Below are positions 1 to 64,000 of a stretch of DNA of 64,000 nt, piece by piece. How positions within the stretch are numbered: the stretch's first letter is position 1; each line of letters begins with the position of its first letter. The stretch is taken from the NCBI GenBank assembly GCA_018812705.1, contig JAHJCZ010000097.1:840-64839 (forward strand), given 5' to 3'. The translations under genes were made by a program, and so were the position numbers. A model generated the notes under the pieces. It did no database searches and was not told the origin of the DNA. It was given only the letters and a program-made list of their open reading frames with translations. This stretch comes from Candidatus Omnitrophota bacterium. GTDB taxonomy: Bacteria > Omnitrophota > Gorgyraeia > Zapsychrales > Zapsychraceae.

Positions 1-3000
1 AGCCAGCATTCACTATTGTCAGCAGCGCTTCCATCTGAAACAGACTTATCCATCATTAAAGCCCCGCTGTAGATCTTCCTAACTCCTCCGCCCATATCAG
101 GGAAAGTATTAATGTATGCGGCCGGAACATTGGCTGAAGCCGGAGGGTTATCAACCATCAAATCCCCACAACAGCTTGTAACAGCTCCGCAATCCTTAGG
201 ACAGCTTGTTTGGTGCTCCCCAATCAAATTATCACAAATGCCATCACCGCAAAAACCTGTTGGAGCTGGACAGTCCTGAGGACATGACACAGCATCCTCT
301 CCCCCTGCACAAACACCATCTGGACAAAGGGGACAATCCTGCCAACAGGAGCCTGAATTTTCCCCGACTTCACAAGCCCCATTAGGACAAACAGCCGCCC
401 CTCCGCCGGAACAGACCCTGCCAAGCGGGTTAAAATCAAAAGCCGTTCCCGTCTGTGGCCTTAAAGGATGGTTAAATCTAAAATCCCAGATCGGCACACC
501 ATTAGGGAAGAATGTCCTGCCCAAGTTGGTCTGGTCTTGATCTACCCTAGTAACACGAGCCTTTACAGTACCAACGTAGTTAATAATAAAGAAACATCTC
601 TTTGTTCCCCAGTTGTGCGTCTCAGTTTTAATGCTCGGCCATTCTTGAGGTCCCGTCTGCGAAGGATTACACCTTCCCTCACATCTTCCAGGAGTCCTGA
701 CATCAACCCGTACAACGTGCCAAGACCCAGAGCCGACTCCCATCGTTTCATTAAGAGGCGGGCTTTGCCAATAATAGACAGCGGCACTTGGCAAACCATT
801 GTCCGTACCATCCTCATAACTAATTCTGTACTGAATAATGTCTTGCGCAGGACCATTTAAGAAATCACTAAATTTGTTCTCAGCTGTTTGAAAAACTTCT
901 TCAATATTTTTAATTTCGGGTATTCTGTTCTCAAGGAAATTCATTCTGACCGTAAATTTTGCAACTTGGTTTTCAGCCTCTTGGTAGCTCTGATCTACCA
1001 GGTCTTTGTACCCTCCAGGAGCAACATCGGCACAAGAACCACCCGCAGTAACAATGGCATCAAGTATTCCCTGTCTAAAACCAGGCGCTGCTCCCGCATC
1101 AGTTGCCCCGTCCCACCAAAAAGAACAAGACCCCGCATTCGCAAGCTCCGGAACCGGTACCTCTGGAACGCTCGGCACCCAAGGTGACATTGGCGCAGCC
1201 ATTCCGAAGAAATTGATCAGAATGTTATGGTCAATGATAAAAGCTGGGTCTAGTGGTCCCGTTCTCGGATCATGAGCACAAAATGCCTCACAATTAACCG
1301 CACCGATCGGGCCGTCTCCGACAACAGGGTTAAACAAAGAGTTTGCACAATTGATAAACATTTGACTATCCACTGCATCCATTGTTCCTGGATAAGGCGG
1401 AACCGCAGCAGCAGCTAATAAAACGGCTGTTCTAAAATTAGTAGCAGCCCCTCCTGAACACCAGTTACTACATTCTACATTACATTGAGTAATCCAGTTG
1501 ACAATAGGATTTACCCATACAGGAACAGTGTACGGAGCAGCATTAAGGCCATAAGGATCAGTACCTCCTGGGAAAAGGCTTCCGCAAACAGTCTGACAAT
1601 CTGCAACGGACATGTCAGGATCGTCCGGTGCCGGTGGTACAAGAGTAGAAACCCCTAGAGTGTCCCTACAATTTTCAAGAGCTAGCACTACGGCATCATT
1701 GCTCGCTTGAAAAGCAATTGAATCAAAACCTGGAACTAATGACCTCGGCAAGAACTCACAATTAGCTTCATTACAATAATCCCAACATCCTTTAAACTTC
1801 TGAGCATTACCCGTTGCAACACCAGGGTCAGCACCTCCGGTTATTATTGAAACTGGCAGATATTCATTAAAATCAAGGTCGCCATCAACATCAGCTAGAT
1901 CCACTGCCAACAAAATCCTCTGATCGTTAATATTGTAATCAAGACAAGCGGCAACGTCTTCAATATCTCCGGTCACTCCGTTGACATTACTATCAAAAGT
2001 GTTTTCTTCTTTATCATGCTCTTCATGGGCGCCTGCAAAAGTAGCACATCCAGGCATTGGAACACACCACGCATCTCCACACAAGCCGCCTAAACCTACT
2101 TGTGCAACATGGCTAACCCTTAGCAAGTCCACCCTATCCCTAATTTCAGCGAGAGCCGTCAACCATTGCCACAAAATACCCTCTGTTGGGTTAGCAGCTG
2201 TTCCATAACAGTTGTAACATGCCGGGACAGATGTCCTGTCGGCAGGAGGATTTAAAGGCTCTATCCACGGGGCAAGATCTTCATACCAGGAATCAAAGTT
2301 ATTGATCAGCGATTTTTTATCTTTCATTAATAATGTCGTACCGAACCGCAAAAATTCAGAAAGCCCATAATAAACGTCCTCTAAAACATCTTCCGGCCAG
2401 TTAGCTGCAGGCTGAGCTAAAGCGTCCCCGCAAGCACAGTCAGCAGGCACTGTCTGATTGCTTCCATCTCCATCACCCCAATCATTGTCGCATGTCCAAT
2501 CTGCAGGATTATCCGGATCGCCAGCGGGAACAACAAGATGCACCCCGTTTTCATCCAACTGCTCACAAGGCATTTTGCAGCATGGACAGTCATAGGTCAA
2601 GACATTGCCGTTACCGTCATCATCTGTAGTACAGGCAATCCAATTACCAAGATCATCAAGTTCCCAACAGAGACATGGCGCACATACCCCTCCCTCTGAC
2701 TTGTCACAATTCCCAAAATACGGCCACTCTGCATCACTGGCTACATCTCCATCTGAACAAAATCTATCAGAACCTTGCTTCCAGAAACCTAAAGCGGGAT
2801 TGACAACAAGATCATCAAAAGCATCCTGGGCGCATGCACCAGCTGCAGCAATGACGTCGTTAGGAATTCTTATCCTGTCAACAGCGATCGGTGGATCTGT
2901 TGCAACTGCACTGTTTTGTGCTTGTGAAGGAACGACCCATGTCGTATCATAAGTAAGTGTAGCTGGAGCACGAGGCAGTCCTACTACTGACAATCTATTG

Positions 3001-4691
3001 GCTTCCAACTCAGGATGCTCCAATGGCCCCGCAGGTACACAAGCAGGATTTGCATCCCAGAAGCAGTTGTTTGCTGCTGAGGCACCAATACTTAGGTCCC
3101 AGCCCCAGTTAGCCATTCTCCAAAAAACAGGGTAAACGCCTTTCTTGCCATCATCGCCGTCAGGAGCATACCCTTCAAAAAAGCCAGTGACATCTTCCTC
3201 AATAAAAGAGTTAGTATCCCCTACTTGAACAATCAGGCTTCTGTCACCGGGGTTCTTGCGATAAAGCCTGTGTTCATCATCCCTTCCGATCTGTTCCCGA
3301 AGAGACCTGTAACAATCTTGTGGACAATAGTATGGGTTATCTGCGCCATCATCTCCTGCAGAGCCTTCGTTGTTTCTTGGATGATCTTCCCACACGACAT
3401 CTGCCACACCAAGATTGATTTGATCACAAGTTGCAGAAAGAGCCCCACAACAATCATTCGGGTCTGCTTGAAGACAGAAGGTCACATTTGGAACTGATGG
3501 GTCATTATTGTAATTATTCTCAACACCTGTATCAAAAATCCATTTGTATTGATTACCATTTACGATGTTGCCGTTAGAGAATGGCGCCACTTGCTGGGCA
3601 GGCGCCCCGCACGAAACAGACTCTCCACATTGACCTGCCCCAATATCACAACAAACGGGCCTTAAAGTAACATCTGTTCCTGAAAGAGGATCAACCGCGC
3701 CAACAGGAGCACAACAAAAATTTGCCTCAGAAAGCGTTGGCGTAACCGTACATGCCGGATGCGCCGCACCAACAGTAGTACACACACCATTAACAAATAG
3801 CGGGTCAGACAATCCCCACGCCTCATCGACTAGATCAGGGTTACCGTCTCCGTCATTATCAGCATGACAATCTGACGCATAAAGAGCATCATACAGGCAA
3901 TCGCCATGCATAAAATCATCTAAAGCCCTAATAAATGCAAGGATCTCAGTACCATCCGGAGTTTGAATTCTGTTGAGTCTTTGGGTGTAATAAAAACCAA
4001 ATCTTGAAACCATATCATTTGGCACAAGCCCCGTAAAACCCCAATTTCTATCAGTATCCATATCATAAACATCGGCAACCTCACCCGGATCAGTAATAAC
4101 TGTTTGAAGGGCTGTCCTAACACCACTTTCGACAAATTGATTCTTAAGCGACATCGTCTCACCGATTATCTTGTTCCACATGCTAGTAATGCCAGGCTGA
4201 ACTACCGTTGCCTGCATGACAACTGATGCAATAGAAAGAATTATCGCAACAATCGCAAAGGCAATGATATACCCTGCCACCGCAGCAGACCCCCCACTAG
4301 TTACAGGGGCCAGAATAATAGCGATGACCGCAATAATGACAACAATGATCATGGAAATAATTGCCGTAAAAAGACTGGTCTTATCACAAACCTGAAGACT
4401 TCCCTTAAGGTTCTCTTTAACAAGCTTTTGAGCATAACTTGCCATTTGAGAAGCAAGTACACTAGCGGTTTTTTCAGCAGCCATTGAAGTCAGCGTCTTT
4501 GCGCCGCTAAGCCGTCCAAGATTTAAAGTAACCGCATAAAAAATAAGGGCGACTGCTGTCATTATTATCAGTATGATCGCAACTTGCCCTTTAGAATCAG
4601 AGGCTCTTCCTAAAGAACTCCTCTTTTTGGTTAAGGAGCAATTCAGTTTCTTTTTAAGCGCCAAGATGTGCTTGTTTATTCTCTGTATCAA
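1..4691 (-). CDS. Giant secreted Cys-rich TadG-like pseudopilin/adhesin-like protein. 3-prime end lies beyond window position 1; at least 1563 codons are in the window.
   Basis: Manual reverse-complement translation is open from a stop at 4731-4733 down to position 1. Candidate TTG start at 4691-4689 follows an AAGAGG RBS; an alternative TTG lies at 4664. The N-terminus (KKKLNCSLTKKRSSLGRASDSKGQVAIILIIMTAVALIFYAV) resembles a TadE/TadG-type class III signal plus TM. The body has many Cys and acidic Ca-binding-like motifs (DNDGDGNPD, DDDGNGN, DWGDGDG). Three C-terminal 20-aa Cys repeats are encoded at about 196-420 (CPNGACEVGENSGSCWQDCP, CPDGVCAGGEDAVSCPQDCP, CGDGICDNLIGEHQTSCPKDCG). It is absent from the ORF track, probably because no stop codon falls inside the window. 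Confidence 0.7.
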   Translation of the reverse strand, partial: MIQRINKHILALKKKLNCSLTKKRSSLGRASDSKGQVAIILIIMTAVALIFYAVTLNLGRLSGAKTLTSMAAEKTASVLASQMASYAQKLVKENLKGSLQVCDKTSLFTAIISMIIVVIIAVIAIILAPVTSGGSAAVAGYIIAFAIVAIILSIASVVMQATVVQPGITSMWNKIIGETMSLKNQFVESGVRTALQTVITDPGEVADVYDMDTDRNWGFTGLVPNDMVSRFGFYYTQRLNRIQTPDGTEILAFIRALDDFMHGDCLYDALYASDCHADNDGDGNPDLVDEAWGLSDPLFVNGVCTTVGAAHPACTVTPTLSEANFCCAPVGAVDPLSGTDVTLRPVCCDIGAGQCGESVSCGAPAQQVAPFSNGNIVNGNQYKWIFDTGVENNYNNDPSVPNVTFCLQADPNDCCGALSATCDQINLGVADVVWEDHPRNNEGSAGDDGADNPYYCPQDCYRSLREQIGRDDEHRLYRKNPGDRSLIVQVGDTNSFIEEDVTGFFEGYAPDGDDGKKGVYPVFWRMANWGWDLSIGASAANNCFWDANPACVPAGPLEHPELEANRLSVVGLPRAPATLTYDTTWVVPSQAQNSAVATDPPIAVDRIRIPNDVIAAAGACAQDAFDDLVVNPALGFWKQGSDRFCSDGDVASDAEWPYFGNCDKSEGGVCAPCLCWELDDLGNWIACTTDDDGNGNVLTYDCPCCKMPCEQLDENGVHLVVPAGDPDNPADWTCDNDWGDGDGSNQTVPADCACGDALAQPAANWPEDVLEDVYYGLSEFLRFGTTLLMKDKKSLINNFDSWYEDLAPWIEPLNPPADRTSVPACYNCYGTAANPTEGILWQWLTALAEIRDRVDLLRVSHVAQVGLGGLCGDAWCVPMPGCATFAGAHEEHDKEENTFDSNVNGVTGDIEDVAACLDYNINDQRILLAVDLADVDGDLDFNEYLPVSIITGGADPGVATGNAQKFKGCWDYCNEANCEFLPRSLVPGFDSIAFQASNDAVVLALENCRDTLGVSTLVPPAPDDPDMSVADCQTVCGSLFPGGTDPYGLNAAPYTVPVWVNPIVNWITQCNVECSNWCSGGAATNFRTAVLLAAAAVPPYPGTMDAVDSQMFINCANSLFNPVVGDGPIGAVNCEAFCAHDPRTGPLDPAFIIDHNILINFFGMAAPMSPWVPSVPEVPVPELANAGSCSFWWDGATDAGAAPGFRQGILDAIVTAGGSCADVAPGGYKDLVDQSYQEAENQVAKFTVRMNFLENRIPEIKNIEEVFQTAENKFSDFLNGPAQDIIQYRISYEDGTDNGLPSAAVYYWQSPPLNETMGVGSGSWHVVRVDVRTPGRCEGRCNPSQTGPQEWPSIKTETHNWGTKRCFFIINYVGTVKARVTRVDQDQTNLGRTFFPNGVPIWDFRFNHPLRPQTGTAFDFNPLGRVCSGGGAAVCPNGACEVGENSGSCWQDCPLCPDGVCAGGEDAVSCPQDCPAPTGFCGDGICDNLIGEHQTSCPKDCGAVTSCCGDLMVDNPPASANVPAAYINTFPDMGGGVRKIYSGALMMDKSVSDGSAADNSECW

Positions 4692-4828
4692 TTCACATAC
4701 CTCTTTAAAAACTATTTTTTCTATTCTACATCAAAAACAAATCTTTTAAAAAGCTTTAATTCTTTTTCTATCTCTCTGTTCCAACACTGTCTTTCTATCA
4801 TTAACCAACAACAAAACATCCAGAACTA

Positions 4829-5068
4829 TTATGGCATCCAAATCGCGTTCAGCGGGATAGGCTCGTAAAAATACGTATCCAGCTGCTGCCCAATCGACCC
4901 TCCCGACCTTAACAAATCATGATGCGCCTGTCTTCTTGCAACAGGGTCCCTTGAAACCCATCCCATGATCTGTACCATGCTCCACAGCATCAAAAGAATA
5001 ATGAACATACAGAAGGTAAATTCTATCAAAACCTGACCCTTAGATCTTTTTGCCTTTTTTAAAAACAT
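4829..5068 (-). CDS. TadE-like minor pseudopilin (79 aa)
   Basis: N-terminal KRSKGQVLIEFTFCMFIILLML matches the TadE/Flp-type prepilin motif (G then xxxxE[FY]) followed by a hydrophobic helix. It lies between two other pseudopilin-like genes. Confidence 0.55.
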   Translation of the reverse strand: MFLKKAKRSKGQVLIEFTFCMFIILLMLWSMVQIMGWVSRDPVARRQAHHDLLRSGGSIGQQLDTYFYEPIPLNAIWMP

Positions 5069-5101
5069 TGACTTTTTCCCTTTTTTCTCTGTTCAAAGTA
5101 C

Positions 5102-6439
5102 TTATCGCATAAATTCAACGTACGGTTCGTCGGTTGTATCAGTAACCCATCTACGTCCACGTCTATCCGCTATTCTGCTCCTAATAAAAATGTACCTGTC
5201 TCTAATTGCCATGCAGGTAAGAGGCGTATTCCCGCCAAAACATTCTTGCCGCATGTTAACACAAACCTCAATGGGATTTGGCACGCTAGTATCGTCCCCA
5301 ACAAAAGGCGGGACCGTTCGATCAGCATTACAGAACCTCCCGGGTGTAAAATTGCTTAACAGTACCTCCCTTTGAATAATATCAACCTGATCTTTCTTTT
5401 TGGCTGTTCTAATAAACTGTCTTCCTGGAGAGGTCGCATAAAGACGTCCTTCTTCTATTAATGCATAAGTGCCTTCTTCTCCCGGCCTTTGCCCTCTTAA
5501 GAATGTAAAGACCTCCGTATCTCTTTGAAGACCTGGCCGTTCACCGGGGTCCCCTTCTTCCCAAGTACCATCAATATCTCCAGCACCATAATCAATAGCA
5601 TGTATTGAAGTAACAACTCCGTTTGCATCTGAAGTTACGCTGTAAACCGTTTCTTCCATGTAATCTCCATCAACATCATAAGACACCTGTGATGTTTCCA
5701 TCGCAACGTTTCCAGGAAGAAGCGTTCCTCCTCCAGCTTTAGTTTCAAAAGCATATCTGATTTTCCATTGCCAAGAGAAATTGGACCTCATTGCTACTGG
5801 CACCTCGCTCGAGTCTCCATCTCTGTCAAGATCAAAACACGCGTCACAGCCTGCATCCCAATCATCTATGCCAGGGTGATTAGGAATTTTCTCGTAAACA
5901 GCAACGCAGCCAACAATAGCGCCCGATGCTAATCTTGCACAATTGTCTTGCCATGTAGGATGTCCATCGACTAACCCTCCAATGTTTGTAAAACTGGCGC
6001 TTGAAAAAGGAAAATGTTGACCATTTATCCAATAGTCCGTAACTGATAAACTGAAATTTTCATTGGAATCAATGTTAAGAAATAGGTTTCTGCTGTGCGT
6101 GCCTGATCCTGACAGCATGTAAGGAACTCTATCGACTGTACCATATTTCGCGCTTGAGGCAGTTAGCCTGTCTTCGATCAAAACAACCGCAGCCGAATTT
6201 CTTGAAGCATTATTATCGCCATGACTTCCCATCTGTCCTGAAGTGTACATGTACGACATTCTCATTGCCATTCTCATTGCCTTCAAAGCCTGGCCCTGCT
6301 GATATCCATAACCAAGCGCGCTTCGAACAATAAGACCCATCGTAAAAATAAATATTGATCCAAAAACCGCCAATTCCATTGCGGTTTGGCCCGATTCTTT
6401 GACCAGCTTAAAATAACGTTTCTTTCTAAATAAGTTCAT
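5102..6439 (-). CDS. TadE/TadF-like pseudopilin with large C-terminal extracellular domain (445 aa)
   Basis: N-terminus ESGQTAMELAVFGSIFIFTMGLIV fits a TadE-like prepilin. The C-terminal domain is rich in Asp/Gly motifs (DLDRDGDSSE, DVDGDYMEE, GAGDIDGTWEEGDPGE) suggestive of Ca binding. Confidence 0.6.
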   Translation of the reverse strand: MNLFRKKRYFKLVKESGQTAMELAVFGSIFIFTMGLIVRSALGYGYQQGQALKAMRMAMRMSYMYTSGQMGSHGDNNASRNSAAVVLIEDRLTASSAKYGTVDRVPYMLSGSGTHSRNLFLNIDSNENFSLSVTDYWINGQHFPFSSASFTNIGGLVDGHPTWQDNCARLASGAIVGCVAVYEKIPNHPGIDDWDAGCDACFDLDRDGDSSEVPVAMRSNFSWQWKIRYAFETKAGGGTLLPGNVAMETSQVSYDVDGDYMEETVYSVTSDANGVVTSIHAIDYGAGDIDGTWEEGDPGERPGLQRDTEVFTFLRGQRPGEEGTYALIEEGRLYATSPGRQFIRTAKKKDQVDIIQREVLLSNFTPGRFCNADRTVPPFVGDDTSVPNPIEVCVNMRQECFGGNTPLTCMAIRDRYIFIRSRIADRRGRRWVTDTTDEPYVEFMR

Positions 6440-6483
6440 ATCGCCCCTAAAACCATCAGCTTCTGAAAACCTTGAAAATAAAC

Positions 6484-6798
6484 TTAATATGCCCCAGAGG
6501 AAACATATCCAGATTTTGTTTCAACAACATTTGTCATATCTCTTCGAGATGTCCACCAACCTTCAGATGTGTTTAAAGAAATGATCTGCGTGTCCGTGTT
6601 TGAAACTATCCTATGGACGACCATTGTGTTTCCCGTTCTAGGATCATACTGTTCTCCTAGTTCGTCAACTGCAGTTTTCCATCTTCCCTGCAATCCTCTT
6701 TTAAAATAATTACCTATTGATAAAAAAGCTGCAAGAATAACTGTCATCAAGACCAGAAACTCCATTGATGTTTGCCCTTTTTTTATTAGTTTAAACAT
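6484..6798 (-). CDS. Flp-family type IVb pilin, extended (104 aa)
   Basis: KKGQTSMEFLVLMTVILAAFLS carries the Flp prepilin motif (G/xxxxE[YF] plus hydrophobic helix). It shares the YFKRGLQGRWKTAVDELGEQ block with its paralogues. Confidence 0.7.
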   Translation of the reverse strand: MFKLIKKGQTSMEFLVLMTVILAAFLSIGNYFKRGLQGRWKTAVDELGEQYDPRTGNTMVVHRIVSNTDTQIISLNTSEGWWTSRRDMTNVVETKSGYVSSGAY

Positions 6799-6831
6799 AA
6801 TATCTCCTGTTTCAATAGCAACTTCACTTTT

Positions 6832-7182
6832 TTAATCGTTCTCTTGAAAACCTAAACCTGTTTCAGTCGTTGATTCAGAATGCATCCGATCATTATAGTA
6901 ATGAGTTACGACGCCAGCACTTTCTCCTCTTGTTGTTTCTGTTGCCGCGTCAACATCAACAAAAGCATTTACCATGAACCCTTCTTCTATGTCAAAAATC
7001 TGATCCGCATTCCTTTGAGTTCCAATTTGATCGGCAACTGTCTTTATCATTCCCTGCGTGCCTCTTTTAAGGAACGTCCCCATATTAAAAAATATAACCG
7101 TAACCATTCCGACTATTAATGAGTACTCCAGAATGCTTTGAGCCTTATTATTTTTCCAAAATTTCAAATTTACCTTAAACAT
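6832..7182 (-). CDS. Flp-family pilin paralogue, extended (116 aa)
   Basis: NNKAQSILEYSLIVGMVTVIFF Flp motif, plus the conserved FLKRGTQGMIKTVADQIGTQ block. Confidence 0.7.
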   Translation of the reverse strand: MFKVNLKFWKNNKAQSILEYSLIVGMVTVIFFNMGTFLKRGTQGMIKTVADQIGTQRNADQIFDIEEGFMVNAFVDVDAATETTRGESAGVVTHYYNDRMHSESTTETGLGFQEND

Positions 7183-7203
7183 TTTTCCCTCTAAACTAGC
7201 GTA

Positions 7204-7587
7204 CTATTCATATTCCCTATCTGCTTCCCTTGGAGGCTTTGTCACGCTTGTTGTCATTATTCTTGAAAGATCATCATATTCCATTCTGTAAACGCCGCTA
7301 GTGCCTCCCTCGGCAAGAGAAGTTCTTGATCTAAGGCTACGATAAGTTTCTGAATCAGTGTTCTGATAATAAGGCTCATAATGAAAGAATATGTTGCCAT
7401 TGAAGAAACCTGCTGATTGATTTCTTGTGAGCCTGACCATTGAATCTCTGGCATCATAAATTCTTCCCTGAACCACCCTTTGAAAATATGTACTCATTGC
7501 TGTTATTACTCCGATAGCAACAAAAAAAACTATAACATATTCCCCCATAACCGCCTGAGCTTTATTATTTTTAATAATTCTTAGCAT
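7204..7587 (-). CDS. Flp-family pilin paralogue, extended (127 aa)
   Basis: NNKAQAVMGEYVIVFFVAIGVITAM Flp motif. It shares YEPYYQNTDSETY with the 8281..8643 paralogue. Confidence 0.65.
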   Translation of the reverse strand: MLRIIKNNKAQAVMGEYVIVFFVAIGVITAMSTYFQRVVQGRIYDARDSMVRLTRNQSAGFFNGNIFFHYEPYYQNTDSETYRSLRSRTSLAEGGTSGVYRMEYDDLSRIMTTSVTKPPREADREYE

Positions 7588-7780
7588 AAAAAATGCTTCC
7601 CCTTAAAAATTTTAATAGTCATATAATAAGTATACATTATTTTTATCTGATTGAATAGAGTAGGTATCTTTTTTTTGGATTGATAACTTTAACAGTACCA
7701 TAAACTTAAAGAAATCCCTTTTATTGTTTTTGCACAATTTAACAAAAAACCAACTCAAAAATAAAAAACACAGAATCTTT

Positions 7781-7836
7781 TTTTTACGCAAAAAAAAATC
7801 CGGCTTGCCGAAAAACTATTTCTCGACAAACCGGAT
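7781..7836 (-). terminator. Rho-independent terminator on the minus strand between the flp sub-operons
   Basis: Read on the minus strand: ATCCGGTTTG, 19-nt loop, CAAGCCGGAT (10-bp stem with one G-U), then TTTTTTTT. It sits just downstream of the pilin gene ending at 7881. Confidence 0.6.
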
Positions 7837-7880
7837 CTATGTTTCAAACTAAGAACCTATTTTTTACAAAACACCGTTTA

Positions 7881-8249
7881 TTAGCTTCCCCAATATTCTT
7901 GCTCAATATTAGCAATTCTTGAAGTTCCTTGGGTAACTGTTGCTTCGTCGTTAAGTAAAGATGAAGTTACAACGCCGCCGATATTTGTATCAGACGTATA
8001 ACTTACAGTTCTTACTGTTTTTTGTACGTTTGTGTTTCCAGGGGAGAATTGCTCTCCGATATCATCAGCCGCACCTTTTAAGCGACCCTGAATACCTCTC
8101 TTAATGTAGACCTGAATAGAGACAAGAGCACCAATGATAATAATTATCAAAATTGCATATTCTAGTGTGCTCTGGCCTTTCTTTCTTCTTCTATTTAAAT
8201 ATTCAAACATTGTTTTAGCCTCCTTAATTTTACCTCTTCTAAAGAGCAC
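7881..8249 (-). CDS. Flp-family pilin paralogue (true start probably the internal Met at about 8210, MFEYLNRRRKKGQSTLEY)
   Basis: KKGQSTLEYAILIIIIIGALVS Flp motif and the IKRGIQGRLKGAADDIGEQFSP conserved block. Confidence 0.7.
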   Translation of the reverse strand: MLFRRGKIKEAKTMFEYLNRRRKKGQSTLEYAILIIIIIGALVSIQVYIKRGIQGRLKGAADDIGEQFSPGNTNVQKTVRTVSYTSDTNIGGVVTSSLLNDEATVTQGTSRIANIEQEYWGS

Positions 8250-8280
8250 TTCTTATGTTACTAACTGATCAGGTCTACTA

Positions 8281-8643
8281 TTAAAGACCGTTTTGAATAC
8301 CAGCAACCGATACGTCATAAGAAGTTGTCTGACGACCACCCGCTGTTCTTGTTCTAGTAGAATTTTCACCTTTCAAAATAGCATCTGCATCATAACTTTC
8401 GGTCATAGTTTCATCCCGAATAATGTTATAAGTAGTTGATAGATAATAAGGTTCATATTGTACTGTGTTGCCTAAACCATTAGTTTGTGTAGCAAGGTGC
8501 TGTGCGGCATCACGAACTCTTGCCTGCAATGCTCTTTGAGCATACGTTTGCATGGCAATAATACCAGCAACAACCAGAGATATCAAAATTGCATACTCGG
8601 CTGTGTTTTGCGCTTTTTTATTTTTAATCAATTTTCTAAGCAT
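8281..8643 (-). CDS. Flp-family pilin paralogue, extended (120 aa)
   Basis: NKKAQNTAEYAILISLVVAGIIAM Flp motif. Confidence 0.7.
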   Translation of the reverse strand: MLRKLIKNKKAQNTAEYAILISLVVAGIIAMQTYAQRALQARVRDAAQHLATQTNGLGNTVQYEPYYLSTTYNIIRDETMTESYDADAILKGENSTRTRTAGGRQTTSYDVSVAGIQNGL

Positions 8644-8702
8644 TGATTTTACCTCCTAATTTTAACTTCTCCAAATAACTGGATTCCTTCTTGTTCTCCT
8701 GA

Positions 8703-8933
8703 TTAAGGGGTACTGTTAGCAGCAGGTCTTGATGCAGCTAATCTGTCTGCCATGTCTTCCATTCCGTCTGTTCCAGAGTTGATAGTTGTGTTAAAAGCAT
8801 TCTGGAATGGCCCGCCTGGTCCTAAGAATATAATGAGCGCTGCTAAAACAGCAGCAATCAAAATAATGTACTCAACTGTGCTCTGGCCTCTTTTCTTTTT
8901 GCCAGATGTTTTATGAATCATCCTTTTAAGCAT
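8703..8933 (-). CDS. Flp-family pilin (76 aa)
   Basis: KKRGQSTVEYIILIAAVLAALIIF Flp motif. Confidence 0.7.
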   Translation of the reverse strand: MLKRMIHKTSGKKKRGQSTVEYIILIAAVLAALIIFLGPGGPFQNAFNTTINSGTDGMEDMADRLAASRPAANSTP

Positions 8934-9076
8934 TATTTATCCTCCTTCGATAATAACAATCCCTGTTACTAAACAAGGGCTTTTGCTTAATTAAGCCTAA
9001 AAATACACTAATTTTTAAGCCTTACGAAAGAATTGACTCAGAAATAATTTTCTGATCGTCTTTCCTCGCGTAAATG

Positions 9077-9268
9077 TTATTGTGATGCTTTGAATTCTTC
9101 TTGTATTACCTGCTGGGTAGCCTGAACTGACCTATACACGTAGGTACTCATAGCGACAACCGCTACGGAAATAAGAGCTGCGACCATGGCATATTCAATT
9201 AGATTTTGACCTTTATGATTCCAATTTTCCACTTTTTTGTTCCTCGCCATACCGCAACTACCTAACAT
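9077..9268 (-). CDS. Flp-family pilin (about 57 aa from the internal Met at about 9250)
   Basis: MARNKKVENWNHKGQNLIEYAMVAALISVAVVAM; classic short Flp. Confidence 0.7.
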   Translation of the reverse strand: MLGSCGMARNKKVENWNHKGQNLIEYAMVAALISVAVVAMSTYVYRSVQATQQVIQEEFKASQ

Positions 9269-9655
9269 GTCTAACAGATAACATTTGTCCCATTCTTACT
9301 AAACACTGAATCGAATTCGCGGGACTCTATTGCCGAACTTTTCGGCTCCTCTGCTTTTGACCACCGTGTCTCCGGTCTATCCCAAAAACAGAAGAATAAA
9401 ACACCTTAATGGTGTATTAACTCGAAACTATTCTGTCAAAAAACGTTACATTAATATTGGACATGAAAATAACACAAACGTCTTTCTATCCAATACTTAA
9501 AAAAGTATATCATAATAATAGCTTAAGTGTCAATAGAACCTGCTTTTATTTTTTAATTTTCAAAAAATGCAAAAAAACCCCTTTCACTATTAGTAAAGCA
9601 AAGCCAGCAAAGGCTTTGTGAAAATAGCTTTTTATTTGTTTTCCCGTCAAACATC

Positions 9656-11671
9656 CTAAGCTTTTATTTTTTGAGCACTTACAAAAAAACCCTTGCCCTC
9701 CTTTGTTACCAGATGCCTATCGTTTACTCTATTAATAGCAAATTCCAAAACCTCGAGAAAATTATACCGCTCGGGAATCATAATTGTCACAATTAATCGG
9801 TTGGGATGTTCCTGTACAAAGCCCTTTAATCCATAAAATATTGGCACCATAGTTTTTATGTCAACTGCTCCTTTTTGCTTAGGAAAATATTTATCTAAAC
9901 AATACTCATGAAGGGTTAGGATGTAGTCATCAAAAATATCTCCAAGATTCTCAAATCTTCTTTCTACAAAATCCCCAACATGGTCTTCGTGTTGGCTTTT
10001 AATAGGCTCTAGCTTGCTAATAGCATTGCTTGTTTCTTCCTTATTATAGCTCTGCTTAAATGCGCTTGGCCAACGATTTAAATAATTTGCAATAATAGTT
10101 TCAGCTTTTTCTGCAAACATATTAGTTAAAAGGGCTATTTGAGGCATCTTGTTCTTTTCTTTACCTAAAAACACCAATTTTAAAGACTTTTCCTCATTAA
10201 AATGCTTAGGAATGTTAAAAACATCATTCAAAAAGCTCGAAAATGGAACATTTTTTTCAGAATAGTACAAAATACTGTCTCTTTGGCTGTCATAATAGGA
10301 AAAATCGACAAAATCGACAAATTTTTGAATTAATTCCTTAAAAATTTCCTGATAAGGCCTAAAACCAACAATAAACGAGCGCTTAATTGAAGGAATAAGC
10401 GTAAATTCGGTAATTATGTCTTGATTTTCACTTAAAACTTCAATCTTTCGTATTTTTCTGCCAGGAATGTCAAAACAAGCAGCAACTAGCATTGAAAGAT
10501 CCTTTTTGTTAATGCCTTTTTCCCTTAAAACATCCATTACTAGGCACTCATTGTTGCTGATCAATGTTTTTGAAAGAATCGTCATTGCGCTACTTACAGA
10601 CGCAAACAATTCCTTTTGAACTAAATCTCTCCAAAGAGACCTCAGTTGAGCATCAAGTACAATGCTAGTAGAATCCTCAAAGATGACATTAAAAGCACAG
10701 ATTTTGCTTAAAGCCTGTTCCTTTTCATTAAGATATTCCAACTGCAGTTGATTGGAAAAGTCAATCTTCTGAGTCCACCCAAAAAGATTTTCTCTTCCTG
10801 GATACCCTTTAAAACCATTTAATCTCCATAAGGCGTCATTCTTTGAATTTTCAATAGTCTCAACCGATTGCATATTAAACGCTTTAAGGAATAGCAAACT
10901 TGAACAAATATTATTAAAATTCTCTAAACCCATTCCTTTTGAATTTTTTCCAAAAAGATCACCCAGAAGGTTTTCACCCGACATGTCGATCTGAGCAGCT
11001 TTTAAGAACACAACTCCCGCATTATCATACAAGTTACTATTTTTTCTTTCTTTCCCTTTATTTTCTCTCGCAATTTTTACATCATAAAGGAATTGTTCCT
11101 CGTCGAAGAATTTAGGACCAACAGGAACAACATATTCCTTCTGATATTGACTTGATAGAGCTGATTGCTCTTCTTTAATTGCTTTGTTTTCTTCTGCAAA
11201 TACTCTCTCTTCATTCTTCACTCTTTGTTCATCATAAAAGATCTTGCCCTTGCGTTTTCTTCTCTCGTGCTCCTGAAGATCAATAGAGAGCTTTTCAAGA
11301 GAAAAGACTGCCGCTTCTTTTTTTATCTCAAGGAGTTCATTAGGAACACCTTTTTTCTGTTCCTCGTTTTCTGCGGAAACCTTTTTATCAAAAGTAAAAC
11401 CAAGGCTTGAAATGCTATCTAACAATTGTTGTTTCTTTTCTGGCGGGATCTGAAATTTTTTAGAGGTTGCTTTTTTCTGGACTCTTCTTCCTACTGAACT
11501 GCTTAGCATAGTATTTTTCAAAACAGAATTCACCGAAGACTTTGATACCTTAATTTCAAATTTCTTGCTTGTCTGCTCTGATAATTGTCGACAGCTAATT
11601 AAGGGCTCTTCCTTCTTTTTGTTTATAATAAAATCAAACACTTCTTTTTTTAGCTTGTGTACTACTCCCAT
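9656..11671 (-). CDS. Hypothetical 671-aa Lys/Glu-rich protein with an HTH-like N-terminus, embedded in the Tad locus
   Basis: Long ORF with an N-terminal PLISCRQLSEQTSKKFEIKVSKSSVNSVLKN helix-turn-helix-like segment and K/E-rich low-complexity coiled-coil regions. It has no TM segments and I recognise no family. Confidence 0.45.
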   Translation of the reverse strand: MGVVHKLKKEVFDFIINKKKEEPLISCRQLSEQTSKKFEIKVSKSSVNSVLKNTMLSSSVGRRVQKKATSKKFQIPPEKKQQLLDSISSLGFTFDKKVSAENEEQKKGVPNELLEIKKEAAVFSLEKLSIDLQEHERRKRKGKIFYDEQRVKNEERVFAEENKAIKEEQSALSSQYQKEYVVPVGPKFFDEEQFLYDVKIARENKGKERKNSNLYDNAGVVFLKAAQIDMSGENLLGDLFGKNSKGMGLENFNNICSSLLFLKAFNMQSVETIENSKNDALWRLNGFKGYPGRENLFGWTQKIDFSNQLQLEYLNEKEQALSKICAFNVIFEDSTSIVLDAQLRSLWRDLVQKELFASVSSAMTILSKTLISNNECLVMDVLREKGINKKDLSMLVAACFDIPGRKIRKIEVLSENQDIITEFTLIPSIKRSFIVGFRPYQEIFKELIQKFVDFVDFSYYDSQRDSILYYSEKNVPFSSFLNDVFNIPKHFNEEKSLKLVFLGKEKNKMPQIALLTNMFAEKAETIIANYLNRWPSAFKQSYNKEETSNAISKLEPIKSQHEDHVGDFVERRFENLGDIFDDYILTLHEYCLDKYFPKQKGAVDIKTMVPIFYGLKGFVQEHPNRLIVTIMIPERYNFLEVLEFAINRVNDRHLVTKEGKGFFVSAQKIKA

Positions 11672-11706
11672 AGAAACGACCTCTTAGAAGATTTTGTTAA
11701 CATGAA

Positions 11707-11823
11707 AATGTCCATTCTGAACTATAAGATATATTATTTTTCCAGATTGGACATTGTTACATTTTTTAGTATAGCACAATACTTAAATAAACAAGCTAAA
11801 ATATTAACTTTTTTTGGACATTG
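11707..11823. promoter_or_regulatory. Three copies of a TGGACATT motif in the promoter region upstream of the 671-aa gene (candidate operator)
   Basis: AATGGACATT (reverse orientation) at 11707-11716 and TTGGACATTG at 11747-11756 and 11814-11823. A fourth copy, TTGGACATG, lies at 9457-9465 upstream of the last flp gene. Confidence 0.4.
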
Positions 11824-11824
11824 A

Positions 11825-12169
11825 TTAGCTTGAGATCTCTATCTGATCACCAATAGAAATCCCTGCGCTGAGGATAGCGCTAGAGGGAAGCTCTACAACA
11901 TAGCTTGATCTAAAATATATACGGCTAAGCTGAAAAGGCCGAATATCGCTGACTAAACCAACAACAACATTCTCTTTGCTGACAAAAACAACGTCAATAG
12001 CAAATTTCATAAAAAACATATGAATAGAATTACACCTTGTAATAACAAGAGCCTCTCCTTCTGAAAAAGATTCACGATTCAACAATCCAACCATTCTAGT
12101 TAAAAAACTATCTGCGACCTTGGCCTTATCGGCAATTATATTCTGTTTTGTTTTGTTAAGTATTTTCAA
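11825..12169 (-). CDS. DUF192 (COG1430) family protein
   Basis: GLLNRESFSEGEALVITRCNSIHMFFMKFAIDVVFVSKENVVVG matches the DUF192 core. Confidence 0.6.
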   Translation of the reverse strand: MKILNKTKQNIIADKAKVADSFLTRMVGLLNRESFSEGEALVITRCNSIHMFFMKFAIDVVFVSKENVVVGLVSDIRPFQLSRIYFRSSYVVELPSSAILSAGISIGDQIEISS

Positions 12170-12187
12170 TTATTGAAAGGATTATAG

Positions 12188-12505
12188 CTACTCTGCGGGT
12201 TTTGGTGGCAGAGCATTAGTTTTATCATTTTTCTCTGTAGCAGGCGCTTGATCTTTTATCGCCTCAGGAGCCAGTATCACAACCTCAGGAACTTCTATTT
12301 TCTCTTCAGGATTAACATAAATAGTCCGTTTATCAAAAATACTCTTTTCAATTTTTAACCCCCGAGTAACAAAATCATCGAAGCTTGTAGGGACATACCC
12401 TGTGGCTTCAAAATCTCCAATAACCCTGCCGTACGCATCGATCCCATTTGATTGTAAAGAAAAATATCTTTTAATATCAATTGGTGGTCTTCGTCCATTC
12501 CGCAA
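12188..12505 (-). pseudogene. Frameshifted C-terminal segment of the TadA/CpaF ATPase
   Basis: The overlapping frame encodes IDAYGRVIGDFEATGYVPTSFDDFVTRGL, which matches the conserved CpaF C-terminus. The main frame instead ends in a non-homologous tail. A 1-nt indel in the AAA run near 12440-12450 would join the two frames. Confidence 0.55.
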
Positions 12506-14484
12506 GTTTCAGAAATCTGTGTGACCTTTCGAGTTCCATCTGAAAAACGATTGATCTGAACGATAATATCAATCGCTGAGGCGATCATTTCATTAATAGC
12601 TCTAACAGGTAATTCAATACCACTTAAAAGAATCATAGAGTGCATACGAGTAACAACATCTCTTGTAGTATTTGCGTGCAATGTGGTCAAGGACCCGTCG
12701 TGCCCTGTATTCATAGCCTGAAGCATGTCCAAAACCTCAGGTCCGCGACACTCCCCGATAACTATGCGGTCAGGTCGCATTCTCAAACTATTAGTAAACA
12801 AATCCCTAATAGTAACTTCACCTTTTCCTTCAATATTTCTAGGTCGAGATTCCAGTCTACCACAATGGCTCTTTTTTAGCCTCAACTCAGCAGCATCCTC
12901 AATAGTGATAATCCTTTCATTATCAGGGATAAACTCGGAGACAACATTCAGTAATGTCGTTTTACCAGCACCTGTTCCTCCAGAAACAATAATATTCTTG
13001 CGGCCAATAACAGCACAATTTAAAAACAAAACCATCTCTTTTGTCACGCTGTGAAACTTGTTGAGCAAGTCATCCGTATTAAGTCTTTCAGCTCCAAACT
13101 TTCTGATAGTTATCATTGGCCCTCTCAACGAAAGTGGCGGAATAATAGCATTAATTCTTGATCCATCCGGCAAACGAGCGTCAACCATCGGAGTCGACTC
13201 ATCAATTCTTCTTCCTAAAGGAGCAATTATTCTGTCAATAATCGCCCTCATCTTGTCATCCGAAACAAAACTATAATCTGTAAGGACTAGTTTTCCCTTC
13301 TTCTCAACATATATCTCATCTCTACAATTTACCATAATATCAGTTATATCTTGATCCGCTAATAGGTCTTCTAATGGCCCTAAACCTAAGGCTTCATTAA
13401 CGATATCTCTAACCAATCGCACTCTCTCTTCGTGGGAAGATATCTTTCCGCCTGCTTCTTCCGTAAGAAGCGTCCCGACAACTCCTTCCGCCATTTTTTT
13501 AACTTTATGGATGGATTCCGGGTCACTTAAAGCCTCAAGAGAAATGCCTTCCTTGTTCAACCTGTCAACCAGCTTGAGATGAATTTTTCTCTTTAAAATG
13601 CTAATCTCATCTTCCTGAGAAGTATATGCTTTGCCTGAAGGAGCCGTACCCATTTGCTGAGCAATACCATATTTAGCCCAAAATGCTCCTGGACTAGGAA
13701 GATCTTCTTTGTTTCTTATCTTCTCAACATCCATTGCAGGGACAAAATTACTTTCTTTGCGGAAAGAATCTACTAGCTTAATAAAAGATTCTCCAACATG
13801 GCTCTTTGGATTATCAATAACACAAGGAATCCCCCTGTTAAGAGCAATGCCCACTGCCTTTCCATCGGATGGAACATGTCCAAAAATCTCACAAGTCAGA
13901 GCAGACTTAACTTCTTGCCAAGCAACACTTCCACGACTTTCAGACCTGTTCAAAAGCAGCTTGATCATTTTCATCGGAAACTGCAGGCTCTGCAGAACAT
14001 CCAAGCACCACTTTATTTGATAAACAGCCAAAATATCCGGCGTTGCCACTAATAAAATAAGGTTAGAATAGTCAAATACTGTAATAAGCGGTTCATGGAA
14101 AGCTTTCCCTGCATCAATAAGAATATAGTCATATACTTCAGATATTTTTCTAAGATAGGGTTTTATATTATCTGGCGTGATCAAACTGATTTGACGGGTA
14201 TTCTTAACTGCCGCCATAAAGTCCAATCCACAAGTATGTCGTGCAGAAAATCTTCTAATAACGGCATGATCTGTTACTGCGTCTATTTGCGAAAGAACGT
14301 CAACGATCGAGTTCTTTGGAGACAGGTTCATTGTTCGCGCCATATCCTGTCCTGCCTGAAAATCCATGTCGATCAAAAGCACTTTATATTTAGCAAGAGC
14401 CAGGGCTGTGGCCATATTAACAGCGACGAAAGTTTTGCCAACCCCACCTTTGTTACTAAAAATAGTTATTATTTTTGCACTCAT
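12355..14484 (-). CDS. Fused TadZ/CpaE-like (ParA/MinD-fold) ATPase and TadA/CpaF secretion ATPase; the C-terminus continues in another frame
   Basis: N-terminal IITIFSNKGGVGKTFVAVNMATALA deviant Walker A of the ParA/MinD family. The C-terminal half has CpaF hallmarks: Walker A GGTGAGKTTLLNV, IITIEDAAEL, GHDGSLTTLHANT, RFSDGTRKVTQISE. Confidence 0.8.
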   Translation of the reverse strand: MSAKIITIFSNKGGVGKTFVAVNMATALALAKYKVLLIDMDFQAGQDMARTMNLSPKNSIVDVLSQIDAVTDHAVIRRFSARHTCGLDFMAAVKNTRQISLITPDNIKPYLRKISEVYDYILIDAGKAFHEPLITVFDYSNLILLVATPDILAVYQIKWCLDVLQSLQFPMKMIKLLLNRSESRGSVAWQEVKSALTCEIFGHVPSDGKAVGIALNRGIPCVIDNPKSHVGESFIKLVDSFRKESNFVPAMDVEKIRNKEDLPSPGAFWAKYGIAQQMGTAPSGKAYTSQEDEISILKRKIHLKLVDRLNKEGISLEALSDPESIHKVKKMAEGVVGTLLTEEAGGKISSHEERVRLVRDIVNEALGLGPLEDLLADQDITDIMVNCRDEIYVEKKGKLVLTDYSFVSDDKMRAIIDRIIAPLGRRIDESTPMVDARLPDGSRINAIIPPLSLRGPMITIRKFGAERLNTDDLLNKFHSVTKEMVLFLNCAVIGRKNIIVSGGTGAGKTTLLNVVSEFIPDNERIITIEDAAELRLKKSHCGRLESRPRNIEGKGEVTIRDLFTNSLRMRPDRIVIGECRGPEVLDMLQAMNTGHDGSLTTLHANTTRDVVTRMHSMILLSGIELPVRAINEMIASAIDIIVQINRFSDGTRKVTQISETCGMDEDHQLILKDIFLYNQMGSMRTAGLLEILKPQGMSLQASMILLLGG

Positions 14485-14540
14485 TTTTGCACCAGGGAAA
14501 CAACTTTTATCTTTTTACAAATTTTTAATAGGCGTGTCAA

Positions 14541-16193
14541 TTATTTCTTAAAGCTGTAAACAATTGGAACAGTAATATTCAATTCCTGAAGGTCTACATC
14601 TGAAGGAAACCCTGCGTACGGCGCAATTCTTTTGGCCGCTCTTAGGGCACTTTCATCCATAACCTCATGTCCTGATGATTCTTGAATTAAGGCATATGCA
14701 AGTGTTCCGTCTTTTAATATAAGCATATTCATCCTAACAGTTCCTTCCCATCCATATCTTTTTGCCTCTGGAGGGTAGAGAATTGTTTTGGAAATCTGCT
14801 TCTGAACATTTCTTACATACTCAGTCATGTTTTTTGGTATTCCCAAGTAATAAGGAACAGCCGCGGAAGACGAGACTTTTTGCTTATATATTGCAGTTGT
14901 CTTATATTCTTCAACCGTTTCCTCTTTTTCCTCTTCAGGATTGTTACGGTTTCTTTCTAATATAGTTGGCGTCATTGAGATAACTAGCTCTTTATCTGTA
15001 TCTGAAGGATTCGTTCCATGAGACCTGAAAAGCATCCCAATAATCGGTATTTGCCCCATAAAAGGAACTATTCTCGTGCTGGAACCTCTGTTCTCTTTAA
15101 TTAAACCAGCAAGAACCATCGTCTGCCTATCATTTAAAAGAACGTGAGTTGTTGTTGTTTCTGTAAAGAAAGATGTTTCGTTTCCTGTTCCAGAAGCGAC
15201 ATCACTGATCTCAACGTTTAACTCAATATCAATTTTATCTTTTATTACTTCCGGCGTTATCGTTAACCCAATACCATACTCTTTAAAAGAAACATTTTCT
15301 TGTGTTCCTTCTGCGGAGGAGGTTGTTGTCTTAATAGGAATTTCCCCACCAACTAAAAAACTCGCTTCTTCACCGCTCATAACGACTACTTTTGGTCTTG
15401 AAAGAACCCTTGCTTCCCCTTTTTCTAATAAAGCTTTAACAGTTGCAGTTAAAGCTGACGTTCTGCTAAAATCTCCAATCTTAAAAAAGTCACCTATTGA
15501 TCCGTCCATCGCAGGCATGTTTTCAGGATAGGTCAAAGATACGCCACTCGACCCAGAGGACCAATCTATACCTAAACTTTTTGTAAGCGTGGTATTTAAT
15601 TCTGTCATTTGCATGTCCACTTGAATAAGATCCTGAATTTCTTCCTTCCTTACAAGTTTCATAACAAGATCAGCATATCCATCCAATATTGAATCAAGCA
15701 TCTCTTCGTTTTTCTCTGAAACATCCCCAGTGACAAATATCTTACCTTCTCTTTTATTAGGCTCTAATTTTATTCCCTCAATTCTTGCCTTTTTTAAAAG
15801 TGTGTCGATCCTTTGAATAGCAGTATCAAGCATTCCCATGTCCGCAGCTTGAACATTAACGAAAACCATTCTTTTTCCTGCATCATCCCAAACAAAAAGT
15901 ATAGTTTGTCCAGGTTGTTTCGCAATAAGCAAAATCTCCTGGTCATCTGCTTCAACAATATCAGCAATATCTGGATTTGTAATAGAAAGCCTTGTCATGT
16001 TTGAGACCTTAGCTATAGTCAGTTCTCCGACAACCATATAAATCTCGTTTTCATTCACTGAATCAAGATTTTTATAAATGTCATCCAATGCATTAGCTTG
16101 TGCCAATGAAGATGCGAAAAGAATGACTACTGCCGTAACAATAGCTCCTTTCACTGCGAACTTTATTTTTTCAAAAATTCTTTTATTATCCAT
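14541..16193 (-). CDS. RcpA/CpaC-type Flp pilus secretin fused to a C-terminal TonB-C domain
   Basis: Signal peptide; Pilus_form_N-like block (IYMVVGELTIAKVSNMTRLSITNPDIADIV...TILFVWDDAG); secretin core; C-terminal YPPEAKRYGWEGTVRMNMLILKDGTLAYALIQESSGHEVMDESALRAAKRIAPYAGFP, a clear TonB C-terminal domain signature. Confidence 0.75.
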   Translation of the reverse strand: MDNKRIFEKIKFAVKGAIVTAVVILFASSLAQANALDDIYKNLDSVNENEIYMVVGELTIAKVSNMTRLSITNPDIADIVEADDQEILLIAKQPGQTILFVWDDAGKRMVFVNVQAADMGMLDTAIQRIDTLLKKARIEGIKLEPNKREGKIFVTGDVSEKNEEMLDSILDGYADLVMKLVRKEEIQDLIQVDMQMTELNTTLTKSLGIDWSSGSSGVSLTYPENMPAMDGSIGDFFKIGDFSRTSALTATVKALLEKGEARVLSRPKVVVMSGEEASFLVGGEIPIKTTTSSAEGTQENVSFKEYGIGLTITPEVIKDKIDIELNVEISDVASGTGNETSFFTETTTTHVLLNDRQTMVLAGLIKENRGSSTRIVPFMGQIPIIGMLFRSHGTNPSDTDKELVISMTPTILERNRNNPEEEKEETVEEYKTTAIYKQKVSSSAAVPYYLGIPKNMTEYVRNVQKQISKTILYPPEAKRYGWEGTVRMNMLILKDGTLAYALIQESSGHEVMDESALRAAKRIAPYAGFPSDVDLQELNITVPIVYSFKK

Positions 16194-16431
16194 GGTTAAT
16201 ATCTCTTACTTTCTTTAAAACAAGATTTCTTGTTTGGATTGATTTGTAATTAAAAACAATTAAGAACCTTGAATCAAAGACGATCGTCCCTTTGGCTCTA
16301 AGATGTCACATAAAACACAACATAGAAACAAATCTCAAACTATAATAGAAAAGAAACACCAGCAACAATCTGCAAAGTAACTCGCGAAAGAATCAAACAA
16401 AAAAGCACTCTACAGCATCAATACTAAACTT

Positions 16432-17277
16432 CTAAAAATTAGACTCTGCTCCTGATTTAAAAATCTGTATATAAGGACGAACTTCGTCTTCCTCTTCATC
16501 TGCTTCAAAGATATTCGCCTTCTTTTGCGGGACCATCAATTCTGTTCCTTGGTGATCCATAACATATTCAGCTAAAGTATCCCAAGATGCAATTTGAAGC
16601 AACTGCAATCCACCGTCTGTTGGTGGCCTTAAAGACAGTTGTAATTTTCCATTTGCCTGAGCAAATGCAATCAATCCAGACTCTTCCGGACTAATCGCAA
16701 CTGTTATGTTAAGGGACCTGGCCTTTTGCTGTGCTTCATATGCAGGAGCGCTTCCAAGAGGCTTAAAATTAGTTCCAACTGCCAGCACTTGAATATTCTG
16801 GAATAAAACGGTAGTCACATCTTTTAAAGCTTTTGAGTCTTCCGAGTCATCAGGTATCTTTATTTCACCAATAATATCAACAAAGTCGCCTGGATTAATA
16901 AGACCTCCAACCGCTGAAAGAGAATCAACTAAAATAGTAACTGCTCTTTTTCCAGGAGGTGTTCTTACTGAAAAAGAATCCATCTGAACAACTGGCTGCG
17001 CTTTTTCAGTGGTAGCTTGTGTTGCTGCTCCTGGCTTATATTGGCTTTGCTTTGTCTCCACCTTCTTGATTTCTTCACGCTGTCTTTTGATCTCGCTTCT
17101 TAAAACCTCTATTTCTTTAGCAAAACCAGCATTTTGTTTGCCATAATCTCTTGCCAAAGCTTTTGTTTGAGCCTTAATATTGTTTTGGACATATTGGCTA
17201 GTTAAAAACGCAGCAACCAAGCCAAGCCCTATCGCGATAAGAATAATGACAAACTGTTTTTTGTTTTCAATGTTCAT
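16432..17277 (-). CDS. cpaB: Flp pilus assembly protein CpaB/RcpC. The start is probably the internal Met with a GGAGGG RBS.
   Basis: N-terminal TM (FVIILIAIGLGLVAAFL). RAVTILVDSLSAVGGLINPGDFVDIIG matches the CpaB C-terminal domain. Confidence 0.7.
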   Translation of the reverse strand: MNIENKKQFVIILIAIGLGLVAAFLTSQYVQNNIKAQTKALARDYGKQNAGFAKEIEVLRSEIKRQREEIKKVETKQSQYKPGAATQATTEKAQPVVQMDSFSVRTPPGKRAVTILVDSLSAVGGLINPGDFVDIIGEIKIPDDSEDSKALKDVTTVLFQNIQVLAVGTNFKPLGSAPAYEAQQKARSLNITVAISPEESGLIAFAQANGKLQLSLRPPTDGGLQLLQIASWDTLAEYVMDHQGTELMVPQKKANIFEADEEEDEVRPYIQIFKSGAESNF

Positions 17278-17390
17278 TGTACCCTCCGCACTGTTACCCA
17301 AAAACAATTTAAAAAACCACTCGCTCTTACAATACAAGAATTTTTATTTTTGGAAATAACAGAAGCTTGTTTTTCAATTGGCCAAAAAAT

Positions 17391-18326
17391 TTATTTTAAA
17401 AGATCGTAGTTAACCTCAACCTTGATCTCTTTCTGCAATGCTTCAAGTTTATCTAACAGCTTTTGTTGCTGCTTTAATAGAGTTTGATTCTGAATGATAT
17501 CATTCTTTATTTCTTCAAACTCCAGCTGCCTTCCTTCTCTTTTGTCTTCTAGTTTTACAATATAAAATTCTCCGGTTGGCGACTCAACAGCTTCACTTAT
17601 TTCTCCTTTTGCCATCTCCATAAGTACTGGGGCCATAGATTCAAAGGGAACCGAATCTATAAAACCAACATCACCTCCGTTTGGTGCAGTTTGACTAATT
17701 GAATTCTCTTTAGCCTTTGCTGCAAAATCTGCGCCATTTGCAAGCTCAGCAACTAATGCATCAGCCAAGGCTTTTTCTTTAACAACTATCTCTTTCACAT
17801 GAAACTGAGGTGGCTGGATCAACTGTTCTTTGTTCTCATTGTAGAAAGCTTGAGCCTCTTCGTCTGTGACTACAATTCCTTCTACCAATTTTTGCGCAGC
17901 TTCTCTAACTATAAGAGTTCTTCTGAATTCAGCAACAGCATCTTTAATATCTTTGCTGTTTGCGATACCTGCTTTTTCTGCATCAATAACCAAAAGCTGC
18001 TGGCGAACAAGTTCATCGATGACCATCTTTCTTGCTTCTAGACTTGCTACATCAAAATCTGGAACAACTTCTTTTAATGCTTTTACTCTTTCTTTAAACT
18101 CTTCTCTTGTGATGGTCCAATTACCAACTCTTGCGATCGTCTCAGGGGTCATTACCACCTGATCCGCTGCAGGTTTTGCAGCATCAACAACTGGCGCATC
18201 TGCAGATTTCTCCGAGTCACCTTTAAAATATTCTTTAATAGCTGAAATTTGTTCACACCCTAAAAAGAAAACAACACAAACAAGGCATATGGCAAGTAAA
18301 TTAAAACTTTTACGCATTTTTTCCAC
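17391..18326 (-). CDS. Parvulin-type peptidyl-prolyl isomerase lipoprotein (SurA/PrsA-like)
   Basis: Signal plus lipobox FLGC. PpiC rotamase signature FHVKEIVV...GADFAAKAKENS...GGDVGF. Confidence 0.7.
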   Translation of the reverse strand: MEKMRKSFNLLAICLVCVVFFLGCEQISAIKEYFKGDSEKSADAPVVDAAKPAADQVVMTPETIARVGNWTITREEFKERVKALKEVVPDFDVASLEARKMVIDELVRQQLLVIDAEKAGIANSKDIKDAVAEFRRTLIVREAAQKLVEGIVVTDEEAQAFYNENKEQLIQPPQFHVKEIVVKEKALADALVAELANGADFAAKAKENSISQTAPNGGDVGFIDSVPFESMAPVLMEMAKGEISEAVESPTGEFYIVKLEDKREGRQLEFEEIKNDIIQNQTLLKQQQKLLDKLEALQKEIKVEVNYDLLK

Positions 18327-18471
18327 GTGACAATCCCTCCCTTTAAATAATTATAAGACATTTTTAATAATATATTAACAGTATACATTTCCTAAAAACA
18401 AAACTCAAGGCAATTTCCCAAAATTTAACATTAAAATATAATTAAATTTCTTATAAAGAATGTGCCTGCTG

Positions 18472-19455
18472 TCAAAGCATTTCTTTGCACAGTTGTATCT
18501 CTAAAAGCAGCTCTTTTCTTGTAATATGAATTTTTTCTTTTGCAAAATCTGTAAGATCAAGGCCTTTAACTATTTCCCAGTCTGTACCATCAGATCGAAT
18601 GGGATAACTAAAGATTATACCCTTGTCTACATCATAGCTCCCATCAGAACAAACTGCGACAGAGAAGAACTCGCCTGCTTTTGTTGGCGTTGTTAACATT
18701 TTTACAGTATCCACTACCGCATTTGCTGCGGAAGCTGCCGACGACATCCCTCTCGCTTTAATTATCGCAGCCCCTCTTGTTTGCACTGTTTCAATAAACG
18801 CTCCTTTTAGCCAGGCTTTGTCAGCAATAACTTCTTCCACTTTTTTGTCTCCGATCTTAGCATTAAAAAAATCCGGATACTGCGTTGAAGAATGGTTCCC
18901 CCAGATAGCGATATTTTTTACACTGCTAACATCAACCCCCGCCTTTAAAGCAAGCTGAGCTGCTGCTCTATTTTGATCAAGCATTGTTAGAGCAAAGAAA
19001 TTTTTATCATCAAGCTTTGTTGCAGCAGCTTTTGCAATGTACGCATTTGTGTTGCATGGATTTCCAACGACCAAAACCTTGCAGGTTGATTTTGCGTTTT
19101 CAGACAAACTCTTTCCTTGGGCTGTAAAGATTGATCCGTTTATTTTTAATAATTCGCTTCGTTCCATTCCGGCTTTTCTTGGCATGCTTCCGATCAGCAA
19201 TGCCCAATCTGCGTCTCTAAAGACAACATCTGGGTCACTTGCTGCTTCCAGTGATCTTAAAAGAGGGAACGCGCAATCCTGTAGCTCCATCTTAACGCCC
19301 TCTAATCTATCTAAAGCAGCGTCGACCTCTAGCATTCTTAAATGTATCTCCATGTTTTCTCCGAACATCTCCCCAGACGCAATGCGAAACAGCAGCGAAT
19401 ATCCTATTGCCCCCGCAGCGCCCGTCACCGCAACATTAACCTGTTTTTTTACCAT
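18472..19455 (-). CDS. mdh: Malate dehydrogenase (NAD), LDH-like cytosolic type
   Basis: VAVTGAAGAIGYSLLFRIASGEMFG Rossmann motif; VLVVGNPCNTNAYIA; IWGNHSSTQYPD. Confidence 0.85.
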   Translation of the reverse strand: MVKKQVNVAVTGAAGAIGYSLLFRIASGEMFGENMEIHLRMLEVDAALDRLEGVKMELQDCAFPLLRSLEAASDPDVVFRDADWALLIGSMPRKAGMERSELLKINGSIFTAQGKSLSENAKSTCKVLVVGNPCNTNAYIAKAAATKLDDKNFFALTMLDQNRAAAQLALKAGVDVSSVKNIAIWGNHSSTQYPDFFNAKIGDKKVEEVIADKAWLKGAFIETVQTRGAAIIKARGMSSAASAANAVVDTVKMLTTPTKAGEFFSVAVCSDGSYDVDKGIIFSYPIRSDGTDWEIVKGLDLTDFAKEKIHITRKELLLEIQLCKEML

Positions 19456-19457
19456 AA

Positions 19458-20249
19458 CTACTTCCTTCCTAATATTGTTTTCACCTGAAGAACTTTTTCT
19501 TTGTTTATATCCGCATAAATAATCTCTTCCTTATTATTAGATGCCCTTGCTAAAATTTGCCCCCAAGGGTCAACTATCATGCTGTTCCCATAACACAAAA
19601 CGCCTTGGCTGTTCTCTCCAGTTTGATTGGGCGCCAAAACAAAACATTTATTTTCTATTGCCCTCGCCCTTAAAAGCATTTCCCAATGCGCTTTTCCCGT
19701 TGTCATTGTAAAAGCTGACGGAACGCACAATATCTCCGCTCCTTCTAAAGAATATTTTCTGTACAATTCCGGATATCTTAGATCAAAACAAATTGATAAA
19801 CCAACTTTTATTCCGTGAACATTTGCTAATGCTGTTTTAGTCCCTGCAGCAAAGTGCTTTGACTCTCTTATTCTTTTTCCGTCAACATTTGCATCAAATA
19901 GATTTATTTTTCTATATTTTGCCGAAACCTTCCCGTCAGATCCAATCAAAACAGATGTATTGTAAACTTTTTTAGAGCTTTGAATCTTTTCATATAGCGA
20001 TCCAGCTAAAATTGAAACCTTGTTTTTCTTTGCAATTAAAGAAAATGTCTTAATCGTGCTTCCTTTTATGGTCTCAGCAACAGCAGACAAAACACCTTTT
20101 GAGTCTAAACAGCCTCGGAAAACAAAAACTTCAGGAAGCAAAATAAACTTAGAGCCTTTAACAATAGCTTTTTCTACAAAAGCTAGCGCCCTTGCAACGT
20201 TTTGTTCTTTATTTGATCCTGCATTAAATTGAATTACTGCTATTTTCAT
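19458..20249 (-). CDS. Carbon-nitrogen hydrolase family protein (Nit/omega-amidase-like)
   Basis: MKIAVIQFNAG..., LPEVF, GLSICFDLRYPELYR; the catalytic E-K-C pattern. Confidence 0.75.
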   Translation of the reverse strand: MKIAVIQFNAGSNKEQNVARALAFVEKAIVKGSKFILLPEVFVFRGCLDSKGVLSAVAETIKGSTIKTFSLIAKKNKVSILAGSLYEKIQSSKKVYNTSVLIGSDGKVSAKYRKINLFDANVDGKRIRESKHFAAGTKTALANVHGIKVGLSICFDLRYPELYRKYSLEGAEILCVPSAFTMTTGKAHWEMLLRARAIENKCFVLAPNQTGENSQGVLCYGNSMIVDPWGQILARASNNKEEIIYADINKEKVLQVKTILGRK

Positions 20250-20281
20250 ATTACTCGTAATTAAAGGCTATTCACTCTTGG

Positions 20282-20935
20282 CTATGTCCTGTCCTTAAAA
20301 ATTCCCTTCAACTTTTCCCCATACTCTTTATGGCATTTCAAATAGAAATCCTGAGACTTTAAGGCCTGTCTCCATTTGACAATATTGTCCTGCTCTTCAA
20401 TGCTGATTCCGCCAATATCAACAGGGTCAAGAGTCGCAAGCAGCGAAATATCAGCTAAAGAGAAACTATTTCCAGCTAGATACGGATGCTCTTTAAGCTG
20501 TTTATCCACAACTGGTAAAAACCTGTGCAAAAAATTCAAGCCATCTTGAAGAGACCTTTCATCAGCTTCAACTTTTGCAAATTTTGCAAAAACCCTGTTG
20601 AACAATACCCTGCTCATCGCGCCCCCAATATGGATCGAAGTAAAGTCCATCCATTGCTCAATTAATGCCCGTTTCTTTAATTCCGACGGATAAATATCAG
20701 ACTTTTCTTTTTGTGCAAGATATTTAATGATCGCATCACTTTCAAAAAGAATAAAACCATCATCATCAATGACTGGTATTTTTCCTACTGGATTAAGGTC
20801 TAAAAACCACAGTTCTTTATGTTCCTTGTCGCGAAGTGCAACCAAAATATATTCATACTCCAGCCCTAATTTATTAGCAGCCATTCTAACCTTATTACTT
20901 GGTGCCGATAGGTCTGCTCCATATATCTTTAACAT
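20282..20935 (-). CDS. Glutathione S-transferase family protein
   Basis: MLKIYGADLSAPSNKVRMA...GKIPVIDDDGFILFESDAIIKYL N-terminal thioredoxin-like GST domain. Confidence 0.75.
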   Translation of the reverse strand: MLKIYGADLSAPSNKVRMAANKLGLEYEYILVALRDKEHKELWFLDLNPVGKIPVIDDDGFILFESDAIIKYLAQKEKSDIYPSELKKRALIEQWMDFTSIHIGGAMSRVLFNRVFAKFAKVEADERSLQDGLNFLHRFLPVVDKQLKEHPYLAGNSFSLADISLLATLDPVDIGGISIEEQDNIVKWRQALKSQDFYLKCHKEYGEKLKGIFKDRT

Positions 20936-20936
20936 T

Positions 20937-21890
20937 CTATTCTCTCTTTCCTTCCTTTACAAACTTCACCACAGCTTCTACGCTTTGCCTTGCTTTTTCT
21001 TCAACAGCTTCGACGGTGTTAAAAGCATTATGCGGCGTAAATATTACATTTTCTCTGTTTTTTAATTCACAAAACATCTTAACATCGTCAGACGCTTCTT
21101 TAACATGTCCCCTAAGATAATCTGCAAGCTCTTTTTCACAGCAGTATACATCTAATCCCACTCCGCCAAGTGTACCTCTATCCAGCATCGTTTTCACATC
21201 TTTAACTGGCGTTATCTCCCCTCTTGAAATATTAACTAAAACGATTCCTTGTTTTGCATTTTCAAAAGCAGCAATAGTGAACATTTTGTTAGTATCTTCT
21301 GTCAGCGGCAAAGCACTAAAGACCACATTCGCCTCTTTTAATCCCTCTTTTAGAGTGACATACTCCACTCTTTTGTCTTTTGGCTCAATATCCACACCTT
21401 TTACCTCCATTTTGAGCCCTAGCAAACAATCTACTATCTCGCTCCCAATTTTTCCAACACCTACAACAAGAGCCTTCTTTCCATTGCACTCCATGCCCGT
21501 CAATCCATCACGATGAAATCCATCAAAATTTTTTATCTGCGCCTTTAATTTCCTCAACAAACACATCATTATTAAAACTGCATGTTCCGCAACAGCCCTA
21601 GAACAATAATTATCAAGATGCTTAAAATTCACAGCCACTCCAGAATCCTTCCTATACTGCAATATATGATCATATCCCTCACTTCTCGACAAAATACCCT
21701 TGAGGTCTTTTGCCCAATCAAGAGGTATCGTTGATTGTGTTCTAATGCTGATTAACTTAGCCGGCATTGCCGTATCACCACTCTCCTGAATCGTTTTCCA
21801 AGTAAAGCCTGCACTAATTTCGTCGGGCAAATATTTTTTTATTGCTCTTTCCTCTTCTTCAAAAACTTCGTAAAAATATATATCCAACAT
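20937..21890 (-). CDS. D-isomer-specific 2-hydroxyacid dehydrogenase (D-lactate DH-like)
   Basis: GVVGVGKIGSEIVDCLLGLKMEV NAD-binding motif; ISRGEITPV and GLDVY catalytic region. Confidence 0.75.
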   Translation of the reverse strand: MLDIYFYEVFEEEERAIKKYLPDEISAGFTWKTIQESGDTAMPAKLISIRTQSTIPLDWAKDLKGILSRSEGYDHILQYRKDSGVAVNFKHLDNYCSRAVAEHAVLIMMCLLRKLKAQIKNFDGFHRDGLTGMECNGKKALVVGVGKIGSEIVDCLLGLKMEVKGVDIEPKDKRVEYVTLKEGLKEANVVFSALPLTEDTNKMFTIAAFENAKQGIVLVNISRGEITPVKDVKTMLDRGTLGGVGLDVYCCEKELADYLRGHVKEASDDVKMFCELKNRENVIFTPHNAFNTVEAVEEKARQSVEAVVKFVKEGKRE

Positions 21891-21925
21891 TATTCCTTCC
21901 TATCTTTTGTGCCTTCTTGTGAAAA

Positions 21926-23551
21926 TTAAGGTGCTGTTCTAGCACCTCTAAATCCACGAATAGCGCTCCCATCAGGCTGAATAACAGCAGCAATACTTCG
22001 ATCTGATACTGTATGAAATGTTTCAGCAAGCGACCACGCTCCGCCACGTAACCCGCTACCTCGTGCTCCATCAACAATTGTTGTTCCAGTATTGTATCCC
22101 GGCCAGGTTGCCACATCGGAATAACCTCCTGCGGATAAAATTCCATTGCCATGTGCCCCATCAAAAGCCCTTCCTCCAATCTCAGCTCCAGAAGTATCAT
22201 TACCAACCGTAACAAGCCTCTCCATAAGATTCCCGGAAAGCTCCATTGCCCCATAATAGCTCCCACCAGATTGTAGCCTATTCGTTAAGCCTGTAGCTGC
22301 AAACCCTGCTCGCAAAGGTCCCCCTGTATCGGTTCCCACTCCATCATAATTGCAGAGGCCATTACCGGTGGTGTTTGCTACTTCTGTTTCCTCTCCTGAA
22401 CTTTGAACTGCTCCCTCAGCTTGTGTCAAATCCGTGCTTCCCCAAGCATATTCATCATCAACTACTAATTGAGGCCCTCTAGCAACTTTTTCGAATTCAA
22501 GCTCAGTATACGGCCTCAATGCAGCCCAATCTGCATAGGCTGCACCATCCATCCAAGAGAGCCAATTACAGGCAATCCATTTTCCATCAGTTGATTCATT
22601 GTAAACACCATCCTCATCAAGATTGTGGGCATAAACACCTGCTTTTGAACCCGCTGGAGCAATATCGCAAACAATCCCATTGCGAGTTTGTGGAGTTCCT
22701 GCACCTGGTGCAGTAGCATCCATAAATGTCCCTGCAGTTACTGCCGAAACACGGTTCGCTTGCTGCGTTCCATTCAGCGTATTTAAAAAATCTACATATT
22801 GACCCTGCGCTAACTCGTATTTCATAACATAAAAGGCATTATATCCTTTTGGATATGCAGCTGGAATAGGGCCCGTTCGATCTCCAGTACTTCCCGTTTC
22901 AGCATCATAATATAAGTTACCCGAGGAAGTCCCTACAGTAATTGCCCCCTCGGATGTAATCGTATACTGAGGTAAGCCTACTTCATCTTCTACAAAAGAA
23001 CCATCAGCAGTAAAAAAACATCCCTCCTGATCATTATCCGCATCACCAATATAAAAAGGACCTTGTGGAACATAAACCATCTCAATACCAAAAACCTTTA
23101 TTCTTACGTTTTCAAAATCTTCCACTCCATCGGTGCCATACTCCCAGCGGATCTGCGCATTGTCCCAATTGTTTGAACCGTTGCCAGGGGCATCACGATA
23201 AATAAAAACACCTTTTCCTGTTGTTGTTAATCCGGTATCTATTGTTGAACCAGCAGGCGCCACATGATCTGTGTCGCTTGAGCTAAGAGTACAGTGGGCC
23301 CATTCTGACCAAGAGCCTCCAGAATACTTTGAGAACTTAGCGAATACCCAGGCAGCATCGTAATTGTCTGGGGCAGCTGAACCATTATACCAAGAGTTAT
23401 CCCAGCTGATGTCGAATTCGATATCATATGTGTTGCCACTGGAATCCTTGTCAGTTAAAGAAATGTTCTCTATTTCAAGATTGTTTGCAAAAGCAGTGCT
23501 TGTTGATAATAGAAGCACCCAAATAATATAGAAGATAATGATTTTAGTCAT
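21926..23551 (-). CDS. Secreted FGE-sulfatase (SUMF1-like) domain protein
   Basis: Signal peptide; IEMVYVPQGPFYIGD; FYVMKYELAQGQYVDFLN; C-terminal RGGAWSLAETFHTVSDRSIAAVIQPDGSAIRGFRGAR. GC content is visibly higher than in the neighbours. Confidence 0.65.
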   Translation of the reverse strand: MTKIIIFYIIWVLLLSTSTAFANNLEIENISLTDKDSSGNTYDIEFDISWDNSWYNGSAAPDNYDAAWVFAKFSKYSGGSWSEWAHCTLSSSDTDHVAPAGSTIDTGLTTTGKGVFIYRDAPGNGSNNWDNAQIRWEYGTDGVEDFENVRIKVFGIEMVYVPQGPFYIGDADNDQEGCFFTADGSFVEDEVGLPQYTITSEGAITVGTSSGNLYYDAETGSTGDRTGPIPAAYPKGYNAFYVMKYELAQGQYVDFLNTLNGTQQANRVSAVTAGTFMDATAPGAGTPQTRNGIVCDIAPAGSKAGVYAHNLDEDGVYNESTDGKWIACNWLSWMDGAAYADWAALRPYTELEFEKVARGPQLVVDDEYAWGSTDLTQAEGAVQSSGEETEVANTTGNGLCNYDGVGTDTGGPLRAGFAATGLTNRLQSGGSYYGAMELSGNLMERLVTVGNDTSGAEIGGRAFDGAHGNGILSAGGYSDVATWPGYNTGTTIVDGARGSGLRGGAWSLAETFHTVSDRSIAAVIQPDGSAIRGFRGARTAP

Positions 23552-23742
23552 TTTTTATTAAGAAATGCTTAATATGAAGATTCTTATTAATACTTTACAA
23601 CAATATCTTGTTTTTTGTAATGAAATATTCAGAAAACATTGGCGCCAAAAAATATTATTTTTTTATAATAATTTTCGATCATAGGATAGAGCCCCTGAAC
23701 ACTTAGCAGACCGCGCGTCCTTCCGGGAGATAATTAAAATAA

Positions 23743-23780
23743 AAACGGCCGCTCTATTGAGCGACCGTTTTTTTTATTTT
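23743..23780. terminator. Bidirectional rho-independent terminator
   Basis: AACGGCCGCTC, TATT loop, GAGCGACCGTT, flanked by an A-run upstream and a T-run downstream. It sits directly 3-prime of tRNA-Glu on the minus strand. Confidence 0.6.
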
Positions 23781-23782
23781 AA

Positions 23783-23856
23783 CGACCCCAGCGGGATTTG
23801 AACCCGCGTCGCAAGCTTGAAAAGCTTGTGTCCTAACCAGGCTGGACGATGGGGTC
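23783..23856 (-). tRNA. tRNA-Glu (anticodon UUC)
   Basis: Cloverleaf by eye: acceptor GACCCCA/TGGGGTC, anticodon loop TTTTCAA, T-loop GGTTCAAATCC. No encoded CCA. Confidence 0.8.
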
Positions 23857-23956
23857 TTACATTTCTCAGTCAGGTCATTAATTATATTCAAAAACTTCAA
23901 TACGTCAAGCAAAAAATATCAATCTGAACAATTTCGTTTCTAGTGAAACGTCTCAA

Positions 23957-26410
23957 TTATTCCGGCTCTTTTGCTACAACATTTGCAACTGAGCTAACCT
24001 TATCTTCACTTTTCAAGACAATAAGCCTAACTCCCTGCGAGCTTCTGCCGCATTTACGAATATCCTTTGTTGAGCATCGAACGATCATTCCGGTCTTTGT
24101 AACTGTCATTATTTCATCTTCCGTCATAACCGCTAAGACGCCAACGACATTGCCGTTCTTAGGAGTTACCTTCATATTAATAATGCCTTTACCTCCTCGA
24201 GACTGAACTCTATAATCGTTAAAGTCTGATCTCTTTGCAAAGCCCCCGGACGAAACTGTTAATAAGGTGCTTCCTGTTTTTCCAATATCTGCAGAAAAGA
24301 CCTGTAGGCTTACTACCTCGTCATCCTTACCCAGATTGATCCCTCTGACACCTCTTGCAGATCGACCCATATCTCTAATATGTTTTTCGTTAAATCTAAG
24401 AGCCTTCCCTTCTCTGGTCGCTAACAGAATTTCATGTCTGCCATTACTTAAAGAAATCCCTATCAGCTTATCCCCTTTATCTAAACTGATAGCAACAATT
24501 CCACTTTTTCTAGGATTACTGAAAGCTGACAATTTTGTCTTTTTGATGTTTCCCTTTGCCGTAGACATAACTAGGAATTGATCATCACAAAAGTCTTTAA
24601 CGGCAACTATCGAGCTGATGTCTTCATCCTGGCTCATAGAAAGAAGATTAACAATGTTCTTGCCCTTCGCATTGCGCGACGCTACTGGTATCTCATAAAC
24701 CTTAAGCCATCTAACAACCCCTTTGTTAGAAAAGATCAAAAGATAATCTTTTGATGATGCAATAAAAAGATTCTTAACAAAGTCTTCTTCTCTTGTTGTC
24801 ATCGCAGAGACACCTTTGCCGCCTCTTTTCTGATTGCGGTATGAAGAAACAGCCAATCTCTTTATATATCCGGAATTGCTTATAGTGATCGCCATTTCTT
24901 CTTCAGCGATAAGGTCTTCTATCTCGATTTCCTCGGCATCTCCCGCAATCTCTGTTCTTCTCGCGTCTCCAAATTTTTTCTTTATTTCGGCAAGCTCTGC
25001 TTTAATAATATCATCTATCATCTTTTCAGATGACAGAATCGCCCTATAGCTTTCTATGTCTTTAAGAAGCGCTTTGTATTCTTCGTCTATCTTGTTTCTT
25101 TCAAGCGCGGTCAATCTTTGCAGCTGCATCTCTAATATTGCCTGAGCCTGGATCTCTGAAAGAGCAAAACCTTTCATCAAGGCAACCTTAGCAACTGCTG
25201 TACTTTTAGACTCTCTGATCGTTTTAATGATCTGATTAATATTATCTAAAGCGATCTTTAGCCCTTCTAGAATATGTGCTCTTCTTAAGGCCTTATCTAG
25301 ATCAAACTCTGTTCTTCTTCTAACAACTATCCTTCTATGGTTAAGAAAATGGCTTAAAAGTTGTTTTAAATTTAACACCTTTGGACTATTGTTCACCAGC
25401 GCAAGGTTTATTATGCCGAAAGTTGTTTCCATTTGTGTATGTTTAAACAAATAGTTCAAAATAATTTGCGGTTCAACATCTCGACGAAGTTCTATAACTA
25501 TACGAATACCATCTTTATCAGATTCATCCCTTAGGTCAGTAATGCCGTCTATTTTTTTCGCCGACACTAAATCAGCAATGGCTTCTATCAATCTTGCTTT
25601 ATTAACCTGATAAGGTATCTCCGAAACAATGATCCTGTCTTTATTTCCTTTTTGCCTTTCAATATTAGCTCTGGCACGAACTGTTAATTTTCCACGTCCC
25701 GTGCTATAGGCATCTATTATTCCCTGACGTCCACAAATAATACCTCCCGTAGGGAAATCAGGTCCTGTAACGATCTTGTTGAGTTGCTTTATTGTTGCAT
25801 CAGGGTTCTCAATAAGAAAAACTGAAGCATCCACCGCTTCAGATAAATTGTGGGGCGGCATATTTGTTGCCATGCCTACTGCTATACCACTTGACCCATT
25901 GATCAAAAGATTTGGCATAGAAGACGGCATAACAACCGGTTCTTTTAAAGTCGCATCAAAGTTAGGAGAATAATTCACAGTTTCTTTATCAATATCCTTT
26001 AGCATTTCTCCGGCAATAGACGCCATTCTGGCCTCTGTATAGCGCATAGCGGCGGCAGAATCGCCATCGATAGAACCAAAGTTTCCCTGACCATCTACCA
26101 GCGGATATCTCAGAGAAAAATCCTGTACCATTCTTACCAAAGTCTCATAAACTGCCGAGTCTCCATGAGGGTGATATTTACCCAGGACCTCACCGACGAT
26201 ACGAGCACATTTTTTATAGGGCTTGCTGTGTTCTAGGCTAAGCTCTTTCATAGCATAAAGAACTCTCCTATGAACTGGCTTTAAGCCGTCCCGCACATCC
26301 GGTAGCGCACGTCCAACAATAACGCTCATCGAATAGGCAAGATATGATTGTTTCATCTCCTCTTCAATGTATACCGGAACTATCTTTTCTCTATTTGATA
26401 AATCTCTCAT
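23957..26410 (-). CDS. gyrA: DNA gyrase subunit A
   Basis: [10 protein letters not shown] active-site region, GyrA N-terminal domain and C-terminal beta-pinwheel repeats. Confidence 0.95.
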
Positions 26411-26458
26411 TTAAAAAACACCTTTCTATCTCTATTCTTTAGCGCTTAACACTATTAT

Positions 26459-29259
<2,801 letters not shown>

Positions 29260-29343
29260 TCTATTAATTTATTATTTTTTTCTCTGCAGGCTTATAATAA
29301 TCAAGCGTGCCCTATTTTCCTGCCCCAAAAAAACTTCCAACAA

Positions 29344-30441
29344 CTATATTCTCATTGGTAAAGCTAAATATAAATAATCATCTAACCTGATAACGGCAGG
29401 TTTATCCGGACCTAAAAACTCAATACCAATGGTTTCATTATTAACATTTTTTAAAAAATCAATTAAAAAAACAGGGTTAAAGCCAACTATGAATTCTGCT
29501 CCACTATAATCAATAGGAATTTCTTCTCTTGATTCTCCTACATCCGGAGTGTGCTTTGAAACAACCATTTTATCACGAAAAATCTCAAATTTAACAGCTT
29601 GAAAATCAGGTGTGGCTAACAAATTTGCCCTTTTTATAGTATAAAGAAGGTCTTTAGTGTTAACGGTTACTTTAGTTTTTATTGGTTTTGGAATAACTTG
29701 ATTATAATTAGGAAATTCACCCTCAATAACCCTAGTTGCAATCAAAACGCCTTCAATATCAAACAAAACCTGGTTTGTGCCGATAATAAATGATACTTCT
29801 CCTTCATCCTTTAGATTCCTATTAACTTCCTGAACAGCTTTTATTGGAAGAATAACACTTATCTCTTTTTTAATAGAAGAAATTAATTTCTTCTCTATTT
29901 TAGCCAATCTTCTACCATCAGTTGCAACTATCCTTATAATATTATCTGACAACTCCATTAAAACACCATTTAAAACATATCTTGACTCTTCATGTGAAGC
30001 AGCAAAAGATGTTAGTTTGAACATCTCTTTTAAATCAGCTTGCTGTATTCTAATCATCTCATTGTCTTTGAATTCTGGAAATTTAGGAAATTCTTCTTTA
30101 GGAAGGCCATTTAACTTAAATCTACAATTTTTTCCTTCAATATCAATTTGATTGTTTTTCTTTGCATGAATATTAATATCACCTGCAGGCAATTCTTTAA
30201 CTATATCGCTAAATCTTTTTGCTGGAATAGTTATTGCACCTTCTTCAACCGTTTCCACAGGTATTTCACAGGAAATACCAATATCTAAATCTGTTGCATT
30301 TAACTTAAGAACATTGTTGCTAATTTCTAATAGTATATTAGACAGGATAGGTAATGTGGCTTTGCTAGAGACAACATTCTGTACTGTTTGAATACCAGCC
30401 AAGAGATCATCTTTCTTCATTTTAAGTTTCATGTTATTCAT
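29344..30441 (-). CDS. dnaN: DNA polymerase III beta sliding clamp
   Basis: MKLKMKKDDLLAGIQTVQNVVSSKATLPILSNILLE... three-domain clamp. Confidence 0.9.
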   Translation of the reverse strand: MNNMKLKMKKDDLLAGIQTVQNVVSSKATLPILSNILLEISNNVLKLNATDLDIGISCEIPVETVEEGAITIPAKRFSDIVKELPAGDINIHAKKNNQIDIEGKNCRFKLNGLPKEEFPKFPEFKDNEMIRIQQADLKEMFKLTSFAASHEESRYVLNGVLMELSDNIIRIVATDGRRLAKIEKKLISSIKKEISVILPIKAVQEVNRNLKDEGEVSFIIGTNQVLFDIEGVLIATRVIEGEFPNYNQVIPKPIKTKVTVNTKDLLYTIKRANLLATPDFQAVKFEIFRDKMVVSKHTPDVGESREEIPIDYSGAEFIVGFNPVFLIDFLKNVNNETIGIEFLGPDKPAVIRLDDYLYLALPMRI

Positions 30442-30583
30442 TTCCTTCCAATAACTAAGTTAAAAATCTATATAGTAACCGTATACGTAGGGCCTGTTAA
30501 TAATTTGAACAAGGCTCAAAGTTCTTTTATTTCAAGCATTTAAGAGAAAAATAGTTGTTCAAAACTTGAAGACAAACTATTAA

Positions 30584-31918
30584 TCATTGTTGTAAATCAA
30601 AGAATAACCCATTAATAGAATCTTTCAGGTTAGAATTTGATTCTAAATCTTTTGCGATCTTTTTACAAGAGTGCAAAACAGTTGTATGATCCTTCCCTCC
30701 AAACGCTCCACCTATTTCAGGTAAAGACAGGTTGGTTAATTGTCTAGCTAAATACATTGCAATTTGTCTTGGCAAAACTATATTTTTAGTTCTTTTGTTT
30801 GATTTCAGTTCATTCAAAGATACATTAAAGCGCTCAGACACTATTTTTTGCACCATTTCGACACTTATGATCTTAGCTGTTTCTTTTATCATATCCTTTA
30901 AAATATTTCTTGCCATATCCAAATTAATTAATTTTTCTTCTAATAAAGAGTAGGCTGTCACTCTTATCAAGGCCCCCTCAAGCTCCCGAATATTGGTTTT
31001 GATTTTATCCGCAATATAGTGAATGACTTCATCTGGCACGGAAAGAGGTTCATTTTCAACTTTTTTCCTTAAAATAGCCACTCTTGTTTCATAGTCTGGA
31101 GGTTGAATATCTGCAATTAAACCCCAAGCAAACCTTGAGCTCAGCCGTTCTTCCAGCCTTGCTATTTCTTTTGGCGGCCTGTCAGAAGTAATGATCAGTT
31201 GTTTTCTATTATTATGTAAATTATTAAAAGTGTGGAAAAATTCTTCTTGAGTAGAATCTTTTCCGGCGATAAATTGAATATCATCAATGAGCAAGACATC
31301 GATCTCCCGATATTTTTTTCTAAACTCCGGAGTTGACCTATGTCGTATGGCATCTATCAATTCATTGGTAAATTGTTCCGACGATCTGTAACAAATCTTT
31401 AGCTTCGAATTAATTTCCAATATTTTTTGAGAAATGGCTTGTATCAAATGAGTCTTCCCTAGCCCGACCTGCCCATAAATGAATAATGGATTATATGCTT
31501 TGGCTGGAGATTCAGCGACGGCAAAACTAGCAGCGCAAGCAAATCTGTTGGATGGCCCAATAACAAAATTATCAAAAGTAAACCTGGAATTTAGATTGGA
31601 AGTGTCGTTTGTAAAACTGTTATATTCTTTTTGAAATATCGAAGGTTGTTCTCGAGGAGCATCTTCTAAAACAGCGGGATTTACCTTAAACTCTAGATTA
31701 ACAGCAAAAGAAGCTGCGGCTGAAAGTATTTCCTCGAGCATCGCTTGGTAGTGCTCGATGATCCAATTTTTAAAAAAATCATCAGGAGCTTCTAAAGAAA
31801 GCGTCTGCGGAGATATTTCTTTTATTTGGATAGAAGTAAACCAGGTTTCATATGAAGCTGACCCAATTTTTTCCTTAATAGTTTTTTGTGAGTTTTCCCA
31901 AACGGTTTTTAGTGTCAT
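30584..31918 (-). CDS. dnaA: Chromosomal replication initiator DnaA
   Basis: AAA+ Walker A GQVGLGKTHLIQAI, and the C-terminal DNA-binding domain ...GGKDHTTVLHSCKKI. Confidence 0.95.
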   Translation of the reverse strand: MTLKTVWENSQKTIKEKIGSASYETWFTSIQIKEISPQTLSLEAPDDFFKNWIIEHYQAMLEEILSAAASFAVNLEFKVNPAVLEDAPREQPSIFQKEYNSFTNDTSNLNSRFTFDNFVIGPSNRFACAASFAVAESPAKAYNPLFIYGQVGLGKTHLIQAISQKILEINSKLKICYRSSEQFTNELIDAIRHRSTPEFRKKYREIDVLLIDDIQFIAGKDSTQEEFFHTFNNLHNNRKQLIITSDRPPKEIARLEERLSSRFAWGLIADIQPPDYETRVAILRKKVENEPLSVPDEVIHYIADKIKTNIRELEGALIRVTAYSLLEEKLINLDMARNILKDMIKETAKIISVEMVQKIVSERFNVSLNELKSNKRTKNIVLPRQIAMYLARQLTNLSLPEIGGAFGGKDHTTVLHSCKKIAKDLESNSNLKDSINGLFFDLQQ

Positions 31919-32530
31919 TTAATTATATTTTAAATCCTTCAAAGTATTTGCATTGAAAAAAGATGGAAACATCTAATTATAAAGCATTGAAAATAAACAG
32001 TTTACACAATTAATAACAGTGTTAACAAGTTTTCCACAGGTGTGGATTATTCTATTCTTCTACCTCCAGATCTTTATATACAAAACTTTTAGTAAAGAAA
32101 CTTGTTAAATACTTCAAAGATTCGTGTTATTTTTCGGGGTTTTGTTCCCAAAGGCGATCAACTTTAAGCCAAGATTATAAAAAGAAAAAGGTCTTATTAT
32201 AAAAATGCTTTTCAAGCATGCAATAGTATCTGGCACCAAAAACGCCAATGATTGAAATGAACAATTTAGAAAGTTGCAATAAAGTGCCATATTATAACAG
32301 AGAAAATTTTTATTTCAAATCAAATATTTTTCTAACACTAAAATGCTAGGGAATAATAGACTTATGAAGCACAGATCAAAGGAAATATGTTCGATTTCCA
32401 TAATTAATTTGTATGAGAAAATGATATTAGTCTACTCTCATATCCTTTGTCGTCGAGAAAAAAAGATACCTTTGATTTTCAGTAACTGTTGAAAATTCAA
32501 GAGTTTTGTTTCTAAAGCATATGGAAATCG
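31919..32530. other. Putative oriC (dnaA-rpmH intergenic region)
   Basis: About 650 bp of AT-rich non-coding DNA between divergently transcribed dnaA and rpmH. Global gene-strand polarity switches here. It holds an inverted DnaA-box pair plus AT-rich runs (for example around 32290-32330). Confidence 0.6.
32030..32049. promoter_or_regulatory. Inverted pair of DnaA boxes
   Basis: TTTTCCACA (8/9 to TTATCCACA) at 32030-32038, and TGTGGATTA at 32041-32049 (reverse complement TAATCCACA, 8/9). Confidence 0.55.
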
Positions 32531-32531
32531 C

Positions 32532-32559
32532 TTGACTATAAAAAGTCGTGTGATATAAT
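32532..32559 (+). promoter_or_regulatory. Sigma70-type promoter of rpmH
   Basis: TTGACT, 16-nt spacer, TGaTATAAT (extended -10). The ATG of rpmH lies about 10 nt after the -10, so the mRNA is nearly leaderless. Confidence 0.6.
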
Positions 32560-32568
32560 CTACAAATT

Positions 32569-32706
32569 ATGAAAAAGAATTTAACTACACCTACAATAAT
32601 TAAAGGCAAAAGAAAGCATGGCTTTCGAAAAAGAATGCAAACAAGCGATGGTCAAGAAGTCCTTAACAGGCGCCGCGCTAAGGGTCGAAAACAATTAACC
32701 AAATAG
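32569..32706 (+). CDS. rpmH: 50S ribosomal protein L34 (not in the ORF track because it is under 60 aa)
   Basis: Translation [45 protein letters not shown] matches the L34 signature (KRKxxHGFRxRMxTxxGRxVLxxRRxKGRKxL). Confidence 0.85.
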
Positions 32707-32899
32707 GTACAAACAGGCTTAGAAGCTGTTTTTAAAAAACATTGTGTCGACCAATATTATGTTAAAAAGCATTATTTGCCAATTTAAACATACTTATTCA
32801 AACAGTTCCTCCTGCTTATCAAAGGCATTTTTGGAAAACAGGCAATAAGACTTTTTCTGTCTAAAAACTGTTAGACCTCAACAAGGATTATAACTAATT

Positions 32900-34543
32900 A
32901 TGGAAAAGAGATTTTTATTAGCTGTTATTTTGTCGTTCATGACATTGTATGCATGGCAAGTAGTATCACCAAAACCAGTAAAAGCACCAATTGCTATAAA
33001 TAAAACAGAAACTATTACAGCACAACAAGATAAGGACACCTCCCTTCTTTCTGACAATCAAAAAACAGTAACCTCTAATGAAAATGCATCCCTTTCAACC
33101 TCTGGAGCTGTGCTAAATAAGACAGTTGTAATTATTGAGGGTGAAAAGTTGGATCTTTCTATTTCGAACATAGGCGGTGTTCTAGATAGCGTCTTTATTA
33201 AAGAGTATGACGAAACGCTTCCGTTGACTAATATTGGGAGCGTTTTTGGCTTTGAAAACGTTGAGTTTGTTCTTAAAGAGCAAACAGCGCGAGCAATTTC
33301 TTACACATTCGAGGATGAGAATTATTTAATAAACAAAACATATACATTGTCGAAAGAGGATTATTCGGTTAAGATGGACATTTCAATTCAAGGGAAAAGC
33401 AAAATGTCCAATCTGTCTGAAATGGCAATCGGAGCATATACAATTGATATGTCCAGTTTGGACAATAATACAGGTAAGTTTGGTGGAGATGCTGAAAAAA
33501 ACAGGGATAAGTCATTAAATGAATATGTAGTTTATTCGACGAAGGAAATGTTGAGAAAAAATAATGCTTATAAATTTTCACCTAAAGACAGGGTGGTAAC
33601 ACAAGATAGTGTCAATTGGGTTGGTTTTAGAAATAGATATTACTGTGCTATATTCAAACCTTTGTTTGATACAAAAGGATTTTCTCTCAATCCTGTCGAC
33701 AAGGAAAGGTTAAAAGTTGAAATAGAGCCTTTGTCAGTTAAAGCAGAGAAAGAGCAACATGTTGCATATTCTTTTGTTTGTTATTTCGGCCCAGAAAAGT
33801 TAAATATTTTAAAAAAATTCGATTTGTCTTTTGAAAAAATCAGAAGATATTATCGTTTTGGTTTATTTGACACTATTGCAAAGTTTATACTTTCAATAAT
33901 GAATTTAATTTATAGCATTGTTCCAAATTGGGGTGTATGTATTCTTCTTATAAGTATTATTATTTATTTTTCTATGTATCCTTTAACTAAAAGATCAATG
34001 GTTTCAATGAAGAGAATGCAGGCAATGCAACCAAAGGTTAATGCGTTAAAAGAAAAATACAAAAATAATCCTCAGAAAATGAATGAGGAAATGATGAAAG
34101 TATATAAAGAGAACAAGATTAATCCTTTGGGGGGATGTTTGCCGATGTTGCTGCAAACGCCCGTTTTTATTGGCCTGTATCAGGTGTTGTGGCGTTCGGT
34201 TTCTCTAAAAGGAGCTAGTTTTTTATGGATTAAGGACTTATCTGCTCCGGATAGATTGTTTTTATTACCAAAAAGCTTTCCGATTATTGGCAATGAAATC
34301 AATATTTTGCCTCTAATAATGATGATAGTTATGTATTTTCAACAAAAATTATCAACACAGAATATGGCATCAGCAGATCCTGCGCAGATTGCTCAGCAAA
34401 AAATGATGAGTAAAATTTTCCCATTGTTTTTAGGTTTCATCTTTTATAAGTTTGCAAGTGGGTTGACATTGTATTTTACAATGTTTTATTTTTTCTCAAC
34501 GTTTACTCAGTGGAAAATGTCCAAAGAACCAAAGGTGGTATAA
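32900..34543 (+). CDS. yidC: Membrane protein insertase YidC
   Basis: N-terminal TM, periplasmic domain, then the conserved 5-TM Oxa1 core (KRMQAMQPKVNALKEKY..., GGCLPMLLQTPVFIGLY). Confidence 0.9.
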   Translation: MEKRFLLAVILSFMTLYAWQVVSPKPVKAPIAINKTETITAQQDKDTSLLSDNQKTVTSNENASLSTSGAVLNKTVVIIEGEKLDLSISNIGGVLDSVFIKEYDETLPLTNIGSVFGFENVEFVLKEQTARAISYTFEDENYLINKTYTLSKEDYSVKMDISIQGKSKMSNLSEMAIGAYTIDMSSLDNNTGKFGGDAEKNRDKSLNEYVVYSTKEMLRKNNAYKFSPKDRVVTQDSVNWVGFRNRYYCAIFKPLFDTKGFSLNPVDKERLKVEIEPLSVKAEKEQHVAYSFVCYFGPEKLNILKKFDLSFEKIRRYYRFGLFDTIAKFILSIMNLIYSIVPNWGVCILLISIIIYFSMYPLTKRSMVSMKRMQAMQPKVNALKEKYKNNPQKMNEEMMKVYKENKINPLGGCLPMLLQTPVFIGLYQVLWRSVSLKGASFLWIKDLSAPDRLFLLPKSFPIIGNEINILPLIMMIVMYFQQKLSTQNMASADPAQIAQQKMMSKIFPLFLGFIFYKFASGLTLYFTMFYFFSTFTQWKMSKEPKVV

Positions 34544-34750
34544 ATGGATGAAAACCTACCAAAGAGCATTGAAATAGAAGGAAGTACGGTAGAAGATGCT
34601 ATAAACAAGGCGCTAAAGCTTCTTAATGCAACTAGGGATGAAGTTTTGATTAAAATTGTTTGTGAAGAGAAGAAGGGCTTGTTTGGTATGGAGGGAGAGA
34701 AGCCCGCCAAGATAGTAGTGTCTATTAAAGAAAAAGATAAAAATGCTTGA
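34544..34750 (+). CDS. Jag/KhpB N-terminal-domain-only protein (68 aa)
   Basis: IEIEGSTVEDAINKALKLLNATRDEVLIKIVCEEKKGLFGMEGEKPAKIVV fits the Jag_N fold. The KH and R3H domains normally fused to it are absent. Confidence 0.5.
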   Translation: MDENLPKSIEIEGSTVEDAINKALKLLNATRDEVLIKIVCEEKKGLFGMEGEKPAKIVVSIKEKDKNA

Positions 34751-34843
34751 TATTTTTATCTTTTGTTGGAAAATATAAGAAGAATAGTTTAAACAGTAGT
34801 CCTTGCCATTATATAAAGTTTTCTTTCCGTAAAAAGAAATATT

Positions 34844-34893
34844 GTTTCACGTGAAACGGTATTACAATGTTTTTTAGTGTTCCACGTGAAACA
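34844..34893. promoter_or_regulatory. Two parS centromere sites upstream of parA
   Basis: TGTTTCACGTGAAACg at 34844-34859 and TGTTcCACGTGAAACA at 34878-34893. Each is 15/16 to the parS consensus TGTTTCACGTGAAACA. Confidence 0.8.
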
Positions 34894-34937
34894 TTCCATA
34901 GGGCAAGCACTGAATAACACTCATATCAAAAAATCCT

Positions 34938-35777
34938 ATGTCAAAAATCATTTCAATTTGTAATCAAAAAGGCGGAACAGGTAAAACAACAACAACGGTA
35001 AATCTAGCATCGTCGCTAGCAGAGCTTGGCAAAAAAATATTAATTGTTGACTCGGATCCTCAGGGAAATGCAACTAGTGGGGTTGGGGTTAATAAGAATG
35101 AGCTAGACCGCTCTGTTTATGATCTTTTGCTGAACAAAGAGACGGCAAAGGATGTCATCCTGAACACAGCTTTTCCTAATTTGGACATTATTCCATGTAA
35201 TATTAATTTAACAGGAGCGGAAATAGAGCTTGTTGGTGTTTTCTCAAGAGAGACTAGATTAAAGAGAGCTCTTGATGAAGTGAAAAACGGTTATGATTTT
35301 ATTTTTATAGATTCACCACCGTCTTTAGGGTTATTAACACTGAACTCCTTGGTTGCAAGCGACTCTATCCTTATCCCTATCCAGTGTGAGTTTTATGCTC
35401 TTGAAGGGGTTTCACAACTTGTGAACACTATTAGGTTGATAAAAGAGAGTTTGAATGCAGAGCTAACCATTGAAGGAGTCCTTCTTACAATGGCTGATTA
35501 TAGAACAAATCTTACGGCAGAAGTTATTGGCGAAATTAAAGAGTATTTTAAAGAGAAGGTTTACAAGGCTGTAATTCCTAGAAATATTAGGTTGAGCGAG
35601 GCTCCTAGCCATGGAAAGCCTATTAATTATTATGAGAAATCTTCAGTAGGCGCAATCAAATATATGGAGTTAGCAAAGGAGCTACTACCAGAAGAATATG
35701 ATTCTAAACAGTTGGGAATAAACGACTTAGGTGAAGGCGCTACTGCTGCAGGTATTGCTGGGGAAGTGGAGCTATAG
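34938..35777 (+). CDS. parA: Chromosome partitioning ATPase ParA/Soj
   Basis: KGGTGKTTTTVNLA deviant Walker A; ILIVDSDPQGNAT. Confidence 0.9.
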   Translation: MSKIISICNQKGGTGKTTTTVNLASSLAELGKKILIVDSDPQGNATSGVGVNKNELDRSVYDLLLNKETAKDVILNTAFPNLDIIPCNINLTGAEIELVGVFSRETRLKRALDEVKNGYDFIFIDSPPSLGLLTLNSLVASDSILIPIQCEFYALEGVSQLVNTIRLIKESLNAELTIEGVLLTMADYRTNLTAEVIGEIKEYFKEKVYKAVIPRNIRLSEAPSHGKPINYYEKSSVGAIKYMELAKELLPEEYDSKQLGINDLGEGATAAGIAGEVEL

Positions 35778-35819
35778 ACATTTAGATTGTTCAAAGAGTG
35801 AACAACATAAGGAGACGAG

Positions 35820-36686
35820 ATGCAAAATAGAGCATTGGGCAAGGGACTAGCCGCTTTAATTCCTGGAAAAGCTGAAACTGAGAATATTGCAGATTCTTCT
35901 TCGGTTGCGTATATAAAAACAGATTTAATCGTCAACAGTACTCAGCAACCTAGAAAGAATTATGGTAAAGAAGAATTAGATGAGCTAAAAGCCTCAATAA
36001 AGGAAAAAGGTGTTTTGCAGCCCATTCTTGTTAGAAAAAGGGATGCTTTTTATGAGGTTGTGGCTGGTGAGCGACGACTTAAGGCCGCAAGGGCTCTAAA
36101 CTTAACAGAGGTTCCTGTTTTAATCAAAAACGTTGATGATCAAGAAGCTTTTATTATAGCGCTCGTCGAGAATATCCAAAGAGAAGAGCTTAACCCGATC
36201 GAAGAAGCCTTGGCTTATCAAAAAATGATAGAAGACTTTAATTTTACTCAAGATGCCGTTGCTCGCTCAGTTGGTAAAGATCGCTCTACAGTAGGGAATA
36301 TATTGCGCTTATTGAAGTTGCCTCAAGAAATGCAAAAGAGTGTTTATGATGGTGATTTATCAGCTGGACATGCAAGGACCTTGCTAGGAGAGGTATCAGA
36401 AACTGAAAGAAAAAGATTATATGATCTGGTTTTGGAAAAAGGGTTGTCCGTAAGAGAGCTAGAGAATCTGATCAAAAAAGGAAACAAAGGTTCGTCCCGT
36501 AGAGATAAAAAAGCTATAGAAAGAAACCACGAGATCATTTCTCTTGAAGAGGATCTTCAAAGGGCCTTGGGTACAAAAGTTAGGGTCATGGCACAAAAAA
36601 AACGTGGAAAAATCATCATAGAATATTATTCTTTAGATGATCTTGATAGGTTGTTAAAAGTTCTTAAGAAACAGGAGAAAAGATGA
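35820..36686 (+). CDS. parB: Chromosome partitioning protein ParB/Spo0J
   Basis: ParB box GERRLKAARAL, HTH, LVENIQREELNPIEEA. Confidence 0.9.
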   Translation: MQNRALGKGLAALIPGKAETENIADSSSVAYIKTDLIVNSTQQPRKNYGKEELDELKASIKEKGVLQPILVRKRDAFYEVVAGERRLKAARALNLTEVPVLIKNVDDQEAFIIALVENIQREELNPIEEALAYQKMIEDFNFTQDAVARSVGKDRSTVGNILRLLKLPQEMQKSVYDGDLSAGHARTLLGEVSETERKRLYDLVLEKGLSVRELENLIKKGNKGSSRRDKKAIERNHEIISLEEDLQRALGTKVRVMAQKKRGKIIIEYYSLDDLDRLLKVLKKQEKR

Positions 36687-37504
36687 TAAAGGGAATGACG
36701 GGTTTTGGTTCAGCGCAGCTCGCTAAGGGAAAAAATAGAGCGACAGTTGAAATTAAAAGTGTTAATCATAGATATTTTGATACTAGCTATTATTTGCCGA
36801 CGGGATTTGCTTCTTTAGAGAACAAGATACGCCAGTTGTTGCAAAAAAGCATTCAGCGTGGCCGAATAACTCTTTCTGTTAGAATAACAAAAAAACCGGA
36901 TTCTGAAATAACGTTAAATAAAAATATTGCTAAAAATTATTTGAATTCTGCTCAAGTTCTGCAAAAGACCTTTAATCTTGACAATGATCTGAAGCTTTCA
37001 GATCTTATAAGATTACCGGGGGTTTTAGAGACAAATGAAGTTTTTGTTAAAGCAGAATCCATATGGCCTGAGTTGGAAAAAGGCATTGAAGTAGCGTTAA
37101 ACAACTTGATGGTCATGAGGAAAAAAGAGGGCAAGAGCCTGTCAGCTGATGTTGCAGATAAAGCAAAGAGAATGCTTGCGCAGGTGAAGACAATTAGAGC
37201 TAGAGCTGCAACAATTTTGAAGCAGAAAAAGAAAACAATGACGGTAGAAGAATTTAAATCATATCAAAAGAATATTGACATTGAAGAAGAGATAACAAGG
37301 CTCTCTCATTATATTTATGAAGTGAAGAGCCTTCTTAAAAGCACTGTTCCCGTCGGGAAAAAAATGGATTTTATTGCTCAAGAAATGCAGAGGGAAACGA
37401 ATACTATTGGATCAAAACTGCAGGATTCAGCTGTTTCAAATGCTGTAATTGCCTTGAAAAGCAAAATAGAAAAAATCAGAGAACAGTCTCAAAACATAGA
37501 GTAA
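36683..37504 (+). CDS. yicC: YicC-family (YloC) protein
   Basis: MIKGMTGFG start and the C-terminal DUF1732-like region. Conserved yicC-gmk-rpoZ gene order. Confidence 0.8.
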   Translation: MIKGMTGFGSAQLAKGKNRATVEIKSVNHRYFDTSYYLPTGFASLENKIRQLLQKSIQRGRITLSVRITKKPDSEITLNKNIAKNYLNSAQVLQKTFNLDNDLKLSDLIRLPGVLETNEVFVKAESIWPELEKGIEVALNNLMVMRKKEGKSLSADVADKAKRMLAQVKTIRARAATILKQKKKTMTVEEFKSYQKNIDIEEEITRLSHYIYEVKSLLKSTVPVGKKMDFIAQEMQRETNTIGSKLQDSAVSNAVIALKSKIEKIREQSQNIE

Positions 37505-37511
37505 TTGAATA

Positions 37512-38084
37512 ATGAAATCGGGTATAATATTTATTATTTCCGGGCCTTCAGGCTCAGGAAAAACCACGCTGTGCGAAAAAGTCCTTAAAGATACCAATAT
37601 TAAGAAGAAGATCGCAAAGATGGTTTCTGTAACAACAAGGCAAAAAAGAGAAGGCGAGAAGTGTTGTCGTGATTATTTTTTTGTTAGCAATAAAATGTTC
37701 TTATATAAAAAAAGAAGCGGCCACTTTTTAGAAGCGAAAAAAGTTTTTGATAATTATTATGGTACCCCAAAGAGAGCCGTAAAAGAACGGCTTAAAAAGG
37801 GCAAGGATGTTTTATTGTGCATTGATGTTAAAGGGGCTAAGGATGTTTTAAAAGTTTTTCCTGCCGCTGTAACTATATTTGTGAACACCCCTTCTTTTTC
37901 AGATCTGAAAAACCGGTTGGTAAGCAGGGGCTCTGAAAGCAAAAAAACTACGGAGTTGAGGCTTAAAATCGCAAAAAGTGAGATGAAAGAAGAAAAAAAT
38001 TATAAATATATTGTTATTAATGATAAGCTGAGCAAGGCTACAAAGGAATTAGAAGAAATAATGCTTGCAGAACTTGGCGCTTAA
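37512..38084 (+). CDS. gmk: Guanylate kinase
   Basis: P-loop GPSGSGKTT, conserved GMP-binding residues. Confidence 0.9.
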   Translation: MKSGIIFIISGPSGSGKTTLCEKVLKDTNIKKKIAKMVSVTTRQKREGEKCCRDYFFVSNKMFLYKKRSGHFLEAKKVFDNYYGTPKRAVKERLKKGKDVLLCIDVKGAKDVLKVFPAAVTIFVNTPSFSDLKNRLVSRGSESKKTTELRLKIAKSEMKEEKNYKYIVINDKLSKATKELEEIMLAELGA

Positions 38085-38214
38085 AGAGCCTTGAATCTGG
38101 ATAGAACTGTAAGCTGTAGAAAGTAATTGAGTTAAAAGAAATTTTTGTAAAAAACAAGAATTTTTCAGTGGAAAAGTTTTTTTTGACATATCTAGCAACA
38201 TATGATATATAAAT

Positions 38215-38250
38215 AGCCCTGTATTAGTATAATAATAAGGGCTTTTTTTG
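38215..38250 (+). terminator. Rho-independent terminator after gmk
   Basis: AGCCCT, 17-nt loop, AGGGCT, then TTTTTTT. Confidence 0.5.
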
Positions 38251-38308
38251 TTGAATTCTATATAAAGAAAGATTTATTTAACTATAAAAAGAGAGGCGGA
38301 AGTGTAAC

Positions 38309-38554
38309 ATGCTAAGATCAACAGTTGAGAAATTATTGCCAAGATCAAATTGGAGTATTTATAAGCTCTCAAGAATGGCGGCTACTCGCGCACTTGAACT
38401 TGCAGATGGTAAAAGAAAATTAGTTGATTTAACGACGGATAAACTGACGTCCATTGCTTTGCAGGAAATAGCTGAAGGTAAGATTGAATTGAAAGAAGCT
38501 GTTGGAAACGCTCCTGCCGGAAACGAGAAAGCTGAAGAAGAAACTGAAGAATAG
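38309..38554 (+). CDS. rpoZ: RNA polymerase omega subunit
   Basis: YKLSRMAATRALELADG...LTSIALQEIAEGKI matches the omega core. Conserved position after gmk. Confidence 0.75.
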   Translation: MLRSTVEKLLPRSNWSIYKLSRMAATRALELADGKRKLVDLTTDKLTSIALQEIAEGKIELKEAVGNAPAGNEKAEEETEE

Positions 38555-39099
38555 TGGCTAAACAAAAGATAGTAATCCTAGGTATTACCGGAAGCATTGC
38601 GGCATATAAAGCTGGAGATATTATTAGGAGATTAAAGGATCAAGGCTTTAGAGTCGTTCCCGTAATGACAAAGGGAGCTCTGCAGTTTATTACTCCTTTA
38701 ACATTATCAAGTCTCTCTGAAGAAAAAGTTTACAGCGATATGTTCTCAGGAAGAGTTGACTCCTGGGAAATTGAGCATATTGATCTAGCAAGGCAAGCGG
38801 ATATTCTATTGATCGCTCCGGCGACAGCGAATATAATTGGTAAGATTGCGAATGGAATCGCAGATGATTTGTTGACGGCCGTTTCGATGGCTACAAAGGC
38901 TCCAATATTGATTGCACCGGCAATGAACACTCACATGTATGAGAACAAGATATTGCAGGAAAATTGCACAAAATTAAAGAAATATGGCGTCAGCTTTGTG
39001 GATCCGATAAAAGGAAAATTAGCTTGCGGAGATATTGGTAAAGGGCATTTGGCGAGTGTTGACAATATTGTGAAGAAAGTCATTCAGATAGTTAAATAA
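38554..39099 (+). CDS. coaC: Phosphopantothenoylcysteine decarboxylase (CoaC flavoprotein domain only)
   Basis: KIVILGITGSIAAYKAGDIIRRLKDQGFRVVPVMTKGALQFITPLTLSSLS flavoprotein fold. No CoaB (synthetase) half follows. Confidence 0.75.
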   Translation: MAKQKIVILGITGSIAAYKAGDIIRRLKDQGFRVVPVMTKGALQFITPLTLSSLSEEKVYSDMFSGRVDSWEIEHIDLARQADILLIAPATANIIGKIANGIADDLLTAVSMATKAPILIAPAMNTHMYENKILQENCTKLKKYGVSFVDPIKGKLACGDIGKGHLASVDNIVKKVIQIVK

Positions 39100-39104
39100 A
39101 GTTT

Positions 39105-39175
39105 GGCGTGGTGGCCGAGGGGTTAGGCAGTGGTCTGCAAAACCATGCACACCGGTTCAAATCCGGTCCGCGCCT
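39105..39175 (+). tRNA. tRNA-Cys (GCA)
   Basis: Acceptor GGCGTGG/CCGCGCC, anticodon stem-loop GTGGT-CTGCAAA-ACCAT, T-loop TTCAAAT. Confidence 0.7.
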
Positions 39176-39206
39176 TTTTTAAGATTATTTGTTTTTTTAT
39201 TTTTTT

Positions 39207-39289
39207 GGGCAAGTGGTGGAATGGCATACACGTTGGACTTAAAATCCAATGGCCGTAAGGTCGTGTGGGTTCGACTCCCACCTTGCCCA
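39207..39289 (+). tRNA. tRNA-Leu (UAA)
   Basis: Acceptor GGGCAAG/CTTGCCC, anticodon loop CTTAAAA, long variable arm, T-loop GGTTCGACTCC. Confidence 0.75.
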
Positions 39290-39314
39290 TATATATTTTA
39301 GCAAGGAATGCTTT

Positions 39315-39391
39315 GGGCCCATAGCTCAGTTGGTTAGAGCGCTTCCTTGACGTGGAAGAGGTCAGGGGTTCGAACCCTCTTGGGCCCACCA
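39315..39391 (+). tRNA. tRNA-Val (GAC), CCA encoded
   Basis: GGGCCCATAGCTCAGTTGGTTAGAGC... anticodon loop TTGACGT ... GGTTCGAACCC ... TGGGCCCACCA. Confidence 0.8.
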
Positions 39392-39437
39392 GGACTAAAA
39401 GGGACAGAGTTTCTTTGACTAAAGCTTATAAAACAAA

Positions 39438-41171
39438 ATGAAAACATACACGGCATTAGATATTTTAAGGCACAGTTGTGCTCATGTTATGGCTCAAGCA
39501 GTAAAAAATCTTTGGCCAGAAACTAAAGTTGCTATCGGCCCTCCGATTGAAAATGGTTTTTATTATGATTTTGATAAACCAGAACCATTTACGAACAAGG
39601 ACCTGAAAAGCATTGAAAAACAAATGCGAAAGATCGTTAGCAAAAAACAAGCATTTGTAAAATCTATAATTTCTAGACAGGATGCTATAGAGCTCTTTGA
39701 AAAACAAAATGAGACTTATAAAGTAGAATTGATAAGAGATCTTCCCCAAGAGGTGGAAGTTTCTCTTTATACAACAGGTGAGGACTTTGTTGATCTTTGT
39801 AAGGGCCCTCATGTAGAAAACACTTCCCAGATACAAGCTTTTAAGCTGCTTTCTGTTGCTGGAGCATATTGGAGAGGAGATGTGTCTCGCCCTATGCTAC
39901 AACGTATTTATGGAACATGTTTTTTTACAGATGAAGAATTAAAAGCGCATCTTTCTCTGTTAGAGGAAGCAGAAAAAAGAGATCATAGAAAACTGGGAAC
40001 ACAGCTGGAGCTTTTTCATATTTATCATGATGAAGCAGGCGCAGGATTGGTTTTTTACCATCCTAATGGAGCGATGCTAAAAAAGATAATCGAAGATTAC
40101 TCTAAAGAGAAGCATTTAAAAAGTGGATATGAACTGATAACAACACCAAATATCCTAAAAGGAAAGCTTTGGGATCAGAGTGGCCATTCAGATTTTTATA
40201 GAGAGAACATGTATTATTTTCAGGTTGATGAAGAAGAGTATGCTGTTAAACCGATGAATTGCCCGGGACACATGTTAATTTATAAATCTAAGATTCGTTC
40301 TTATAGGGATCTTCCTATTAGATATTTTGAGCTTGGAACAGTATATCGTCAAGAAAAGGCAGGAGTGTTGCATGGCCTTTTACGCGTTAGAGGATTTACG
40401 CAAGATGATGCGCATATATTTTGTACGCCAGGTCAATTAAAAGAAGAGATTAAGAGCGTTATCGAGTTTGTTTTTGAAACAATGAAAGATTTTGGTTTTG
40501 ACAAGTGGGAAATAGAAGTAAGCACAAAGCCGGAAAAATACATTGGCCAGGATGATGATTGGATAAATGCGACCGATGCCCTTGAAATGTCTTTAAAGGA
40601 AAAAGGGATAGAGTATCAAATTAATGAAGGAGATGGAGCTTTTTACGGGCCCAAGATAGATATTAAGCTGAAGGATGCAATTGGGCGCTCATGGCAATGC
40701 GCGACGATACAATGTGATTTTTCTTTGCCCGAGAGGTTTGATTTGACTTATATGGGACCTGAAGGACAGTATCTTCGACCTGTTATGCTACATCGTGCTG
40801 TTTTTGGCAGCGTTGAGAGATTTTTTGGAACATTGATCGAGCACTATGGAGGGGCCTTTCCTGTTTGGCTTGCGCCTAAGCAAGTTGTTATAATTCCGAT
40901 AGCGGAACAGCACAAAGAGTTTGCTATAAAAATAAAAGAATACTTACAGAATGCGGGTTTACGAGTTATAATTGATGAAAGAAATGAAAGCTTGAACAAG
41001 AAAATAAGGGAAGGAACTGTTAAAAAGACCCCTTATTTGATTATTGTTGGAGACAAAGAAGTGGCAGACAAGATATTGTCTGTAAGGCAATATGGTCAAG
41101 GAGAGACAGGAACAGTCACACAAGAAGAATTTCTTGAGCAGGTATTAGTTAGAATTAAAGAAAAAAATTAA
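39438..41171 (+). CDS. thrS: Threonyl-tRNA synthetase (short form; the N-terminal TGS domain is reduced)
   Basis: Second-additional-domain motif (HSCAHVMAQAV), class II motifs, C-terminal anticodon-binding domain. Confidence 0.9.
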   Translation: MKTYTALDILRHSCAHVMAQAVKNLWPETKVAIGPPIENGFYYDFDKPEPFTNKDLKSIEKQMRKIVSKKQAFVKSIISRQDAIELFEKQNETYKVELIRDLPQEVEVSLYTTGEDFVDLCKGPHVENTSQIQAFKLLSVAGAYWRGDVSRPMLQRIYGTCFFTDEELKAHLSLLEEAEKRDHRKLGTQLELFHIYHDEAGAGLVFYHPNGAMLKKIIEDYSKEKHLKSGYELITTPNILKGKLWDQSGHSDFYRENMYYFQVDEEEYAVKPMNCPGHMLIYKSKIRSYRDLPIRYFELGTVYRQEKAGVLHGLLRVRGFTQDDAHIFCTPGQLKEEIKSVIEFVFETMKDFGFDKWEIEVSTKPEKYIGQDDDWINATDALEMSLKEKGIEYQINEGDGAFYGPKIDIKLKDAIGRSWQCATIQCDFSLPERFDLTYMGPEGQYLRPVMLHRAVFGSVERFFGTLIEHYGGAFPVWLAPKQVVIIPIAEQHKEFAIKIKEYLQNAGLRVIIDERNESLNKKIREGTVKKTPYLIIVGDKEVADKILSVRQYGQGETGTVTQEEFLEQVLVRIKEKN

Positions 41172-41187
41172 TCGAGGAGGTGTAATT

Positions 41188-41706
41188 ATTCAAAAATTTA
41201 TACGAATAAATGAACGAATCAGGGCTTCAGAAGTTAGAGTTATCGGTCCTGATGGAGAGCAGCTAGGAGTAGTAGTAATTAAAAGAGCGGTAGATCTGGC
41301 AAAAGAACATGAATTAGATTTAGTTGAAATTGCTCCAACAGCAAAGCCTCCTGTTTGTAGAATAATGGATTACAGTAAGTACAAATATGATCAAGAGAAA
41401 AAAGAGAGAAAGGTCAAGAAGAACCAGCACGTTACGCATTTAAAACAGATCAGATTAAAGCCACATATTGGAGAAAGCGATTATCAGATAAAATTAAAGC
41501 AGGCGATCGGGTTCTTAGGCAAGAAAGATAAAGTTAAGATAAATATGATGTTTCGTGGACGAGAAATGATGCACAGGGATTTAGGAAAAGATATTATTGA
41601 CAGAATGGTAGTTGATATGAAAGAGTTCGGGGTTCCGGAAACTTCTCCTTCTATGGAAGGCAAAACGATGTATGTTGTTTTGAATCCGCATTCTGAGAAA
41701 AGTTAA
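41188..41706 (+). CDS. infC: Translation initiation factor IF-3, initiated at a non-canonical ATT codon
   Basis: The reading frame opens right after an AGGAGG RBS (41175-41180) and encodes ...INERIRASEVRVIGPDGEQLGVVVIKRAVDLAKEHELDLVEIAPTAKPPVCRIMDYSKYKYDQEKK, a canonical IF3 N-domain. There is no ATG/GTG/TTG upstream in frame. ATT codons lie at 41185 and 41188. The ORF track catches only the C-terminal 113 aa (41365..41706). Confidence 0.8.
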   Translation: MQKFIRINERIRASEVRVIGPDGEQLGVVVIKRAVDLAKEHELDLVEIAPTAKPPVCRIMDYSKYKYDQEKKERKVKKNQHVTHLKQIRLKPHIGESDYQIKLKQAIGFLGKKDKVKINMMFRGREMMHRDLGKDIIDRMVVDMKEFGVPETSPSMEGKTMYVVLNPHSEKS

Positions 41707-41797
41707 ATTGAATTAAAATTGTTATACAATATTACATTACAAGACAAGGATGTTCTTGTTATTTTTGAATAAATGAGAAGTTGAGAAAGGAAAAGAA

Positions 41798-41995
41798 ATG
41801 CCAAAGTTGAAAACCAACCGGTCAGCTGCAAAACGGTTTAAGATTACAAAATCTGGAAAATTAAAAAAGCGTAGTGCAAACAGGGGCCATGTTCTAGGAA
41901 AAATGACTAGAAAAAGAAAACGTAATTTACGTAAAAGCAGCTATGTCTCTGACGCAGATGTAAAGAAAATAAGGAGGTTGTTGCCATATGGTTAG
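41798..41995 (+). CDS. rpmI: 50S ribosomal protein L35
   Basis: MPKLKTNRSAAKRFKITKSGK... Confidence 0.9.
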   Translation: MPKLKTNRSAAKRFKITKSGKLKKRSANRGHVLGKMTRKRKRNLRKSSYVSDADVKKIRRLLPYG

Positions 41996-42335
41996 AGTTA
42001 GAGGTGTCGTTGCGGCACAAAAGAGAAAAAAGAAAGTTCTAAAACAAGCTAAGGGTCAGTTTGGGCACAGAAGCAAGAGATTTAAGCAAGCAAAAAGATC
42101 CATTATTAAGGGCATGGTGTATGAATACAGAGATCGCAAAGTAAGACAGAGAGATTTTAAAAGTCTTTGGATTATTCGCATTAATGCTGCTTGCAAAGAA
42201 GCTGGTATTACATATAGCCGTTTTATGAATGGATTGAAAAAAGCAAAGATAGAGATCAATCGTAAAATATTAGCAGAATTAGCAGTTAGTTCTCCAGGAG
42301 CGTTTAAAAAATTGCTAAAACTAGTTCAATGCTAA
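41988..42335 (+). CDS. rplT: 50S ribosomal protein L20
   Basis: MVRVRGVVAAQKRKKKVLKQAKGQFGHRS... Confidence 0.9.
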   Translation: MVRVRGVVAAQKRKKKVLKQAKGQFGHRSKRFKQAKRSIIKGMVYEYRDRKVRQRDFKSLWIIRINAACKEAGITYSRFMNGLKKAKIEINRKILAELAVSSPGAFKKLLKLVQC

Positions 42336-42413
42336 AAAATAAAAAGCAGTTTAACGATTAGTAAATTTTTAGGCCCTGATTAGCAGGGCCTAAACTTTAA
42401 AGGGTCCAAAGTT

Positions 42414-43772
42414 ATGAGAATAATAATTATTGGAGCGGGAAGAATTGGGTTAAACCTAGCAAAATCTCTCGTGAAAGAGAACCATGAAGTCTACATAATA
42501 GAAGCTAATGAGGATATAGCCAGAAAAGTAGATGAAAAGCTTGATGCAAAAGTGGTTTTTGGAAGCGGAGCTGATCCAGATACGCTGAGAAAAGTTCAAG
42601 TTCAAAGCGCTGATCTGGTCATAGCTGTTACGCATTCAGACGAAACGAACATGATAGTTTGCTCTTTAGCAGATTTCTTTGGGGCGAAAAGACAAGTTGC
42701 GCGAGTAAGAAATACAGCTTTAAGCAGAGAGTTAGGGGCATCAGGTTTTGAGCATTTTAACATTGATGAAATTATTAATCCTGAAGAGGTCGCTGCACAT
42801 GCTATTGTAAAAGCAATATGTTCTCCTGGCACAAGAGAAGTTGGTGATTTTGCTGAAGGAAGCATTCTTCTTCGCGGTTTTGACCTACCTGCAAAGTCTC
42901 CTTTGGCAGGATCAAAAATCAGCGACTTTAACGATGATGATTTTCCATGGCCCTTTCTTGTTGTAGCTATTAGTCGAGAAAAAGAAGCTTTTATCCCCAC
43001 CGGTGAAACAGTTCTCAATCCAAAGGACAGGATATATGTGCTTCTCCCAAGAGAATCCCTTGGAGAATTTTTATCTTTTGTTGATCCGACAGCGAAAAAA
43101 CCCGAAAAAGTTATTATATATGGTGCAACAGATACGGGCGTGCATGTTGCTCAAGAATTATCAAAAACTATAAGAGATGTAATTCTTTTAGAAGAGGATC
43201 CTAAGCGAGCAGAGAACGTTGCTGAAAAATTGGAATTTACAAGGGTGATCAATGGTTCAGCATCGGACAAAGATATTTTGACAGAATGTGGAATTGAAGC
43301 TGCGGACGTTTTTGTAGGGGCGACAGATAACGATAATTCAAATTTGATCAGCGCGGTTCTAGCTAAAAAAAGAGGAGCAAAGACCACAGTTATTATGACG
43401 CAACATCCCGACTACATGTCAATCGTTGATGCCCTAGACATTAATGTTATTGTTAACCCTCATCTTTTGGCTGTTGAGCAAATTTTAAGCTATGTAAGAG
43501 GGAAAACTATTAGCTCAATTACTAAATTGCTTGATTGTAAGGCGGAAGCCTTGGAGTTTATTGTCGAAAAAAATTCGCCAATAACAAAAGTCCCTGTAAA
43601 AGATGCTGCCTTTCCCAAGAACTCTATTATTGGAGCCGTCTTCAGAGATTCAAAAGCTTTTCTTGCAAAAGGAGACACTCAAATTCAAGAAGGGGATAAA
43701 GTTGTTGTCTTTTGTAAGGAAACAGAAGTTAAGAAAGTCCAATCGTTTTTTATTCAAAAAAAGGGTTTCTAA
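42414..43772 (+). CDS. trkA: Trk K+ uptake system NAD-binding subunit TrkA (two RCK domains)
   Basis: MRIIIIGAGRIGLNLAKSL, and a second Rossmann motif VIIYGATDTGVHVAQEL. Confidence 0.85.
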   Translation: MRIIIIGAGRIGLNLAKSLVKENHEVYIIEANEDIARKVDEKLDAKVVFGSGADPDTLRKVQVQSADLVIAVTHSDETNMIVCSLADFFGAKRQVARVRNTALSRELGASGFEHFNIDEIINPEEVAAHAIVKAICSPGTREVGDFAEGSILLRGFDLPAKSPLAGSKISDFNDDDFPWPFLVVAISREKEAFIPTGETVLNPKDRIYVLLPRESLGEFLSFVDPTAKKPEKVIIYGATDTGVHVAQELSKTIRDVILLEEDPKRAENVAEKLEFTRVINGSASDKDILTECGIEAADVFVGATDNDNSNLISAVLAKKRGAKTTVIMTQHPDYMSIVDALDINVIVNPHLLAVEQILSYVRGKTISSITKLLDCKAEALEFIVEKNSPITKVPVKDAAFPKNSIIGAVFRDSKAFLAKGDTQIQEGDKVVVFCKETEVKKVQSFFIQKKGF

Positions 43773-43781
43773 AGGTTTTTA

Positions 43782-45236
43782 ATGCACAAGAAATTTGTTC
43801 TGAACATTGTTTCTAGAGTACAAATGATCGTATGCATGATCATGACAGTTCCTCTTTTGTGGTCAATTGCTGATGATCCTCACAGCAGAGAAACAATGTC
43901 ATTTATTGTGACCATATTGTTGGGGCTCTTTGTTTCATGTCTTGTTTTCTGGAATGTTAGGATGGACACAGAGGATTATGAAAAGTTAAACGCGAAAGAT
44001 GGTTTAGCGATAGTAGGTCTATCTTGGGTTTGTTTGTCTGTGTTCGGAGCGCTCCCTCTTTATTTGAGCCACGTTGTCGGCAGTTATACAGATGCGTTTT
44101 TTGAAATAGTTAGCGGATTTACTACAACAGGAGCTACGATCTTTACTGATGTTGAATCTTTGCCAAGAGGAATTTTATTTTGGAGAAGCCTTACTCACTG
44201 GCTTGGAGGGATGGGTATCATTGTTCTTTATTTAGCGCTGTTGCCTGCGGTTTCTAAAAATGCTTTTCAGCTTTTTAAAGCGGAGTCTCCTGGAATAACG
44301 GTTGAAAGGGTAGAACCAAGAATAAAGGAAACGGCAAAGATGCTTTGGACCGTCTATGTTCTTCTTTCTGTCGCGGAAATTATTTTGCTTATGTTAGGGA
44401 AAATGCCGTTCTTTGATGCCCTTTGCCATACTTTTGGAACAATGGCGACGGGAGGCTTTTCAACAAAGAATGCTAGTATTGGAGCGTATGGGCCATATAT
44501 TCAGTGGGTAATTACGTTCTTCATGTTTTTAGCAGGCGTAAATTTTATGCTTCATTATCAGGCGCTTAGAGGAAAGATAGGTGGATATTTTAGAAACGAA
44601 GAGTTTAGGTGGTATCTGGTTCTTGTTATTGCCTGTATTTTTATTTTTACAGCGGTCCTGCATATTCATTCAATTGGAAGTAGCCCTTTACTCGAGGCAT
44701 CATTTCAAACCGTTTCAATAATCACGACGACAGGTTATGTAACAGCAAATTTTGATCTTTGGCCTCAAGCATTAAGATTTATTTTGATCGTTTTAATGTT
44801 TATTGGTGGATGTGGCGGGTCTACCGGTGGAGGAATGAAGATAATAAGGTTTTTCTTGTCTTTAAAAATTGCTTTAAGGTCTATCATGCAGGCATTGTTC
44901 CCAAATGCAGTTTTGCCCGTTCGGTTCAATAAGGCCCCACAGGCCGACAGGATAGTAACATCTGTTCTATCATATTTTGTAATATATATTCTGTTGTTTT
45001 TTTCTGGGACAGTTGTTATGACCATAACAGAACGATGTGATCTGGTAACAGCTTTTTCAGCGTCAATCGCCTGTCTTAGCAATATTGGTCCTGGATTAGG
45101 GAAAGTTGGTGCGGATAGCAATTATGCTTGGATCTCTCTTCCTGGTAAATGGTTTTTGTCATTCTTAATGTTAGCAGGCAGGCTGGAGCTTTATTCCATT
45201 TTAGTCTTATTTATTCCCTCAACCTGGAAAAAGTAA
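43782..45236 (+). CDS. trkH: Trk K+ transporter membrane subunit TrkH
   Basis: Multi-TM protein with repeated selectivity-filter-like GFTTTG / TTTGY motifs. Confidence 0.85.
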   Translation: MHKKFVLNIVSRVQMIVCMIMTVPLLWSIADDPHSRETMSFIVTILLGLFVSCLVFWNVRMDTEDYEKLNAKDGLAIVGLSWVCLSVFGALPLYLSHVVGSYTDAFFEIVSGFTTTGATIFTDVESLPRGILFWRSLTHWLGGMGIIVLYLALLPAVSKNAFQLFKAESPGITVERVEPRIKETAKMLWTVYVLLSVAEIILLMLGKMPFFDALCHTFGTMATGGFSTKNASIGAYGPYIQWVITFFMFLAGVNFMLHYQALRGKIGGYFRNEEFRWYLVLVIACIFIFTAVLHIHSIGSSPLLEASFQTVSIITTTGYVTANFDLWPQALRFILIVLMFIGGCGGSTGGGMKIIRFFLSLKIALRSIMQALFPNAVLPVRFNKAPQADRIVTSVLSYFVIYILLFFSGTVVMTITERCDLVTAFSASIACLSNIGPGLGKVGADSNYAWISLPGKWFLSFLMLAGRLELYSILVLFIPSTWKK

Positions 45237-45345
45237 GGATGTTTTAAAGGTCATAAAAAATATCGGTTTCAAAAACAATAAACGATGATATAATAGCTCT
45301 CGTTTTTAAAAAAAACAATTAATAACAATCTTTGCGAGACAAAAT

Positions 45346-46356
45346 ATGGAGTGGGATTTTCAATCAATTAGACAGGAAGCGCAAAAGGAAGCAATTTCCA
45401 TAAGCGACCAAACGTCTTTAGAGTCTTTTCGAATAAAATATTTAGGAAAAAAAGGTCTTATTCCACAGGTCTATTCTTCTTTGGCAACAGCGTCAAAAGA
45501 AGAAAAACCTCTTTTAGGAAAGAATGTCAACGAATTAAAGAATTTTATATCAGGTCTTATTGAAGAAAAAAAGCAAAGCGTTAAGGATAGCATTAAGCAG
45601 GCGTCGAAGAGCAATATAGATGTTACTCTCCCAGGAGTTGCTAGCGATATAGGGCATTCTCATTTGCTAACTCAAACAATGGAAGAGATTTGTGGCTTGT
45701 TTGAAAAGCTTGGATTTATCGTACAAGAAGGCCCTGAAATAGAAACAGAGTTCAATAATTTTGATGCGCTAAATATTCCAAGTAATCATCCATCAAGGGA
45801 CGGGTTTGACACCTTTTACGTCGATAAATCTGATCCAGATGATAAAGACAAAAAGCTCCTGCTTAGAAGTCAAACATCTCCGGTGCAGATCCGTGTTATG
45901 AAAGCAAATAAGCCTCCTTTAGCGGTTGTTGTTCCGGGAAAGGTTTACCGTCCGGATGCTGTTGATGCGAGCCATTCTTTTATGTTTCACCAGATAGAAG
46001 GATTGCTTGTTGATAAAGACGTAAAATTCTCTCACTTAAAAGGATTGCTTACAACTTTTTGCAAGCGTTTTTTTGGGGATAAAATTAAAATGAGATTTCG
46101 CCCGCATTTTTTTCCGTTCACTGAGCCGTCCGCAGAAATTGATATTTCATGGGAACAAGGCAAGAAAGACTGGCTTGAAATTATGGGTTGCGGAATGGTT
46201 CATCCACAAGTTTTTAAAGCAGTCGGATATCCAAAAGGGAAATATACAGGCTTAGCGTTCGGTTTGGGTGTAGAGCGAATCGCAATGCTAAGATATGGCA
46301 TTAGGGATATTCGTCTTTTTTATGAAAACGACAAAAGATTTTTGGAGCAGTTTTAA
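45346..46356 (+). CDS. pheS: Phenylalanyl-tRNA synthetase alpha subunit
   Basis: Class II core (FRPHFFPFTEPSAEIDI, GCGMVHPQV). Confidence 0.9.
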   Translation: MEWDFQSIRQEAQKEAISISDQTSLESFRIKYLGKKGLIPQVYSSLATASKEEKPLLGKNVNELKNFISGLIEEKKQSVKDSIKQASKSNIDVTLPGVASDIGHSHLLTQTMEEICGLFEKLGFIVQEGPEIETEFNNFDALNIPSNHPSRDGFDTFYVDKSDPDDKDKKLLLRSQTSPVQIRVMKANKPPLAVVVPGKVYRPDAVDASHSFMFHQIEGLLVDKDVKFSHLKGLLTTFCKRFFGDKIKMRFRPHFFPFTEPSAEIDISWEQGKKDWLEIMGCGMVHPQVFKAVGYPKGKYTGLAFGLGVERIAMLRYGIRDIRLFYENDKRFLEQF

Positions 46357-46358
46357 TT

Positions 46359-48398
46359 ATGAAAATAAGTCTAAGATGGATCAAAGATTATGTGGAGGTT
46401 CAAATCCCCCCGGGCAGCCTGGCCGATAGGTTAACTATGGCAGGCCTTGAAGTGGAAGATATTTCGTCAGTTGGTGATGATACGGTTTTTACAATAGAGA
46501 TCACTCCGAATAGACCAGATTGTTTAAATATGATAGGCATAGCCAGAGAGATCTCGGCAGTTTTAAACAAAGACCTGATTCTTCCTAAAATAGGAAAAAT
46601 ATCAAAAGCTGATGCCAAGTGCGAAATTAAGATAGAAGATAAAAAAGGATGTCTTCGTTATATTGGGACAGTGATTGAAAATATTTCAATAAAACAAGCA
46701 CCAAAAGAAATGTTGAAAAGAATAAATTCTTTAGGCTTACGAGCCATCAACAACATTGTTGATATAACTAATTTTTGTTTGTTAGAGACGGGACAACCCT
46801 TACACGCTTTTGATTATGATAAACTTGCCGGAGGAAAGATATTTGTCCGCAGGGCAAAAGAGGGGGAGAAGATAGTTACCATTGATGATGTTGAAAGAGT
46901 CTTAGATACGTCAATTCTTGTTATAGCAGATGAAGAAAAGCCTGTCGCTATTGCAGGGATCATGGGAGGCAAGGTGACAGAAGTAACTTCTGCAACAAAA
47001 AAGATTCTTTTGGAAAGCGCATATTTCGACCCGATACTTATTAGAAAAGCCTCAAGAAAATTGGGGCTTTCGAGCGATTCTTCTTATCGATTTGAAAGAG
47101 GAGTTGATTATCCTACTGTAGAGAAATGTTCAAACAGGGCTTTGTCTTTGATCCTTAAGGAAGCAGGAGGGAAGATCGTAAAGAGCTCGGATGTTAAAGT
47201 TTCGGATAGGAAGGCAGAGGAAAAAGAAATTGTTATTGAAAAAGAAACGATAGATAGTTTTTTAGGGACAGAAACTTCAGTTGCAGAAATTAAGAATATT
47301 TTTGATAAATTAGGTTTTAATGTCAAGGTTGACAAAAAGAAGATCTTTACGATCGTGCCGCCATCTTTTAGGAGCGACATAGTTCAAGAAGTTGATATTA
47401 TTGAAGAAGTTGCAAGGATAATTGGCTATGATAATCTTCCGCTATCTATGCCGAGCATAAAAGTTTCAAGCATTGCTGAAAGTAAAGAGATCAAACTAAG
47501 AAAGAAAGTTAAGCAAATATTAATATCTCAAGGCTGCAGCGAAACAGTTACCTACACTATGATCAATCAGAAGCATTTGAATGATTCAAAACTAAGCGAT
47601 ATAGAAAAGTTAAAGATATTGAATCCTTTGTCACAAGATCAAGAAATGATGAGACCCTCTTTGCTGCCAAGCATGTTATCGAGAGTGCAGTTCAATATGA
47701 ACAGGGGACAGAAAGACCTAAGCTTCTTTGAGGTAGGCAAAATATATACAAAAAAGGGTGAGAAAGAGACGCTTGCGGTCATTATGACAGGAGTTGCTTT
47801 AAGAGATTGGCGAAAGCTAAAACAGAACAATGTAGATTTTATCGACATAAAAGGTATTGTTGGAAAAGTTTTGAGTGGGATCGATATAAAAGATAGCGAT
47901 GTGTCTTATAAGATAAGTGAGGTGTCATTTTTTGAAGAAGAAGTAAGTGCTCAAATATTGTTGAAAGGAAAAAGGATTGGTTCTGTGGGGCAAATATGTG
48001 GAGAGGTGCTTGATTCCTGGGATATTAAAGGGGCAAGTGTTATTTTTGCAGAGGTTGACCTTGAAAGTGTTTATTCATATTCTTTTAGCAAGAAGCACTA
48101 TTCTCCTATTATTGAATATCCTCTCGTGACCAGAGACATAAGCTTGGCAATTAAAAAAGAAACAACCTTTGATGAAATAATGAATATTGTTTTCAGCGAC
48201 AGCAATGATATTATGAATAATTTTAATTTAATAGAAGAATATTTGGGCGAAAATCTTCCCGGGACAGAATATAAAGGAATAGTTTGCTCTTGTAAATACC
48301 AATCAAATAAGGGAACTCTTACTGAAGAGGCAGTAACCGAAGTGCATGAAAGGATCTGCCAGTCTTTGATAGATAAATTGGGCGCAATTCGAAGATAG
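46359..48398 (+). CDS. pheT: Phenylalanyl-tRNA synthetase beta subunit (short, 679 aa)
   Basis: MKISLRWIKDYVEV start, B3/B4 and B5 domains; follows pheS with a 2-nt gap. Confidence 0.85.
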   Translation: MKISLRWIKDYVEVQIPPGSLADRLTMAGLEVEDISSVGDDTVFTIEITPNRPDCLNMIGIAREISAVLNKDLILPKIGKISKADAKCEIKIEDKKGCLRYIGTVIENISIKQAPKEMLKRINSLGLRAINNIVDITNFCLLETGQPLHAFDYDKLAGGKIFVRRAKEGEKIVTIDDVERVLDTSILVIADEEKPVAIAGIMGGKVTEVTSATKKILLESAYFDPILIRKASRKLGLSSDSSYRFERGVDYPTVEKCSNRALSLILKEAGGKIVKSSDVKVSDRKAEEKEIVIEKETIDSFLGTETSVAEIKNIFDKLGFNVKVDKKKIFTIVPPSFRSDIVQEVDIIEEVARIIGYDNLPLSMPSIKVSSIAESKEIKLRKKVKQILISQGCSETVTYTMINQKHLNDSKLSDIEKLKILNPLSQDQEMMRPSLLPSMLSRVQFNMNRGQKDLSFFEVGKIYTKKGEKETLAVIMTGVALRDWRKLKQNNVDFIDIKGIVGKVLSGIDIKDSDVSYKISEVSFFEEEVSAQILLKGKRIGSVGQICGEVLDSWDIKGASVIFAEVDLESVYSYSFSKKHYSPIIEYPLVTRDISLAIKKETTFDEIMNIVFSDSNDIMNNFNLIEEYLGENLPGTEYKGIVCSCKYQSNKGTLTEEAVTEVHERICQSLIDKLGAIRR

Positions 48399-48434
48399 AA
48401 GCCATTAATATTTTAAAGATAGAATGTTTCTTGA

Positions 48435-48611
48435 TATGGTGTTATCATAAGCCAGTAATCCCTGCTGTGTTCGTTAGGACGTTTATAGAGAACCAACACT
48501 CTATAAAGGGACGCTAAACTTCCGGGTTGTCTGAGGACACTTCGGAGAGGTTCCCACTTGGTGAAAAGGTTCACCTATTCTCTTGTCCGACGGCATGGTG
48601 GGGATTTTTTT
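48435..48611 (+). ncRNA. Candidate structured ncRNA or structured 3-prime UTR ending in an intrinsic terminator
   Basis: A GC-rich island in AT-rich intergenic DNA. Local hairpins TTATAGAG/CTCTATAA and GGTGAA-AAGG-TTCACC. A long-range stem TTCCCAC (48551-57) with GTGGGGA (48598-604), followed by TTTTTTT. No coding potential. Confidence 0.3.
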
Positions 48612-48632
48612 ATATGAAGGCATAGTTTTTTA

Positions 48633-49976
48633 ATGAACAGCGAAGAGAAGAATCCAATGGAGCTTTTTGATGAGCCTTTAAAAGAAAGGGTTTTTGAAAA
48701 TTCACCTTTAAGCGTGAGAATGCGGCCACGTTCATTAGATGAATATGTAGGACAAAAGCACATTCTTGGAGAAGGCAAACTGCTGTTTCGAGCGATCGAA
48801 GCAGATAAAATAAATTCTCTGATCTTGTATGGCCCTCCCGGAACAGGTAAAACTACATTGGCTCAGTGCATTAGCCAGAAAACAAAAGCATGTTTTGAAA
48901 GAATCAATGCAGTTTCTTCCAATGTTGATGACCTCAGAAGAATAATAAAGGGAAGCCTGCATCGTATTAGCACATCAGGTCAAAAAACAATCCTTTTTAT
49001 AGATGAGATTCATAGGTTTAACAAAGCTCAGCAAGATGTTTTAATGCCGGATGTTGAAACAGGGTGTTTAATTCTTATTGGAGCAACGGTTTTAAATCCC
49101 TTTTTCTCTTTAACCAGCCCTTTGTTGTCAAGGTCTATGGTTTTTGAGCTTAATTCTTTGTCAAAAGAAGATCTTATGCAAATTTTAAAAAGAGCTTTAA
49201 AGGATAAAGAAAGAGGCCTGGGAAAACTGCCTATAAAAGCAAAACAGTCAGCCCTTGTTTTTCTTGCAGAGGTTTGCGATGGAGATGCCAGAAGAGCTTT
49301 AAATGCTTTAGAGATTGGATGTTCAACAACACCAAAATCCAAAGACGGTAAAATATATTTTGACTTAAACATTGCACAGGAATCAATTCAAAGAAAGCAA
49401 GTGGTTTATGATAAGGATGGCGATGCTCATTATGATACAGCATCAGCCTTTATTAAATCAATGAGAGGGTCTGATCCTGACGCAGCAATTTATTGGATGG
49501 CAAAAATGATATATGCAGGGGAAGATCCGAGATTTATTGCCAGAAGGATATGTATTTGCGCGGCTGAGGATGTTGGCAATGCGGATCCGCAAGCATTGGT
49601 TTTAGCTAATGCAGCATTTCAGGTATCAGAATTTATTGGTCTGCCGGAGGCGAGAATTCCTCTAGCTCAAGCTGCTATTTATGTGGCGTGTGCTCCAAAA
49701 TCAAATGCTGCGTATATGGCAATTAATAATGCTTTGGAGGATGTAAAGAATAAAAAAATTCAAGAAGTGCCTGTTCATTTAAAAGATGCTTCATATTCTG
49801 GCGCCAAAAGTCTTGGGCGCCAAAAAGGCTATAAATATGCACATGATTATAAAAGCCATTATATTGAGCAAGAATATATGCCTATAAACGCAAAATATTA
49901 TAATCCTGGAGAACTTGGTTATGAGAGAAAAATGAAGGAAAGAATGGAAAAAATGAAAGACTCTCATGAAACGTAA
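48633..49976 (+). CDS. rarA: Replication-associated recombination protein A (RarA/MgsA AAA+ ATPase)
   Basis: GPPGTGKTTLA Walker A, LFIDEIHRFNKAQQD, C-terminal MgsA domains. Confidence 0.85.
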   Translation: MNSEEKNPMELFDEPLKERVFENSPLSVRMRPRSLDEYVGQKHILGEGKLLFRAIEADKINSLILYGPPGTGKTTLAQCISQKTKACFERINAVSSNVDDLRRIIKGSLHRISTSGQKTILFIDEIHRFNKAQQDVLMPDVETGCLILIGATVLNPFFSLTSPLLSRSMVFELNSLSKEDLMQILKRALKDKERGLGKLPIKAKQSALVFLAEVCDGDARRALNALEIGCSTTPKSKDGKIYFDLNIAQESIQRKQVVYDKDGDAHYDTASAFIKSMRGSDPDAAIYWMAKMIYAGEDPRFIARRICICAAEDVGNADPQALVLANAAFQVSEFIGLPEARIPLAQAAIYVACAPKSNAAYMAINNALEDVKNKKIQEVPVHLKDASYSGAKSLGRQKGYKYAHDYKSHYIEQEYMPINAKYYNPGELGYERKMKERMEKMKDSHET

Positions 49977-50168
49977 GACAATGAAAATAAATGATTTATA
50001 AGGCTAGTATAGCATTTAAAATTGCGGTTGTATCTTTGAAGAAAAGGTGATAATATAAAGACTCAAATAGATAGCTCAATTTTAGCATATTTGAGAGTTA
50101 CAGGACAAATTAAGAAAATATAATATTTAATAGTATTAAAGTGGTTTTTAGAGGCTGAAAGAAGTTTA

Positions 50169-50723
50169 GTGTTTAGACAAAAACAGATTATTAGGGAAAG
50201 GATAATAACGCTTTTAAGAAATCAGGAGGAGGAAAAGCGATCAGCTAAAAGCTTGGTAATTCTTAACAGGCTTTTTAAAATGCAAGAGTTCCAAAATGCA
50301 GTAACGGTTTTGTTTTATTCAGCATTTTCAGGGGAAGTAGAAACATTTGAAATGATTAAAAGAGCACAAAAACTAGGAAAAAGAATTGGTCTGCCAAAAG
50401 TCATACAAGAAAAGAATATAATGTATCCGACATTGGCAGGGGATTTAAATGCAGATTTAGAAGATGGTCCTTATGGTATTAAACAAACAAAAGAATCTAA
50501 AGTTCTATCTTTCAAAGATATAGATATGATCATTGTTCCCGGGGTTGCCTTTGACAAAAAGAAAAATCGTCTTGGCAGAGGAGGGGGATACTATGATCGT
50601 TTTTTAAAAGATAGACCTGCAAACATTCCTACAGTTGGCCTTGCTTTTGATTTTCAAATAGTTGATAACTTACCCATAGATAAACATGATGTGCCAGTTG
50701 ATCATGTTCTAACCGATATATAG
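50169..50723 (+). CDS. 5-formyltetrahydrofolate cyclo-ligase (YgfA family), GTG start
   Basis: IVPGVAFDKKKNRLGRGGGYYDRFL signature. Confidence 0.8.
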   Translation: MFRQKQIIRERIITLLRNQEEEKRSAKSLVILNRLFKMQEFQNAVTVLFYSAFSGEVETFEMIKRAQKLGKRIGLPKVIQEKNIMYPTLAGDLNADLEDGPYGIKQTKESKVLSFKDIDMIIVPGVAFDKKKNRLGRGGGYYDRFLKDRPANIPTVGLAFDFQIVDNLPIDKHDVPVDHVLTDI

Positions 50724-50857
50724 CTAGATCGTTTTAAGATACAATCCTTCTATTAAAACTTTAAAACAAAAGAGCAATGCATATTGTTGCATTCGATAAT
50801 GGAGTGATAGAAACAACTAACAACTATTGTTTTAGTTCTTAGAGAGGAGAAAATAGA

Positions 50858-52435
50858 ATGTTTGGAGATAAAAACATGTATCCGCAAGGAGCAGTTCTTT
50901 CAGTATTTGCTGTTGTCCTTTTTTTTGCAGGTTATTTTTTAAGATGGTTTTTTGCAGGAAAAAAGTTAAGAAAAACTGAAGAAAAAGCAAGGAGATTGCT
51001 GGAATCAGCAAAAAATGAGGTAGATAGCCAAAAAAAGGAAATTGAACTGCATAGTAAAGATTTGGTTATCAAATTAAGGCAGGATTTTGATAAAGAAACA
51101 AAGGACAGAAGAGAAGAAATTGCAACTGTAGAAAAAAGGCTTATTCAGAAAGAAGAAAATTTAGACAAAAGAGTGGATCTTTTGGAAAAGAAGGAAAAAG
51201 ATATAACTGCGAGGGTAGAAGAGTTACATAAGAATGAAAAAGATGTGCAGGGCAAGAATTTAGAGCTGGTCAAAATGATAGAAGAAGAAAAGCAGCGCTT
51301 GCAGAAAATTTCTTCAATGACTGAAGAAGAGGCGAAAAAACTGCTTTTAGCACGCTTGGATGAAGAAATAGTACATGAAAAAGCAACGAGAATACGTAAA
51401 TCAGAAGAAGAGATCAAAGAAACTTGTGATAAGAAAGCAAGACAAATAGTCTCAACAGCGATACAAAGATGTGCATCAGACCATACTTCTGCATCTACGG
51501 TAACAGTTGTTATGCTGCCAAGTGATGAAATGAAGGGTAGGATCATTGGTCGAGAAGGAAGAAATATTAGAGCTTTAGAAGCGGCTGCAGGAGTAGATGT
51601 TATTATTGATGACACCCCTGAAGCTGTAACGATCTCAGGATTTGATATGTATAGAAGAGAGATCGCCAGGATTGCTTTAGAAAGTTTAATTACAGATGGA
51701 AGGATTCACCCAGGACGTATTGAAGAAGTTGTAGAAAAAGCTAAAAAGGAAATGGATAATACGGTTAAAGAAGAAGGTGAAAAGATAGCCTTCGATTTGT
51801 CTGTACATGGAATGCATCCGGAATTATTGAAATTAGTTGGTAAGTTGAAATATAGAACTAGTTATGGGCAAAACGGATTGCAACATACTAGAGAAGTTGC
51901 GATCTTAATGGGAGCAATGGCTGCTCAAATGGGATTAGATACAAAGATAGCAATAAGAGCTGGATTGCTTCATGATATTGGGAAAGTTGTCAACCAAGAG
52001 GTTATGGAGGGCACACATGCTATTGTTGGCGGGACATTAGCTCGCAAGTTTGGAGAGCAGGAAGATGTGGCTAGCGCGATTGAATCACATCATGAAGAAG
52101 TTGAAACAAAGAATGTTTATGGCATTTTGGTTTGTGCCGCAGATGCCATTAGTGCTGCACGCCCAGGGGCAAGAGCAGAGACCCTTGAGACATACGTTAA
52201 ACGATTAGAGAACTTAGAAAAGATAGCAAACTCCTTTAAAGGCGTTAGCAAAACGTTTGCTTTGCAGGCAGGAAGAGAAATTCGAATCATGGTTGATCCA
52301 GACAAGATCAATGATGATGAATCTTTGGTTCTTGCCAGAGACATACGTAAAAAAATCGAAGAAGAAATGGAGTATCCAGGACAGATAAAAGTTATTGTTT
52401 TAAGGGAAAAAAGAGCAGTTGAATACGCTAAATAG
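50858..52435 (+). CDS. rny: Ribonuclease Y
   Basis: N-terminal TM, coiled coil, KH domain ([15 protein letters not shown]), HD domain (LLHDIGK). Confidence 0.9.
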
Positions 52436-52476
52436 GCTTTTAAAGGCTTTGTTTTTAGATAATATTAAAATACATT

Positions 52477-53268
52477 ATGAATATATTATGCCTTGGAGAT
52501 ATTGTTGGTAAGCCTGGAAGGCAAGCTGTTGAAGAATTACTGCCTGCTTTAAAAGAAGAGCATTCTATAGATCTTGTTCTCGCTAATGCTGAAAATGCAG
52601 CGGGAGGCTCAGGGTTAACTTCCAGAATAGCTAAGCAGCTCTTTAATATGGGATGTGATGTTATTTCTCTTGGAGACCATGTTTGGGATCAAAAAGAATT
52701 AGAGGAGTATTTAAAAGATTCGGACAAGGTTATCCGTCCTGCGAATTTTCCCGATGATGTTCCAGGCAAAGGGTGGTGTATCGTTAAAACCGCTTCAGGG
52801 CAAAAGGTTGGGATAATCAATGTTCTTGGTCGGGTTTTTATGAGATACAGCTTGAACTGTCCGTTTCGTACAGTAGAGGCCTTGGTTACCGAAATAAAGA
52901 AAGAAACAGATATTATTGTTGTAGATCTTCATGCTGAAGCAACAAGTGAGAAAGTTGCGATGGGCCATTTTGTTAACGGAAGTGTTTCGGCGGTCGTAGG
53001 AACACATACGCATATACAAACAGCTGATGAAACTATTCTTTCCAAGGGGACTGCATATATTACAGATTTAGGTATGGTTGGCCCATATGACTCTGTTATT
53101 GGACAGGATAAAGAAAGAATTATTGAGCGATTTATAAAATGCATGCCAATAAAATTTCAAGTTGCAGAAAATGATGTGAAATTATGCGGCGTTGTTATTA
53201 ACATTGATGAATCAACTGGTTTGGCCAAGAATATTGTGCGGATCCAAAGAGATCTTAAAAAAGGGTAG
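52477..53268 (+). CDS. ymdB: YmdB-family metallophosphoesterase (2',3'-cNMP phosphodiesterase)
   Basis: MNILCLGDIVGKPGR...LVLANAENAAGG...GDHVWDQ; conserved rny-ymdB linkage. Confidence 0.8.
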   Translation: MNILCLGDIVGKPGRQAVEELLPALKEEHSIDLVLANAENAAGGSGLTSRIAKQLFNMGCDVISLGDHVWDQKELEEYLKDSDKVIRPANFPDDVPGKGWCIVKTASGQKVGIINVLGRVFMRYSLNCPFRTVEALVTEIKKETDIIVVDLHAEATSEKVAMGHFVNGSVSAVVGTHTHIQTADETILSKGTAYITDLGMVGPYDSVIGQDKERIIERFIKCMPIKFQVAENDVKLCGVVINIDESTGLAKNIVRIQRDLKKG

Positions 53269-53368
53269 AGTTTGTGAAAATATAAAATTTCCTGTATTTT
53301 AAAAAGTTTTTTGTGGTATAGTAAAAATAATTATAAAAAGAAGCTTTAATAACTAAAGGAGTTTTTTG

Positions 53369-53761
53369 ATGGGAAGATGGGACGGATTAAACAGACGTAA
53401 ATTTCCTCGTGTAAACTATCCTTGTTTAGTTGTAATAAGAGGATCCGCAGAAGCTGAAGATGTTTTGTTGACACATACTGAGAATATTGGAGTTGGAGGC
53501 GTTTGTCTTATCTTAAAAAAAGATATAAAGATGTTCTCGGAAATAGAGCTTGAATTAGATCTATTGGATTTGGGAGACCATATAAAGTGTAAAGGTAAAA
53601 TTGTGTGGAATGTCCAGCGTAAAAGCGATGAAGAGAAAAAACCTCTGTTCTATGATATTGGAGTAGAGTTTGAAGATATTGATAAAGCTGAAAAAAAGCG
53701 ATTAGAAGAAATTGTTGAGCGTTTGGTCAGAATAAATCAAGAGAAAAACTCACCTCTTTAA
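53369..53761 (+). CDS. PilZ-domain c-di-GMP receptor
   Basis: RRKFPR (RxxxR) and ENIGVGGV (DxSxGG-like) PilZ motifs. The ATG at 53369 is preceded by an AAGGAG RBS; the track start at 53366 is a TTG. Confidence 0.7.
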   Translation: MGRWDGLNRRKFPRVNYPCLVVIRGSAEAEDVLLTHTENIGVGGVCLILKKDIKMFSEIELELDLLDLGDHIKCKGKIVWNVQRKSDEEKKPLFYDIGVEFEDIDKAEKKRLEEIVERLVRINQEKNSPL

Positions 53762-53882
53762 TTAAGTTCTTCCAGAGAAAGTCTGCGTATTTAATCAAAA
53801 GCGTATAAATTGTCTTCAGGGGCTGTCGATTAAATGATCAGTTGTAACTTTATATAAAATATAAAAGCTTAAGGGAAGTAAA

Positions 53883-55214
53883 ATGATAAAAGTAAGATTT
53901 GCCCCAAGCCCAACAGGGTATTTACATATTGGCAGTGCTCGCACAGCACTGTTTAATTGGATGTACGCTAAATCGCAAAAAGGAAAGTTTGTTTTGCGAA
54001 TAGAGGATACAGATCTGCAGAGATCCTCAAAGGAGTTTGTCGACGAGATTTTAGCTAGCATGAAATGGTTGGGGTTAGAGTGGGATGAGCTTTACTTTCA
54101 AAGTGAAAGATTTGATATTTATAAAGAATACGCGCAAAAGCTTTTGAAAGAAGGCAAGGCATATGAGAGTGCCGGTGCCATAATCCTAAAAATGCCAAAG
54201 CAAGAAGTGAAGATATATGACTTGATCAGAGGGGAGATCAATTTTGATACGGCTAATTTTATGGTCCGCAACGAAGATGGTTCAACAGCGCTTGATGAAA
54301 AAGGAGAGCCGGTTTTAAAAGATGAAGTATTAATAAAGGCAGATGGTTCACCTTCTTATAGTTTTTGTTGCGTGATAGATGATGCTTTAATGGAAATATC
54401 GCATGTGATCAGAGGTGAAGATCATATTTCAAATACACCAAAGCAGATAGTTATGTATGAAGCTTTGGGTTTTAATCCTCCAAAGTTCGCACATTTGCCT
54501 CTTATTATGGGTGAAGATGGAGGTAGGCTTTCCAAAAGAACGGGAGCAGTGGCGGTCAGCGATTATAAGGCGAATGGATTTATTGCAGAGGCCTTGATAA
54601 ATTACCTTTTGCTTTTGGGATGGTCTCCTGGAAACGATCAAGAAAAGATAAGCATTACAAATGCGATCAAGATGTTTTCTATTAAAAAAGTTAATAAAGC
54701 GGCAGCAGTGTTTTCAATGGATAAGCTTCGGTGGCTGAATGGGCAATACATTAAGCAGATGGAAGATGAAAAACTGGTTGAGTTGATAGCCCCGTTTTTG
54801 ATAGAAAAGAATTTTATTAATAGTGATTTCAATAGTCAAAATCTAAAAAGTGTTGTAAGATTATACAAAGCAAGGTTGCCCACGTTGTTGGATTTTATTG
54901 ATAGAGCGGGTTTTGTTTTCGTTGATGATATTGCGATAGAAGATGAACTTTTTCAAAAATATTTTTCTATTGATAGAAAGAAAGAGTTTTGTTTGCTAGG
55001 TGAAAGGCTTGGTATGGTCGAGCCTTTTGATCTTAAAAATGTAGAACAAGTTTTTAGAGCGGTTACAGATGAACTTGGTCTAAGCGCAGCTGATCTTGTT
55101 CATCCTATTAGGGTTGCTTTAACCGGTAGTGATATTGGGCCAGGGCTGTTTGAAACTATGGTGGTCTTAGGAAAAGAAAAAACAGTAAAAAGGCTAACTG
55201 GGGTTTTTAAATAG
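53883..55214 (+). CDS. gltX: Glutamyl-tRNA synthetase
   Basis: HIGS (PTGYLHIGSART) and KMSKS-like LSKRTG motifs. Confidence 0.9.
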   Translation: MIKVRFAPSPTGYLHIGSARTALFNWMYAKSQKGKFVLRIEDTDLQRSSKEFVDEILASMKWLGLEWDELYFQSERFDIYKEYAQKLLKEGKAYESAGAIILKMPKQEVKIYDLIRGEINFDTANFMVRNEDGSTALDEKGEPVLKDEVLIKADGSPSYSFCCVIDDALMEISHVIRGEDHISNTPKQIVMYEALGFNPPKFAHLPLIMGEDGGRLSKRTGAVAVSDYKANGFIAEALINYLLLLGWSPGNDQEKISITNAIKMFSIKKVNKAAAVFSMDKLRWLNGQYIKQMEDEKLVELIAPFLIEKNFINSDFNSQNLKSVVRLYKARLPTLLDFIDRAGFVFVDDIAIEDELFQKYFSIDRKKEFCLLGERLGMVEPFDLKNVEQVFRAVTDELGLSAADLVHPIRVALTGSDIGPGLFETMVVLGKEKTVKRLTGVFK

Positions 55215-55231
55215 ATTTTCAAGGAGGTTTT

Positions 55232-55402
55232 ATGAGATATATGCTAATGATTGTTGTTGCTTTTTTGTTAATGCTCACTTTGCAGGGATGTGAAACCTTG
55301 ATAGGCGCAACTTCTGGTTTGCAAAAAGATATTGAAAATTTACGTTCGCAAGATGGAGAACTTTACGAAACAGATGCATGGCTGAAAGAGAATTTGTGGT
55401 AA
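55232..55402 (+). CDS. Small lipoprotein, entericidin-like (56 aa; not in the ORF track)
   Basis: AAGGAGG RBS; MRYMLMIVVAFLLMLTLQGCETLIGATSGLQKDIENL... Lipobox LQGC followed by a Gly-rich amphipathic segment typical of EcnA/EcnB-type peptides. Confidence 0.45.
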   Translation: MRYMLMIVVAFLLMLTLQGCETLIGATSGLQKDIENLRSQDGELYETDAWLKENLW

Positions 55403-55438
55403 CTATCCTTTTTGACATTTTTGTTTGAAAGCGAACAT

Positions 55439-55472
55439 TGCCCGCACTGATAATGGTGTGGGCAATTTTATA
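55439..55472 (+). terminator. Rho-independent terminator
   Basis: TTGCCCGCAC, 8-nt loop, GTGTGGGCAA, then TTTTAT. Confidence 0.5.
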
Positions 55473-55475
55473 AAT

Positions 55476-55546
55476 TGCCCTGTCGTCCAATGGTAAGACG
55501 CAAGTCTCTGGATCTTGTTATTCTGGTTCGAATCCAGACGGGGCAG
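55476..55546 (+). tRNA. tRNA-Gln (CUG)
   Basis: Acceptor TGCCCTG/CGGGGCA (one G-U), anticodon loop CTCTGGA, T-loop GGTTCGAATCC. Overall similarity to enterobacterial tRNA-Gln. Confidence 0.7.
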
Positions 55547-55601
55547 ATTTTATCAGAAAGCCCTTTAAGGGCTTTCTGATAATAAAGAAACTATTTGTAT
55601 T

Positions 55602-57290
55602 ATGAATGAAAAAGAAACAAAACAATCTCTAGATTTTATTAGGCAAAAAATATCCCAGGATATTAATACAGACAAAATAAAGCATGGGGTAGTGACGAGG
55701 TTTCCTCCAGAGCCTAATGGTTATCTGCATATTGGACATGCTAAGTCAATATGCTTAAATTTTGGTATTGCCCTTGAACATGCTAACGGTGTTTGCCATT
55801 TGCGGTTTGATGATACAAATCCGACAAAAGAAGAAGAGGAATATGTTGAATCGATAAAGGAAGACGTTAGATGGTTGGGTTTTGATTGGGGGGACAAGCT
55901 TTTTTATGCTTCAGACTATTATCAAAATCTTTTTGAATCAGCCATTGAGCTGATCAAAAAAAATAAGGCATATGTTGATAATTTAAATGCTGATGAAATT
56001 AGAGAATATAGAGGGACGTTGACAGCTCCAGGGAAAGACAGTCCTTATAGGGATCGTTCGCCTCAAGAGAATCTTGAGCTTTTTGAAAAGATGAAGAATG
56101 GTGAGCTTGAAGAAGGGGCATGTGTCCTTCGTGCAAAGATAGATATGTCATCGCCGAACATAAACATGCGAGATCCTGTAATTTATAGAATTCTCAAGGA
56201 GCCTCATCATCGTACAGGAAAAGATTGGTGTATTTATCCCATGTATGATTTTGCGCATTGCTTATCTGATTCGTTCGAAGGTATCACTCATTCAATATGT
56301 ACGCTAGAGTTTGAAAATCACAGGCCATTGTATGATTGGTTTTTAGATGAGTTAAATGTTTATCATCCACAGCAAATTGAATTTGCAAGATTGAACTTGA
56401 GCTATGCTGTTATGAGCAAAAGAAAATTGCTTGAAATGGTAGAAAAGAAAATAGTTTCTGGGTGGGATGACCCAAGAATGCCGACAATTTCCGGATTAAG
56501 AAGAAGAGGGTATACTCCTGAGGCTATAAGGGATTTTTGTGATAGAATTGGCGTAGCAAAAGTTGAAGGCACAGTTGATGTTGCCCTTTTAGAGCATTGT
56601 TTAAGGGAAGATCTAAACAAGACTGCTTTGAGAGTTATGGGTGTATTAAGACCGCTTAAAGTAGTTATAGAGAATTACCCTGAAGGAGAAACAGAGGATC
56701 TTGAGGCAATAAACAATCCGGAAGATACAGAGGCTGGCACAAGAAAAGTTCCTTTTTCTAGAGAGATTTATATAGAGCGAGATGATTTTCAAGAAGAGCC
56801 GCACAAGCAGTTCTTTAGGCTGGCTCCTGGAAGGGAAGTGCGGTTAAGGTATGCTTATTTTATTAAGTGTGAAAAAGCTATAAAGGATGAGAGCACAGGA
56901 GAGATCGTTGAATTAATATGCACGTATGATCCCGCGACCAAAGGTGGGAATGCTCCTGATGGAAGAAAAGTCAAAGGCACTATTCATTGGGTTTCTGTTG
57001 AACATGCAAAGAAAGCGCAAGTTAATCTTTATGATAGATTATTTGTAGACGAGAACCCGTCAGCGGTGAAAGGTCAAGGAAGTATTTTTGATAGTATCAA
57101 TCCAGGCTCTTTGGAAGTTTTGGATAATTGTTATGTAGAGCCAAGCTTAATTGGAGCTGAAGTATTCAGCAAATTCCAATTTGAAAGGTTAGGGTATTTT
57201 TGTGTCGATCCTCAATCAAATCAAGAGAAGCTTGTTTTTAATAGAACAGTTACCTTGCGAGATTCATGGGCAAAAATTGCAAAAAAATAG
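55602..57290 (+). CDS. glnS: Glutaminyl-tRNA synthetase
   Basis: HIGH ([14 protein letters not shown]) and VMSKR ([11 protein letters not shown]) motifs; GlnRS-type C-terminal anticodon-binding beta-barrels. Confidence 0.9.
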
Positions 57291-57343
57291 ATCAGATCAA
57301 AATGCAGTTTTATCTGATGAAAAAATAGTGACGTCTTACTTGT

Positions 57344-57376
57344 AGGGACACAGATCATGGTGTCCCTTTCTTGTTT
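57344..57376 (+). terminator. Rho-independent terminator after glnS
   Basis: AGGGACAC, 8-nt loop, GTGTCCCT, then TTCTTGTTT. Confidence 0.55.
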
Positions 57377-57488
57377 ATGTGTAAAAGACAGGACATATTG
57401 CGCGAGAATATTCTTATTGCAGAATAGAAAAAGAAGAATAGTATAAATAATATATATATCTACGCTAAAAATTAAAGTTCAATACAAA

Positions 57489-58691
57489 ATGATAAGCTTT
57501 AAAGAATCCATACAATTGCTTGGACAAAATACTGAAGTTTTACATTGTTCACAAGTAAAGACTGAAGAGGCTGTTGGTTATTTGCTGCAGGAGGATGTTA
57601 TTTCAAAAATAGATATGCCGCCGTTTGATAAATCTATCAGAGATGGATATTCTTTATTAGCAGAAGATTCACAGGCCATTGGCAATAAAATTAAAAATAT
57701 TGGGTTTGTTTCGGCGGGTGAATGCTTTTCGGGAGAAATGCATAAAGGCGAGTGTGTTAAAACAATGACAGGGGCTTCTTTGGCTAAGGGTGCTGATTGT
57801 GTCATTATGGTTGAAGACACGAAAGAGGATAAGGAGCTGGGTCTTGTTGAGATACTGAAAAAACTAGAGCCAGGGGACAATATTTGTAGCAAGGCGCAAG
57901 ATATTAAAGCCGGAGATATAGTTGTAAAAAAAGGCACGGTGCTCTCAGTATCAAATATTGCTGCAATTGCATCAGTTGGAAAAGAAACAGTCACAGTGTG
58001 CAGTAAACCAAAGGTCTCGTTGATCAACACAGGCGGCGAGATCGTTTCGTTAGGGGGTGCCTTAGGTGCAAACGAGATCTTTAACACTAATGGCCCTATG
58101 TTAAAGGCAATGATTAAAGAGGATGGCTTTGAGCTCGAGCATTATGATGTTGTTAAAGATGTAGAGATTGAAATGCAGAGGTCTTTTGAAGAGGGGTTAA
58201 CTAGCGATGTTTTATTGATCTCAGGAGGCGTTTCTAGAGGTGATTTTGACCTGGTGCCGAAAGTGTTAAAAGATCTTGGAGTTCAAGTTATATTCCATCG
58301 GGTAAGCATCAAACCTGGACGGCCTCTGTATTTTGGTAAAAAAGATAAAACTCTTGTTTTTGGATTACCTGGAAATCCCATTTCTGGATTTTTAACATAT
58401 TTGATATATGCAAGAGCTGCTATGCTGAAAATGTCTGGTATCAATAATGATTCGAGGGTGTTTAAAGAAGGCATCCTGGGAAAAACCTTTGTTCAAAAAG
58501 ATGCAACAAGGAGGCACTTTGTTCTTGTAAAAATAGAAAAGAAAGGTATGGCTAGTTATTTGCATCCTTCTACGAATTATGAATCAGCGGATATCAAAAC
58601 TTTGTCAGATGCTGATGGCTTTATGGAAGTTGAAGAGAATGTTTCAGTGATTGACGAAGGACAGAGAGTTAAATATTTTACATGGAAATGA
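57489..58691 (+). CDS. moeA: Molybdopterin molybdenumtransferase MoeA
   Basis: MoeA N-terminal domain, MoCF-biosynthesis domain (LLISGGVSRGDFD), C-terminal domain. Confidence 0.85.
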   Translation: MISFKESIQLLGQNTEVLHCSQVKTEEAVGYLLQEDVISKIDMPPFDKSIRDGYSLLAEDSQAIGNKIKNIGFVSAGECFSGEMHKGECVKTMTGASLAKGADCVIMVEDTKEDKELGLVEILKKLEPGDNICSKAQDIKAGDIVVKKGTVLSVSNIAAIASVGKETVTVCSKPKVSLINTGGEIVSLGGALGANEIFNTNGPMLKAMIKEDGFELEHYDVVKDVEIEMQRSFEEGLTSDVLLISGGVSRGDFDLVPKVLKDLGVQVIFHRVSIKPGRPLYFGKKDKTLVFGLPGNPISGFLTYLIYARAAMLKMSGINNDSRVFKEGILGKTFVQKDATRRHFVLVKIEKKGMASYLHPSTNYESADIKTLSDADGFMEVEENVSVIDEGQRVKYFTWK

Positions 58692-59653
58692 AGCCCAAAA
58701 TAGATTACTTGAGACTTTCCCTGACAGACAAATGTAACCTGAATTGCTTTTATTGCAATCCTTTAGAGAAGAAAGATTATCTTGATAATAACGATATTTT
58801 ACGATTAGAAGAAATAGTAAGGGTTGTTAGAGTCTTGGCAGATCTTGGTATAAGCAAGTTAAGGCTGACGGGAGGAGAACCGTTAATAAAAGAAAATATT
58901 TGTACAGCAGTTAGTTTGTTTAAAAAGATCGACGGAATAGAAGAAGTTTCTTTAACGACCAATGGTGTTTTTCTCTTCGAGATGGCCGAAGCATTGCAGG
59001 CGAATGGTCTAGATAGGATTAACATAAGTTTGGATACTTTAAGGCCTAAAAGATTTGAACAGATCACAGGCCAGGATTGCTTTGAACATGTGTGGAAGGG
59101 AATAGAAAAATCGATTGAAGTTGGCCTTTTTCCATTAAAGTTAAATATGATCTTGCTTAAAGGCATCAATGAGGATGAGATAATTGATTTTGCAAAATTA
59201 ACAATTAAGCATAAGATAGATGTCAGATTTATTGAACTGTTCAGGACATCAAATCGTTTAAGTGTTCAACAAACCGGATCACTAAAGAGCTCAGAAGCAA
59301 AAGAAACCATTGTTAGTAAATATGGAGAGCTGTTTCCTGAAGGCAATGTGGTCGGAAATGGACCGGCTGAATATTTTAAATTAAAAGAAGCAAAAGGTAC
59401 GATTGGGTTTATTAGCAATTTAAGTAAACATTTTTGCGGTGCATGTAATCGTTTGAGAATGGATAGCGCAGGTAGAATTGCGCCGTGCCTGTTTTCAGGA
59501 TATTTATATAATGTAAAAGAACTGATCAGAAGCGGTGCTTCGGATGAAAATATAAGAGAGTTATTAAAACATATTATTTTAGATAAACATAAGCATAATA
59601 AAAAGAGTGCAGTTATTGATAAGCATATTGAAATGAGCAGTGTCGGAGGATGA
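58682..59653 (+). CDS. moaA: GTP 3',8-cyclase MoaA (radical SAM)
   Basis: CNLNCFYC radical-SAM cluster motif, second C-terminal Cys cluster CGACNRLRMDSAGRIAPC. Confidence 0.9.
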   Translation: MEMKPKIDYLRLSLTDKCNLNCFYCNPLEKKDYLDNNDILRLEEIVRVVRVLADLGISKLRLTGGEPLIKENICTAVSLFKKIDGIEEVSLTTNGVFLFEMAEALQANGLDRINISLDTLRPKRFEQITGQDCFEHVWKGIEKSIEVGLFPLKLNMILLKGINEDEIIDFAKLTIKHKIDVRFIELFRTSNRLSVQQTGSLKSSEAKETIVSKYGELFPEGNVVGNGPAEYFKLKEAKGTIGFISNLSKHFCGACNRLRMDSAGRIAPCLFSGYLYNVKELIRSGASDENIRELLKHIILDKHKHNKKSAVIDKHIEMSSVGG

Positions 59654-60111
59654 CAATGGATAAGAATGATCAATCTTTAGGGATGATAGATATAAGTGAA
59701 AAAAGCAAGACGATGAGGGTTGCAAAAGCTGGTGCTTTTGTAAGAATGGATAGCGAACTTGTTGATATGGTAAGGAATAATGCGGCTCCAAAAGGAAATA
59801 TTATTGAAACTGCAAGGGTTGCAGGGATAATGGCTGCCAAAAAAACCGAAGAACTGATACCCTTGTGTCATAATATTGAAATTGATAAAGTAGGTTTATC
59901 TTTTTGTTTTGAAAAAGAGGGCATTAGGATAGAATCGATAGCAAAGACAACAGCAAAAACGGGCATAGAGATGGAAGCGATGATAGCTGTAGCTATCGCA
60001 GCGCTTACAGTCTATGATATGTTAAAAATGTTCAACAAGGAAATATGTATAGAAAAAGTGTTGTTACTTGAGAAAAGTGGAGGCAAAGACGGTGTCTACA
60101 AAAGATTCTGA
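59650..60111 (+). CDS. moaC: Cyclic pyranopterin monophosphate synthase MoaC
   Basis: MIDISEK...AKTGIEMEAMIAVAIAALTVYDM. Confidence 0.85.
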   Translation: MTMDKNDQSLGMIDISEKSKTMRVAKAGAFVRMDSELVDMVRNNAAPKGNIIETARVAGIMAAKKTEELIPLCHNIEIDKVGLSFCFEKEGIRIESIAKTTAKTGIEMEAMIAVAIAALTVYDMLKMFNKEICIEKVLLLEKSGGKDGVYKRF

Positions 60112-60681
60112 TTGTATCGGCAAAAAAATATTGTTGTAGGTTTTGGAGAGATCGTCTCTGTTAATATAAGCGAAAAAAAGGGGACTATAAAAAAACCAGT
60201 CAAGAAAGCAGTTTTGCTCAAGGACATAGGAATAGAAAACGATGCTCATTCTGCCCCTGATGACGAGACAAGGCAGATCAGCTTCTTGGCTTTAGAGAGC
60301 ATTGAAAAACAGAAAAATAAATTAAAAGAAAATATGATAGATAATGAAAAGGCTATTGCCTTGTATCCAGGGGTATTTGCGGAGAATATTACAACAAAAG
60401 GGATATTAGTTTCTGAGTTAATGCTTAACGACATAATTGAAATTGGCGGAGAGGTTCTTTTAGAGATCTCGCGCATTGGAAAAGAATGTCCTGCGCCCTG
60501 CAGTATATTTTATAAAACGGGCGACTGCATTATGCCGAGAGAGGGATTTTTTGCCAGGGTCTTTAAAGGAGGAGTTATTTATCCTAAAGCATCAATTAAT
60601 ATCACCAGAAAGATTAAACATCAAGTGGAACATTTTTCTGCCGATGAAGAAAATGAATATGAGGTATTAAATGTTGCATAA
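60112..60681 (+). CDS. MOSC-domain protein (TTG start)
   Basis: GIENDAHSAPDDETRQISFL...GENITTKGI...GEVLLEISRIGKECPAPC fits the MOSC beta-barrel with its conserved Cys. Confidence 0.55.
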   Translation: MYRQKNIVVGFGEIVSVNISEKKGTIKKPVKKAVLLKDIGIENDAHSAPDDETRQISFLALESIEKQKNKLKENMIDNEKAIALYPGVFAENITTKGILVSELMLNDIIEIGGEVLLEISRIGKECPAPCSIFYKTGDCIMPREGFFARVFKGGVIYPKASINITRKIKHQVEHFSADEENEYEVLNVA

Positions 60682-61168
60682 TACAGGGAACATAAATATT
60701 GTTAAAGTCGGGGTTTTGACAATTAGTGATTCAAGGACAATTGATAGCGATGCTAGCGGAAAGAGCGTTGTTTCTATTTTGAAAGAGGATGGGTATGAAG
60801 TGTCTTTTTATGAAGTTGTATCAGATGACATTGCAAAAATAATAGATAGGCTGAACACAGCATTAAAAGACAATGAATTAGACTTGATTCTGACTGTGGG
60901 AGGAACGGGGTTTGGACCAAGAGATAATACTCCAGAGGCTACTTTAAAAGTTGTTGAAAAAGTTATTCCTGGATTACCAGAATGCATGCGAACGGAAGGG
61001 GCTAAAAAGGCCAAGGAAGCTTATTTATCAAGAGGGGTTGCGGGTATTAAGGGCCAAACAATTATTGTGAACCTACCAGGAAGCCCAAAGGGAGCAAGAG
61101 AATCTTTAGAAGCTATTGCTGGGTTGATACCTCATTCAATATCAATGATAAAAGGAAAGGGGCATTAA
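60671..61168 (+). CDS. Molybdenum cofactor biosynthesis protein MogA/MoaB
   Basis: LILTVGGTGFGPRDNTPEAT signature. Confidence 0.8.
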   Translation: MLHNTGNINIVKVGVLTISDSRTIDSDASGKSVVSILKEDGYEVSFYEVVSDDIAKIIDRLNTALKDNELDLILTVGGTGFGPRDNTPEATLKVVEKVIPGLPECMRTEGAKKAKEAYLSRGVAGIKGQTIIVNLPGSPKGARESLEAIAGLIPHSISMIKGKGH

Positions 61169-61171
61169 ACT

Positions 61172-61618
61172 GTGAAACTAACAAAGATACAAATAATAAA
61201 AATGTTCGCATCTGCTCTTGCGGTAGGATTAACTTCAATGCTCCTTTATACAGGAGGGGATGTTTATAAGGTTACCAAATTTGTCAAGCAACAACAGGAT
61301 ATAATTACGGTTTTGTTTGAAAAAAGAGCAGATAAAGCTTTTTTAAACATAAAGAGTACATTTGAGAAAAAGTATCCGCATTATCGCTTGTTAATAGAGG
61401 ATGAAGTGGATCATGAGTATGCTGTAAATATTGTGTCTGGGGACTTTTATGATAAAAAGTATTTAGAGTTGATCGACAACAATTCTAAAAAAACTATTAG
61501 CAGGTTTATTGTAGTTTATAGCTCAAAGAAAAAAGATGGCGGGCAAACGTTCCTGAAGTTTCTATTGTCCGGTGAAGGTAGCCAGATATTGAAAAGAAGC
61601 AGCTATTCTGTGCGATAG
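61172..61618 (+). CDS. Mini ModA-like periplasmic-binding-protein remnant (148 aa)
   Basis: Signal/TM, then ITVLFEKRADKAFLNIKSTFEKKYP (like the ModA N-terminus) and GGQTFLKFLLSGEGSQIL (like the ModA C-terminal FLDFLLSPEGQ motif). About 100 residues of a full ModA are missing in between. Confidence 0.35.
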   Translation: MKLTKIQIIKMFASALAVGLTSMLLYTGGDVYKVTKFVKQQQDIITVLFEKRADKAFLNIKSTFEKKYPHYRLLIEDEVDHEYAVNIVSGDFYDKKYLELIDNNSKKTISRFIVVYSSKKKDGGQTFLKFLLSGEGSQILKRSSYSVR

Positions 61619-61758
61619 GAATAAAATACATCCTTTTTTGAGGAAAATATCGGATTTTTGCAGACTATTATTTATTAACAGTTGGCAAGGAAAACCTTAT
61701 TTGTTAGAATAGACTAGTTTTTATTTTTATAAATAGCGAACTACAAAAGGAAAAGATA

Positions 61759-63831
61759 ATGAAGAATGACGCTGTGTCCTCGAAAAATTTAGAAGGTTTC
61801 TTTAACACAAAAAGTGTCGCTGTTATCGGAGCCTCTGCAAATCCTTCCAAGATCGGATATCAGATACTAAACAATGTTATTGCCGGAGGCTTTGAAGGAG
61901 AGATATATCCTATCAATCCAAAAGATGATGAGATCCTGGGGAAAAAAGCATATAAGTCTGTTTCAGATGTTCCAGGCGATATTGACCTAGCAGTTATTAC
62001 TATCCCAGCTCCTTTTGTTGTTGCAACTATGGAAGAATGCGCCAAAAAGAAAGTAAAGAACGTTGCGATCATTACCTCCGGATTTGCTGAAGTGGGCAAT
62101 CATGAAGACGAAGAAAAGATCAAGAAAATAGCTGATGAAAACAATATGGCTTTTATAGGGCCCAACATTTTAGGTTTTCTATATACTCCTCTTAAATTGA
62201 ATGCAAGTTTTGGCCCTCAAGATATATTGTCAGGAAAAATTGCTTTTGTTTCCCAGAGCGGTGCATTGGCTATAGCCTTAATGGGTTGGACAGTTATGGA
62301 GAGCATTGGTTTGGGTTCTTTGGTCAGCCTTGGAAATAAAGCAGATGTTGATGAAAGAGATCTGATCGAGCATTTTAACAGCGATGGGAATATTGATGTT
62401 GTTCTCATTTATATGGAAGGCCTTAAAGATGGTCGCAAGTTCTTAAATACAGAAATTAAAAAGCCGGTCATTATTTTAAAAGTAGGACGATCACAAAGGG
62501 GAGCAAAAGCAGCAGCTTCTCATACTGGATCTTTAGCTGGCGCCGATGGCATCTTTGATGCGGCTTTTAAGCAAATGGGCGCGCTAAGAGCAAACTCTTT
62601 CACGGATGCTTTTGGCTGGGCAAGAGCATTTGCTCTTCCTATTCCTCAAGGAGAAGAAACAATTGTGATCACAAACGGTGGAGGAATAGGTGTATCTACA
62701 ACTGATGCGTGTGAAGAAGCTGGAATTCAATTATTAGAAGACGTTGAATGGACAGAAGAAAAATTTAGAAAAACAATGCCTGATTTTGGCAGCACAAAGA
62801 ATCCTATTGATATTACAGGAGGAGCAGGTGTTGAAGGCTACAGAAAAGCAATTAAGATATCTCTCGAAGAAGACAAGATCCATTGTGTCATTGTTTTGTA
62901 TTGTGAAACAGCCGTAACGGATCCTTTAGATATTGCTAAAGCAGTTGCTGAAGAGTATAGGACTGTTGAAAGAAACAAACCTATTGTTGCTGCATTTGTC
63001 GGCGGAGAGAGATCAAGAAGCGCTCTTCATTTTTTGAGTCAAAATAATATACCAGCTTATGACTCGGTTGATCAGGCGGTTTCTGCTTTAAAAATCCTGC
63101 ATACTTGGAAAGATATTTGCAATAGGCCTAAAGATGTCCCTGAAGAGGAAAAAGCTCCTCAAGAAGTTGTTGACATGATAGATAAAATCAAAAAAGAAGG
63201 AAGGTCTTTGCTTCTTGAGCATGAAGCTAGAGAGATCATGGAGAAATGTGGGGTTCCTACTCCTAAGTGGGCATTTGCGACAACTGTTGAAGAAGCTATA
63301 GAAAAGGCAGAGGGCATGTATCCATTAGCTATAAAAATAGCATCACTTGACATAGTGCATAAGACGGATGTCGGAGGAGTTGCTTTGAATATTTCTGATG
63401 AGGAAGAGCTAAGAGTTAAATTTAACAGCATGATGATAAATATTCCAAAGAAAGTTCCAAATGCAAAGCTTCTAGGAATTAACATGATCCAGATGACGAA
63501 GGGAATAGAGTGTATTATCGGAATGAGCGTAGATCCTCAATTTGGACCGGTTGTTATGTTTGGGCTTGGAGGAGTTTTTGTCGAGCTAATGAAGGATGTT
63601 TCTTTTAGAGTTGTTCCTTTTGGAAAGATCGAGGCAGAACGTTTAATTGGCTCAATTAAAGGCCAAAAAGTTCTCAATGGTTTTAGAGGCATGAAAGCAC
63701 ATAAAGAATCCATAATTCAAACGTTATGTTCAGTGCAAAAATTAGCACCTTTAGTGAAGGAAATAGATATTAATCCTTTAATCTCAAATGATGAGGGAAG
63801 TTTTGCTGTTGATGCAAGAATTATTGTTTGA
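61759..63831 (+). CDS. ADP-forming acetyl-CoA synthetase (acetate--CoA ligase), fused alpha and beta domains
   Basis: CoA-binding domain (KSVAVIGASANPSKIGY), succinyl-CoA-synthetase-like ligase domain, C-terminal ATP-grasp (KIASLDIVHKTDVGGV). Confidence 0.8.
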   Translation: MKNDAVSSKNLEGFFNTKSVAVIGASANPSKIGYQILNNVIAGGFEGEIYPINPKDDEILGKKAYKSVSDVPGDIDLAVITIPAPFVVATMEECAKKKVKNVAIITSGFAEVGNHEDEEKIKKIADENNMAFIGPNILGFLYTPLKLNASFGPQDILSGKIAFVSQSGALAIALMGWTVMESIGLGSLVSLGNKADVDERDLIEHFNSDGNIDVVLIYMEGLKDGRKFLNTEIKKPVIILKVGRSQRGAKAAASHTGSLAGADGIFDAAFKQMGALRANSFTDAFGWARAFALPIPQGEETIVITNGGGIGVSTTDACEEAGIQLLEDVEWTEEKFRKTMPDFGSTKNPIDITGGAGVEGYRKAIKISLEEDKIHCVIVLYCETAVTDPLDIAKAVAEEYRTVERNKPIVAAFVGGERSRSALHFLSQNNIPAYDSVDQAVSALKILHTWKDICNRPKDVPEEEKAPQEVVDMIDKIKKEGRSLLLEHEAREIMEKCGVPTPKWAFATTVEEAIEKAEGMYPLAIKIASLDIVHKTDVGGVALNISDEEELRVKFNSMMINIPKKVPNAKLLGINMIQMTKGIECIIGMSVDPQFGPVVMFGLGGVFVELMKDVSFRVVPFGKIEAERLIGSIKGQKVLNGFRGMKAHKESIIQTLCSVQKLAPLVKEIDINPLISNDEGSFAVDARIIV

Positions 63832-63858
63832 TAGTCTTGTTGATAAAAAATGTGATTT

Positions 63859-64000
63859 TTATCTTATAGTATAGAATTCTACAACTTTCCATCCAATATC
63901 GGTATAGCTTAATTCAAAGACCCACTTACCTTCGGGTAAATTTTCGTTTTTACCAAAATTTGCCATAACGGTTACTTTTGATCGTTTTTTTCCATCTTTT
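63859..64000 (-). CDS. C-terminal fragment of a hypothetical protein (5-prime part beyond the window end)
   Basis: Open frame on the minus strand ending at the TAA at 63859-63861 (...GKWVFELSYTDIGWKVVEFYTIR*). No recognisable family. Confidence 0.25.
   Translation of the reverse strand, partial: KDGKKRSKVTVMANFGKNENLPEGKWVFELSYTDIGWKVVEFYTIR

Follow-up and report, generated by a model that had tools for sequence, protein, structure and literature searches.

A conserved, origin-proximal Omnitrophota locus that probably encodes a Tad-type (type IVc) pilus

Genes related to pilus assembly occupy one end of the 64,000-nucleotide stretch of DNA analyzed here (the window). From position 18326 down to position 1, all on the minus strand, ORF inspection and Pfam searches (matches being counted against the curated cut-offs) identify genes encoding, in order, a PPIase, a CpaB/RcpC protein, a secretin with a TonB_C domain, a MinD/ParA-CpaF/TadA ATPase, a DUF192 protein, a 671-aa HTH protein (U671), seven Flp/class-III-signal pilins (pil1 to pil7), two pseudopilin-like proteins of 445 and 79 aa (T445 and T79) and a 1,599-aa Cys-rich membrane protein (the giant protein). 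An earlier interpretation made from the letters alone (the sequence-only reading) had listed these minus-strand genes within positions 1-17337. All are present, with the PPIase gene falling outside those limits, and every ORF other than that of the ATPase is intact. The locus is 12-32 kb from dnaA. A search for DnaA boxes near 32 kb returned 23 matches where 17 were expected, an enrichment that is not significant.

The PPIase gene (17391..18326, minus strand) is the first conserved gene of the locus and lies immediately before cpaB in essentially every related locus. As the sequence-only reading had proposed, its product is SurA-like (SurA_N and Rotamase_2; Pfam Rotamase_2 65.5 bits, SurA_N_2 30 bits), and a lipobox (FLGC) read off the sequence near the N-terminus marks it as a lipoprotein. 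Genes further upstream vary among related loci, the PPIase-cpaB adjacency being kept. The scan of the proteins from 1-18.3 kb gave no TPR or TadD match, and the PPIase is the sole lipoprotein there. The CpaB/RcpC-like periplasmic protein (16432..17337, minus strand) scores well above the Pfam RcpC cut-off (84.2 bits; cut-off 28.8), with one N-terminal TM segment and a coiled-coil stretch; translation probably begins at the ATG at 17277. The RcpA-type secretin (14541..16193, minus strand) is a single ORF of 550 aa in which Secretin (133 bits), T2SS-T3SS_pil_N (46.8 bits) and, at residues ~472-547, TonB_C (55.9 bits) are all recognized by Pfam, the last region also matching NCBIfam tonB_Cterm (52.1 bits). 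The fusion predicted for this protein is real, and its nearest solved structure is RcpA (8odn). The DUF192 protein (11825..12169, minus strand; 114 aa, Pfam DUF192 62 bits) was also correctly named, and its gene follows that of the ATPase in all related loci.

The ATPase gene (12188..14484, minus strand; Pfam AAA_31, CbiA, ParA and T2SSE), which is frameshifted in the window (see below), joins a MinD/ParA-like domain (~residues 1-250) to a CpaF/TadA secretion ATPase. Within the ORF at 12355-14484, the AAA_31, CbiA and ParA matches cover residues 4-240 and T2SSE covers residues 366-646 (200 bits). A phmmer search of the PDB places the protein closest to CpaF (373 bits, E=2e-110), far above archaeal GspE (2oap, 133 bits), FlaI (119 bits) and VirB11 (at most 133 bits), and NCBIfam GspE scores 41 bits against a cut-off of 630. 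The N-terminal domain resembles MinD/ParA (55-59 bits to the best solved relatives) and opens with a canonical KGGVGKT Walker A motif, with no receiver-like domain before it. TadZ, by comparison, belongs to the ParA/MinD superfamily but has a receiver-like domain at its N-terminus and a Walker A motif that is atypical, and no TadZ structure (e.g. E. rectale TadZ) is among the PDB matches to the N-terminal domain at E<=1e-3. The domain is probably a functional analogue of TadZ, orthology not being implied. Of the fused TadZ-TadA protein first proposed, the fusion and the CpaF-type ATPase are retained and the TadZ identity is not.

Between 6484 and 9268 are seven small ORFs, all with a hydrophobic helix behind the motif [GA]-Q-x-x-x-E-[YF]. 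Neither Q+1 nor E+5 varies among them, and the seven proteins are paralogous (BLASTP E-values down to 7e-19), which agrees with the tandem Flp pilins of the sequence-only reading, although only pil2 passes a Pfam cut-off and pil7 and pil1 fall just under. As a group they match the archaeal Class_IIIsignal model better than Flp_Fap. Pil1 (9077..9250, minus strand; leader KG-QNLIEY) is a classic short Flp prepilin of 57 aa (Flp_Fap 28.4 bits, cut-off 32.2), called as a 57-aa gene in a related contig (L001) as well, and is a candidate major pilin. Pil2 (8703..8933, minus strand) is a 76-aa class-III-signal pilin (Class_IIIsignal 31.4 bits, cut-off 23.7). The remaining five, all on the minus strand, are long Flp-like pilins: pil3 (8281..8643; 120 aa, Ala at -1) and pil5 (7204..7587; 127 aa), both assigned by motif and paralogy; pil4 (7881..8210; 109 aa, Class_IIIsignal E=0.009), which is paralogous to pil7 (E=7e-19); pil6 (6832..7182; 116 aa, Flp_Fap E=0.006 and motif); and pil7 (6484..6798; 104 aa, Class_IIIsignal 23.4 bits, cut-off 23.7). 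With pil8, an eighth, Cys-rich pilin just past window position 1, there are eight paralogues, six of which are 104-127 aa. A promoter-like site (TTGACA-18-TATACT with an extended TG; 9504..9533, minus strand) sits in the 386-bp gap upstream of pil1; it is a pattern match from a consensus scan, at 11/12 positions. The array is split after pil4 by a predicted strong intrinsic terminator or attenuator with a 20-bp stem and a T-run (7796..7838, minus strand). A similar hairpin (dG about -18 to -31 kcal/mol) with a T-run is found in the pil4-pil5 gap of ~20 related loci.

Both proteins encoded next were described as TadE-like pseudopilins; their N-termini are pseudopilin-like, and HMM matches are weak for T79 (E=0.006) and absent for T445. 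T445 (5102..6439, minus strand) has a pseudopilin-type N-terminus (SG-QTAMELAVFG), one TM segment, 8 Cys and conserved DxDxDG-like sites. No Pfam match was found in 31 orthologues, and its only profile link to pseudopilins is with the N-terminus of the T79 family (hhalign 53% probability, E=1.3e-4). It is a candidate minor pilin at the TadF position. T79 (4829..5068, minus strand; leader KG-QVLIEF) matches Pfam TadE under the cut-off (E=0.0057), as do 10/36 of its orthologues at some level (best E=1.2e-4). The giant protein (1..4691, minus strand, with the last 36 codons past position 1) is complete in a Logan contig of 100% identity, where it measures 1,599 aa. Its N-terminal TM segment is pseudopilin-like, though lacking Glu+5, and is accompanied by 2-3 others; the exterior region of ~1,400 aa is Cys-rich and D/N/G-rich, with three terminal CxDGxC...C..DC repeats. 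The protein is giant and Cys-rich (75 Cys, 4.7%), as the sequence-only reading had it; the TadG assignment is weaker by HMM, with 3/34 orthologues weakly matching PF13400 at the N-terminus, no NCBIfam match and no vWA match on the protein. It is 79% identical to its orthologue in a related locus (L009) and is a candidate TadG-like anchor or adhesin. The GC content of the gene is 47% in surroundings of ~37%. Horizontal acquisition was considered and rejected, as GC3 (0.36) is like that of its neighbors; the GC excess therefore comes from amino-acid composition.

U671 (9656..11671, minus strand) is a soluble protein with an N-terminal Tc3-like HTH, a disordered K/E-rich linker and an alpha/beta body of ~450 aa. 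The ORF, linker and HTH (a weak Pfam match, E=8e-4) agree with the HTH/KE-rich protein originally noted. The HTH is highly conserved, and no TM segment is predicted in U671. Its family comprises ~900 clusters, none annotated, and is restricted to the phylum. The gene is syntenic in 140 species loci and lies on the opposite strand in two related loci (L048 and L067). Because of its HTH and its position in the locus, U671 is most likely a locus-specific DNA-binding regulator. Two other roles were rejected. An inserted IS transposase that displaced tadBC does not fit a gene syntenic in 140 species loci with just one near-invariant acidic residue, tadBC being simply further downstream. A substitute platform protein does not fit the absence of a TM segment or the presence of genuine T2SSF genes in relatives; these genes also argue against such a role for the three-TM N-terminus of the giant protein.

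As the sequence-only reading stated, Pfam finds no TadB/TadC or TadV in the 17 kb; no T2SSF or A24 peptidase gene is found in 1-18.3 kb or elsewhere in the 64-kb window. Of its suggestion that these genes lie past position 1, the platform half is favored by synteny: TadB and TadC (285 and ~294 aa in relatives) follow the giant protein and pil8 in 21/24 related loci that extend far enough, and likewise in L090-L092, and Pfam confirms T2SSF on five downstream proteins of related loci. Inspection of the sequence past position 1 for this organism covered 819 bases, recovered by an exact-protein match (contig L002), and located pil8. L002 ends 255 bases after pil8, with no tadB start before its end; as pil8 and tadB are 260 bases apart in L017, the lack of a start does not speak for an absent gene. 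A metagenome scan with pil8 gave one distant match, two TadB matches that were traced both belong to other species, and the TadB homologue list holds no entry attributable to this genome. With only those 819 bases to go on, we infer that tadB and tadC follow the giant protein gene and pil8 in this organism. The peptidase half of the suggestion is not borne out in cis: the motif G[GAMS]GD[VAILF]K occurs in no frame of the window and in none of the ORFs >120 aa of 88 related loci. If this genome has an A24 prepilin peptidase, its gene must lie elsewhere.

The ATPase shares 93% identity with its counterpart in an Omnitrophica WOR_2 MAG, a genome listed as Velamenicoccia/Zapsychraceae in the supplement of Seymour et al. 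2023 (PMC10066038). Judged by its sequence, the organism is a member of the Omnitrophota, class Velamenicoccia, near 'Zapsychrus'. The order PPIase, CpaB, secretin/TonB_C, fused ATPase, DUF192, U671, pilin array, T445, T79, giant protein, pil8, TadB, TadC recurs in tens of GTDB species, with synteny to >50 Omnitrophota loci. The MinD/ParA-CpaF fusion is found in at least 119 protein clusters; all organism-named clusters are Omnitrophota, and one is a hydrothermal-vent metagenome entry without an organism name. Among related loci, the full fusion is present in 51/56 and a TonB_C-like tail is present on 61/61 secretins >450 aa. Tad complexes have been reported in Velamenicoccia (PMC10066038), and a conserved locus with gspD/E/F homologues, rcpC, a Rotamase_2 PPIase and small class-III-signal genes has been described as lying ahead of giant (>10 kb) genes in Omnitrophota (West-Roberts et al. 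2023, bioRxiv 10.1101/2023.11.21.568195). In the portions of these two papers available to us, the MinD-CpaF and secretin-TonB_C fusions are not spelled out, and DUF192, the U671 family and a terminator-split pilin array are not described. The Tad complex expressed in V. archaeovorus co-culture occupies 12.4-29.8 kb of the chromosome (PMC10066038), a position that matches that of the window locus relative to dnaA. The proposal of a distinct, possibly undescribed variant does not survive the gene-neighborhood comparison, which finds the arrangement to be common in a named clade, present in dozens of species and published in outline. Nor are the parts routine Tad homologues without fusions: Pfam confirms both fusions, which are themselves standard in Omnitrophota. 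The arrangement is standard across the phylum and not a one-off.

In the canonical systems, the genes are ordered flp-tadV-rcpCAB-tadZABCDEFG (the Aggregatibacter tad locus) or belong to the Caulobacter cpa locus. The Omnitrophota system shares with these a CpaF/TadA ATPase (373 bits), an RcpA-type secretin, RcpC/CpaB, Flp-type prepilins with a (G/A)-xxxxEY leader, pseudopilin-like proteins followed by a large TadG-position protein without Glu+5 and, by its relatives, a split TadB/TadC platform. The Tad/Flp-type (type IVc) identity first proposed is upheld, the ATPase being nearest CpaF and the secretin nearest RcpA. The departures from the textbook tad locus (two fusions, long pilins, a pilin array and a giant terminal protein) are equally real. 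In contrast to the canonical order, the pilins and pseudopilins separate the ATPase gene from tadBC; the ParA-like partner is MinD-like, lacks a receiver-like domain and forms one protein with the ATPase; the secretin carries TonB_C, with no RcpB, TadD pilotin or TadV in cis; PPIase, DUF192 and U671 are extra conserved genes; and there are eight pilin paralogues and a Cys-rich TadG-position protein of 1,599 aa with no vWA match. Type II secretion differs in its ATPase (GspE 41 bits here, cut-off 630), its leaders (Q+1 here), its GspC/L/M (none here) and its platform (TadB/TadC split in relatives). Velamenicoccia TadB/TadC are reported to group phylogenetically with those of Bdellovibrionales, and a prey attachment or entry role has been proposed for both, although the Velamenicoccia secretin is unrelated to the Bdellovibrionales RcpA (PMC10066038). 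Archaeal Epd-like/class-III-signal adhesive pili, the proposed Tad ancestors (Denise et al. 2019, PMC6668835), share Class_IIIsignal pilins, a secondary P-loop ATPase beside the main one and a two-gene platform, whereas the present system is diderm, has a secretin and RcpC, and its ATPase is nearest bacterial CpaF. No difference in kind separates the locus in the window from the Omnitrophota Tad/'T2SS-like' locus (PMC10066038; 10.1101/2023.11.21.568195; V. archaeovorus LiM CP019384.1, 12382-29832): phylum, class, secretin, T2SSE ATPase, rcpC, Rotamase_2 PPIase, class-III-signal genes, origin-proximal place and gene-for-gene synteny with dozens of MAGs are alike. The window instance differs in being cut by the edge before pil8, tadB and tadC and in its ATPase frameshift. 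With good confidence, positions 1-18326 (minus strand) can be read as the conserved origin-proximal Omnitrophota Tad-type pilus locus minus its distal end.

A model for the assembly of this pilus is as follows. Ten proteins with [GA]-Q-x-x-x-E-[YF] leaders (pil1 to pil8, T79 and T445) would be substrates of an A24 prepilin peptidase whose gene would lie outside the locus. The CpaF-type ATPase, presumably hexameric and with its own MinD/ParA-like domain replacing a separate TadZ, would drive assembly through a TadB/TadC platform, which relatives encode directly after the giant protein gene and pil8 and which is expected at the same place in this genome. The fibre would then pass CpaB/RcpC and the RcpA-type secretin. 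From the domains present, the secretin is probably anchored or positioned in the envelope by TonB_C. A periplasmic chaperone role is probable for the lipoprotein PPIase, which would stand in for the pilotin TadD of canonical systems. Pil1 to pil4, between the promoter-like site and the conserved terminator, may form a strongly expressed unit supplying the fibre body, with the classic short Flp, pil1, within it, and pil5 to pil7, T445 and T79 may serve as minor pilins of low abundance, priming or capping the fibre. Because it lacks Glu+5, like TadG, the giant protein would stay membrane-anchored and present a large disulfide-rich surface. U671 would regulate the locus by binding DNA through its conserved HTH. 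As an epibiotic or predatory lifestyle is reported for the class, the likely role of the pilus is attachment to host or prey cells.

In the window, the ATPase frame is broken at ~12432-12446, giving ORFs 12355-14484 and 12188-12505, the second of which overlaps the first and holds the last ~85 residues. The break is made up of a 1-nt deletion (GGGG to GGG) and two substitutions within ~20 nt; the changes hit the 'GID.DGR' motif, conserved in the top-ranked homologues inspected, with the substitutions altering 'KGID.DGR' (Lys to Met/Asn, Asp to Tyr). The single fused ORF of the sequence-only reading is intact, at 765 aa, in L001 (GCA_018825605.1), a contig that is 99.97% identical to the window; it does not hold for the window itself. 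A programmed -1 frameshift was rejected, there being no slippery heptamer and three positions that differ from the near-identical, in-frame contig. If the frameshift is real, the locus in this strain is a recently inactivated pseudogene cluster, no pilus is made and the system is dead. The altered conserved residues would fit such a decay, and L001 is the only independent assembly over the site, so that the comparison is one assembly against one. However, the other 14.2 kb hold a single mismatch, the remaining ORFs are all intact, a cluster of three changes in 20 nt, beside homopolymer runs and with the DNA otherwise identical, is what a local consensus error typically looks like, and the intact allele comes from a public MAG of the same population. 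A local assembly error is more likely than biology, and inactivation of the locus is quite improbable.

Two further readings keep the machinery working and change its purpose. The locus could encode a T2SS-like pseudopilus, in which a short pilin piston pushes the downstream giant 'archaeovorin'-type protein or effectors through the secretin with no long fibre. From sequence, a pilus and such a secretion system are not separable, function being read from the genes alone. West-Roberts et al. call the system conserved upstream of the giant genes a T2SS-like secretion system (10.1101/2023.11.21.568195), and in L090 the product of the gene after tadC is at least 2,142 aa long and weakly matches a C39 peptidase; its N-terminus is homologous to the post-tadC ORFs of L050, L055, L075 and L085. 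Eight pilin paralogues with three larger pseudopilin-like proteins also resemble T2SS major-plus-minor sets. Set against this, the core parts are phylogenetically Tad (CpaF-type ATPase, RcpA-type secretin and RcpC), relatives have a split TadB/TadC, the leaders are Flp-type with Q+1 instead of F+1, Pfam finds no GspC/L/M homologues among the locus proteins, and pil1 belongs to the classic short Flps that form fibres. The adjacency to giant genes is seen in relatives and falls beyond the window edge for this genome, and the giant proteins are described in the same preprint as having many TM segments and their own SecA-like domains, and may therefore not need a secretin route. Secretion in place of a pilus is thus unlikely. 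Still less probable, to the point of being remote, is a DNA-uptake Flp pilus. Flp/Tad-like systems can mediate transformation, the natural transformation of Micrococcus luteus needing one (PMC4322843), and the U671 HTH is compatible with DNA handling. However, there are no ComEA, ComEC or DprA genes in the locus or the 64-kb window, related loci give no hint of competence, and the giant Cys-rich surface protein and the link to giant adhesin/hydrolase genes point to cell-cell contact. A Tad-type pilus is the preferred reading. Rather doubtful is an extension of this reading to a mechanistically distinct Tad-derived contact apparatus, with a polar-landmark ATPase in the motor, a TonB_C-anchored secretin, a PPIase replacing the pilotin, a multi-pilin fibre capped or anchored by the 1,599-aa disulfide-rich protein, coupling to the deployment of neighboring giant predation proteins, and control by U671, perhaps a catalytically dead domesticated DDE-transposase-like DNA-binding protein.

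The bacteria of this phylum are ultra-small and uncultured, and are regarded as probable predators or parasites. Their contact with other cells probably depends mainly on the machine encoded by this origin-proximal locus, which adjoins the largest genes known in bacteria. In relatives, the ORF that comes after tadBC shares homology with the N-terminus of the C39-containing protein mentioned above. The window adds no new kind of system, but the comparison gives a cleaner parts list than the published outlines. The list includes the MinD-CpaF fusion and the secretin TonB_C tail (at the frequencies given above), DUF192 and the PPIase as fixed members, a terminator by which the pilin array would fall into two expression classes, the placing of tadBC behind the giant TadG-position protein, and, as another fixed member, U671 with its large uncharacterized HTH family. 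These parts are concrete targets for work on Omnitrophota predation and on Tad evolution.

From 18326 down to position 1, all long ORFs lie on the minus strand. The PPIase at the start of this locus (SurA_N/Rotamase_2; 17391-18326) has a lipobox and so is probably a lipoprotein. It is followed by RcpC/CpaB (16432-17337) and by a secretin (14541-16193) of 550 aa, in which Pfam finds a pilus N-terminal domain, a secretin domain and a C-terminal TonB_C within one protein. The fused ATPase ORF (12355-14484) joins a ParA/MinD-type domain (AAA_31, CbiA and ParA; residues 4-240) to T2SSE (residues 366-646). A DUF192 protein (11825-12169) and U671 (a 671-aa protein with a weak Pfam match to a transposase-type HTH and to nothing else; 9656-11671) precede seven small pilin ORFs (pil1-pil7; 6484-9268). 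Two proteins with pseudopilin-like N-termini follow, T445 (445 aa; 5102-6439) and T79 (79 aa; 4829-5068), and then a very long ORF, the giant gene, which runs from 4691 to beyond position 1. With the caveats discussed below, this is the gene content described in the sequence-only reading.

The same reading took the locus to be of Tad type, and rightly so. Its core can be classified by sequence as Tad rather than T2SS or T4aP because it combines a CpaF-type ATPase, an RcpA-type secretin, RcpC, Flp/class III leaders and a platform split in two (the last known from related loci). The ATPase scores 373 bits against solved CpaF and at most 133 bits against other clades, and RcpA is the best solved relative of the secretin.

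The suggestion that this is a distinct and undescribed variant is not supported; the locus is an ordinary one for Omnitrophota, with a recurring gene order and a sequence already in public databases. Related loci were collected by context look-ups and by a genome scan that used the U671 family as seed. Of the 140 species-level loci obtained, 80 were retained, and their ORFs were mapped against the window proteins. The recurring order is (gyrA ... nitrilase-LDH)-PPIase-CpaB-secretin-fused ATPase-DUF192-U671-pil1..7-T445-T79-giant-pil8, where pil8 is an eighth pilin gene. The full fusion ATPase is present in 51/56 related loci of at least 12 kb, and a TonB_C-like tail is found on all 61 related secretins longer than 450 aa, so both fusions are the norm of the phylum. 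At least 119 clusters of full-length homologues (63-93% identity) share the two-domain architecture of the intact fused ATPase. Every cluster with a named organism belongs to Omnitrophota; one hydrothermal-vent metagenome entry names none. The closest homologue (93%) is from Omnitrophica WOR_2 GWF2_38_59, which a supplementary entry of Seymour et al. (2023; PMC10066038) places in Velamenicoccia, Zapsychrales, as 'Zapsychrus unditaenarius'. The same paper reports Tad complexes in most Velamenicoccia. No description of the fusions, DUF192 or U671 was found in the literature search.

The ATPase fusion proposed in the sequence-only reading is present, but that reading did not spot that the ORF is frameshifted here. 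It stops early, and the conserved C-terminus runs on in an overlapping ORF (12188-12505, minus strand). A public MAG contig that is 99.97% identical over 14.3 kb (JAHJEE010000194.1 of GCA_018825605.1) encodes an intact 765-aa fused ATPase. The window differs from it at 12432-12446 (minus strand) by GGGG to GGG and two substitutions, all within about 20 nt, and these changes hit a motif conserved among the top-ranked homologues inspected. In this comparison, for which only one other assembly covers the site, a local consensus or assembly error is judged likelier than genuine loss of the gene, whether as a pseudogene or through inactivation in the very recent past. At its N-terminus the ATPase has a MinD/ParA-like domain whose Walker A motif, KGGVGKT, is canonical and which has no receiver-like domain. 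No TadZ structure is among the PDB matches of this domain. It is best described, on sequence, as a TadZ-position analogue.

In each of pil1-pil7 (7/7), a basic leader with Gly or Ala as its last residue runs into Q-x-x-x-E-[YF], and a hydrophobic helix comes next; Q+1 and E+5 are invariant. The seven are paralogous (BLASTP E-values down to 7e-19). Pil1 is a classic short Flp of 57 aa, and pil3 to pil7 are long for Flp (104-127 aa). HMM support is marginal: one ORF passes the cut-off for Class_IIIsignal, and two narrowly miss that for Class_IIIsignal or Flp_Fap. Pil4 and pil5 are separated by a very strong intrinsic terminator (20-bp stem and T-run; 7796-7838, minus strand), and a near-consensus promoter-like site (9504-9533, minus strand) lies upstream of pil1 in the 386-bp U671-pil1 gap. 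A strong hairpin with a T-run occupies the same gap in about 20 related loci. The conserved terminator together with the promoter-like site suggests that the pilin array is split into two expression classes. Pil8 lies 198-563 bases past position 1 (L002:6960-7325, on a contig that extends beyond the window), after the giant gene. It is Flp-like (121 aa) and has 8 Cys in its C-terminal half; pil1-pil7 have none. Its orthologues lie directly before tadB in most related loci.

T79 has a weak TadE match, as do 10/36 of its orthologues, and T445 has no Pfam match in any of 31 orthologues; the two are tied by an N-terminal profile match only. The full length of the giant protein, read from a 100%-identical Logan contig, is 1,599 aa, with only the last 36 codons beyond the window. 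Its pseudopilin-like N-terminal TM segment lacks Glu+5, and it has two or three additional TM segments and 75 cysteines, with three CxDGxC repeats at the C-terminus. Only 3/34 orthologues match a TadE/G-like Pfam family, and weakly, so the name 'TadG-like' is a positional analogy rather than a demonstrated membership. The giant gene (window 1-4000) has a GC content of about 47%, versus about 37% for the remaining window. Foreign origin, which this difference might suggest, was rejected because GC3 is normal (0.36); the excess GC comes from a composition rich in Gly, Ala, Pro, Cys and Asp.

In relatives, the region 3' of the giant gene encodes the Cys-rich Flp-like pilin and then polytopic membrane proteins of 281-299 aa and 285-301 aa. 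T2SSF was confirmed in 5/5 of those checked (E-values 1e-14 to 1e-18). HMMs built from these membrane proteins found tadB in 33 loci. Where the sequence continues for 600 bases or more past giant/pil8, 21/24 loci have it, and an orientation artefact accounts for one of the other three. Two more contigs, reached via TadB homologues, show the same order. This synteny backs the earlier guess that tadBC lie beyond position 1. For the window organism, 819 bases past position 1 cover the last part of the giant gene and pil8, and the final 255 of them, after pil8, contain no gene start. In one related locus (L017) a spacer of 260 bases separates tadB from pil8, so these 819 bases neither show nor exclude tadB. 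Neither the window nor any of the 88 related loci searched contains an A24 prepilin peptidase motif. The ORF after tadC in relatives has a conserved N-terminus with a TM segment and '...FLPEQVAQA...'. In L090 (3272-9699) it is 2,142 aa or longer and has a weak match to C39 peptidase, and its N-terminus is homologous to those of the post-tadC ORFs of four other related loci (L050:20830-21884, L055:13964-15584, L075:20111-21266 and L085:21177-22091). West-Roberts et al. (2023; bioRxiv 10.1101/2023.11.21.568195) describe a T2SS-like locus, conserved phylum-wide, upstream of the Omnitrophota giant genes, with gspD/E/F homologues, rcpC, a Rotamase_2 PPIase and small class-III-signal genes. The L090 ORF is consistent with that description, and the post-tadC ORF is probably the start of their 'archaeovorin'-type genes.

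The replication origin is at the centre of this bacterial chromosome segment. Around it (28963-34543), the minus strand carries dnaA (30584-31918), dnaN, gyrB and gyrA, and the plus strand carries yidC followed by parA and parB. Cumulative GC skew reaches its minimum at about 31-32 kb, where the skew changes sign. The 980-bp dnaA-yidC gap has only two near-consensus DnaA boxes (32030-32049), and DnaA-box enrichment across the window is not significant. According to Seymour et al. (2023; PMC10066038), a Tad locus that they call 'complete' is expressed in V. archaeovorus and lies at 12.4-29.8 kb on its chromosome, a position that agrees with the distance from dnaA in the window. Between housekeeping genes and gyrA, a 541-aa secreted protein is encoded (21926-23551, minus strand) whose orthologue in one related locus is annotated as an FGE-sulfatase (PF03781); its synteny is kept in the closest relative and absent in more distant ones. 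A 6S RNA (48456-48608, plus strand) matches Rfam RF00013 at 55 bits, which exceeds the gathering score. Its neighbours are pheT and a gene, recognised by eye only, for a RarA/MgsA-like AAA ATPase of the recombination-factor kind. Five tRNA genes are found at 39105-39388 (plus), 23783-23856 (minus) and 55476-55546 (plus), of which three form a cluster immediately upstream of thrS.

U671 is soluble, and searches of Pfam, NCBIfam and PDB sequences give no match beyond the weak HTH, nor does Foldseek against the PDB. Its family is large (923 clusters at 50% identity, E<=1e-3), and the N-terminal 90 residues or so are highly conserved. A mobile element was ruled out because U671 is syntenic everywhere and has no conserved DDE triad. 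The best reading of U671 is as a candidate locus-specific DNA-binding regulator, possibly descended from a transposase. In two related species (L048 and L067) the gene is on the opposite strand to the remainder of the locus, an orientation more in keeping with a regulator transcribed on its own than with a structural subunit. The remaining interest of the locus lies mainly in the putative mechanics of the Omnitrophota contact apparatus and in the uncharacterised U671 family.

Follow-up and report, generated by a model that had tools for sequence, protein, structure and literature searches.

A giant cysteine-rich protein with a prepilin-like N-terminus encoded in the Tad locus of Omnitrophota

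In two papers (Seymour 2023; West-Roberts 2023), the Omnitrophota are described as widespread, uncultured and ultra-small bacteria, thought to be predators or parasites, and the main genomic clue to their attachment is a Tad-like locus lying beside record-size 'giant genes'. These texts and a 2026 Omnitrophota preprint cover the motor, platform, secretin and small pilins of the machine, and a keyword search of the three found no mention of the large protein described here. We asked what this protein is and which place it holds in the Tad machine. The window, i.e., the whole stretch of DNA that was analysed, comprises 64,000 nucleotides of a contig from a Candidatus Omnitrophota bacterium (JAHJCZ010000097.1). 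Its first 4691 positions carry most of the gene, whose product (hereafter the giant) the original prediction had presented as TadG-like.

A single large gene at a constant place in the locus

The gene had been described as a minus-strand frame of at least 1563 codons running off the window edge, and translation of the reverse complement bore this out: the frame is stop-free for 1563 codons, which by our own arithmetic has a chance probability of about 1e-37 at 46% GC. It starts with TTG at position 4691 (minus strand), and the homologues of the protein have a conserved N-terminal 'IQRI.K.I'. Following the frame past the window edge, as had been proposed, was possible with a Logan contig (L002) that is 100% identical to the window across 6761 nt and extends 819 nt beyond it. 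There the frame closes 36 codons beyond window position 1, with the C-terminus ...FVDCVDW. Because this identical contig supplies the last 36 codons and the stop, the complete protein has 1599 aa. An NCBI entry from a Candidatus Omnitrophica MAG, a partial 'hypothetical protein' of 1295 aa, is 100% identical to it.

1..4691, minus strand: giant gene, codons 1 to 1563 of 1599 (open frame, completed by L002; dN/dS; family)
4700..4706, minus strand: AAAGAGG, Shine-Dalgarno-like (AGAGG core), with an 8-nt spacer to the TTG at 4691, read from the sequence

The giant is a single gene on which purifying selection acts. Relative to an orthologue of 79% identity, its overall dN/dS is 0.118, with values of 0.04 to 0.20 in every 100-codon block that could be computed (dS is saturated across codons 401 to 494), and no positive selection appears in the variable regions at 100-codon resolution (maximum dN/dS about 0.2). 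The possibility of an artefact, in which several ordinary genes would have been taken for one or the open frame would be non-coding, is already refuted by the data: we found no point in its favour, and besides the low dN/dS throughout, the homologues align end to end at 26-79% identity (in most of them one HMMER stretch spans the whole profile), the GC content at third codon positions matches that of the neighbouring genes and the AlphaFold2 (AF2) model is one confident chain. The claim of one very large gene therefore stands. We also considered horizontal transfer as the source of the gene's high GC content and rejected it, since GC3 (0.36) resembles that of the neighbours and the surplus sits in codon positions 1 and 2.

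Upstream of the giant lie two genes for prepilin-like proteins, p79 and p445, followed by an array of small prepilin genes and by the genes of the Tad machine:

4829..5068, minus strand: p79, a TadE-like pseudopilin of 79 aa (KG/QVLIEF) adjoining the giant upstream (Pfam TadE, E = 0.0057)
5102..6439, minus strand: p445, a prepilin-like protein of 445 aa (SG/QTAMEL) with 8 Cys and a single TM segment, candidate second minor pilin (junction motif)
6484..9250, minus strand: seven small Flp / class III signal prepilin genes (Pfam Flp_Fap and Class_IIIsignal; [G/A]/Q-x3-E-[YF] in all)
9077-9250, 8703-8921, 8281-8643 and 7881-8210, minus strand: genes 1 to 4 of this array (junction motif)
7204-7587, 6832-7182 and 6484-6798, minus strand: genes 5 to 7 of this array (junction motif)
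11825..18326, minus strand: Tad machine genes as a block (Pfam; order repeated in related loci)
11825-12169, minus strand: DUF192 (Pfam)
12355-14484, minus strand: TadZ-like/CpaF fusion (Pfam)
14541-16193, minus strand: secretin with TonB_C (Pfam)
16432-17337, minus strand: RcpC/CpaB (Pfam)
17391-18326, minus strand: SurA-like PPIase (Pfam)

The orthologue of p79 in the related locus L004 reaches 24.5 bits against the Pfam TadE cutoff of 22.9, and p445 has no Pfam match. Neither an A24 prepilin peptidase nor a Dsb enzyme was found among the other ORFs of the window.

The gene order p445 - p79 - giant - small pilin - TadB - TadC is constant in 28 loci whose giants share 26-79% identity, p79 being syntenic in 25 of them and p445 in 27, and the giant stands between the minor-pilin genes and TadB/C in every locus that extends far enough. 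The supposition that the pilus operon ends with this gene is thus wrong: the impression is an artefact of the window edge, which cuts the locus before the small pilin, TadB and TadC genes that come after the giant in related loci. In three of these loci (L003-L005), TadC is closely followed by giant ORFs of 5433-9476 aa. The giant is the second largest protein of the locus.

Homologues of the giant form at least 719 clusters at 50% identity, and all members that could be located come from Omnitrophota MAGs. Their lengths range from about 950 to 1733 aa and vary through insertions. Compared with TadB/C or CpaF, the giant changes about twice as fast, with 57% identity where these have 95-96% and, in another comparison, 29% where they have 62-85%. 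Known domains were searched for at several levels. Pfam and NCBIfam scans of the giant returned nothing at E <= 0.01, and Pfam up to E <= 10 nothing meaningful; six large and diverse family members have no Pfam domain; the PDB sequence searches, with a single sequence and with a 64-sequence profile, gave no match; and two word-indexed homologue searches, with an N-terminal and a full-length profile, added only fragments of the same family, with no Tad_N or VWA proteins. Judged by these searches, the giant founds a large unannotated protein family.

A prepilin-type N-terminus followed by an extra hairpin

The N-terminus had been described as pseudopilin-like, and this was confirmed: a basic leader is followed by the junction G35-Q36 and by a hydrophobic run. 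The same description had a hydrophobic helix after the Gly-Gln pair. The helix is present, yet it is the first of three hydrophobic segments (aa 37-58, ~105-128 and ~138-162) and not the only one.

4587..4691, minus strand: basic leader, aa 1-35, ending at the invariant junction Gly35 (G-Q junction in 143/143 family N-termini)
4410..4586, minus strand: alpha1-like helix, aa 36-94 (AF2 helix; no Glu at +5; in register with TadG-related proteins)
4206..4379, minus strand: extra hydrophobic helical hairpin, aa ~105-162, after the invariant Cys102 (Kyte-Doolittle; family conservation)

Across the family, the leader has a mean net charge of +2.7 and the mature residues 1-20 include no charged residue. 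The alpha1-like helix combines a hydrophobic alpha1N (QVAIIL...) with an amphipathic continuation, a TadG-type motif that runs to LNLGR. Its +5 residue is I, V, L, M or A in all 143 family members and Glu in none. This sets the giant apart within its own locus, which encodes eleven prepilin-like proteins: the ten others share the [G/A]-Q junction but have G/Q-x3-E where the giant, alone in lacking Glu at this position, has G/QVAIIL. Residues F51, Y52 and N57 of alpha1N are as invariant as the Gly-Gln junction, whereas the sequence of the hairpin varies. The hairpin block is nevertheless found in 136 of 139 family members, with its hydrophobicity kept (the 19-residue Kyte-Doolittle maxima in the giant are 3.43 and 2.76), and a comparison of TM segments showed it to be absent from annotated TadG and TadE proteins as well as from p445 and p79.

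These features agree only in part with what is expected of a type IV minor pilin. The giant has a class III signal (short basic leader, Gly at -1 and then an uncharged hydrophobic stretch of about 20 residues) and, in the AF2 model, a long continuous alpha1 helix (at least about 50 residues). It lacks Glu5, a state compatible only with a cap-type subunit, since among type IV pilins Glu5 is absent only in cap subunits (Pelicic 2023). Finally, alpha1N is not its sole membrane segment, owing to the conserved hairpin, which argues against simple extraction into a pilus.

The resemblance to TadG holds for the type of N-terminus and for the neighbourhood, as the giant is nearest to the Glu5-less TadG type and adjoins a TadE-like gene, but not at the level of domain models, since the thresholds of PF13400, TadE and VWA are all missed. 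The HMMER checks proposed at the outset (TadE/TadG, VWA and TIGR02232) yielded no model above threshold. For PF13400 (Tad), which has a gathering score of 22.3 bits, the window protein gave no match even at E <= 10 and one of nine family N-termini matched (E = 0.029); the positive control, a TadG-related protein of Burkholderia pyrrocinia (WP_342312448.1), scored 48.4 bits (E = 1.2e-12). Profile-profile alignment with hhalign of the family (A6) against four TadG-type N-termini gave a non-significant probability of 49% (P = 1.7e-4), with 37 in-register columns at 35% identity. The TadE-type control gave 19% (P = 1.2e-3) and single TadG sequences 11% and 26%. The profile comparison thus favours a TadG-type over a TadE-type N-terminus, without reaching significance.

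The two proteins share several traits. The junction of Burkholderia TadG is G/AVAVIV, that of the TadE proteins of the same genus G/VAAVEF and G/STVVEF, so TadG and the giant alike are Glu5-less, with an in-register G...L[DN]LG[KR]. In both, a basic leader leads through a Gly into a hydrophobic helix ending in L-[DN]-L-G-[KR], TadE-type pseudopilin genes lie alongside within a Tad locus and the protein is the largest of its prepilin-like set. They differ in size, TadG (e.g., of A. actinomycetemcomitans) having about 330-590 aa and the giant family, at 1100-1700 aa, three to four times as many, and in topology, TadG-related proteins being bitopic with one TM segment where the giant has three hydrophobic segments. 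A VWA-type extracytoplasmic domain occurs in many TadG proteins, although not in all; unlike TadG, the giant has neither this nor any other known domain and contains 3-5% Cys. As far as sequence and gene order can tell, the giant occupies the TadG position in the Omnitrophota Tad/Flp (type IVc) machine.

A large, variable and disulfide-rich ectodomain

4050..4079, minus strand: acidic cluster V-x-D-x2-D-x-D-x-D, aa 205-214, just outside the membrane, candidate cation site
1..4205, minus strand: extracytoplasmic domain, aa 163-1563 in the window, acidic, with 73 Cys; core blocks alternate with lineage-specific insertions
189..389, minus strand: three tandem Cys-rich units of ~20 aa, aa 1435-1501, inserted in the conserved C-terminal domain (regex and sequence)

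The very high Cys content was confirmed: the giant has 75 Cys (4.69%), against 1.09% in the 31 other long ORFs of the window. The family median is 3.7% (range 3-5%), and 26 Cys positions are at least 90% conserved among 64 diverse members. The ectodomain has 198 Asp+Glu against 75 Lys+Arg. The acidic part of ~1440 residues that follows the hairpin has at least 26 conserved cysteines and must fold outside the cytoplasm.

Conservation in the ectodomain is uneven, with insertions of up to 81 aa. In the acidic cluster, D207, D210, D212 and D214 are invariant in two alignments (A1 and A2), and at the equivalent positions of the short family member P0007, D162 and D165 never vary, while D167 and D169 are at least 90% conserved (64 diverse members). 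Another invariant motif is GRDDEH (aa 469-474). The Ca-binding-like loops that had been noticed do exist, as DxDxDG-type motifs at aa 278, 690 and 934, but each lies in a lineage-specific insertion private to close relatives and none has a Pfam match; among these acidic motifs, only the cluster at aa 207-214 is conserved family-wide.

The three tandem repeats were recovered by regex as C-x2-G-x-C...GE...SC-x-[QK]DC (aa 1435-1453, 1456-1474 and 1481-1501). At the DNA level the units have diverged, and TRF reports no tandem repeat anywhere in the gene. Six distant homologues have nothing but gap (100%) along this stretch, and among the loci the pattern matches in L002 and L007 only, with degenerate forms in P0003 and P0004. 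Their suggested kinship with Myxococcus-type cysteine-rich repeats did not hold up: TIGR02232 has no match (the NCBIfam scan is empty at E <= 0.01), and over the repeats Pfam at E <= 10 gives RET_CRD alone (E = 0.075, aa 1480-1505). The giant's units resemble TIGR02232 / DUF4215 repeats in being short, tandem four-Cys units of a secreted protein with much Gly, Asp and Glu, but they have a different spacing, number only three and are limited to the window's own lineage.

We modelled P0007 with AF2 on an alignment of 64 sequences, which replaced a run on 10 sequences that had given a pLDDT of 45. The core model is confident (pLDDT 81.9, pTM 0.80). It has one unbroken N-terminal helix of 61 residues (P0007 residues 5-65, window aa 34-94), along which the block-mean pLDDT climbs from 53 to 93. 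The hairpin helices are predicted at a pLDDT of about 39-49, with the turn between them below 50. No globular beta-sheet head packed on alpha1C, as in the pilin fold, is seen in the model, and fold searches of libraries other than afdb50 found no structural relatives. PilY1/PilC proteins, the tip-associated adhesins of type IVa pili, are also large (>1000 aa), are tied to the minor-pilin priming complex, have been implicated in adhesion and surface sensing and have calcium-site motifs. Yet PilY1 is not a pilin: it carries a Sec signal peptide, and its beta-propeller may or may not come with a VWA domain. None of these folds was detected in the giant.

Possible roles in the Tad machine

We tentatively favour, with a probability of about 0.42, that the giant is a divergent priming or cap subunit of the TadG/KilN type, which lacks Glu5 and presents a variable ectodomain for target binding. 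SRP/Sec would insert it with its N-terminus inside the cell, and a Flp-type prepilin peptidase, which would be encoded elsewhere in the genome, would cut off the leader. The giant would then join the TadE-like p79 and the prepilin-like p445 on the TadB/TadC platform, and the three would make up a Glu5-less complex that primes or caps the filament and from which the Flp pilins polymerise. The fast-evolving, insertion-rich and disulfide-locked ectodomain would be the distal module that touches the target (host or prey) cell, in a role analogous to that of KilN in the Myxococcus Kil 'Tip'. The extra hairpin may be buried among the bundled helices of the filament tip, or it may keep the complex anchored in the membrane.

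The known system closest to this reading is the Kil Tip of Myxococcus xanthus, a disulfide-rich assembly of the TadE/F/G-type pilins KilL/M/N in which KilN, the largest Kil pilin, has an exposed variable domain without PDB homologue (Herrou 2025, PMC12075869). In such a Tip, KilN and its two smaller neighbours join as a heterotrimer by way of an alpha1N bundle. By their published description and our data, KilN and the giant each belong to a predator-associated Tad-like system, are the largest product of an adjacent trio of prepilin-like genes, have a disulfide-rich (predicted in KilN), variable distal domain without PDB homologues and are proposed to recognise the target. In the giant we found both the disulfide-rich variable ectodomain without fold match and the adjacency to two smaller minor-pilin genes that mark the KilN-type Tip. 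They differ in that KilN is described with a pilin fold (alpha1N and a beta-stranded head) and without the extra membrane hairpin. A Glu5-less cap subunit is expected at the start of assembly, i.e., at the tip (Pelicic 2023). The initial suggestion of a pilus-tip adhesin or huge minor pilin is consistent with the KilN/TadG Tip model, and is weakened by the hairpin.

Several points count against the preferred reading. PF13400 is missed and the profile-profile probability stays below 50%, the hairpin has no precedent in pilins or annotated TadG, and the window has no prepilin peptidase. Scaffold proteins of the PilN/PilO/GspM type likewise start with a TM segment and a long helix. Moreover, for the protein to take a place at the pilus tip, the hairpin would need to be pulled out of the membrane. 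The RcpC conduit reportedly fits the filament closely in diameter, so it is doubtful that a folded domain of 120-170 kDa could pass.

The main rival takes up these last points and is a serious possibility, if a less probable one. It holds that the giant is a permanent, membrane-anchored component of the machine, whose prepilin-like helix and hairpin form a three-helix anchor that never enters the filament and whose Cys-rich part stays in the periplasm, where it lies between the TadB/C platform and the RcpC/secretin conduit as scaffold, gate or connector. The near-universal hairpin, kept for its hydrophobicity only, is what a passive anchor would be expected to show; the match between RcpC pore and filament and the lack of a pilin-type head in the model point the same way; and the older view of TadG places it in a cytoplasmic-membrane sub-complex (Pelicic 2023, Table 1). 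An anchor leaves unexplained, however, why the Gly-Gln junction and F51, Y52 and N57 are invariant while the hairpin sequence varies, and why the giant alone lacks Glu5. Nor does it account for a periplasmic scaffold that, at 3-5% Cys, evolves faster and takes up more insertions than anything else in the locus, and the alignment function is already served in Tad systems by RcpC.

It is unlikely that the machine instead builds a short pseudopilus like that of a T2SS and works mainly as a piston that secretes the giant proteins encoded nearby (5,000-9,000+ aa), with the giant as the cap, i.e., as the GspK-like, Glu5-less and largest pseudopilin engaging the cargo. This would make sense of the very large ORFs just downstream of TadC, and West-Roberts 2023 describes this locus as a T2SS-like system, conserved and lying upstream of the giant genes in Omnitrophota, an association also reported in the 2026 preprint. 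GspK/PilK/PilX-type cap subunits (T2SS, T4aP) are indeed, like the giant, the only Glu5-less and the largest minor subunit of their systems (established knowledge; Pelicic 2023). However, GspK has about 330 aa and is soluble apart from alpha1N, whereas the giant is far larger and belongs to a Tad / type IVc system, and we detected no similarity of sequence or fold between them. The Flp-type pilins, RcpC, TadZ/CpaF ATPase and TadB/C are hallmarks of Tad and not of T2SS, the small pilin paralogues, at least seven in number, point to a real filament, and the link to giant genes is one of adjacency only, seen in related loci.

Comparably improbable is that the giant represents a new architectural class, a tip made of a single chain that combines a prepilin alpha1N with two further hydrophobic helices in one polypeptide. 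The three helices alone might form the bundle that nucleates a three-start Flp filament, or the hairpin might travel out at the pilus tip as a shielded, membrane-inserting 'harpoon' for the prey or host membrane; either way an ectodomain of ~1000-1500 residues with a new fold and about 13 disulfides would recognise the target. In Kil/Tad tips, the bundle takes three separate minor pilins.

Least probable among the functional readings, and very unlikely, is that the giant works independently of the pilus, as a membrane-anchored extracytoplasmic enzyme or adhesin whose gene happens to lie among the pilus genes, e.g., a degrader of cell wall or S-layer: GRDDEH and D-x2-D-x-D-x-D could be catalytic or metal sites and predation-linked hydrolases have been proposed for Omnitrophota, but Pfam, NCBIfam, PDB sequence and fold searches gave no catalytic domain, the gene keeps its place between the minor-pilin genes and TadB/C in every locus, and the giant shares its prepilin-type junction with the pilins of the locus.

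These results make the giant a fixed core component of the locus and the type of a family of more than 700 sequence clusters without annotation, whose confidently predicted structure has no known relative in the searches run. The role of TadG itself is unsettled between a tip pilin and a membrane component. With this and its place in the TadG slot, the family is a concrete candidate for the element that recognises the target or primes the pilus, and, owing to its extra hairpin, the giant lends itself well to testing which of these two TadG is. If the preferred reading as a tip subunit is true, the variable insertions would encode host or prey specificity.

A single gene in a conserved Tad-like locus

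The reverse complement of window positions 1..4691 translates into 1563 stop-free codons, in line with the open frame of at least this length, running off the window edge, that the original prediction had described; by our own arithmetic, such a frame has a chance of about 1e-37 at 46% GC. It starts with a TTG at 4691, preceded by AAAGAGG with a spacer of 8 nt. We recovered the full gene by looking up its complete neighbour p445 (a 445-aa prepilin-like protein), which led to two public contigs. One of these (L002) matches the window at 100% identity for 6761 nt and extends 819 nt beyond its edge. There, the extension that had been proposed as a check reaches the stop, 36 codons further on, giving a protein of 1599 aa that ends in ...FVDCVDW. 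Since the frame closes outside the window, the absence of the gene from the ORF track is only an edge effect. A 100%-identical partial 'hypothetical protein' is already in NCBI, from a Candidatus Omnitrophica MAG.

The protein aligns end to end with homologues at 79, 57, 54 and about 30% identity, and its dN/dS relative to the 79% orthologue is 0.118, which argues against several ordinary genes misread as one. The ratio, computed for all blocks except aa 401-494 (where dS is saturated), is lowest at aa 895-994 and 1293-1392 (0.04-0.05) and highest at aa 301-400 and 595-694 (about 0.2). This is one real gene, and an artefact is hardly conceivable. Its GC content (0.46-0.47 versus about 0.37) is raised by codon positions 1 and 2, GC3 (0.36) being like that of the neighbours. 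The high GC is thus caused by amino-acid composition, not by foreign origin. The very high cysteine content reported before is borne out (75 Cys, or 4.69%, versus 1.09% across 31 other long window ORFs); the protein is also enriched in Asp, Gly, Pro and Trp, is Lys-poor, and carries 198 acidic versus 75 basic residues beyond its membrane segments.

Gene order of the Tad-like locus on the minus strand
(1) SurA-like PPIase
(2) RcpC/CpaB
(3) 14541-16193 (-), secretin with TonB_C domain
(4) 12355-14484 (-), TadZ-like/CpaF fusion ATPase
(5) DUF192
(6) 9656-11671 (-), conserved 671-aa protein, function unassigned
(7) seven small prepilins with Flp or class III signal
(8) 5102..6439 (-), p445
(9) 4829..5068 (-), p79, a 79-aa TadE-like pseudopilin
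(10) 1..4691 (-), the 1599-aa protein

The same arrangement is found in four relatives for which genes were called and, by tblastn, in 24 additional loci. In all of them, the large gene is followed by a prepilin-like gene of about 110-122 aa and by two T2SSF genes (TadB, TadC). It is therefore, contrary to what had been thought, not the last of the pilus operon. On L002 the gene directly downstream (L002:6960-7325; minus strand of the window, beyond position 1) encodes 121 aa, with the junction KA/QAVFEY and nine Cys within the last 60 or so residues. Its orthologues lie downstream of the large gene in most related loci that reach past it, and its product may serve as an adapter or as an additional Cys-rich minor pilin. 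ORFs of 7534 aa (L003:23673-end), 9476 aa (L004:17014-end) and 5433 aa (L005:18283-end) begin 0.9-7 kb past TadC in three relatives; they are the Omnitrophota 'giant genes' reported beside this locus. In West-Roberts et al. 2023 the locus figures as a 'T2SS-like' system that is conserved upstream of these genes, and in Seymour et al. 2023 as the Tad complex of Velamenicoccia; our keyword searches of the two papers return no mention of the 1599-aa protein.

The secretin combines T2SS-T3SS_pil_N, Secretin and a C-terminal TonB_C domain, a fusion that recurs in L003, L005 and L006. This is unusual for a secretin of RcpA/CpaC type and suggests that the protein is anchored to peptidoglycan or the envelope. 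The ATPase (709 aa) fuses a ParA/MinD-type (TadZ/CpaE-like) domain to a T2SSE (CpaF/TadA) domain, as do its relatives of 720-790 aa. The 671-aa protein has no Pfam domain save a weak N-terminal HTH_Tnp_Tc3_2 (E = 8e-4); in all 22 related loci long enough to include this point (23-67% identity), its gene lies at the same place, with DUF192 on one side and the Flp genes on the other. It looks like a conserved component of the locus, not a transposase insertion.

The window is origin-proximal, with dnaA, dnaN, gyrB and gyrA at 24-32 kb. The replication origin is probably the stretch at about 30500-32900, where dnaA (30584-31918, -) faces plus-strand yidC, parA and parB and the GC-skew changes sign (about 31-32 kb). 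As reported for V. archaeovorus LiM (locus 12382-29832), the Tad locus here is origin-proximal. Elsewhere in the window, a 541-aa protein (21926-23551, -) of unusual composition (GC 0.45, Gly/Thr/Asp-rich), with an N-terminal hydrophobic segment resembling a signal peptide and an FGE-sulfatase (SUMF1-like) domain, is encoded between housekeeping genes and tRNA-Glu, and two tRNA synthetase paralogues of class I and Glu/Gln type (443 and 562 aa; 53883-57290, +) lie either side of tRNA-Gln (55475-55547).

Family-wide features and lineage-specific insertions

We searched exhaustively with HMMER, using a family profile of 1165 positions. At E <= 1e-3 this retrieved 719 representative clusters (50% identity level), of which 336 also pass E <= 1e-30; most have 950-1733 aa and match over the whole profile. 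All 24 loci found in a scan of species-representative genomes are in MAGs labelled Omnitrophota/Omnitrophica or 'uncultured Planctomycetales' (the latter in third-party assemblies). The window protein and six diverse large members contain no Pfam or NCBIfam domain, and no PDB chain is matched by the sequence or by the family profile. No known fold was recognised in the protein.

Compared with the core represented by P0007 (a 1166-aa member), the window protein has nine insertions (aa 265-288, 393-456, 670-703, 709-741, 933-957, 1002-1069, 1079-1111, 1140-1183 and 1430-1510). The Asp/Gly Ca-binding-like loops noted previously are present (three of DxDxDG type, at aa 278, 690 and 934), but all lie within insertions and are not family features. 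The same holds for the tandem Cys repeats: three C-x2-G-x-C...GE...SC-x-[QK]DC units were found (aa 1435-1501; nt 189-389), but within an insertion, matched only in L002 and L007 and wholly absent from six distant homologues, and the suggested resemblance to Myxococcus-type repeats had no match in an NCBIfam scan (TIGR02232). TRF detects no DNA-level repeat, and the units are thus old duplicates. What the family as a whole retains is the G-Q junction, the hydrophobic N-terminal part of the pilin-like helix (alpha1N), Cys102, the acidic D-x2-D-x-D-x-D cluster (aa 207-214), GRDDEH (aa 469-474) and 26 Cys positions (>= 90% conserved) which, being even in number, would fit 13 disulfides.

About 45 residues past the first helix, a very hydrophobic helical hairpin (aa ~105-162; Kyte-Doolittle maxima 3.4 and 2.8), just preceded by the invariant Cys102, would give the protein further membrane segments. 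The block occurs in 136 of 139 members; its sequence is poorly conserved, the first helix being almost invariant. It is missing from p445 and p79 and from the proteins annotated as TadG or TadE. AF2 modelled P0007 poorly from 10 sequences (pLDDT 45); a 64-sequence alignment of cluster representatives gave a confident model, with a mean pLDDT of 81.9, a pTM of 0.80 and 512 residues at pLDDT >= 90. This model predicts an unbroken helix at residues 5-65 (window-protein aa 34-94), a hairpin of two helices (pLDDT ~39-49; turn < 50), a helix-rich membrane-proximal region, Cys-rich coil/small-sheet regions, helical blocks including a 51-residue helix (window-protein aa 1228-1278), and a beta-rich C-terminal domain.

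A TadG-like N-terminus and its possible role

Eleven proteins of the locus have a [G/A]-Q junction behind a basic leader, at which the leader would be cleaved. Ten have Glu at the fifth residue after the junction (G/Q-x3-E-[YF]); the 1599-aa protein alone differs (G/QVAIIL). Among 161 family proteins, all 143 with an intact N-terminus have a G-Q junction, I, V, L, M or A at +5 (never Glu) and no charge in mature residues 1-20, in agreement with the pseudopilin-like N-terminus that had been proposed. We compared these with TadG and TadE from annotated Tad loci on plasmids. A Burkholderia 'TadG-related protein', which matches PF13400 from the junction Gly (E = 1e-12), has a single hydrophobic segment, reads G/AVAVIV...LDLGKL without Glu5, and has TadE neighbours reading G/xxxxEF. 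It aligns in register with our protein (G...LNLGR to G...LDLGK). Against this single TadG, a 9-sequence family profile gave a probability of 11% (P = 0.003) and a 64-sequence profile 26% (P = 7e-4); the latter gave 49% (P = 1.7e-4) against four TadG-type N-termini and 19% (P = 1.2e-3) against TadE-type ones, used as control. In the Pfam/NCBIfam scan that had been suggested, the window protein showed no PF13400 match; of nine family members, one hit it at E = 0.029. By sequence, the N-terminus thus appears to be of TadE/TadG class, closest to the Glu5-less TadG type and below formal Pfam membership. The neighbouring p79 is TadE-like, and its L004 orthologue exceeds the Pfam cutoff.

The plasmid CpaF closest to that of the window (61% identity) is in a Tad-like locus with DUF192 of Moraxella bovis (NZ_CP087831.1, 62548-87501). 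There, a 1516-aa RHS repeat toxin gene directly follows a TadE-family gene, and a 445-aa hypothetical protein has a Glu5-less start (KG/QALLAVL; PF13400 E = 0.0036). Here, too, a Tad machine may be coupled to large proteins that resemble effectors.

In the literature, Pelicic 2023 places TadG in a cytoplasmic-membrane sub-complex and has minor-pilin tip complexes capped by a subunit without Glu5. Herrou 2025 (PMC12075869) show, by genetics and modelling, that the TadE/F/G-like KilL/M/N form disulfide-rich 'Tips' in which KilN, the largest pilin, exposes a variable domain without PDB homologue, and propose that TadEFG are generally arranged in this way. A 2025 structural paper treats TadG as still uncharacterised and gives an RcpC pore close to the filament diameter. 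We favour, with a probability of about 0.42, a Glu5-less priming or cap subunit that would act together with p445 and p79, its ectodomain being a distal, target-binding module. In favour of this are the N-terminus, whose junction is shared, whose alpha1N hardly varies and which is unique in having no Glu5; the TadE-like gene beside it; the insertions, which are modular; the extremely high Cys content; and the speed of its evolution (its identity is 57% in a comparison that gives TadB/C and CpaF 95-96%, and 29% in one that gives them 62-85%). While the gene, its family, the synteny, the motifs, the predicted secondary structure and the absence of known folds are established here, topology, leader cleavage, complex formation, a place in the membrane or at the tip, and target binding are inferred. 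The original prediction, a pilus-tip adhesin or huge minor pilin, was right in its observation and is supported in part in its interpretation. A short pseudopilus that exports the adjacent giant proteins, with our protein as its GspK-like cap, is unlikely, even with the huge ORFs past TadC, and an unrelated enzyme or adhesin merely co-located with the locus is more improbable still, given the shared junction and kept gene order. The 1599-aa protein is a prepilin-like protein in the TadG slot, with a novel hairpin and giant ectodomain, and founds a large unannotated family of Omnitrophota.

Follow-up and report, generated by a model that had tools for sequence, protein, structure and literature searches.

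The window analysed here, a stretch of 64,000 nucleotides from the genome of an uncultured Candidatus Omnitrophota bacterium, contains a Tad locus that adjoins oriC; the closest relative is Omnitrophica WOR_2 RIFOXYA2_FULL_38_17. Within the locus, seven adjacent small open reading frames (g1 to g7) occupy positions 6484-9268 of the minus strand, on which all further features described below are also located. We confirmed that these seven genes are real and that, as an earlier note on this DNA had claimed, each carries a prepilin motif: the class III motif [GA]-Q-x3(4)-E-[YF] is followed in every protein by a hydrophobic helix. Refined across the array, the motif reads [KRNH]-[KR]-[GA]-Q-x3-E-[YF] and is looser than first written. 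The residue at -1 is Ala in g2, g3 and g5, and g3 has one extra residue before the Glu (Q-x4-E), as have nearly all g3 orthologues. The features of Flp/Fap pilins, i.e. a prepilin leader, Glu at +5, Tyr or Phe at +6 and a hydrophobic stretch of approximately 20 residues, were found in all seven proteins, with the Glu shifted in g3. The N-terminal similarity is not spurious, given that every gene has same-order orthologues in independent loci.

The short prepilins are encoded by g7 (9077-9250; Flp-type, 57 aa) and g6 (8703-8933; 76 aa, predicted cleavage KRG↓QSTVEY), both all-helical by sequence-based prediction. Translation of g7 most likely starts at ATG 9250 or, yielding 51 aa, at GTG 9232, and the mature protein comprises about 43 aa; compared with these two, a start at ATG 9268 is unlikely. 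Orthologues of g7 were found in every locus reaching that position, and those of g6 (64-79 aa) in all loci. The longer proteins are encoded by g5 (8281-8643; 120 aa, YEPYY family), g4 (7881-8210; 109 aa, KRGxQGRxK family, C-terminal QEYWG), g3 (7204-7587; 127 aa, YEPYY family), g2 (6832-7182; 116 aa, KRGxQG family) and g1 (6484-6798; 104 aa, KRGxQGRWK family, VGAY-type C-terminal residues). The length range of 104-127 aa given earlier for five long forms holds for g1-g5, with g4 corrected to 109 aa: its most likely start is ATG 8210, which is preceded by an AAGGAGG ribosome-binding site. The GTG at 8249 (122 aa) is an unlikely start, as 47 homologues begin with MF(K/E)YL. Nor are the long forms artefacts of wrong start or stop codons, since the g4 and g5 families each include approximately 1000 or more relatives of the same length and the C-terminal extensions are under purifying selection (dN/dS 0.08-0.32).

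With the other pilin-like genes of the locus, the seven array genes bring the total to eleven. The large pilin-like p445 (5102-6439; 445 aa) displays an N-terminus as in the array (G↓QTAMEL), has orthologues of 421-580 aa at the equivalent position in related loci and is a candidate tip or minor pilin. It is followed by the small pilin-like p79 (4829-5068; 79 aa, KG↓QVLIEF), which has syntenic orthologues and scores 17.2 bits against the TadE-like family (PF07811), below the gathering threshold of 22.9 bits. A large Cys-rich TadG-like protein (3-4691) starts with KG↓QVAIIL and a hydrophobic helix; it exceeds 1560 aa in the window, whose end cuts the gene, and its orthologue in the related locus L001 measures 1555-1598 aa. 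TadB and TadC (T2SSF domain) come next in related loci.

On the other side of the array lie p671 (9656-11671), which has a weak N-terminal helix-turn-helix match and a conserved position between the ATPase gene and the pilin promoter, and a DUF192 protein (11825-12169) that is syntenic in several loci. These are followed by a fused TadZ-like (ParA/MinD) and CpaF/TadA ATPase (12355-14484; AAA_31/ParA at 4-240, T2SSE at 366-646), an RcpA/CpaC-type secretin with a C-terminal TonB_C domain (14541-16193), RcpC/CpaB (16432-17337) and, as the first gene of the conserved locus, a SurA-like peptidyl-prolyl isomerase (Rotamase_2; 17391-18326) remarked on by West-Roberts et al. (bioRxiv 10.1101/2023.11.21.568195). 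RcpC, secretin and TadZ-CpaF in the window, together with TadB and TadC in the orthologous loci, identify a tad locus. A prepilin (A24) peptidase gene was found neither in the window nor in any retrieved related locus, and pilin processing is therefore assumed. The locus itself is known from the literature: Seymour 2023 (PMC10066038) and West-Roberts 2023 describe the same conserved set of peptidyl-prolyl isomerase (Rotamase_2), rcpC, secretin, ATPase and GspF/TadBC genes, and as far as their text shows they neither divide the small genes into orthologous families nor present folds or a two-tier operon with promoter, leader and terminator. New here are the pilin families and the operon anatomy.

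Pilin families and predicted folds

The sequence blocks by which the genes had been sorted into sub-families ([FL]KRG... in three, YEPYY in two) proved to be family signatures across loci. All members of the g3 and g5 families retain YEPYY, whatever the locus, and [FIL]KRGxQG-x2-K...D..G.Q is common to g1, g2, g4 and an eighth pilin gene outside the window. Homology searches returned 998 homologues of g4 (65-95% identity) and 1122 of g5 (length about 120 aa), and a profile search with the g4 family retrieved 3443 clusters at 50% identity, mostly of 100-115 aa. Homology between the g4 and g5 families is confined to the first 56 residues.

Family assignment was evaluated against the gathering thresholds of Flp_Fap (PF04964; 32.2 bits) and Class_IIIsignal (PF04021, a 27-residue N-terminal model; 23.7 bits). 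Flp_Fap scores of g7 (28.4-28.7 bits) and g2 (16.8 bits) were both below threshold, and the other five array proteins gave no match in this search; 13 of 22 g7/g6 orthologues match Flp_Fap at E<=0.01, none of the listed scores exceeding the gathering threshold. For Class_IIIsignal, g6 passes (31.4 bits), g1 is 0.3 bits short (23.4) and g4 scores 16.4, with no match for g2, g3, g5 and g7. None of g1-g5 reaches threshold in the Pfam/NCBIfam search (g1, g2 and g4 are sub-threshold, g3 and g5 are without any Pfam family). There was no match to TadE-like PF07811 among g1-g7, nor to Pfam N_methyl in the array proteins. The size typical of Flp pilins (approximately 50-80 aa) applies to g7 (51-57 aa) and g6 (76 aa) and is exceeded by g1-g5 (104-127 aa). 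The designation of all seven as Flp-family pilins thus stands only for g7 and g6, which resemble short Flp pilins and score near threshold for Flp_Fap or Class_IIIsignal, while g1-g5 are larger and lack a Pfam family above threshold.

Structural modelling of the C-terminal extensions was run for g4 and g5. The AF2 models consist of a helix (residues 15-52 in g4, 2-55 in g5) followed by a small four-stranded sheet, with a mean pLDDT of 70 and 77, respectively, and thereby depart from the all-helical Flp fold. As these are monomer models of moderate confidence (pTM about 0.3), and a PDB fold search with both gave no significant match, the predicted sheet domain of g4 and g5 is considered provisional.

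Expression signals in the array

A near-consensus sigma-70 promoter with an extended -10 element (9504-9533; TTGACA-N18-TGaTATACT, 11/12 positions) is predicted to drive the pilin sub-operon. Of 15 loci, 12 have an equivalent promoter upstream of g7, with a leader of 215-340 nt between the two. In the window this 5' leader of approximately 250 nt (9251-9497) is predicted to be structured (fold z-score -5.3), with an ACACC/GGUGU hairpin and U-tract at 9401-9415 and a long-range GUCCC/GGGAC helix. A predicted UUAUCU/AGGUAG hairpin covers the Shine-Dalgarno sequence, and the leader may thus mask the ribosome-binding site. It is 95% identical to that of L001, and the same blocks, along with partly compensatory helices, recur in other loci; an Rfam search with the leader gave no match.

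The intrinsic terminator reported at 7781-7836 was confirmed at 7838-7796, where a 20-bp stem followed by T9 splits the array and ends the g7-g4 unit. After g4, 13 of 15 loci display a hairpin (-21 to -31 kcal/mol) plus a T-run at the same place with different sequences. Inside the g7-g4 block no strong terminator-like hairpin was found, and only 30-98 nt separate g6 from g5 and g5 from g4. In the second block the intergenic distance is -11 to 54 nt for most genes, and the g4-g3 gap contains no comparable promoter. Comparative evidence thus supports two expression tiers; the proposal of at least three transcription units was not borne out. Synonymous divergence is lower in g7-g4 (dS 0.14-0.36) than in g3-g1, p445 and p79 (0.62-1.13), which fits higher expression of the first block. 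Judged by these sequence signals, the differential expression that the earlier note had suggested is likely in the form of unequal expression of the two gene blocks, while its phase-variable part found no support.

Conservation and proposed role of the pilin set

Every array gene has a one-to-one orthologue, in unchanged order, in all eight related loci long enough to include the array; eight shorter loci agree as far as they extend, and copy number and order are identical wherever the length allows a judgement. At the more distant loci, the proteins are 51-75% (g4), 52-66% (g5) and, over the aligned mature part, 57-77% (g7) identical to their counterparts in the window, compared with 65-71% for CpaF; g4, g5 and g7 are hence about as conserved as the ATPase, and the pilins of the first block are the most conserved proteins of the locus besides CpaF. 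Within the pilin set g4 is the most conserved, with residues 12-61 nearly invariant. The corresponding values are 41-58% for g1, 32-46% for g3 and 33-37% for g2. For subunits of an exposed fibre, conservation as high as that of g4 and g5 is unusual; a pseudopilus that is not exposed would also account for it. The paralogues are anciently diverged, with at most 46% amino-acid identity and no DNA-level repeats in common (longest matches 17-45 nt at 73-94% identity), and dN/dS is 0.06-0.20 for all seven genes.

On balance we favour the view that the seven genes make up a fixed set of pilins for a Tad (type IVc) pilus machine conserved across Candidatus Omnitrophota, with specialised subunits and two expression tiers. 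All seven would be made as prepilins with a short basic leader and held in the inner membrane by the hydrophobic helix. A prepilin peptidase whose gene lies elsewhere would cut them immediately after the Gly/Ala of [KR]-[GA]↓Q. The fused TadZ-CpaF ATPase would then polymerise them on the TadB/TadC platform, and the fibre would be extruded through RcpC and the secretin. In this model the genes encode specialised subunits and not alternatives: short Flp-type (g7/g6), YEPYY (g5/g3) and KRGxQGRxK (g4/g2/g1) forms. The strong promoter and structured leader would drive g7-g6-g5-g4 up to the strong terminator, and this block probably supplies the abundant fibre subunits; the major pilin could be any of them, or the fibre could be mixed. 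The genes g3-g2-g1 are packed tightly with those for p445, p79, the TadG-like protein, the eighth pilin, TadB and TadC; this group is probably expressed at lower levels, via read-through or weak promoters, and probably gives minor pilins for priming assembly and building the tip.

The strong conservation of g4, g5 and g7 recalls the major pseudopilin GspG, which is highly conserved, unlike most exposed pilins. We considered that the Tad-like machine may be a type II-secretion-like exporter, with a short periplasmic pseudopilus built from g4/g5 (and perhaps g7/g6) that pushes large adhesins or enzymes through the secretin, the other pilin-like proteins forming its tip as GspH-K do. One abundant plus several low-level subunits would resemble GspG plus GspH-K, and candidate cargo would be the TadG-like protein or, in other Omnitrophota, giant proteins whose genes lie close by. 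West-Roberts et al. (bioRxiv 10.1101/2023.11.21.568195) describe the conserved locus as T2SS-like and beside giant genes, and a complete-genome preprint of 2026 gives the same association. The machinery is however of the Tad type (RcpC, TadZ, CpaF and two single-domain TadB/TadC proteins), and neither GspC/L/M nor an N-methyl-type prepilin motif was seen; moreover, the neighbouring large protein in this lineage has a pilin-like N-terminus that fits a TadG-type tip pilin better than cargo, and the cargo is only hypothetical. We regard an exporter as rather unlikely.

Less probable still, and in our estimate unlikely, is a reading in which some of g1-g5 do not form part of the filament: they would stay anchored in the membrane or be released, as periplasmic or surface proteins, and would borrow a class III signal peptide only for peptidase-dependent maturation, as do many archaeal class III signal proteins. 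The best Pfam matches of g1, g4 and g6 are to the archaeal-type Class_IIIsignal and not to Flp_Fap, and in the closest relative another locus (L011) encodes this N-terminal module as a fusion with a 690-aa YfbK-like vWA protein. Against this, the amphipathic helix of g4 is nearly invariant beyond the need of a signal or anchor, which fits helix-helix packing in a filament, the Glu at +5 is conserved, and in every locus the genes sit between those for the ATPase and the platform.

The note had proposed differential or phase-variable expression of antigenically distinct pilins, and several paralogues with divergent C-terminal parts, together with a terminator and AT-rich gaps inside the array, would fit a repertoire of alternatives. 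We regard a repertoire of this kind as very improbable given one-to-one orthology and a gene order that stay fixed across genomes with CpaF identities of only 65-71%, the high conservation of the first-block pilins and dN/dS values well below 1 with no sign of diversifying selection. Neither a DNA substrate nor a switch element was found: the array contains no silent cassettes and no near-identical segments between expressed and silent copies that could serve as recombination substrate, and no invertible element, recombinase or coding simple-sequence repeat was detected. Inverted repeats are only weak and AT-rich, with none flanking the promoter, and homopolymers of 7-9 nt are mostly intergenic or part of the terminator, with one A8/T8 tract (7522-7529) inside g3. 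In favour of variable expression, the A-tract at the start of g7 is A6 in the window and A8 in L001, a length difference that brings a different start codon into frame.

Comparison with known systems

The locus resembles the Flp/Tad loci of Aggregatibacter (flp-1/flp-2-tadV-rcpCAB-tadZABCDEFG) and Caulobacter (pilA-cpa) in the G↓XXXXE[YF] motif followed by a hydrophobic helix, in RcpC, RcpA-type secretin, TadZ, CpaF/TadA and two TadB/TadC proteins, in the predicted short all-helical pilins g7 and g6, and in extra TadE/F/G-type pilin-like proteins. The terminator after the pilin genes recalls the 'termination cascade' that reportedly operates in the Aggregatibacter tad locus. The Omnitrophota locus differs in having seven pilin-like genes (eleven with the others) instead of one to three flp plus tadE/F/G, and in five mid-sized proteins for which no Pfam family passes threshold and of which two are modelled as helix-plus-sheet. 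Further differences are Gln at +1, Ala at -1 in three pilins, the fusions of TadZ to CpaF and of the secretin to TonB_C, the position of the pilin genes between ATPase and platform genes, and a locus without tadV.

As a precedent, the Kil Tad pilus of Myxococcus xanthus comprises a major Flp of unusual length (KilP, 97 aa), short low-level adapter Flps (KilK/KilO) and TadE/F/G-like tip proteins (KilLMN; PMC12075869). Like the machine described here, it is a Tad machine of a (suspected) predator and has numerous pilin-like proteins that differ in role, the roles in Omnitrophota being predicted; p445, p79 and the Cys-rich TadG-like protein may be counterparts of the Kil tip, which includes a very large disulfide-rich pilin. 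Prediction gives an all-helical KilP, however, in contrast to the sheet in the models of g4 and g5; pilin and tip genes of the Kil system are spread over several clusters, whereas the Omnitrophota set lies in one locus in fixed order, and the likeness in sequence that was shown covers the N-terminal helix. A further precedent, the predatory Bdellovibrio bacteriovorus, has four short Flp genes, flp1-flp4, two of them outside the tad locus, which were called the largest type IVb complement then known; they are non-interchangeable and differently regulated (PMC5430801). Compared with this set, the Omnitrophota array is larger, clustered and composed mostly of longer proteins.

With GspG plus GspH-K and with type IVa minor pilins, the proposed arrangement would share an abundant conserved subunit and low-abundance paralogues that prime assembly and cap the filament, as well as the overall form, predicted for g4 and g5, in which a helix is joined to a small sheet. 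The known systems differ in their G↓F-T-L-x-E motif with N-methylation, of which the Pfam N_methyl search detected no trace here, and in other ATPase and platform families. Finally, the KG↓Q-x-S-x-E-type N-terminus resembles that of archaeal class III signal peptide (DUF361/PF04021) pilins of EppA-dependent pili, Gln at +1 being typical of archaeal pilins. The host is by contrast a diderm bacterium with secretin, RcpC and TadZ, and the likeness is limited to approximately 25 N-terminal residues; it probably stems from a common origin of Tad and archaeal pili.

Gene order of the Tad locus

The ORF listing confirmed the seven adjacent genes for pilins or pilin-like proteins that the earlier note had described between 6484 and 9268; all are on the minus strand. 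Numbered from the low coordinate and transcribed in the order g7 to g1, they include g1 (6484-6798, 104 aa), g2 (6832-7182, 116 aa), g3 (7204-7587, 127 aa), g5 (8281-8643, 120 aa) and g6 (8703-8933, 76 aa). For the other two, reading of the DNA in combination with homologue alignment resulted in corrected starts: for g4, listed as 7881-8249, the start is most likely ATG 8210, which an AAGGAGG site precedes (109 aa), and for g7, listed as 9077-9268, it is most likely ATG 9250 (57 aa) or GTG 9232 (51 aa), not 9268. Each of the seven proteins has a basic leader, [GA]-Q, Glu-Tyr/Phe four to five residues further on, and then a hydrophobic helix. The prepilin motif proposed earlier is thus present throughout, albeit in a slightly too strict form, given that position -3 may be N, H or R and that the spacing in g3 is Q-x4-E.

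The array is embedded in a tight-adherence (Tad) locus. Upstream, on the same strand, are genes for a SurA-like PPIase (17391-18326), RcpC (16432-17337), a secretin with a C-terminal TonB_C domain (14541-16193), a fused TadZ-like/CpaF ATPase (12355-14484), a DUF192 protein (11825-12169) and a 671-aa protein, p671 (9656-11671). Downstream of g1 follow p445 (5102-6439) and p79 (4829-5068), both with an N-terminus of the pilin-like kind, and a large TadG-like gene (3-4691) that has a TTG start and runs past the window end. To compare gene order, the window proteins were searched by blastp against all ORFs of ten genome loci, and six more loci were obtained by exact-protein look-up. Every locus on a long enough contig displayed a single gene order: PPIase, RcpC, secretin, TadZ/CpaF, (DUF192), p671, g7, g6, g5, g4, a gap, g3, g2, g1, p445, p79, the TadG-like gene, an eighth pilin (approximately 95-145 aa, Cys-rich), TadB and TadC, the last two with T2SSF domains. 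Each array gene had one best orthologue in the same slot, with the minor exception of locus L010, where the gene in the g1 slot scored best against g4.

Several neighbours have features of their own. The TadZ-like ParA/MinD domain and the CpaF/TadA ATPase are joined in one 709-aa protein, a fusion found in all related loci (~720 aa), and the TonB_C-tailed secretin architecture is repeated in L013 and L015-L018. Fast-evolving p671 (67% identity to the closest relative, 23-29% over the full length in others) gave a weak N-terminal helix-turn-helix match and is invariably encoded behind the ATPase gene and ahead of the pilin promoter; this protein might be the regulator of the locus. The TadG-like gene has ~47% GC versus ~36% in its neighbours, and its very Cys-rich product carries a pilin-like N-terminus without Glu at +5. 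The ORF at 3-4691 was also considered as an Omnitrophota "giant gene", which was ruled out because its orthologues are 950-1600 aa long with a pilin-like N-terminus, hence TadG-like. A second contig (L011, 9686-11758) of Omnitrophica WOR_2 RIFOXYA2_FULL_38_17 encodes a 690-aa YfbK-like von Willebrand A (vWA) protein with a g4-like N-terminal pilin helix (55% identity to g4 over 62 aligned residues, within residues 28-85), which recalls the vWA-bearing TadG/CpaL-type minor pilins encoded apart from the main locus.

Homologues of g4 and g5 came nearly all from Candidatus Omnitrophota MAGs, and the same RIFOXYA2_FULL_38_17 genome (L001) was closest, with 86-96% amino-acid identity over the seven pilins. 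Among the MAGs of L003, L007, L008, L009 and L010, several carry the name 'uncultured Planctomycetales' or 'Candidatus Elulimicrobium sp.'; the names may be placeholders or stem from mis-binning, or else the locus reaches beyond Omnitrophota. Further along the window, at 23960-31918 and 31919-32893, gyrA, gyrB, dnaN and dnaA were assigned from position and size on the minus strand, and the plus strand carries yidC, parA and parB. The cumulative GC skew has its minimum near 31-32 kb. Origin-type genes and skew switch together indicate that the chromosomal replication origin falls inside the window and place the Tad locus next to it; the gap upstream of dnaA contains only two 8-of-9 DnaA boxes (32030-32049).

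Conservation, families and predicted folds of the pilins

The long forms described in the earlier note are real proteins and not annotation artefacts, as indicated by relatives of the same length (998 in the g4 family, 1122 in the g5 family), by profile clusters (3443 at 50% identity for the g4 family, mostly 100-115 aa) and by low dN/dS. Between the window and L001, all seven genes had dN/dS values of 0.06-0.20, and their C-terminal parts, taken separately, had 0.08-0.32. Among the more distant loci, identity to the window was 51-75% for g4, 52-66% for g5, 57-77% for g7 (aligned mature part), 38-68% for g6, 41-58% for g1, 32-46% for g3 and 33-37% for g2; for comparison, CpaF reached 65-71% and the secretin 44-52%. 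Both proposed sub-family blocks are real as well: YEPYY shows no variation in the families of g3 and g5, and [FIL]KRGxQG-x2-K..D..G.Q is common to g1, g2, g4 and the eighth pilin gene outside the window.

Within the window the paralogues share at most 46% (g1/g4) and 38% (g3/g5) identity and no DNA segment longer than 45 nt, and comparison of the g4 and g5 family profiles limited their homology to the first 56 residues. The succession YEPYY-KRG (g5-g4), then YEPYY-KRG-KRG (g3-g2-g1), suggests an ancient tandem duplication.

The label "Flp-family" applied earlier to all seven proteins suits only some of them. Pfam Flp_Fap scored 28.4-28.7 bits on g7 and 16.8 bits on g2, both under the 32.2-bit threshold; Class_IIIsignal scored 31.4 bits on g6 (threshold 23.7), 23.4 bits and thus marginally under threshold on g1, and weakly on g4. 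For g3 and g5 there was no Pfam match, and NCBIfam gave no usable match for any pilin-like protein or for p671. By their sequences g7 and g6, with mature lengths of ~43 and ~60 aa and predicted to be helical, look like classical short Flp pilins. In AlphaFold2 models run with family alignments, g4 (mean pLDDT 70) and g5 (mean pLDDT 77) have a long helix at the N-terminus and, behind it, a four-stranded antiparallel sheet, unlike classical Flp. Foldseek against the PDB returned no significant neighbour for either model, the top matches, at E ~1, being coat proteins of leviviruses and hairpins of pore-forming toxins, and profile searches of PDB sequences revealed only weak N-terminal matches to Geopilin domain 1 (E ~0.01) and Caulobacter PilA 8u1k (E 1.1). 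We thus predict g4 and g5 to be small helix-plus-sheet pilins, from families without a Pfam match above threshold; g1-g3 fall in the same two families.

Promoter, leader and terminator of the pilin genes

A near-consensus extended -10 promoter, TTGACA-N18-TGaTATACT, lies at 9533-9504, 253 nt upstream of g7. An equivalent (11/12 positions) precedes g7 in 12 of 15 loci (L001, L003-L009, L013, L015, L017, L018), always with a leader of 215-340 nt. The window leader folds much more stably than shuffled controls (z-score -5.3) and shares with other loci an ACACC-loop-GGUGU hairpin, then a U-tract. Its other shared elements are a long-range helix in which certain changes are compensatory (GUCCC/GGGAC, GCUCUC/GAGAGC, ACCCUU/AAGGGU, GCCCUG/CAGGGC) and a G-U-rich hairpin in which UUAUCU pairs with the AGGUG ribosome-binding site and may in this way mask it. 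Covariation was only moderate (cognate versus non-cognate complementarity, 6.1 versus 5.0 bp), and Rfam over 4700-12400 gave no match on the leader, with a lone chance sub-threshold sRNA match on the terminator. The leader within this promoter-leader segment (9251-9533) may represent a so far undescribed RNA that regulates the pilin operon in cis.

The intrinsic terminator reported within the array was confirmed: a 20-bp stem and T9 occupy 7838-7796. Of 15 loci, 13 have a strong hairpin (-21 to -31 kcal/mol) plus T-run after g4, and its sequence differs among them. Inside the first block, g7-g4, there is no strong terminator-like hairpin, and the g6-g5 and g5-g4 gaps measure 30-98 nt; the gaps among g3, g2, g1, p445 and p79 are mostly -11 to 54 nt, and the g4-g3 gap holds no promoter of comparable strength or conservation. 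Jointly these signals support two expression tiers: a putative g7-g4 unit, strongly transcribed and leader-controlled, and a downstream unit that would be reached via read-through or weak promoters. A third unit starting in the g7-g6 gap was rejected: the gap, 143 nt in the window, measures 21-70 nt in the majority of the other loci and reaches 260 nt in L008, and a marked hairpin (-14 kcal/mol) occurs there only in L005. The comparison of gaps and hairpins therefore backs two tiers rather than the three or more transcription units proposed earlier.

Synonymous divergence between the window and L001 was three- to five-fold lower in g7-g4 (dS 0.14-0.36) than in g3-g1, p445 and p79 (0.62-1.13). 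This fits stronger expression-linked constraint on the first block, but could alternatively stem from RNA structure or from recent exchange of that block.

A proposed pilin set for one Tad machine

The reading best supported for the array is that its genes encode a fixed and specialised set of pilins serving one Tad machine. Abundant fibre subunits would come from the first block; the minor pilins that prime assembly and form the tip would be provided by the second block together with p445, p79, the TadG-like protein and the eighth pilin. We infer processing and assembly of these proteins as well as the split between fibre and tip; neither the window nor any related locus retrieved showed a prepilin peptidase gene. 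The chief rival reading, suggested for this locus by West-Roberts et al., is a pseudopilus resembling that of a T2SS; that g4 and g5 are conserved to an unusual degree would fit it, but the component set is Tad-type. The analysis takes away phase or antigenic variation, the more exciting reading in the earlier note: the tests for recombination substrates, invertible elements, repeat tracts, diversifying selection and copy turnover all went against it. A single loose end is left, the A-tract before the g7 start, A6 in the window (9233-9241) versus A8 in L001 (8973-8980, putting the upstream ATG out of frame), a difference between two related genomes only.

We regard it as rather unlikely that the specialised set forms a new type of filament, with a shaft in which two all-helical Flp pilins and two helix-and-sheet 'mini-pilins' of families so far found only in this phylum are co-expressed and mixed, a large multi-pilin tip, and expression gated by a structured, hitherto undescribed leader RNA masking the ribosome-binding site of the first gene, the whole being an organelle that attaches ultra-small cells to hosts or prey.

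Tad complexes in Omnitrophota were reported by Seymour et al. 2023 (PMC10066038), and a 2026 preprint repeats the association of the locus with giant genes; the locus itself is thus already known. What appears new is the sorting of its pilin genes into seven (eleven) orthologous families, the predicted helix-plus-sheet fold of the best-conserved members, g4 and g5, the two signature motifs (YEPYY and KRG-type) and the conserved promoter-leader-terminator architecture. Omnitrophota are widespread, uncultured, ultra-small and suspected predators or parasites, and the Tad locus is one of few conserved candidates for their host contact. The 'many small class III signal genes' of the literature become a fixed set of eleven pilin-like proteins in defined families and, as the signals suggest, two expression tiers, and the locus now has concrete regulatory parts. 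Proteomic, structural-modelling and imaging work in enrichment cultures gains targets from these results, which also widen the known range of Tad pilin architecture without a new principle.

As interpreted here, the Omnitrophota set would parallel the subunit roles of the Myxococcus Kil Tad pilus, which combines a 97-aa major Flp and short adapter Flps with tip complexes of TadE/F/G-like pilins, among them a large one rich in disulfides (PMC12075869). Its apparent specialisation is likewise reminiscent of Bdellovibrio, whose flp genes are non-interchangeable (PMC5430801).
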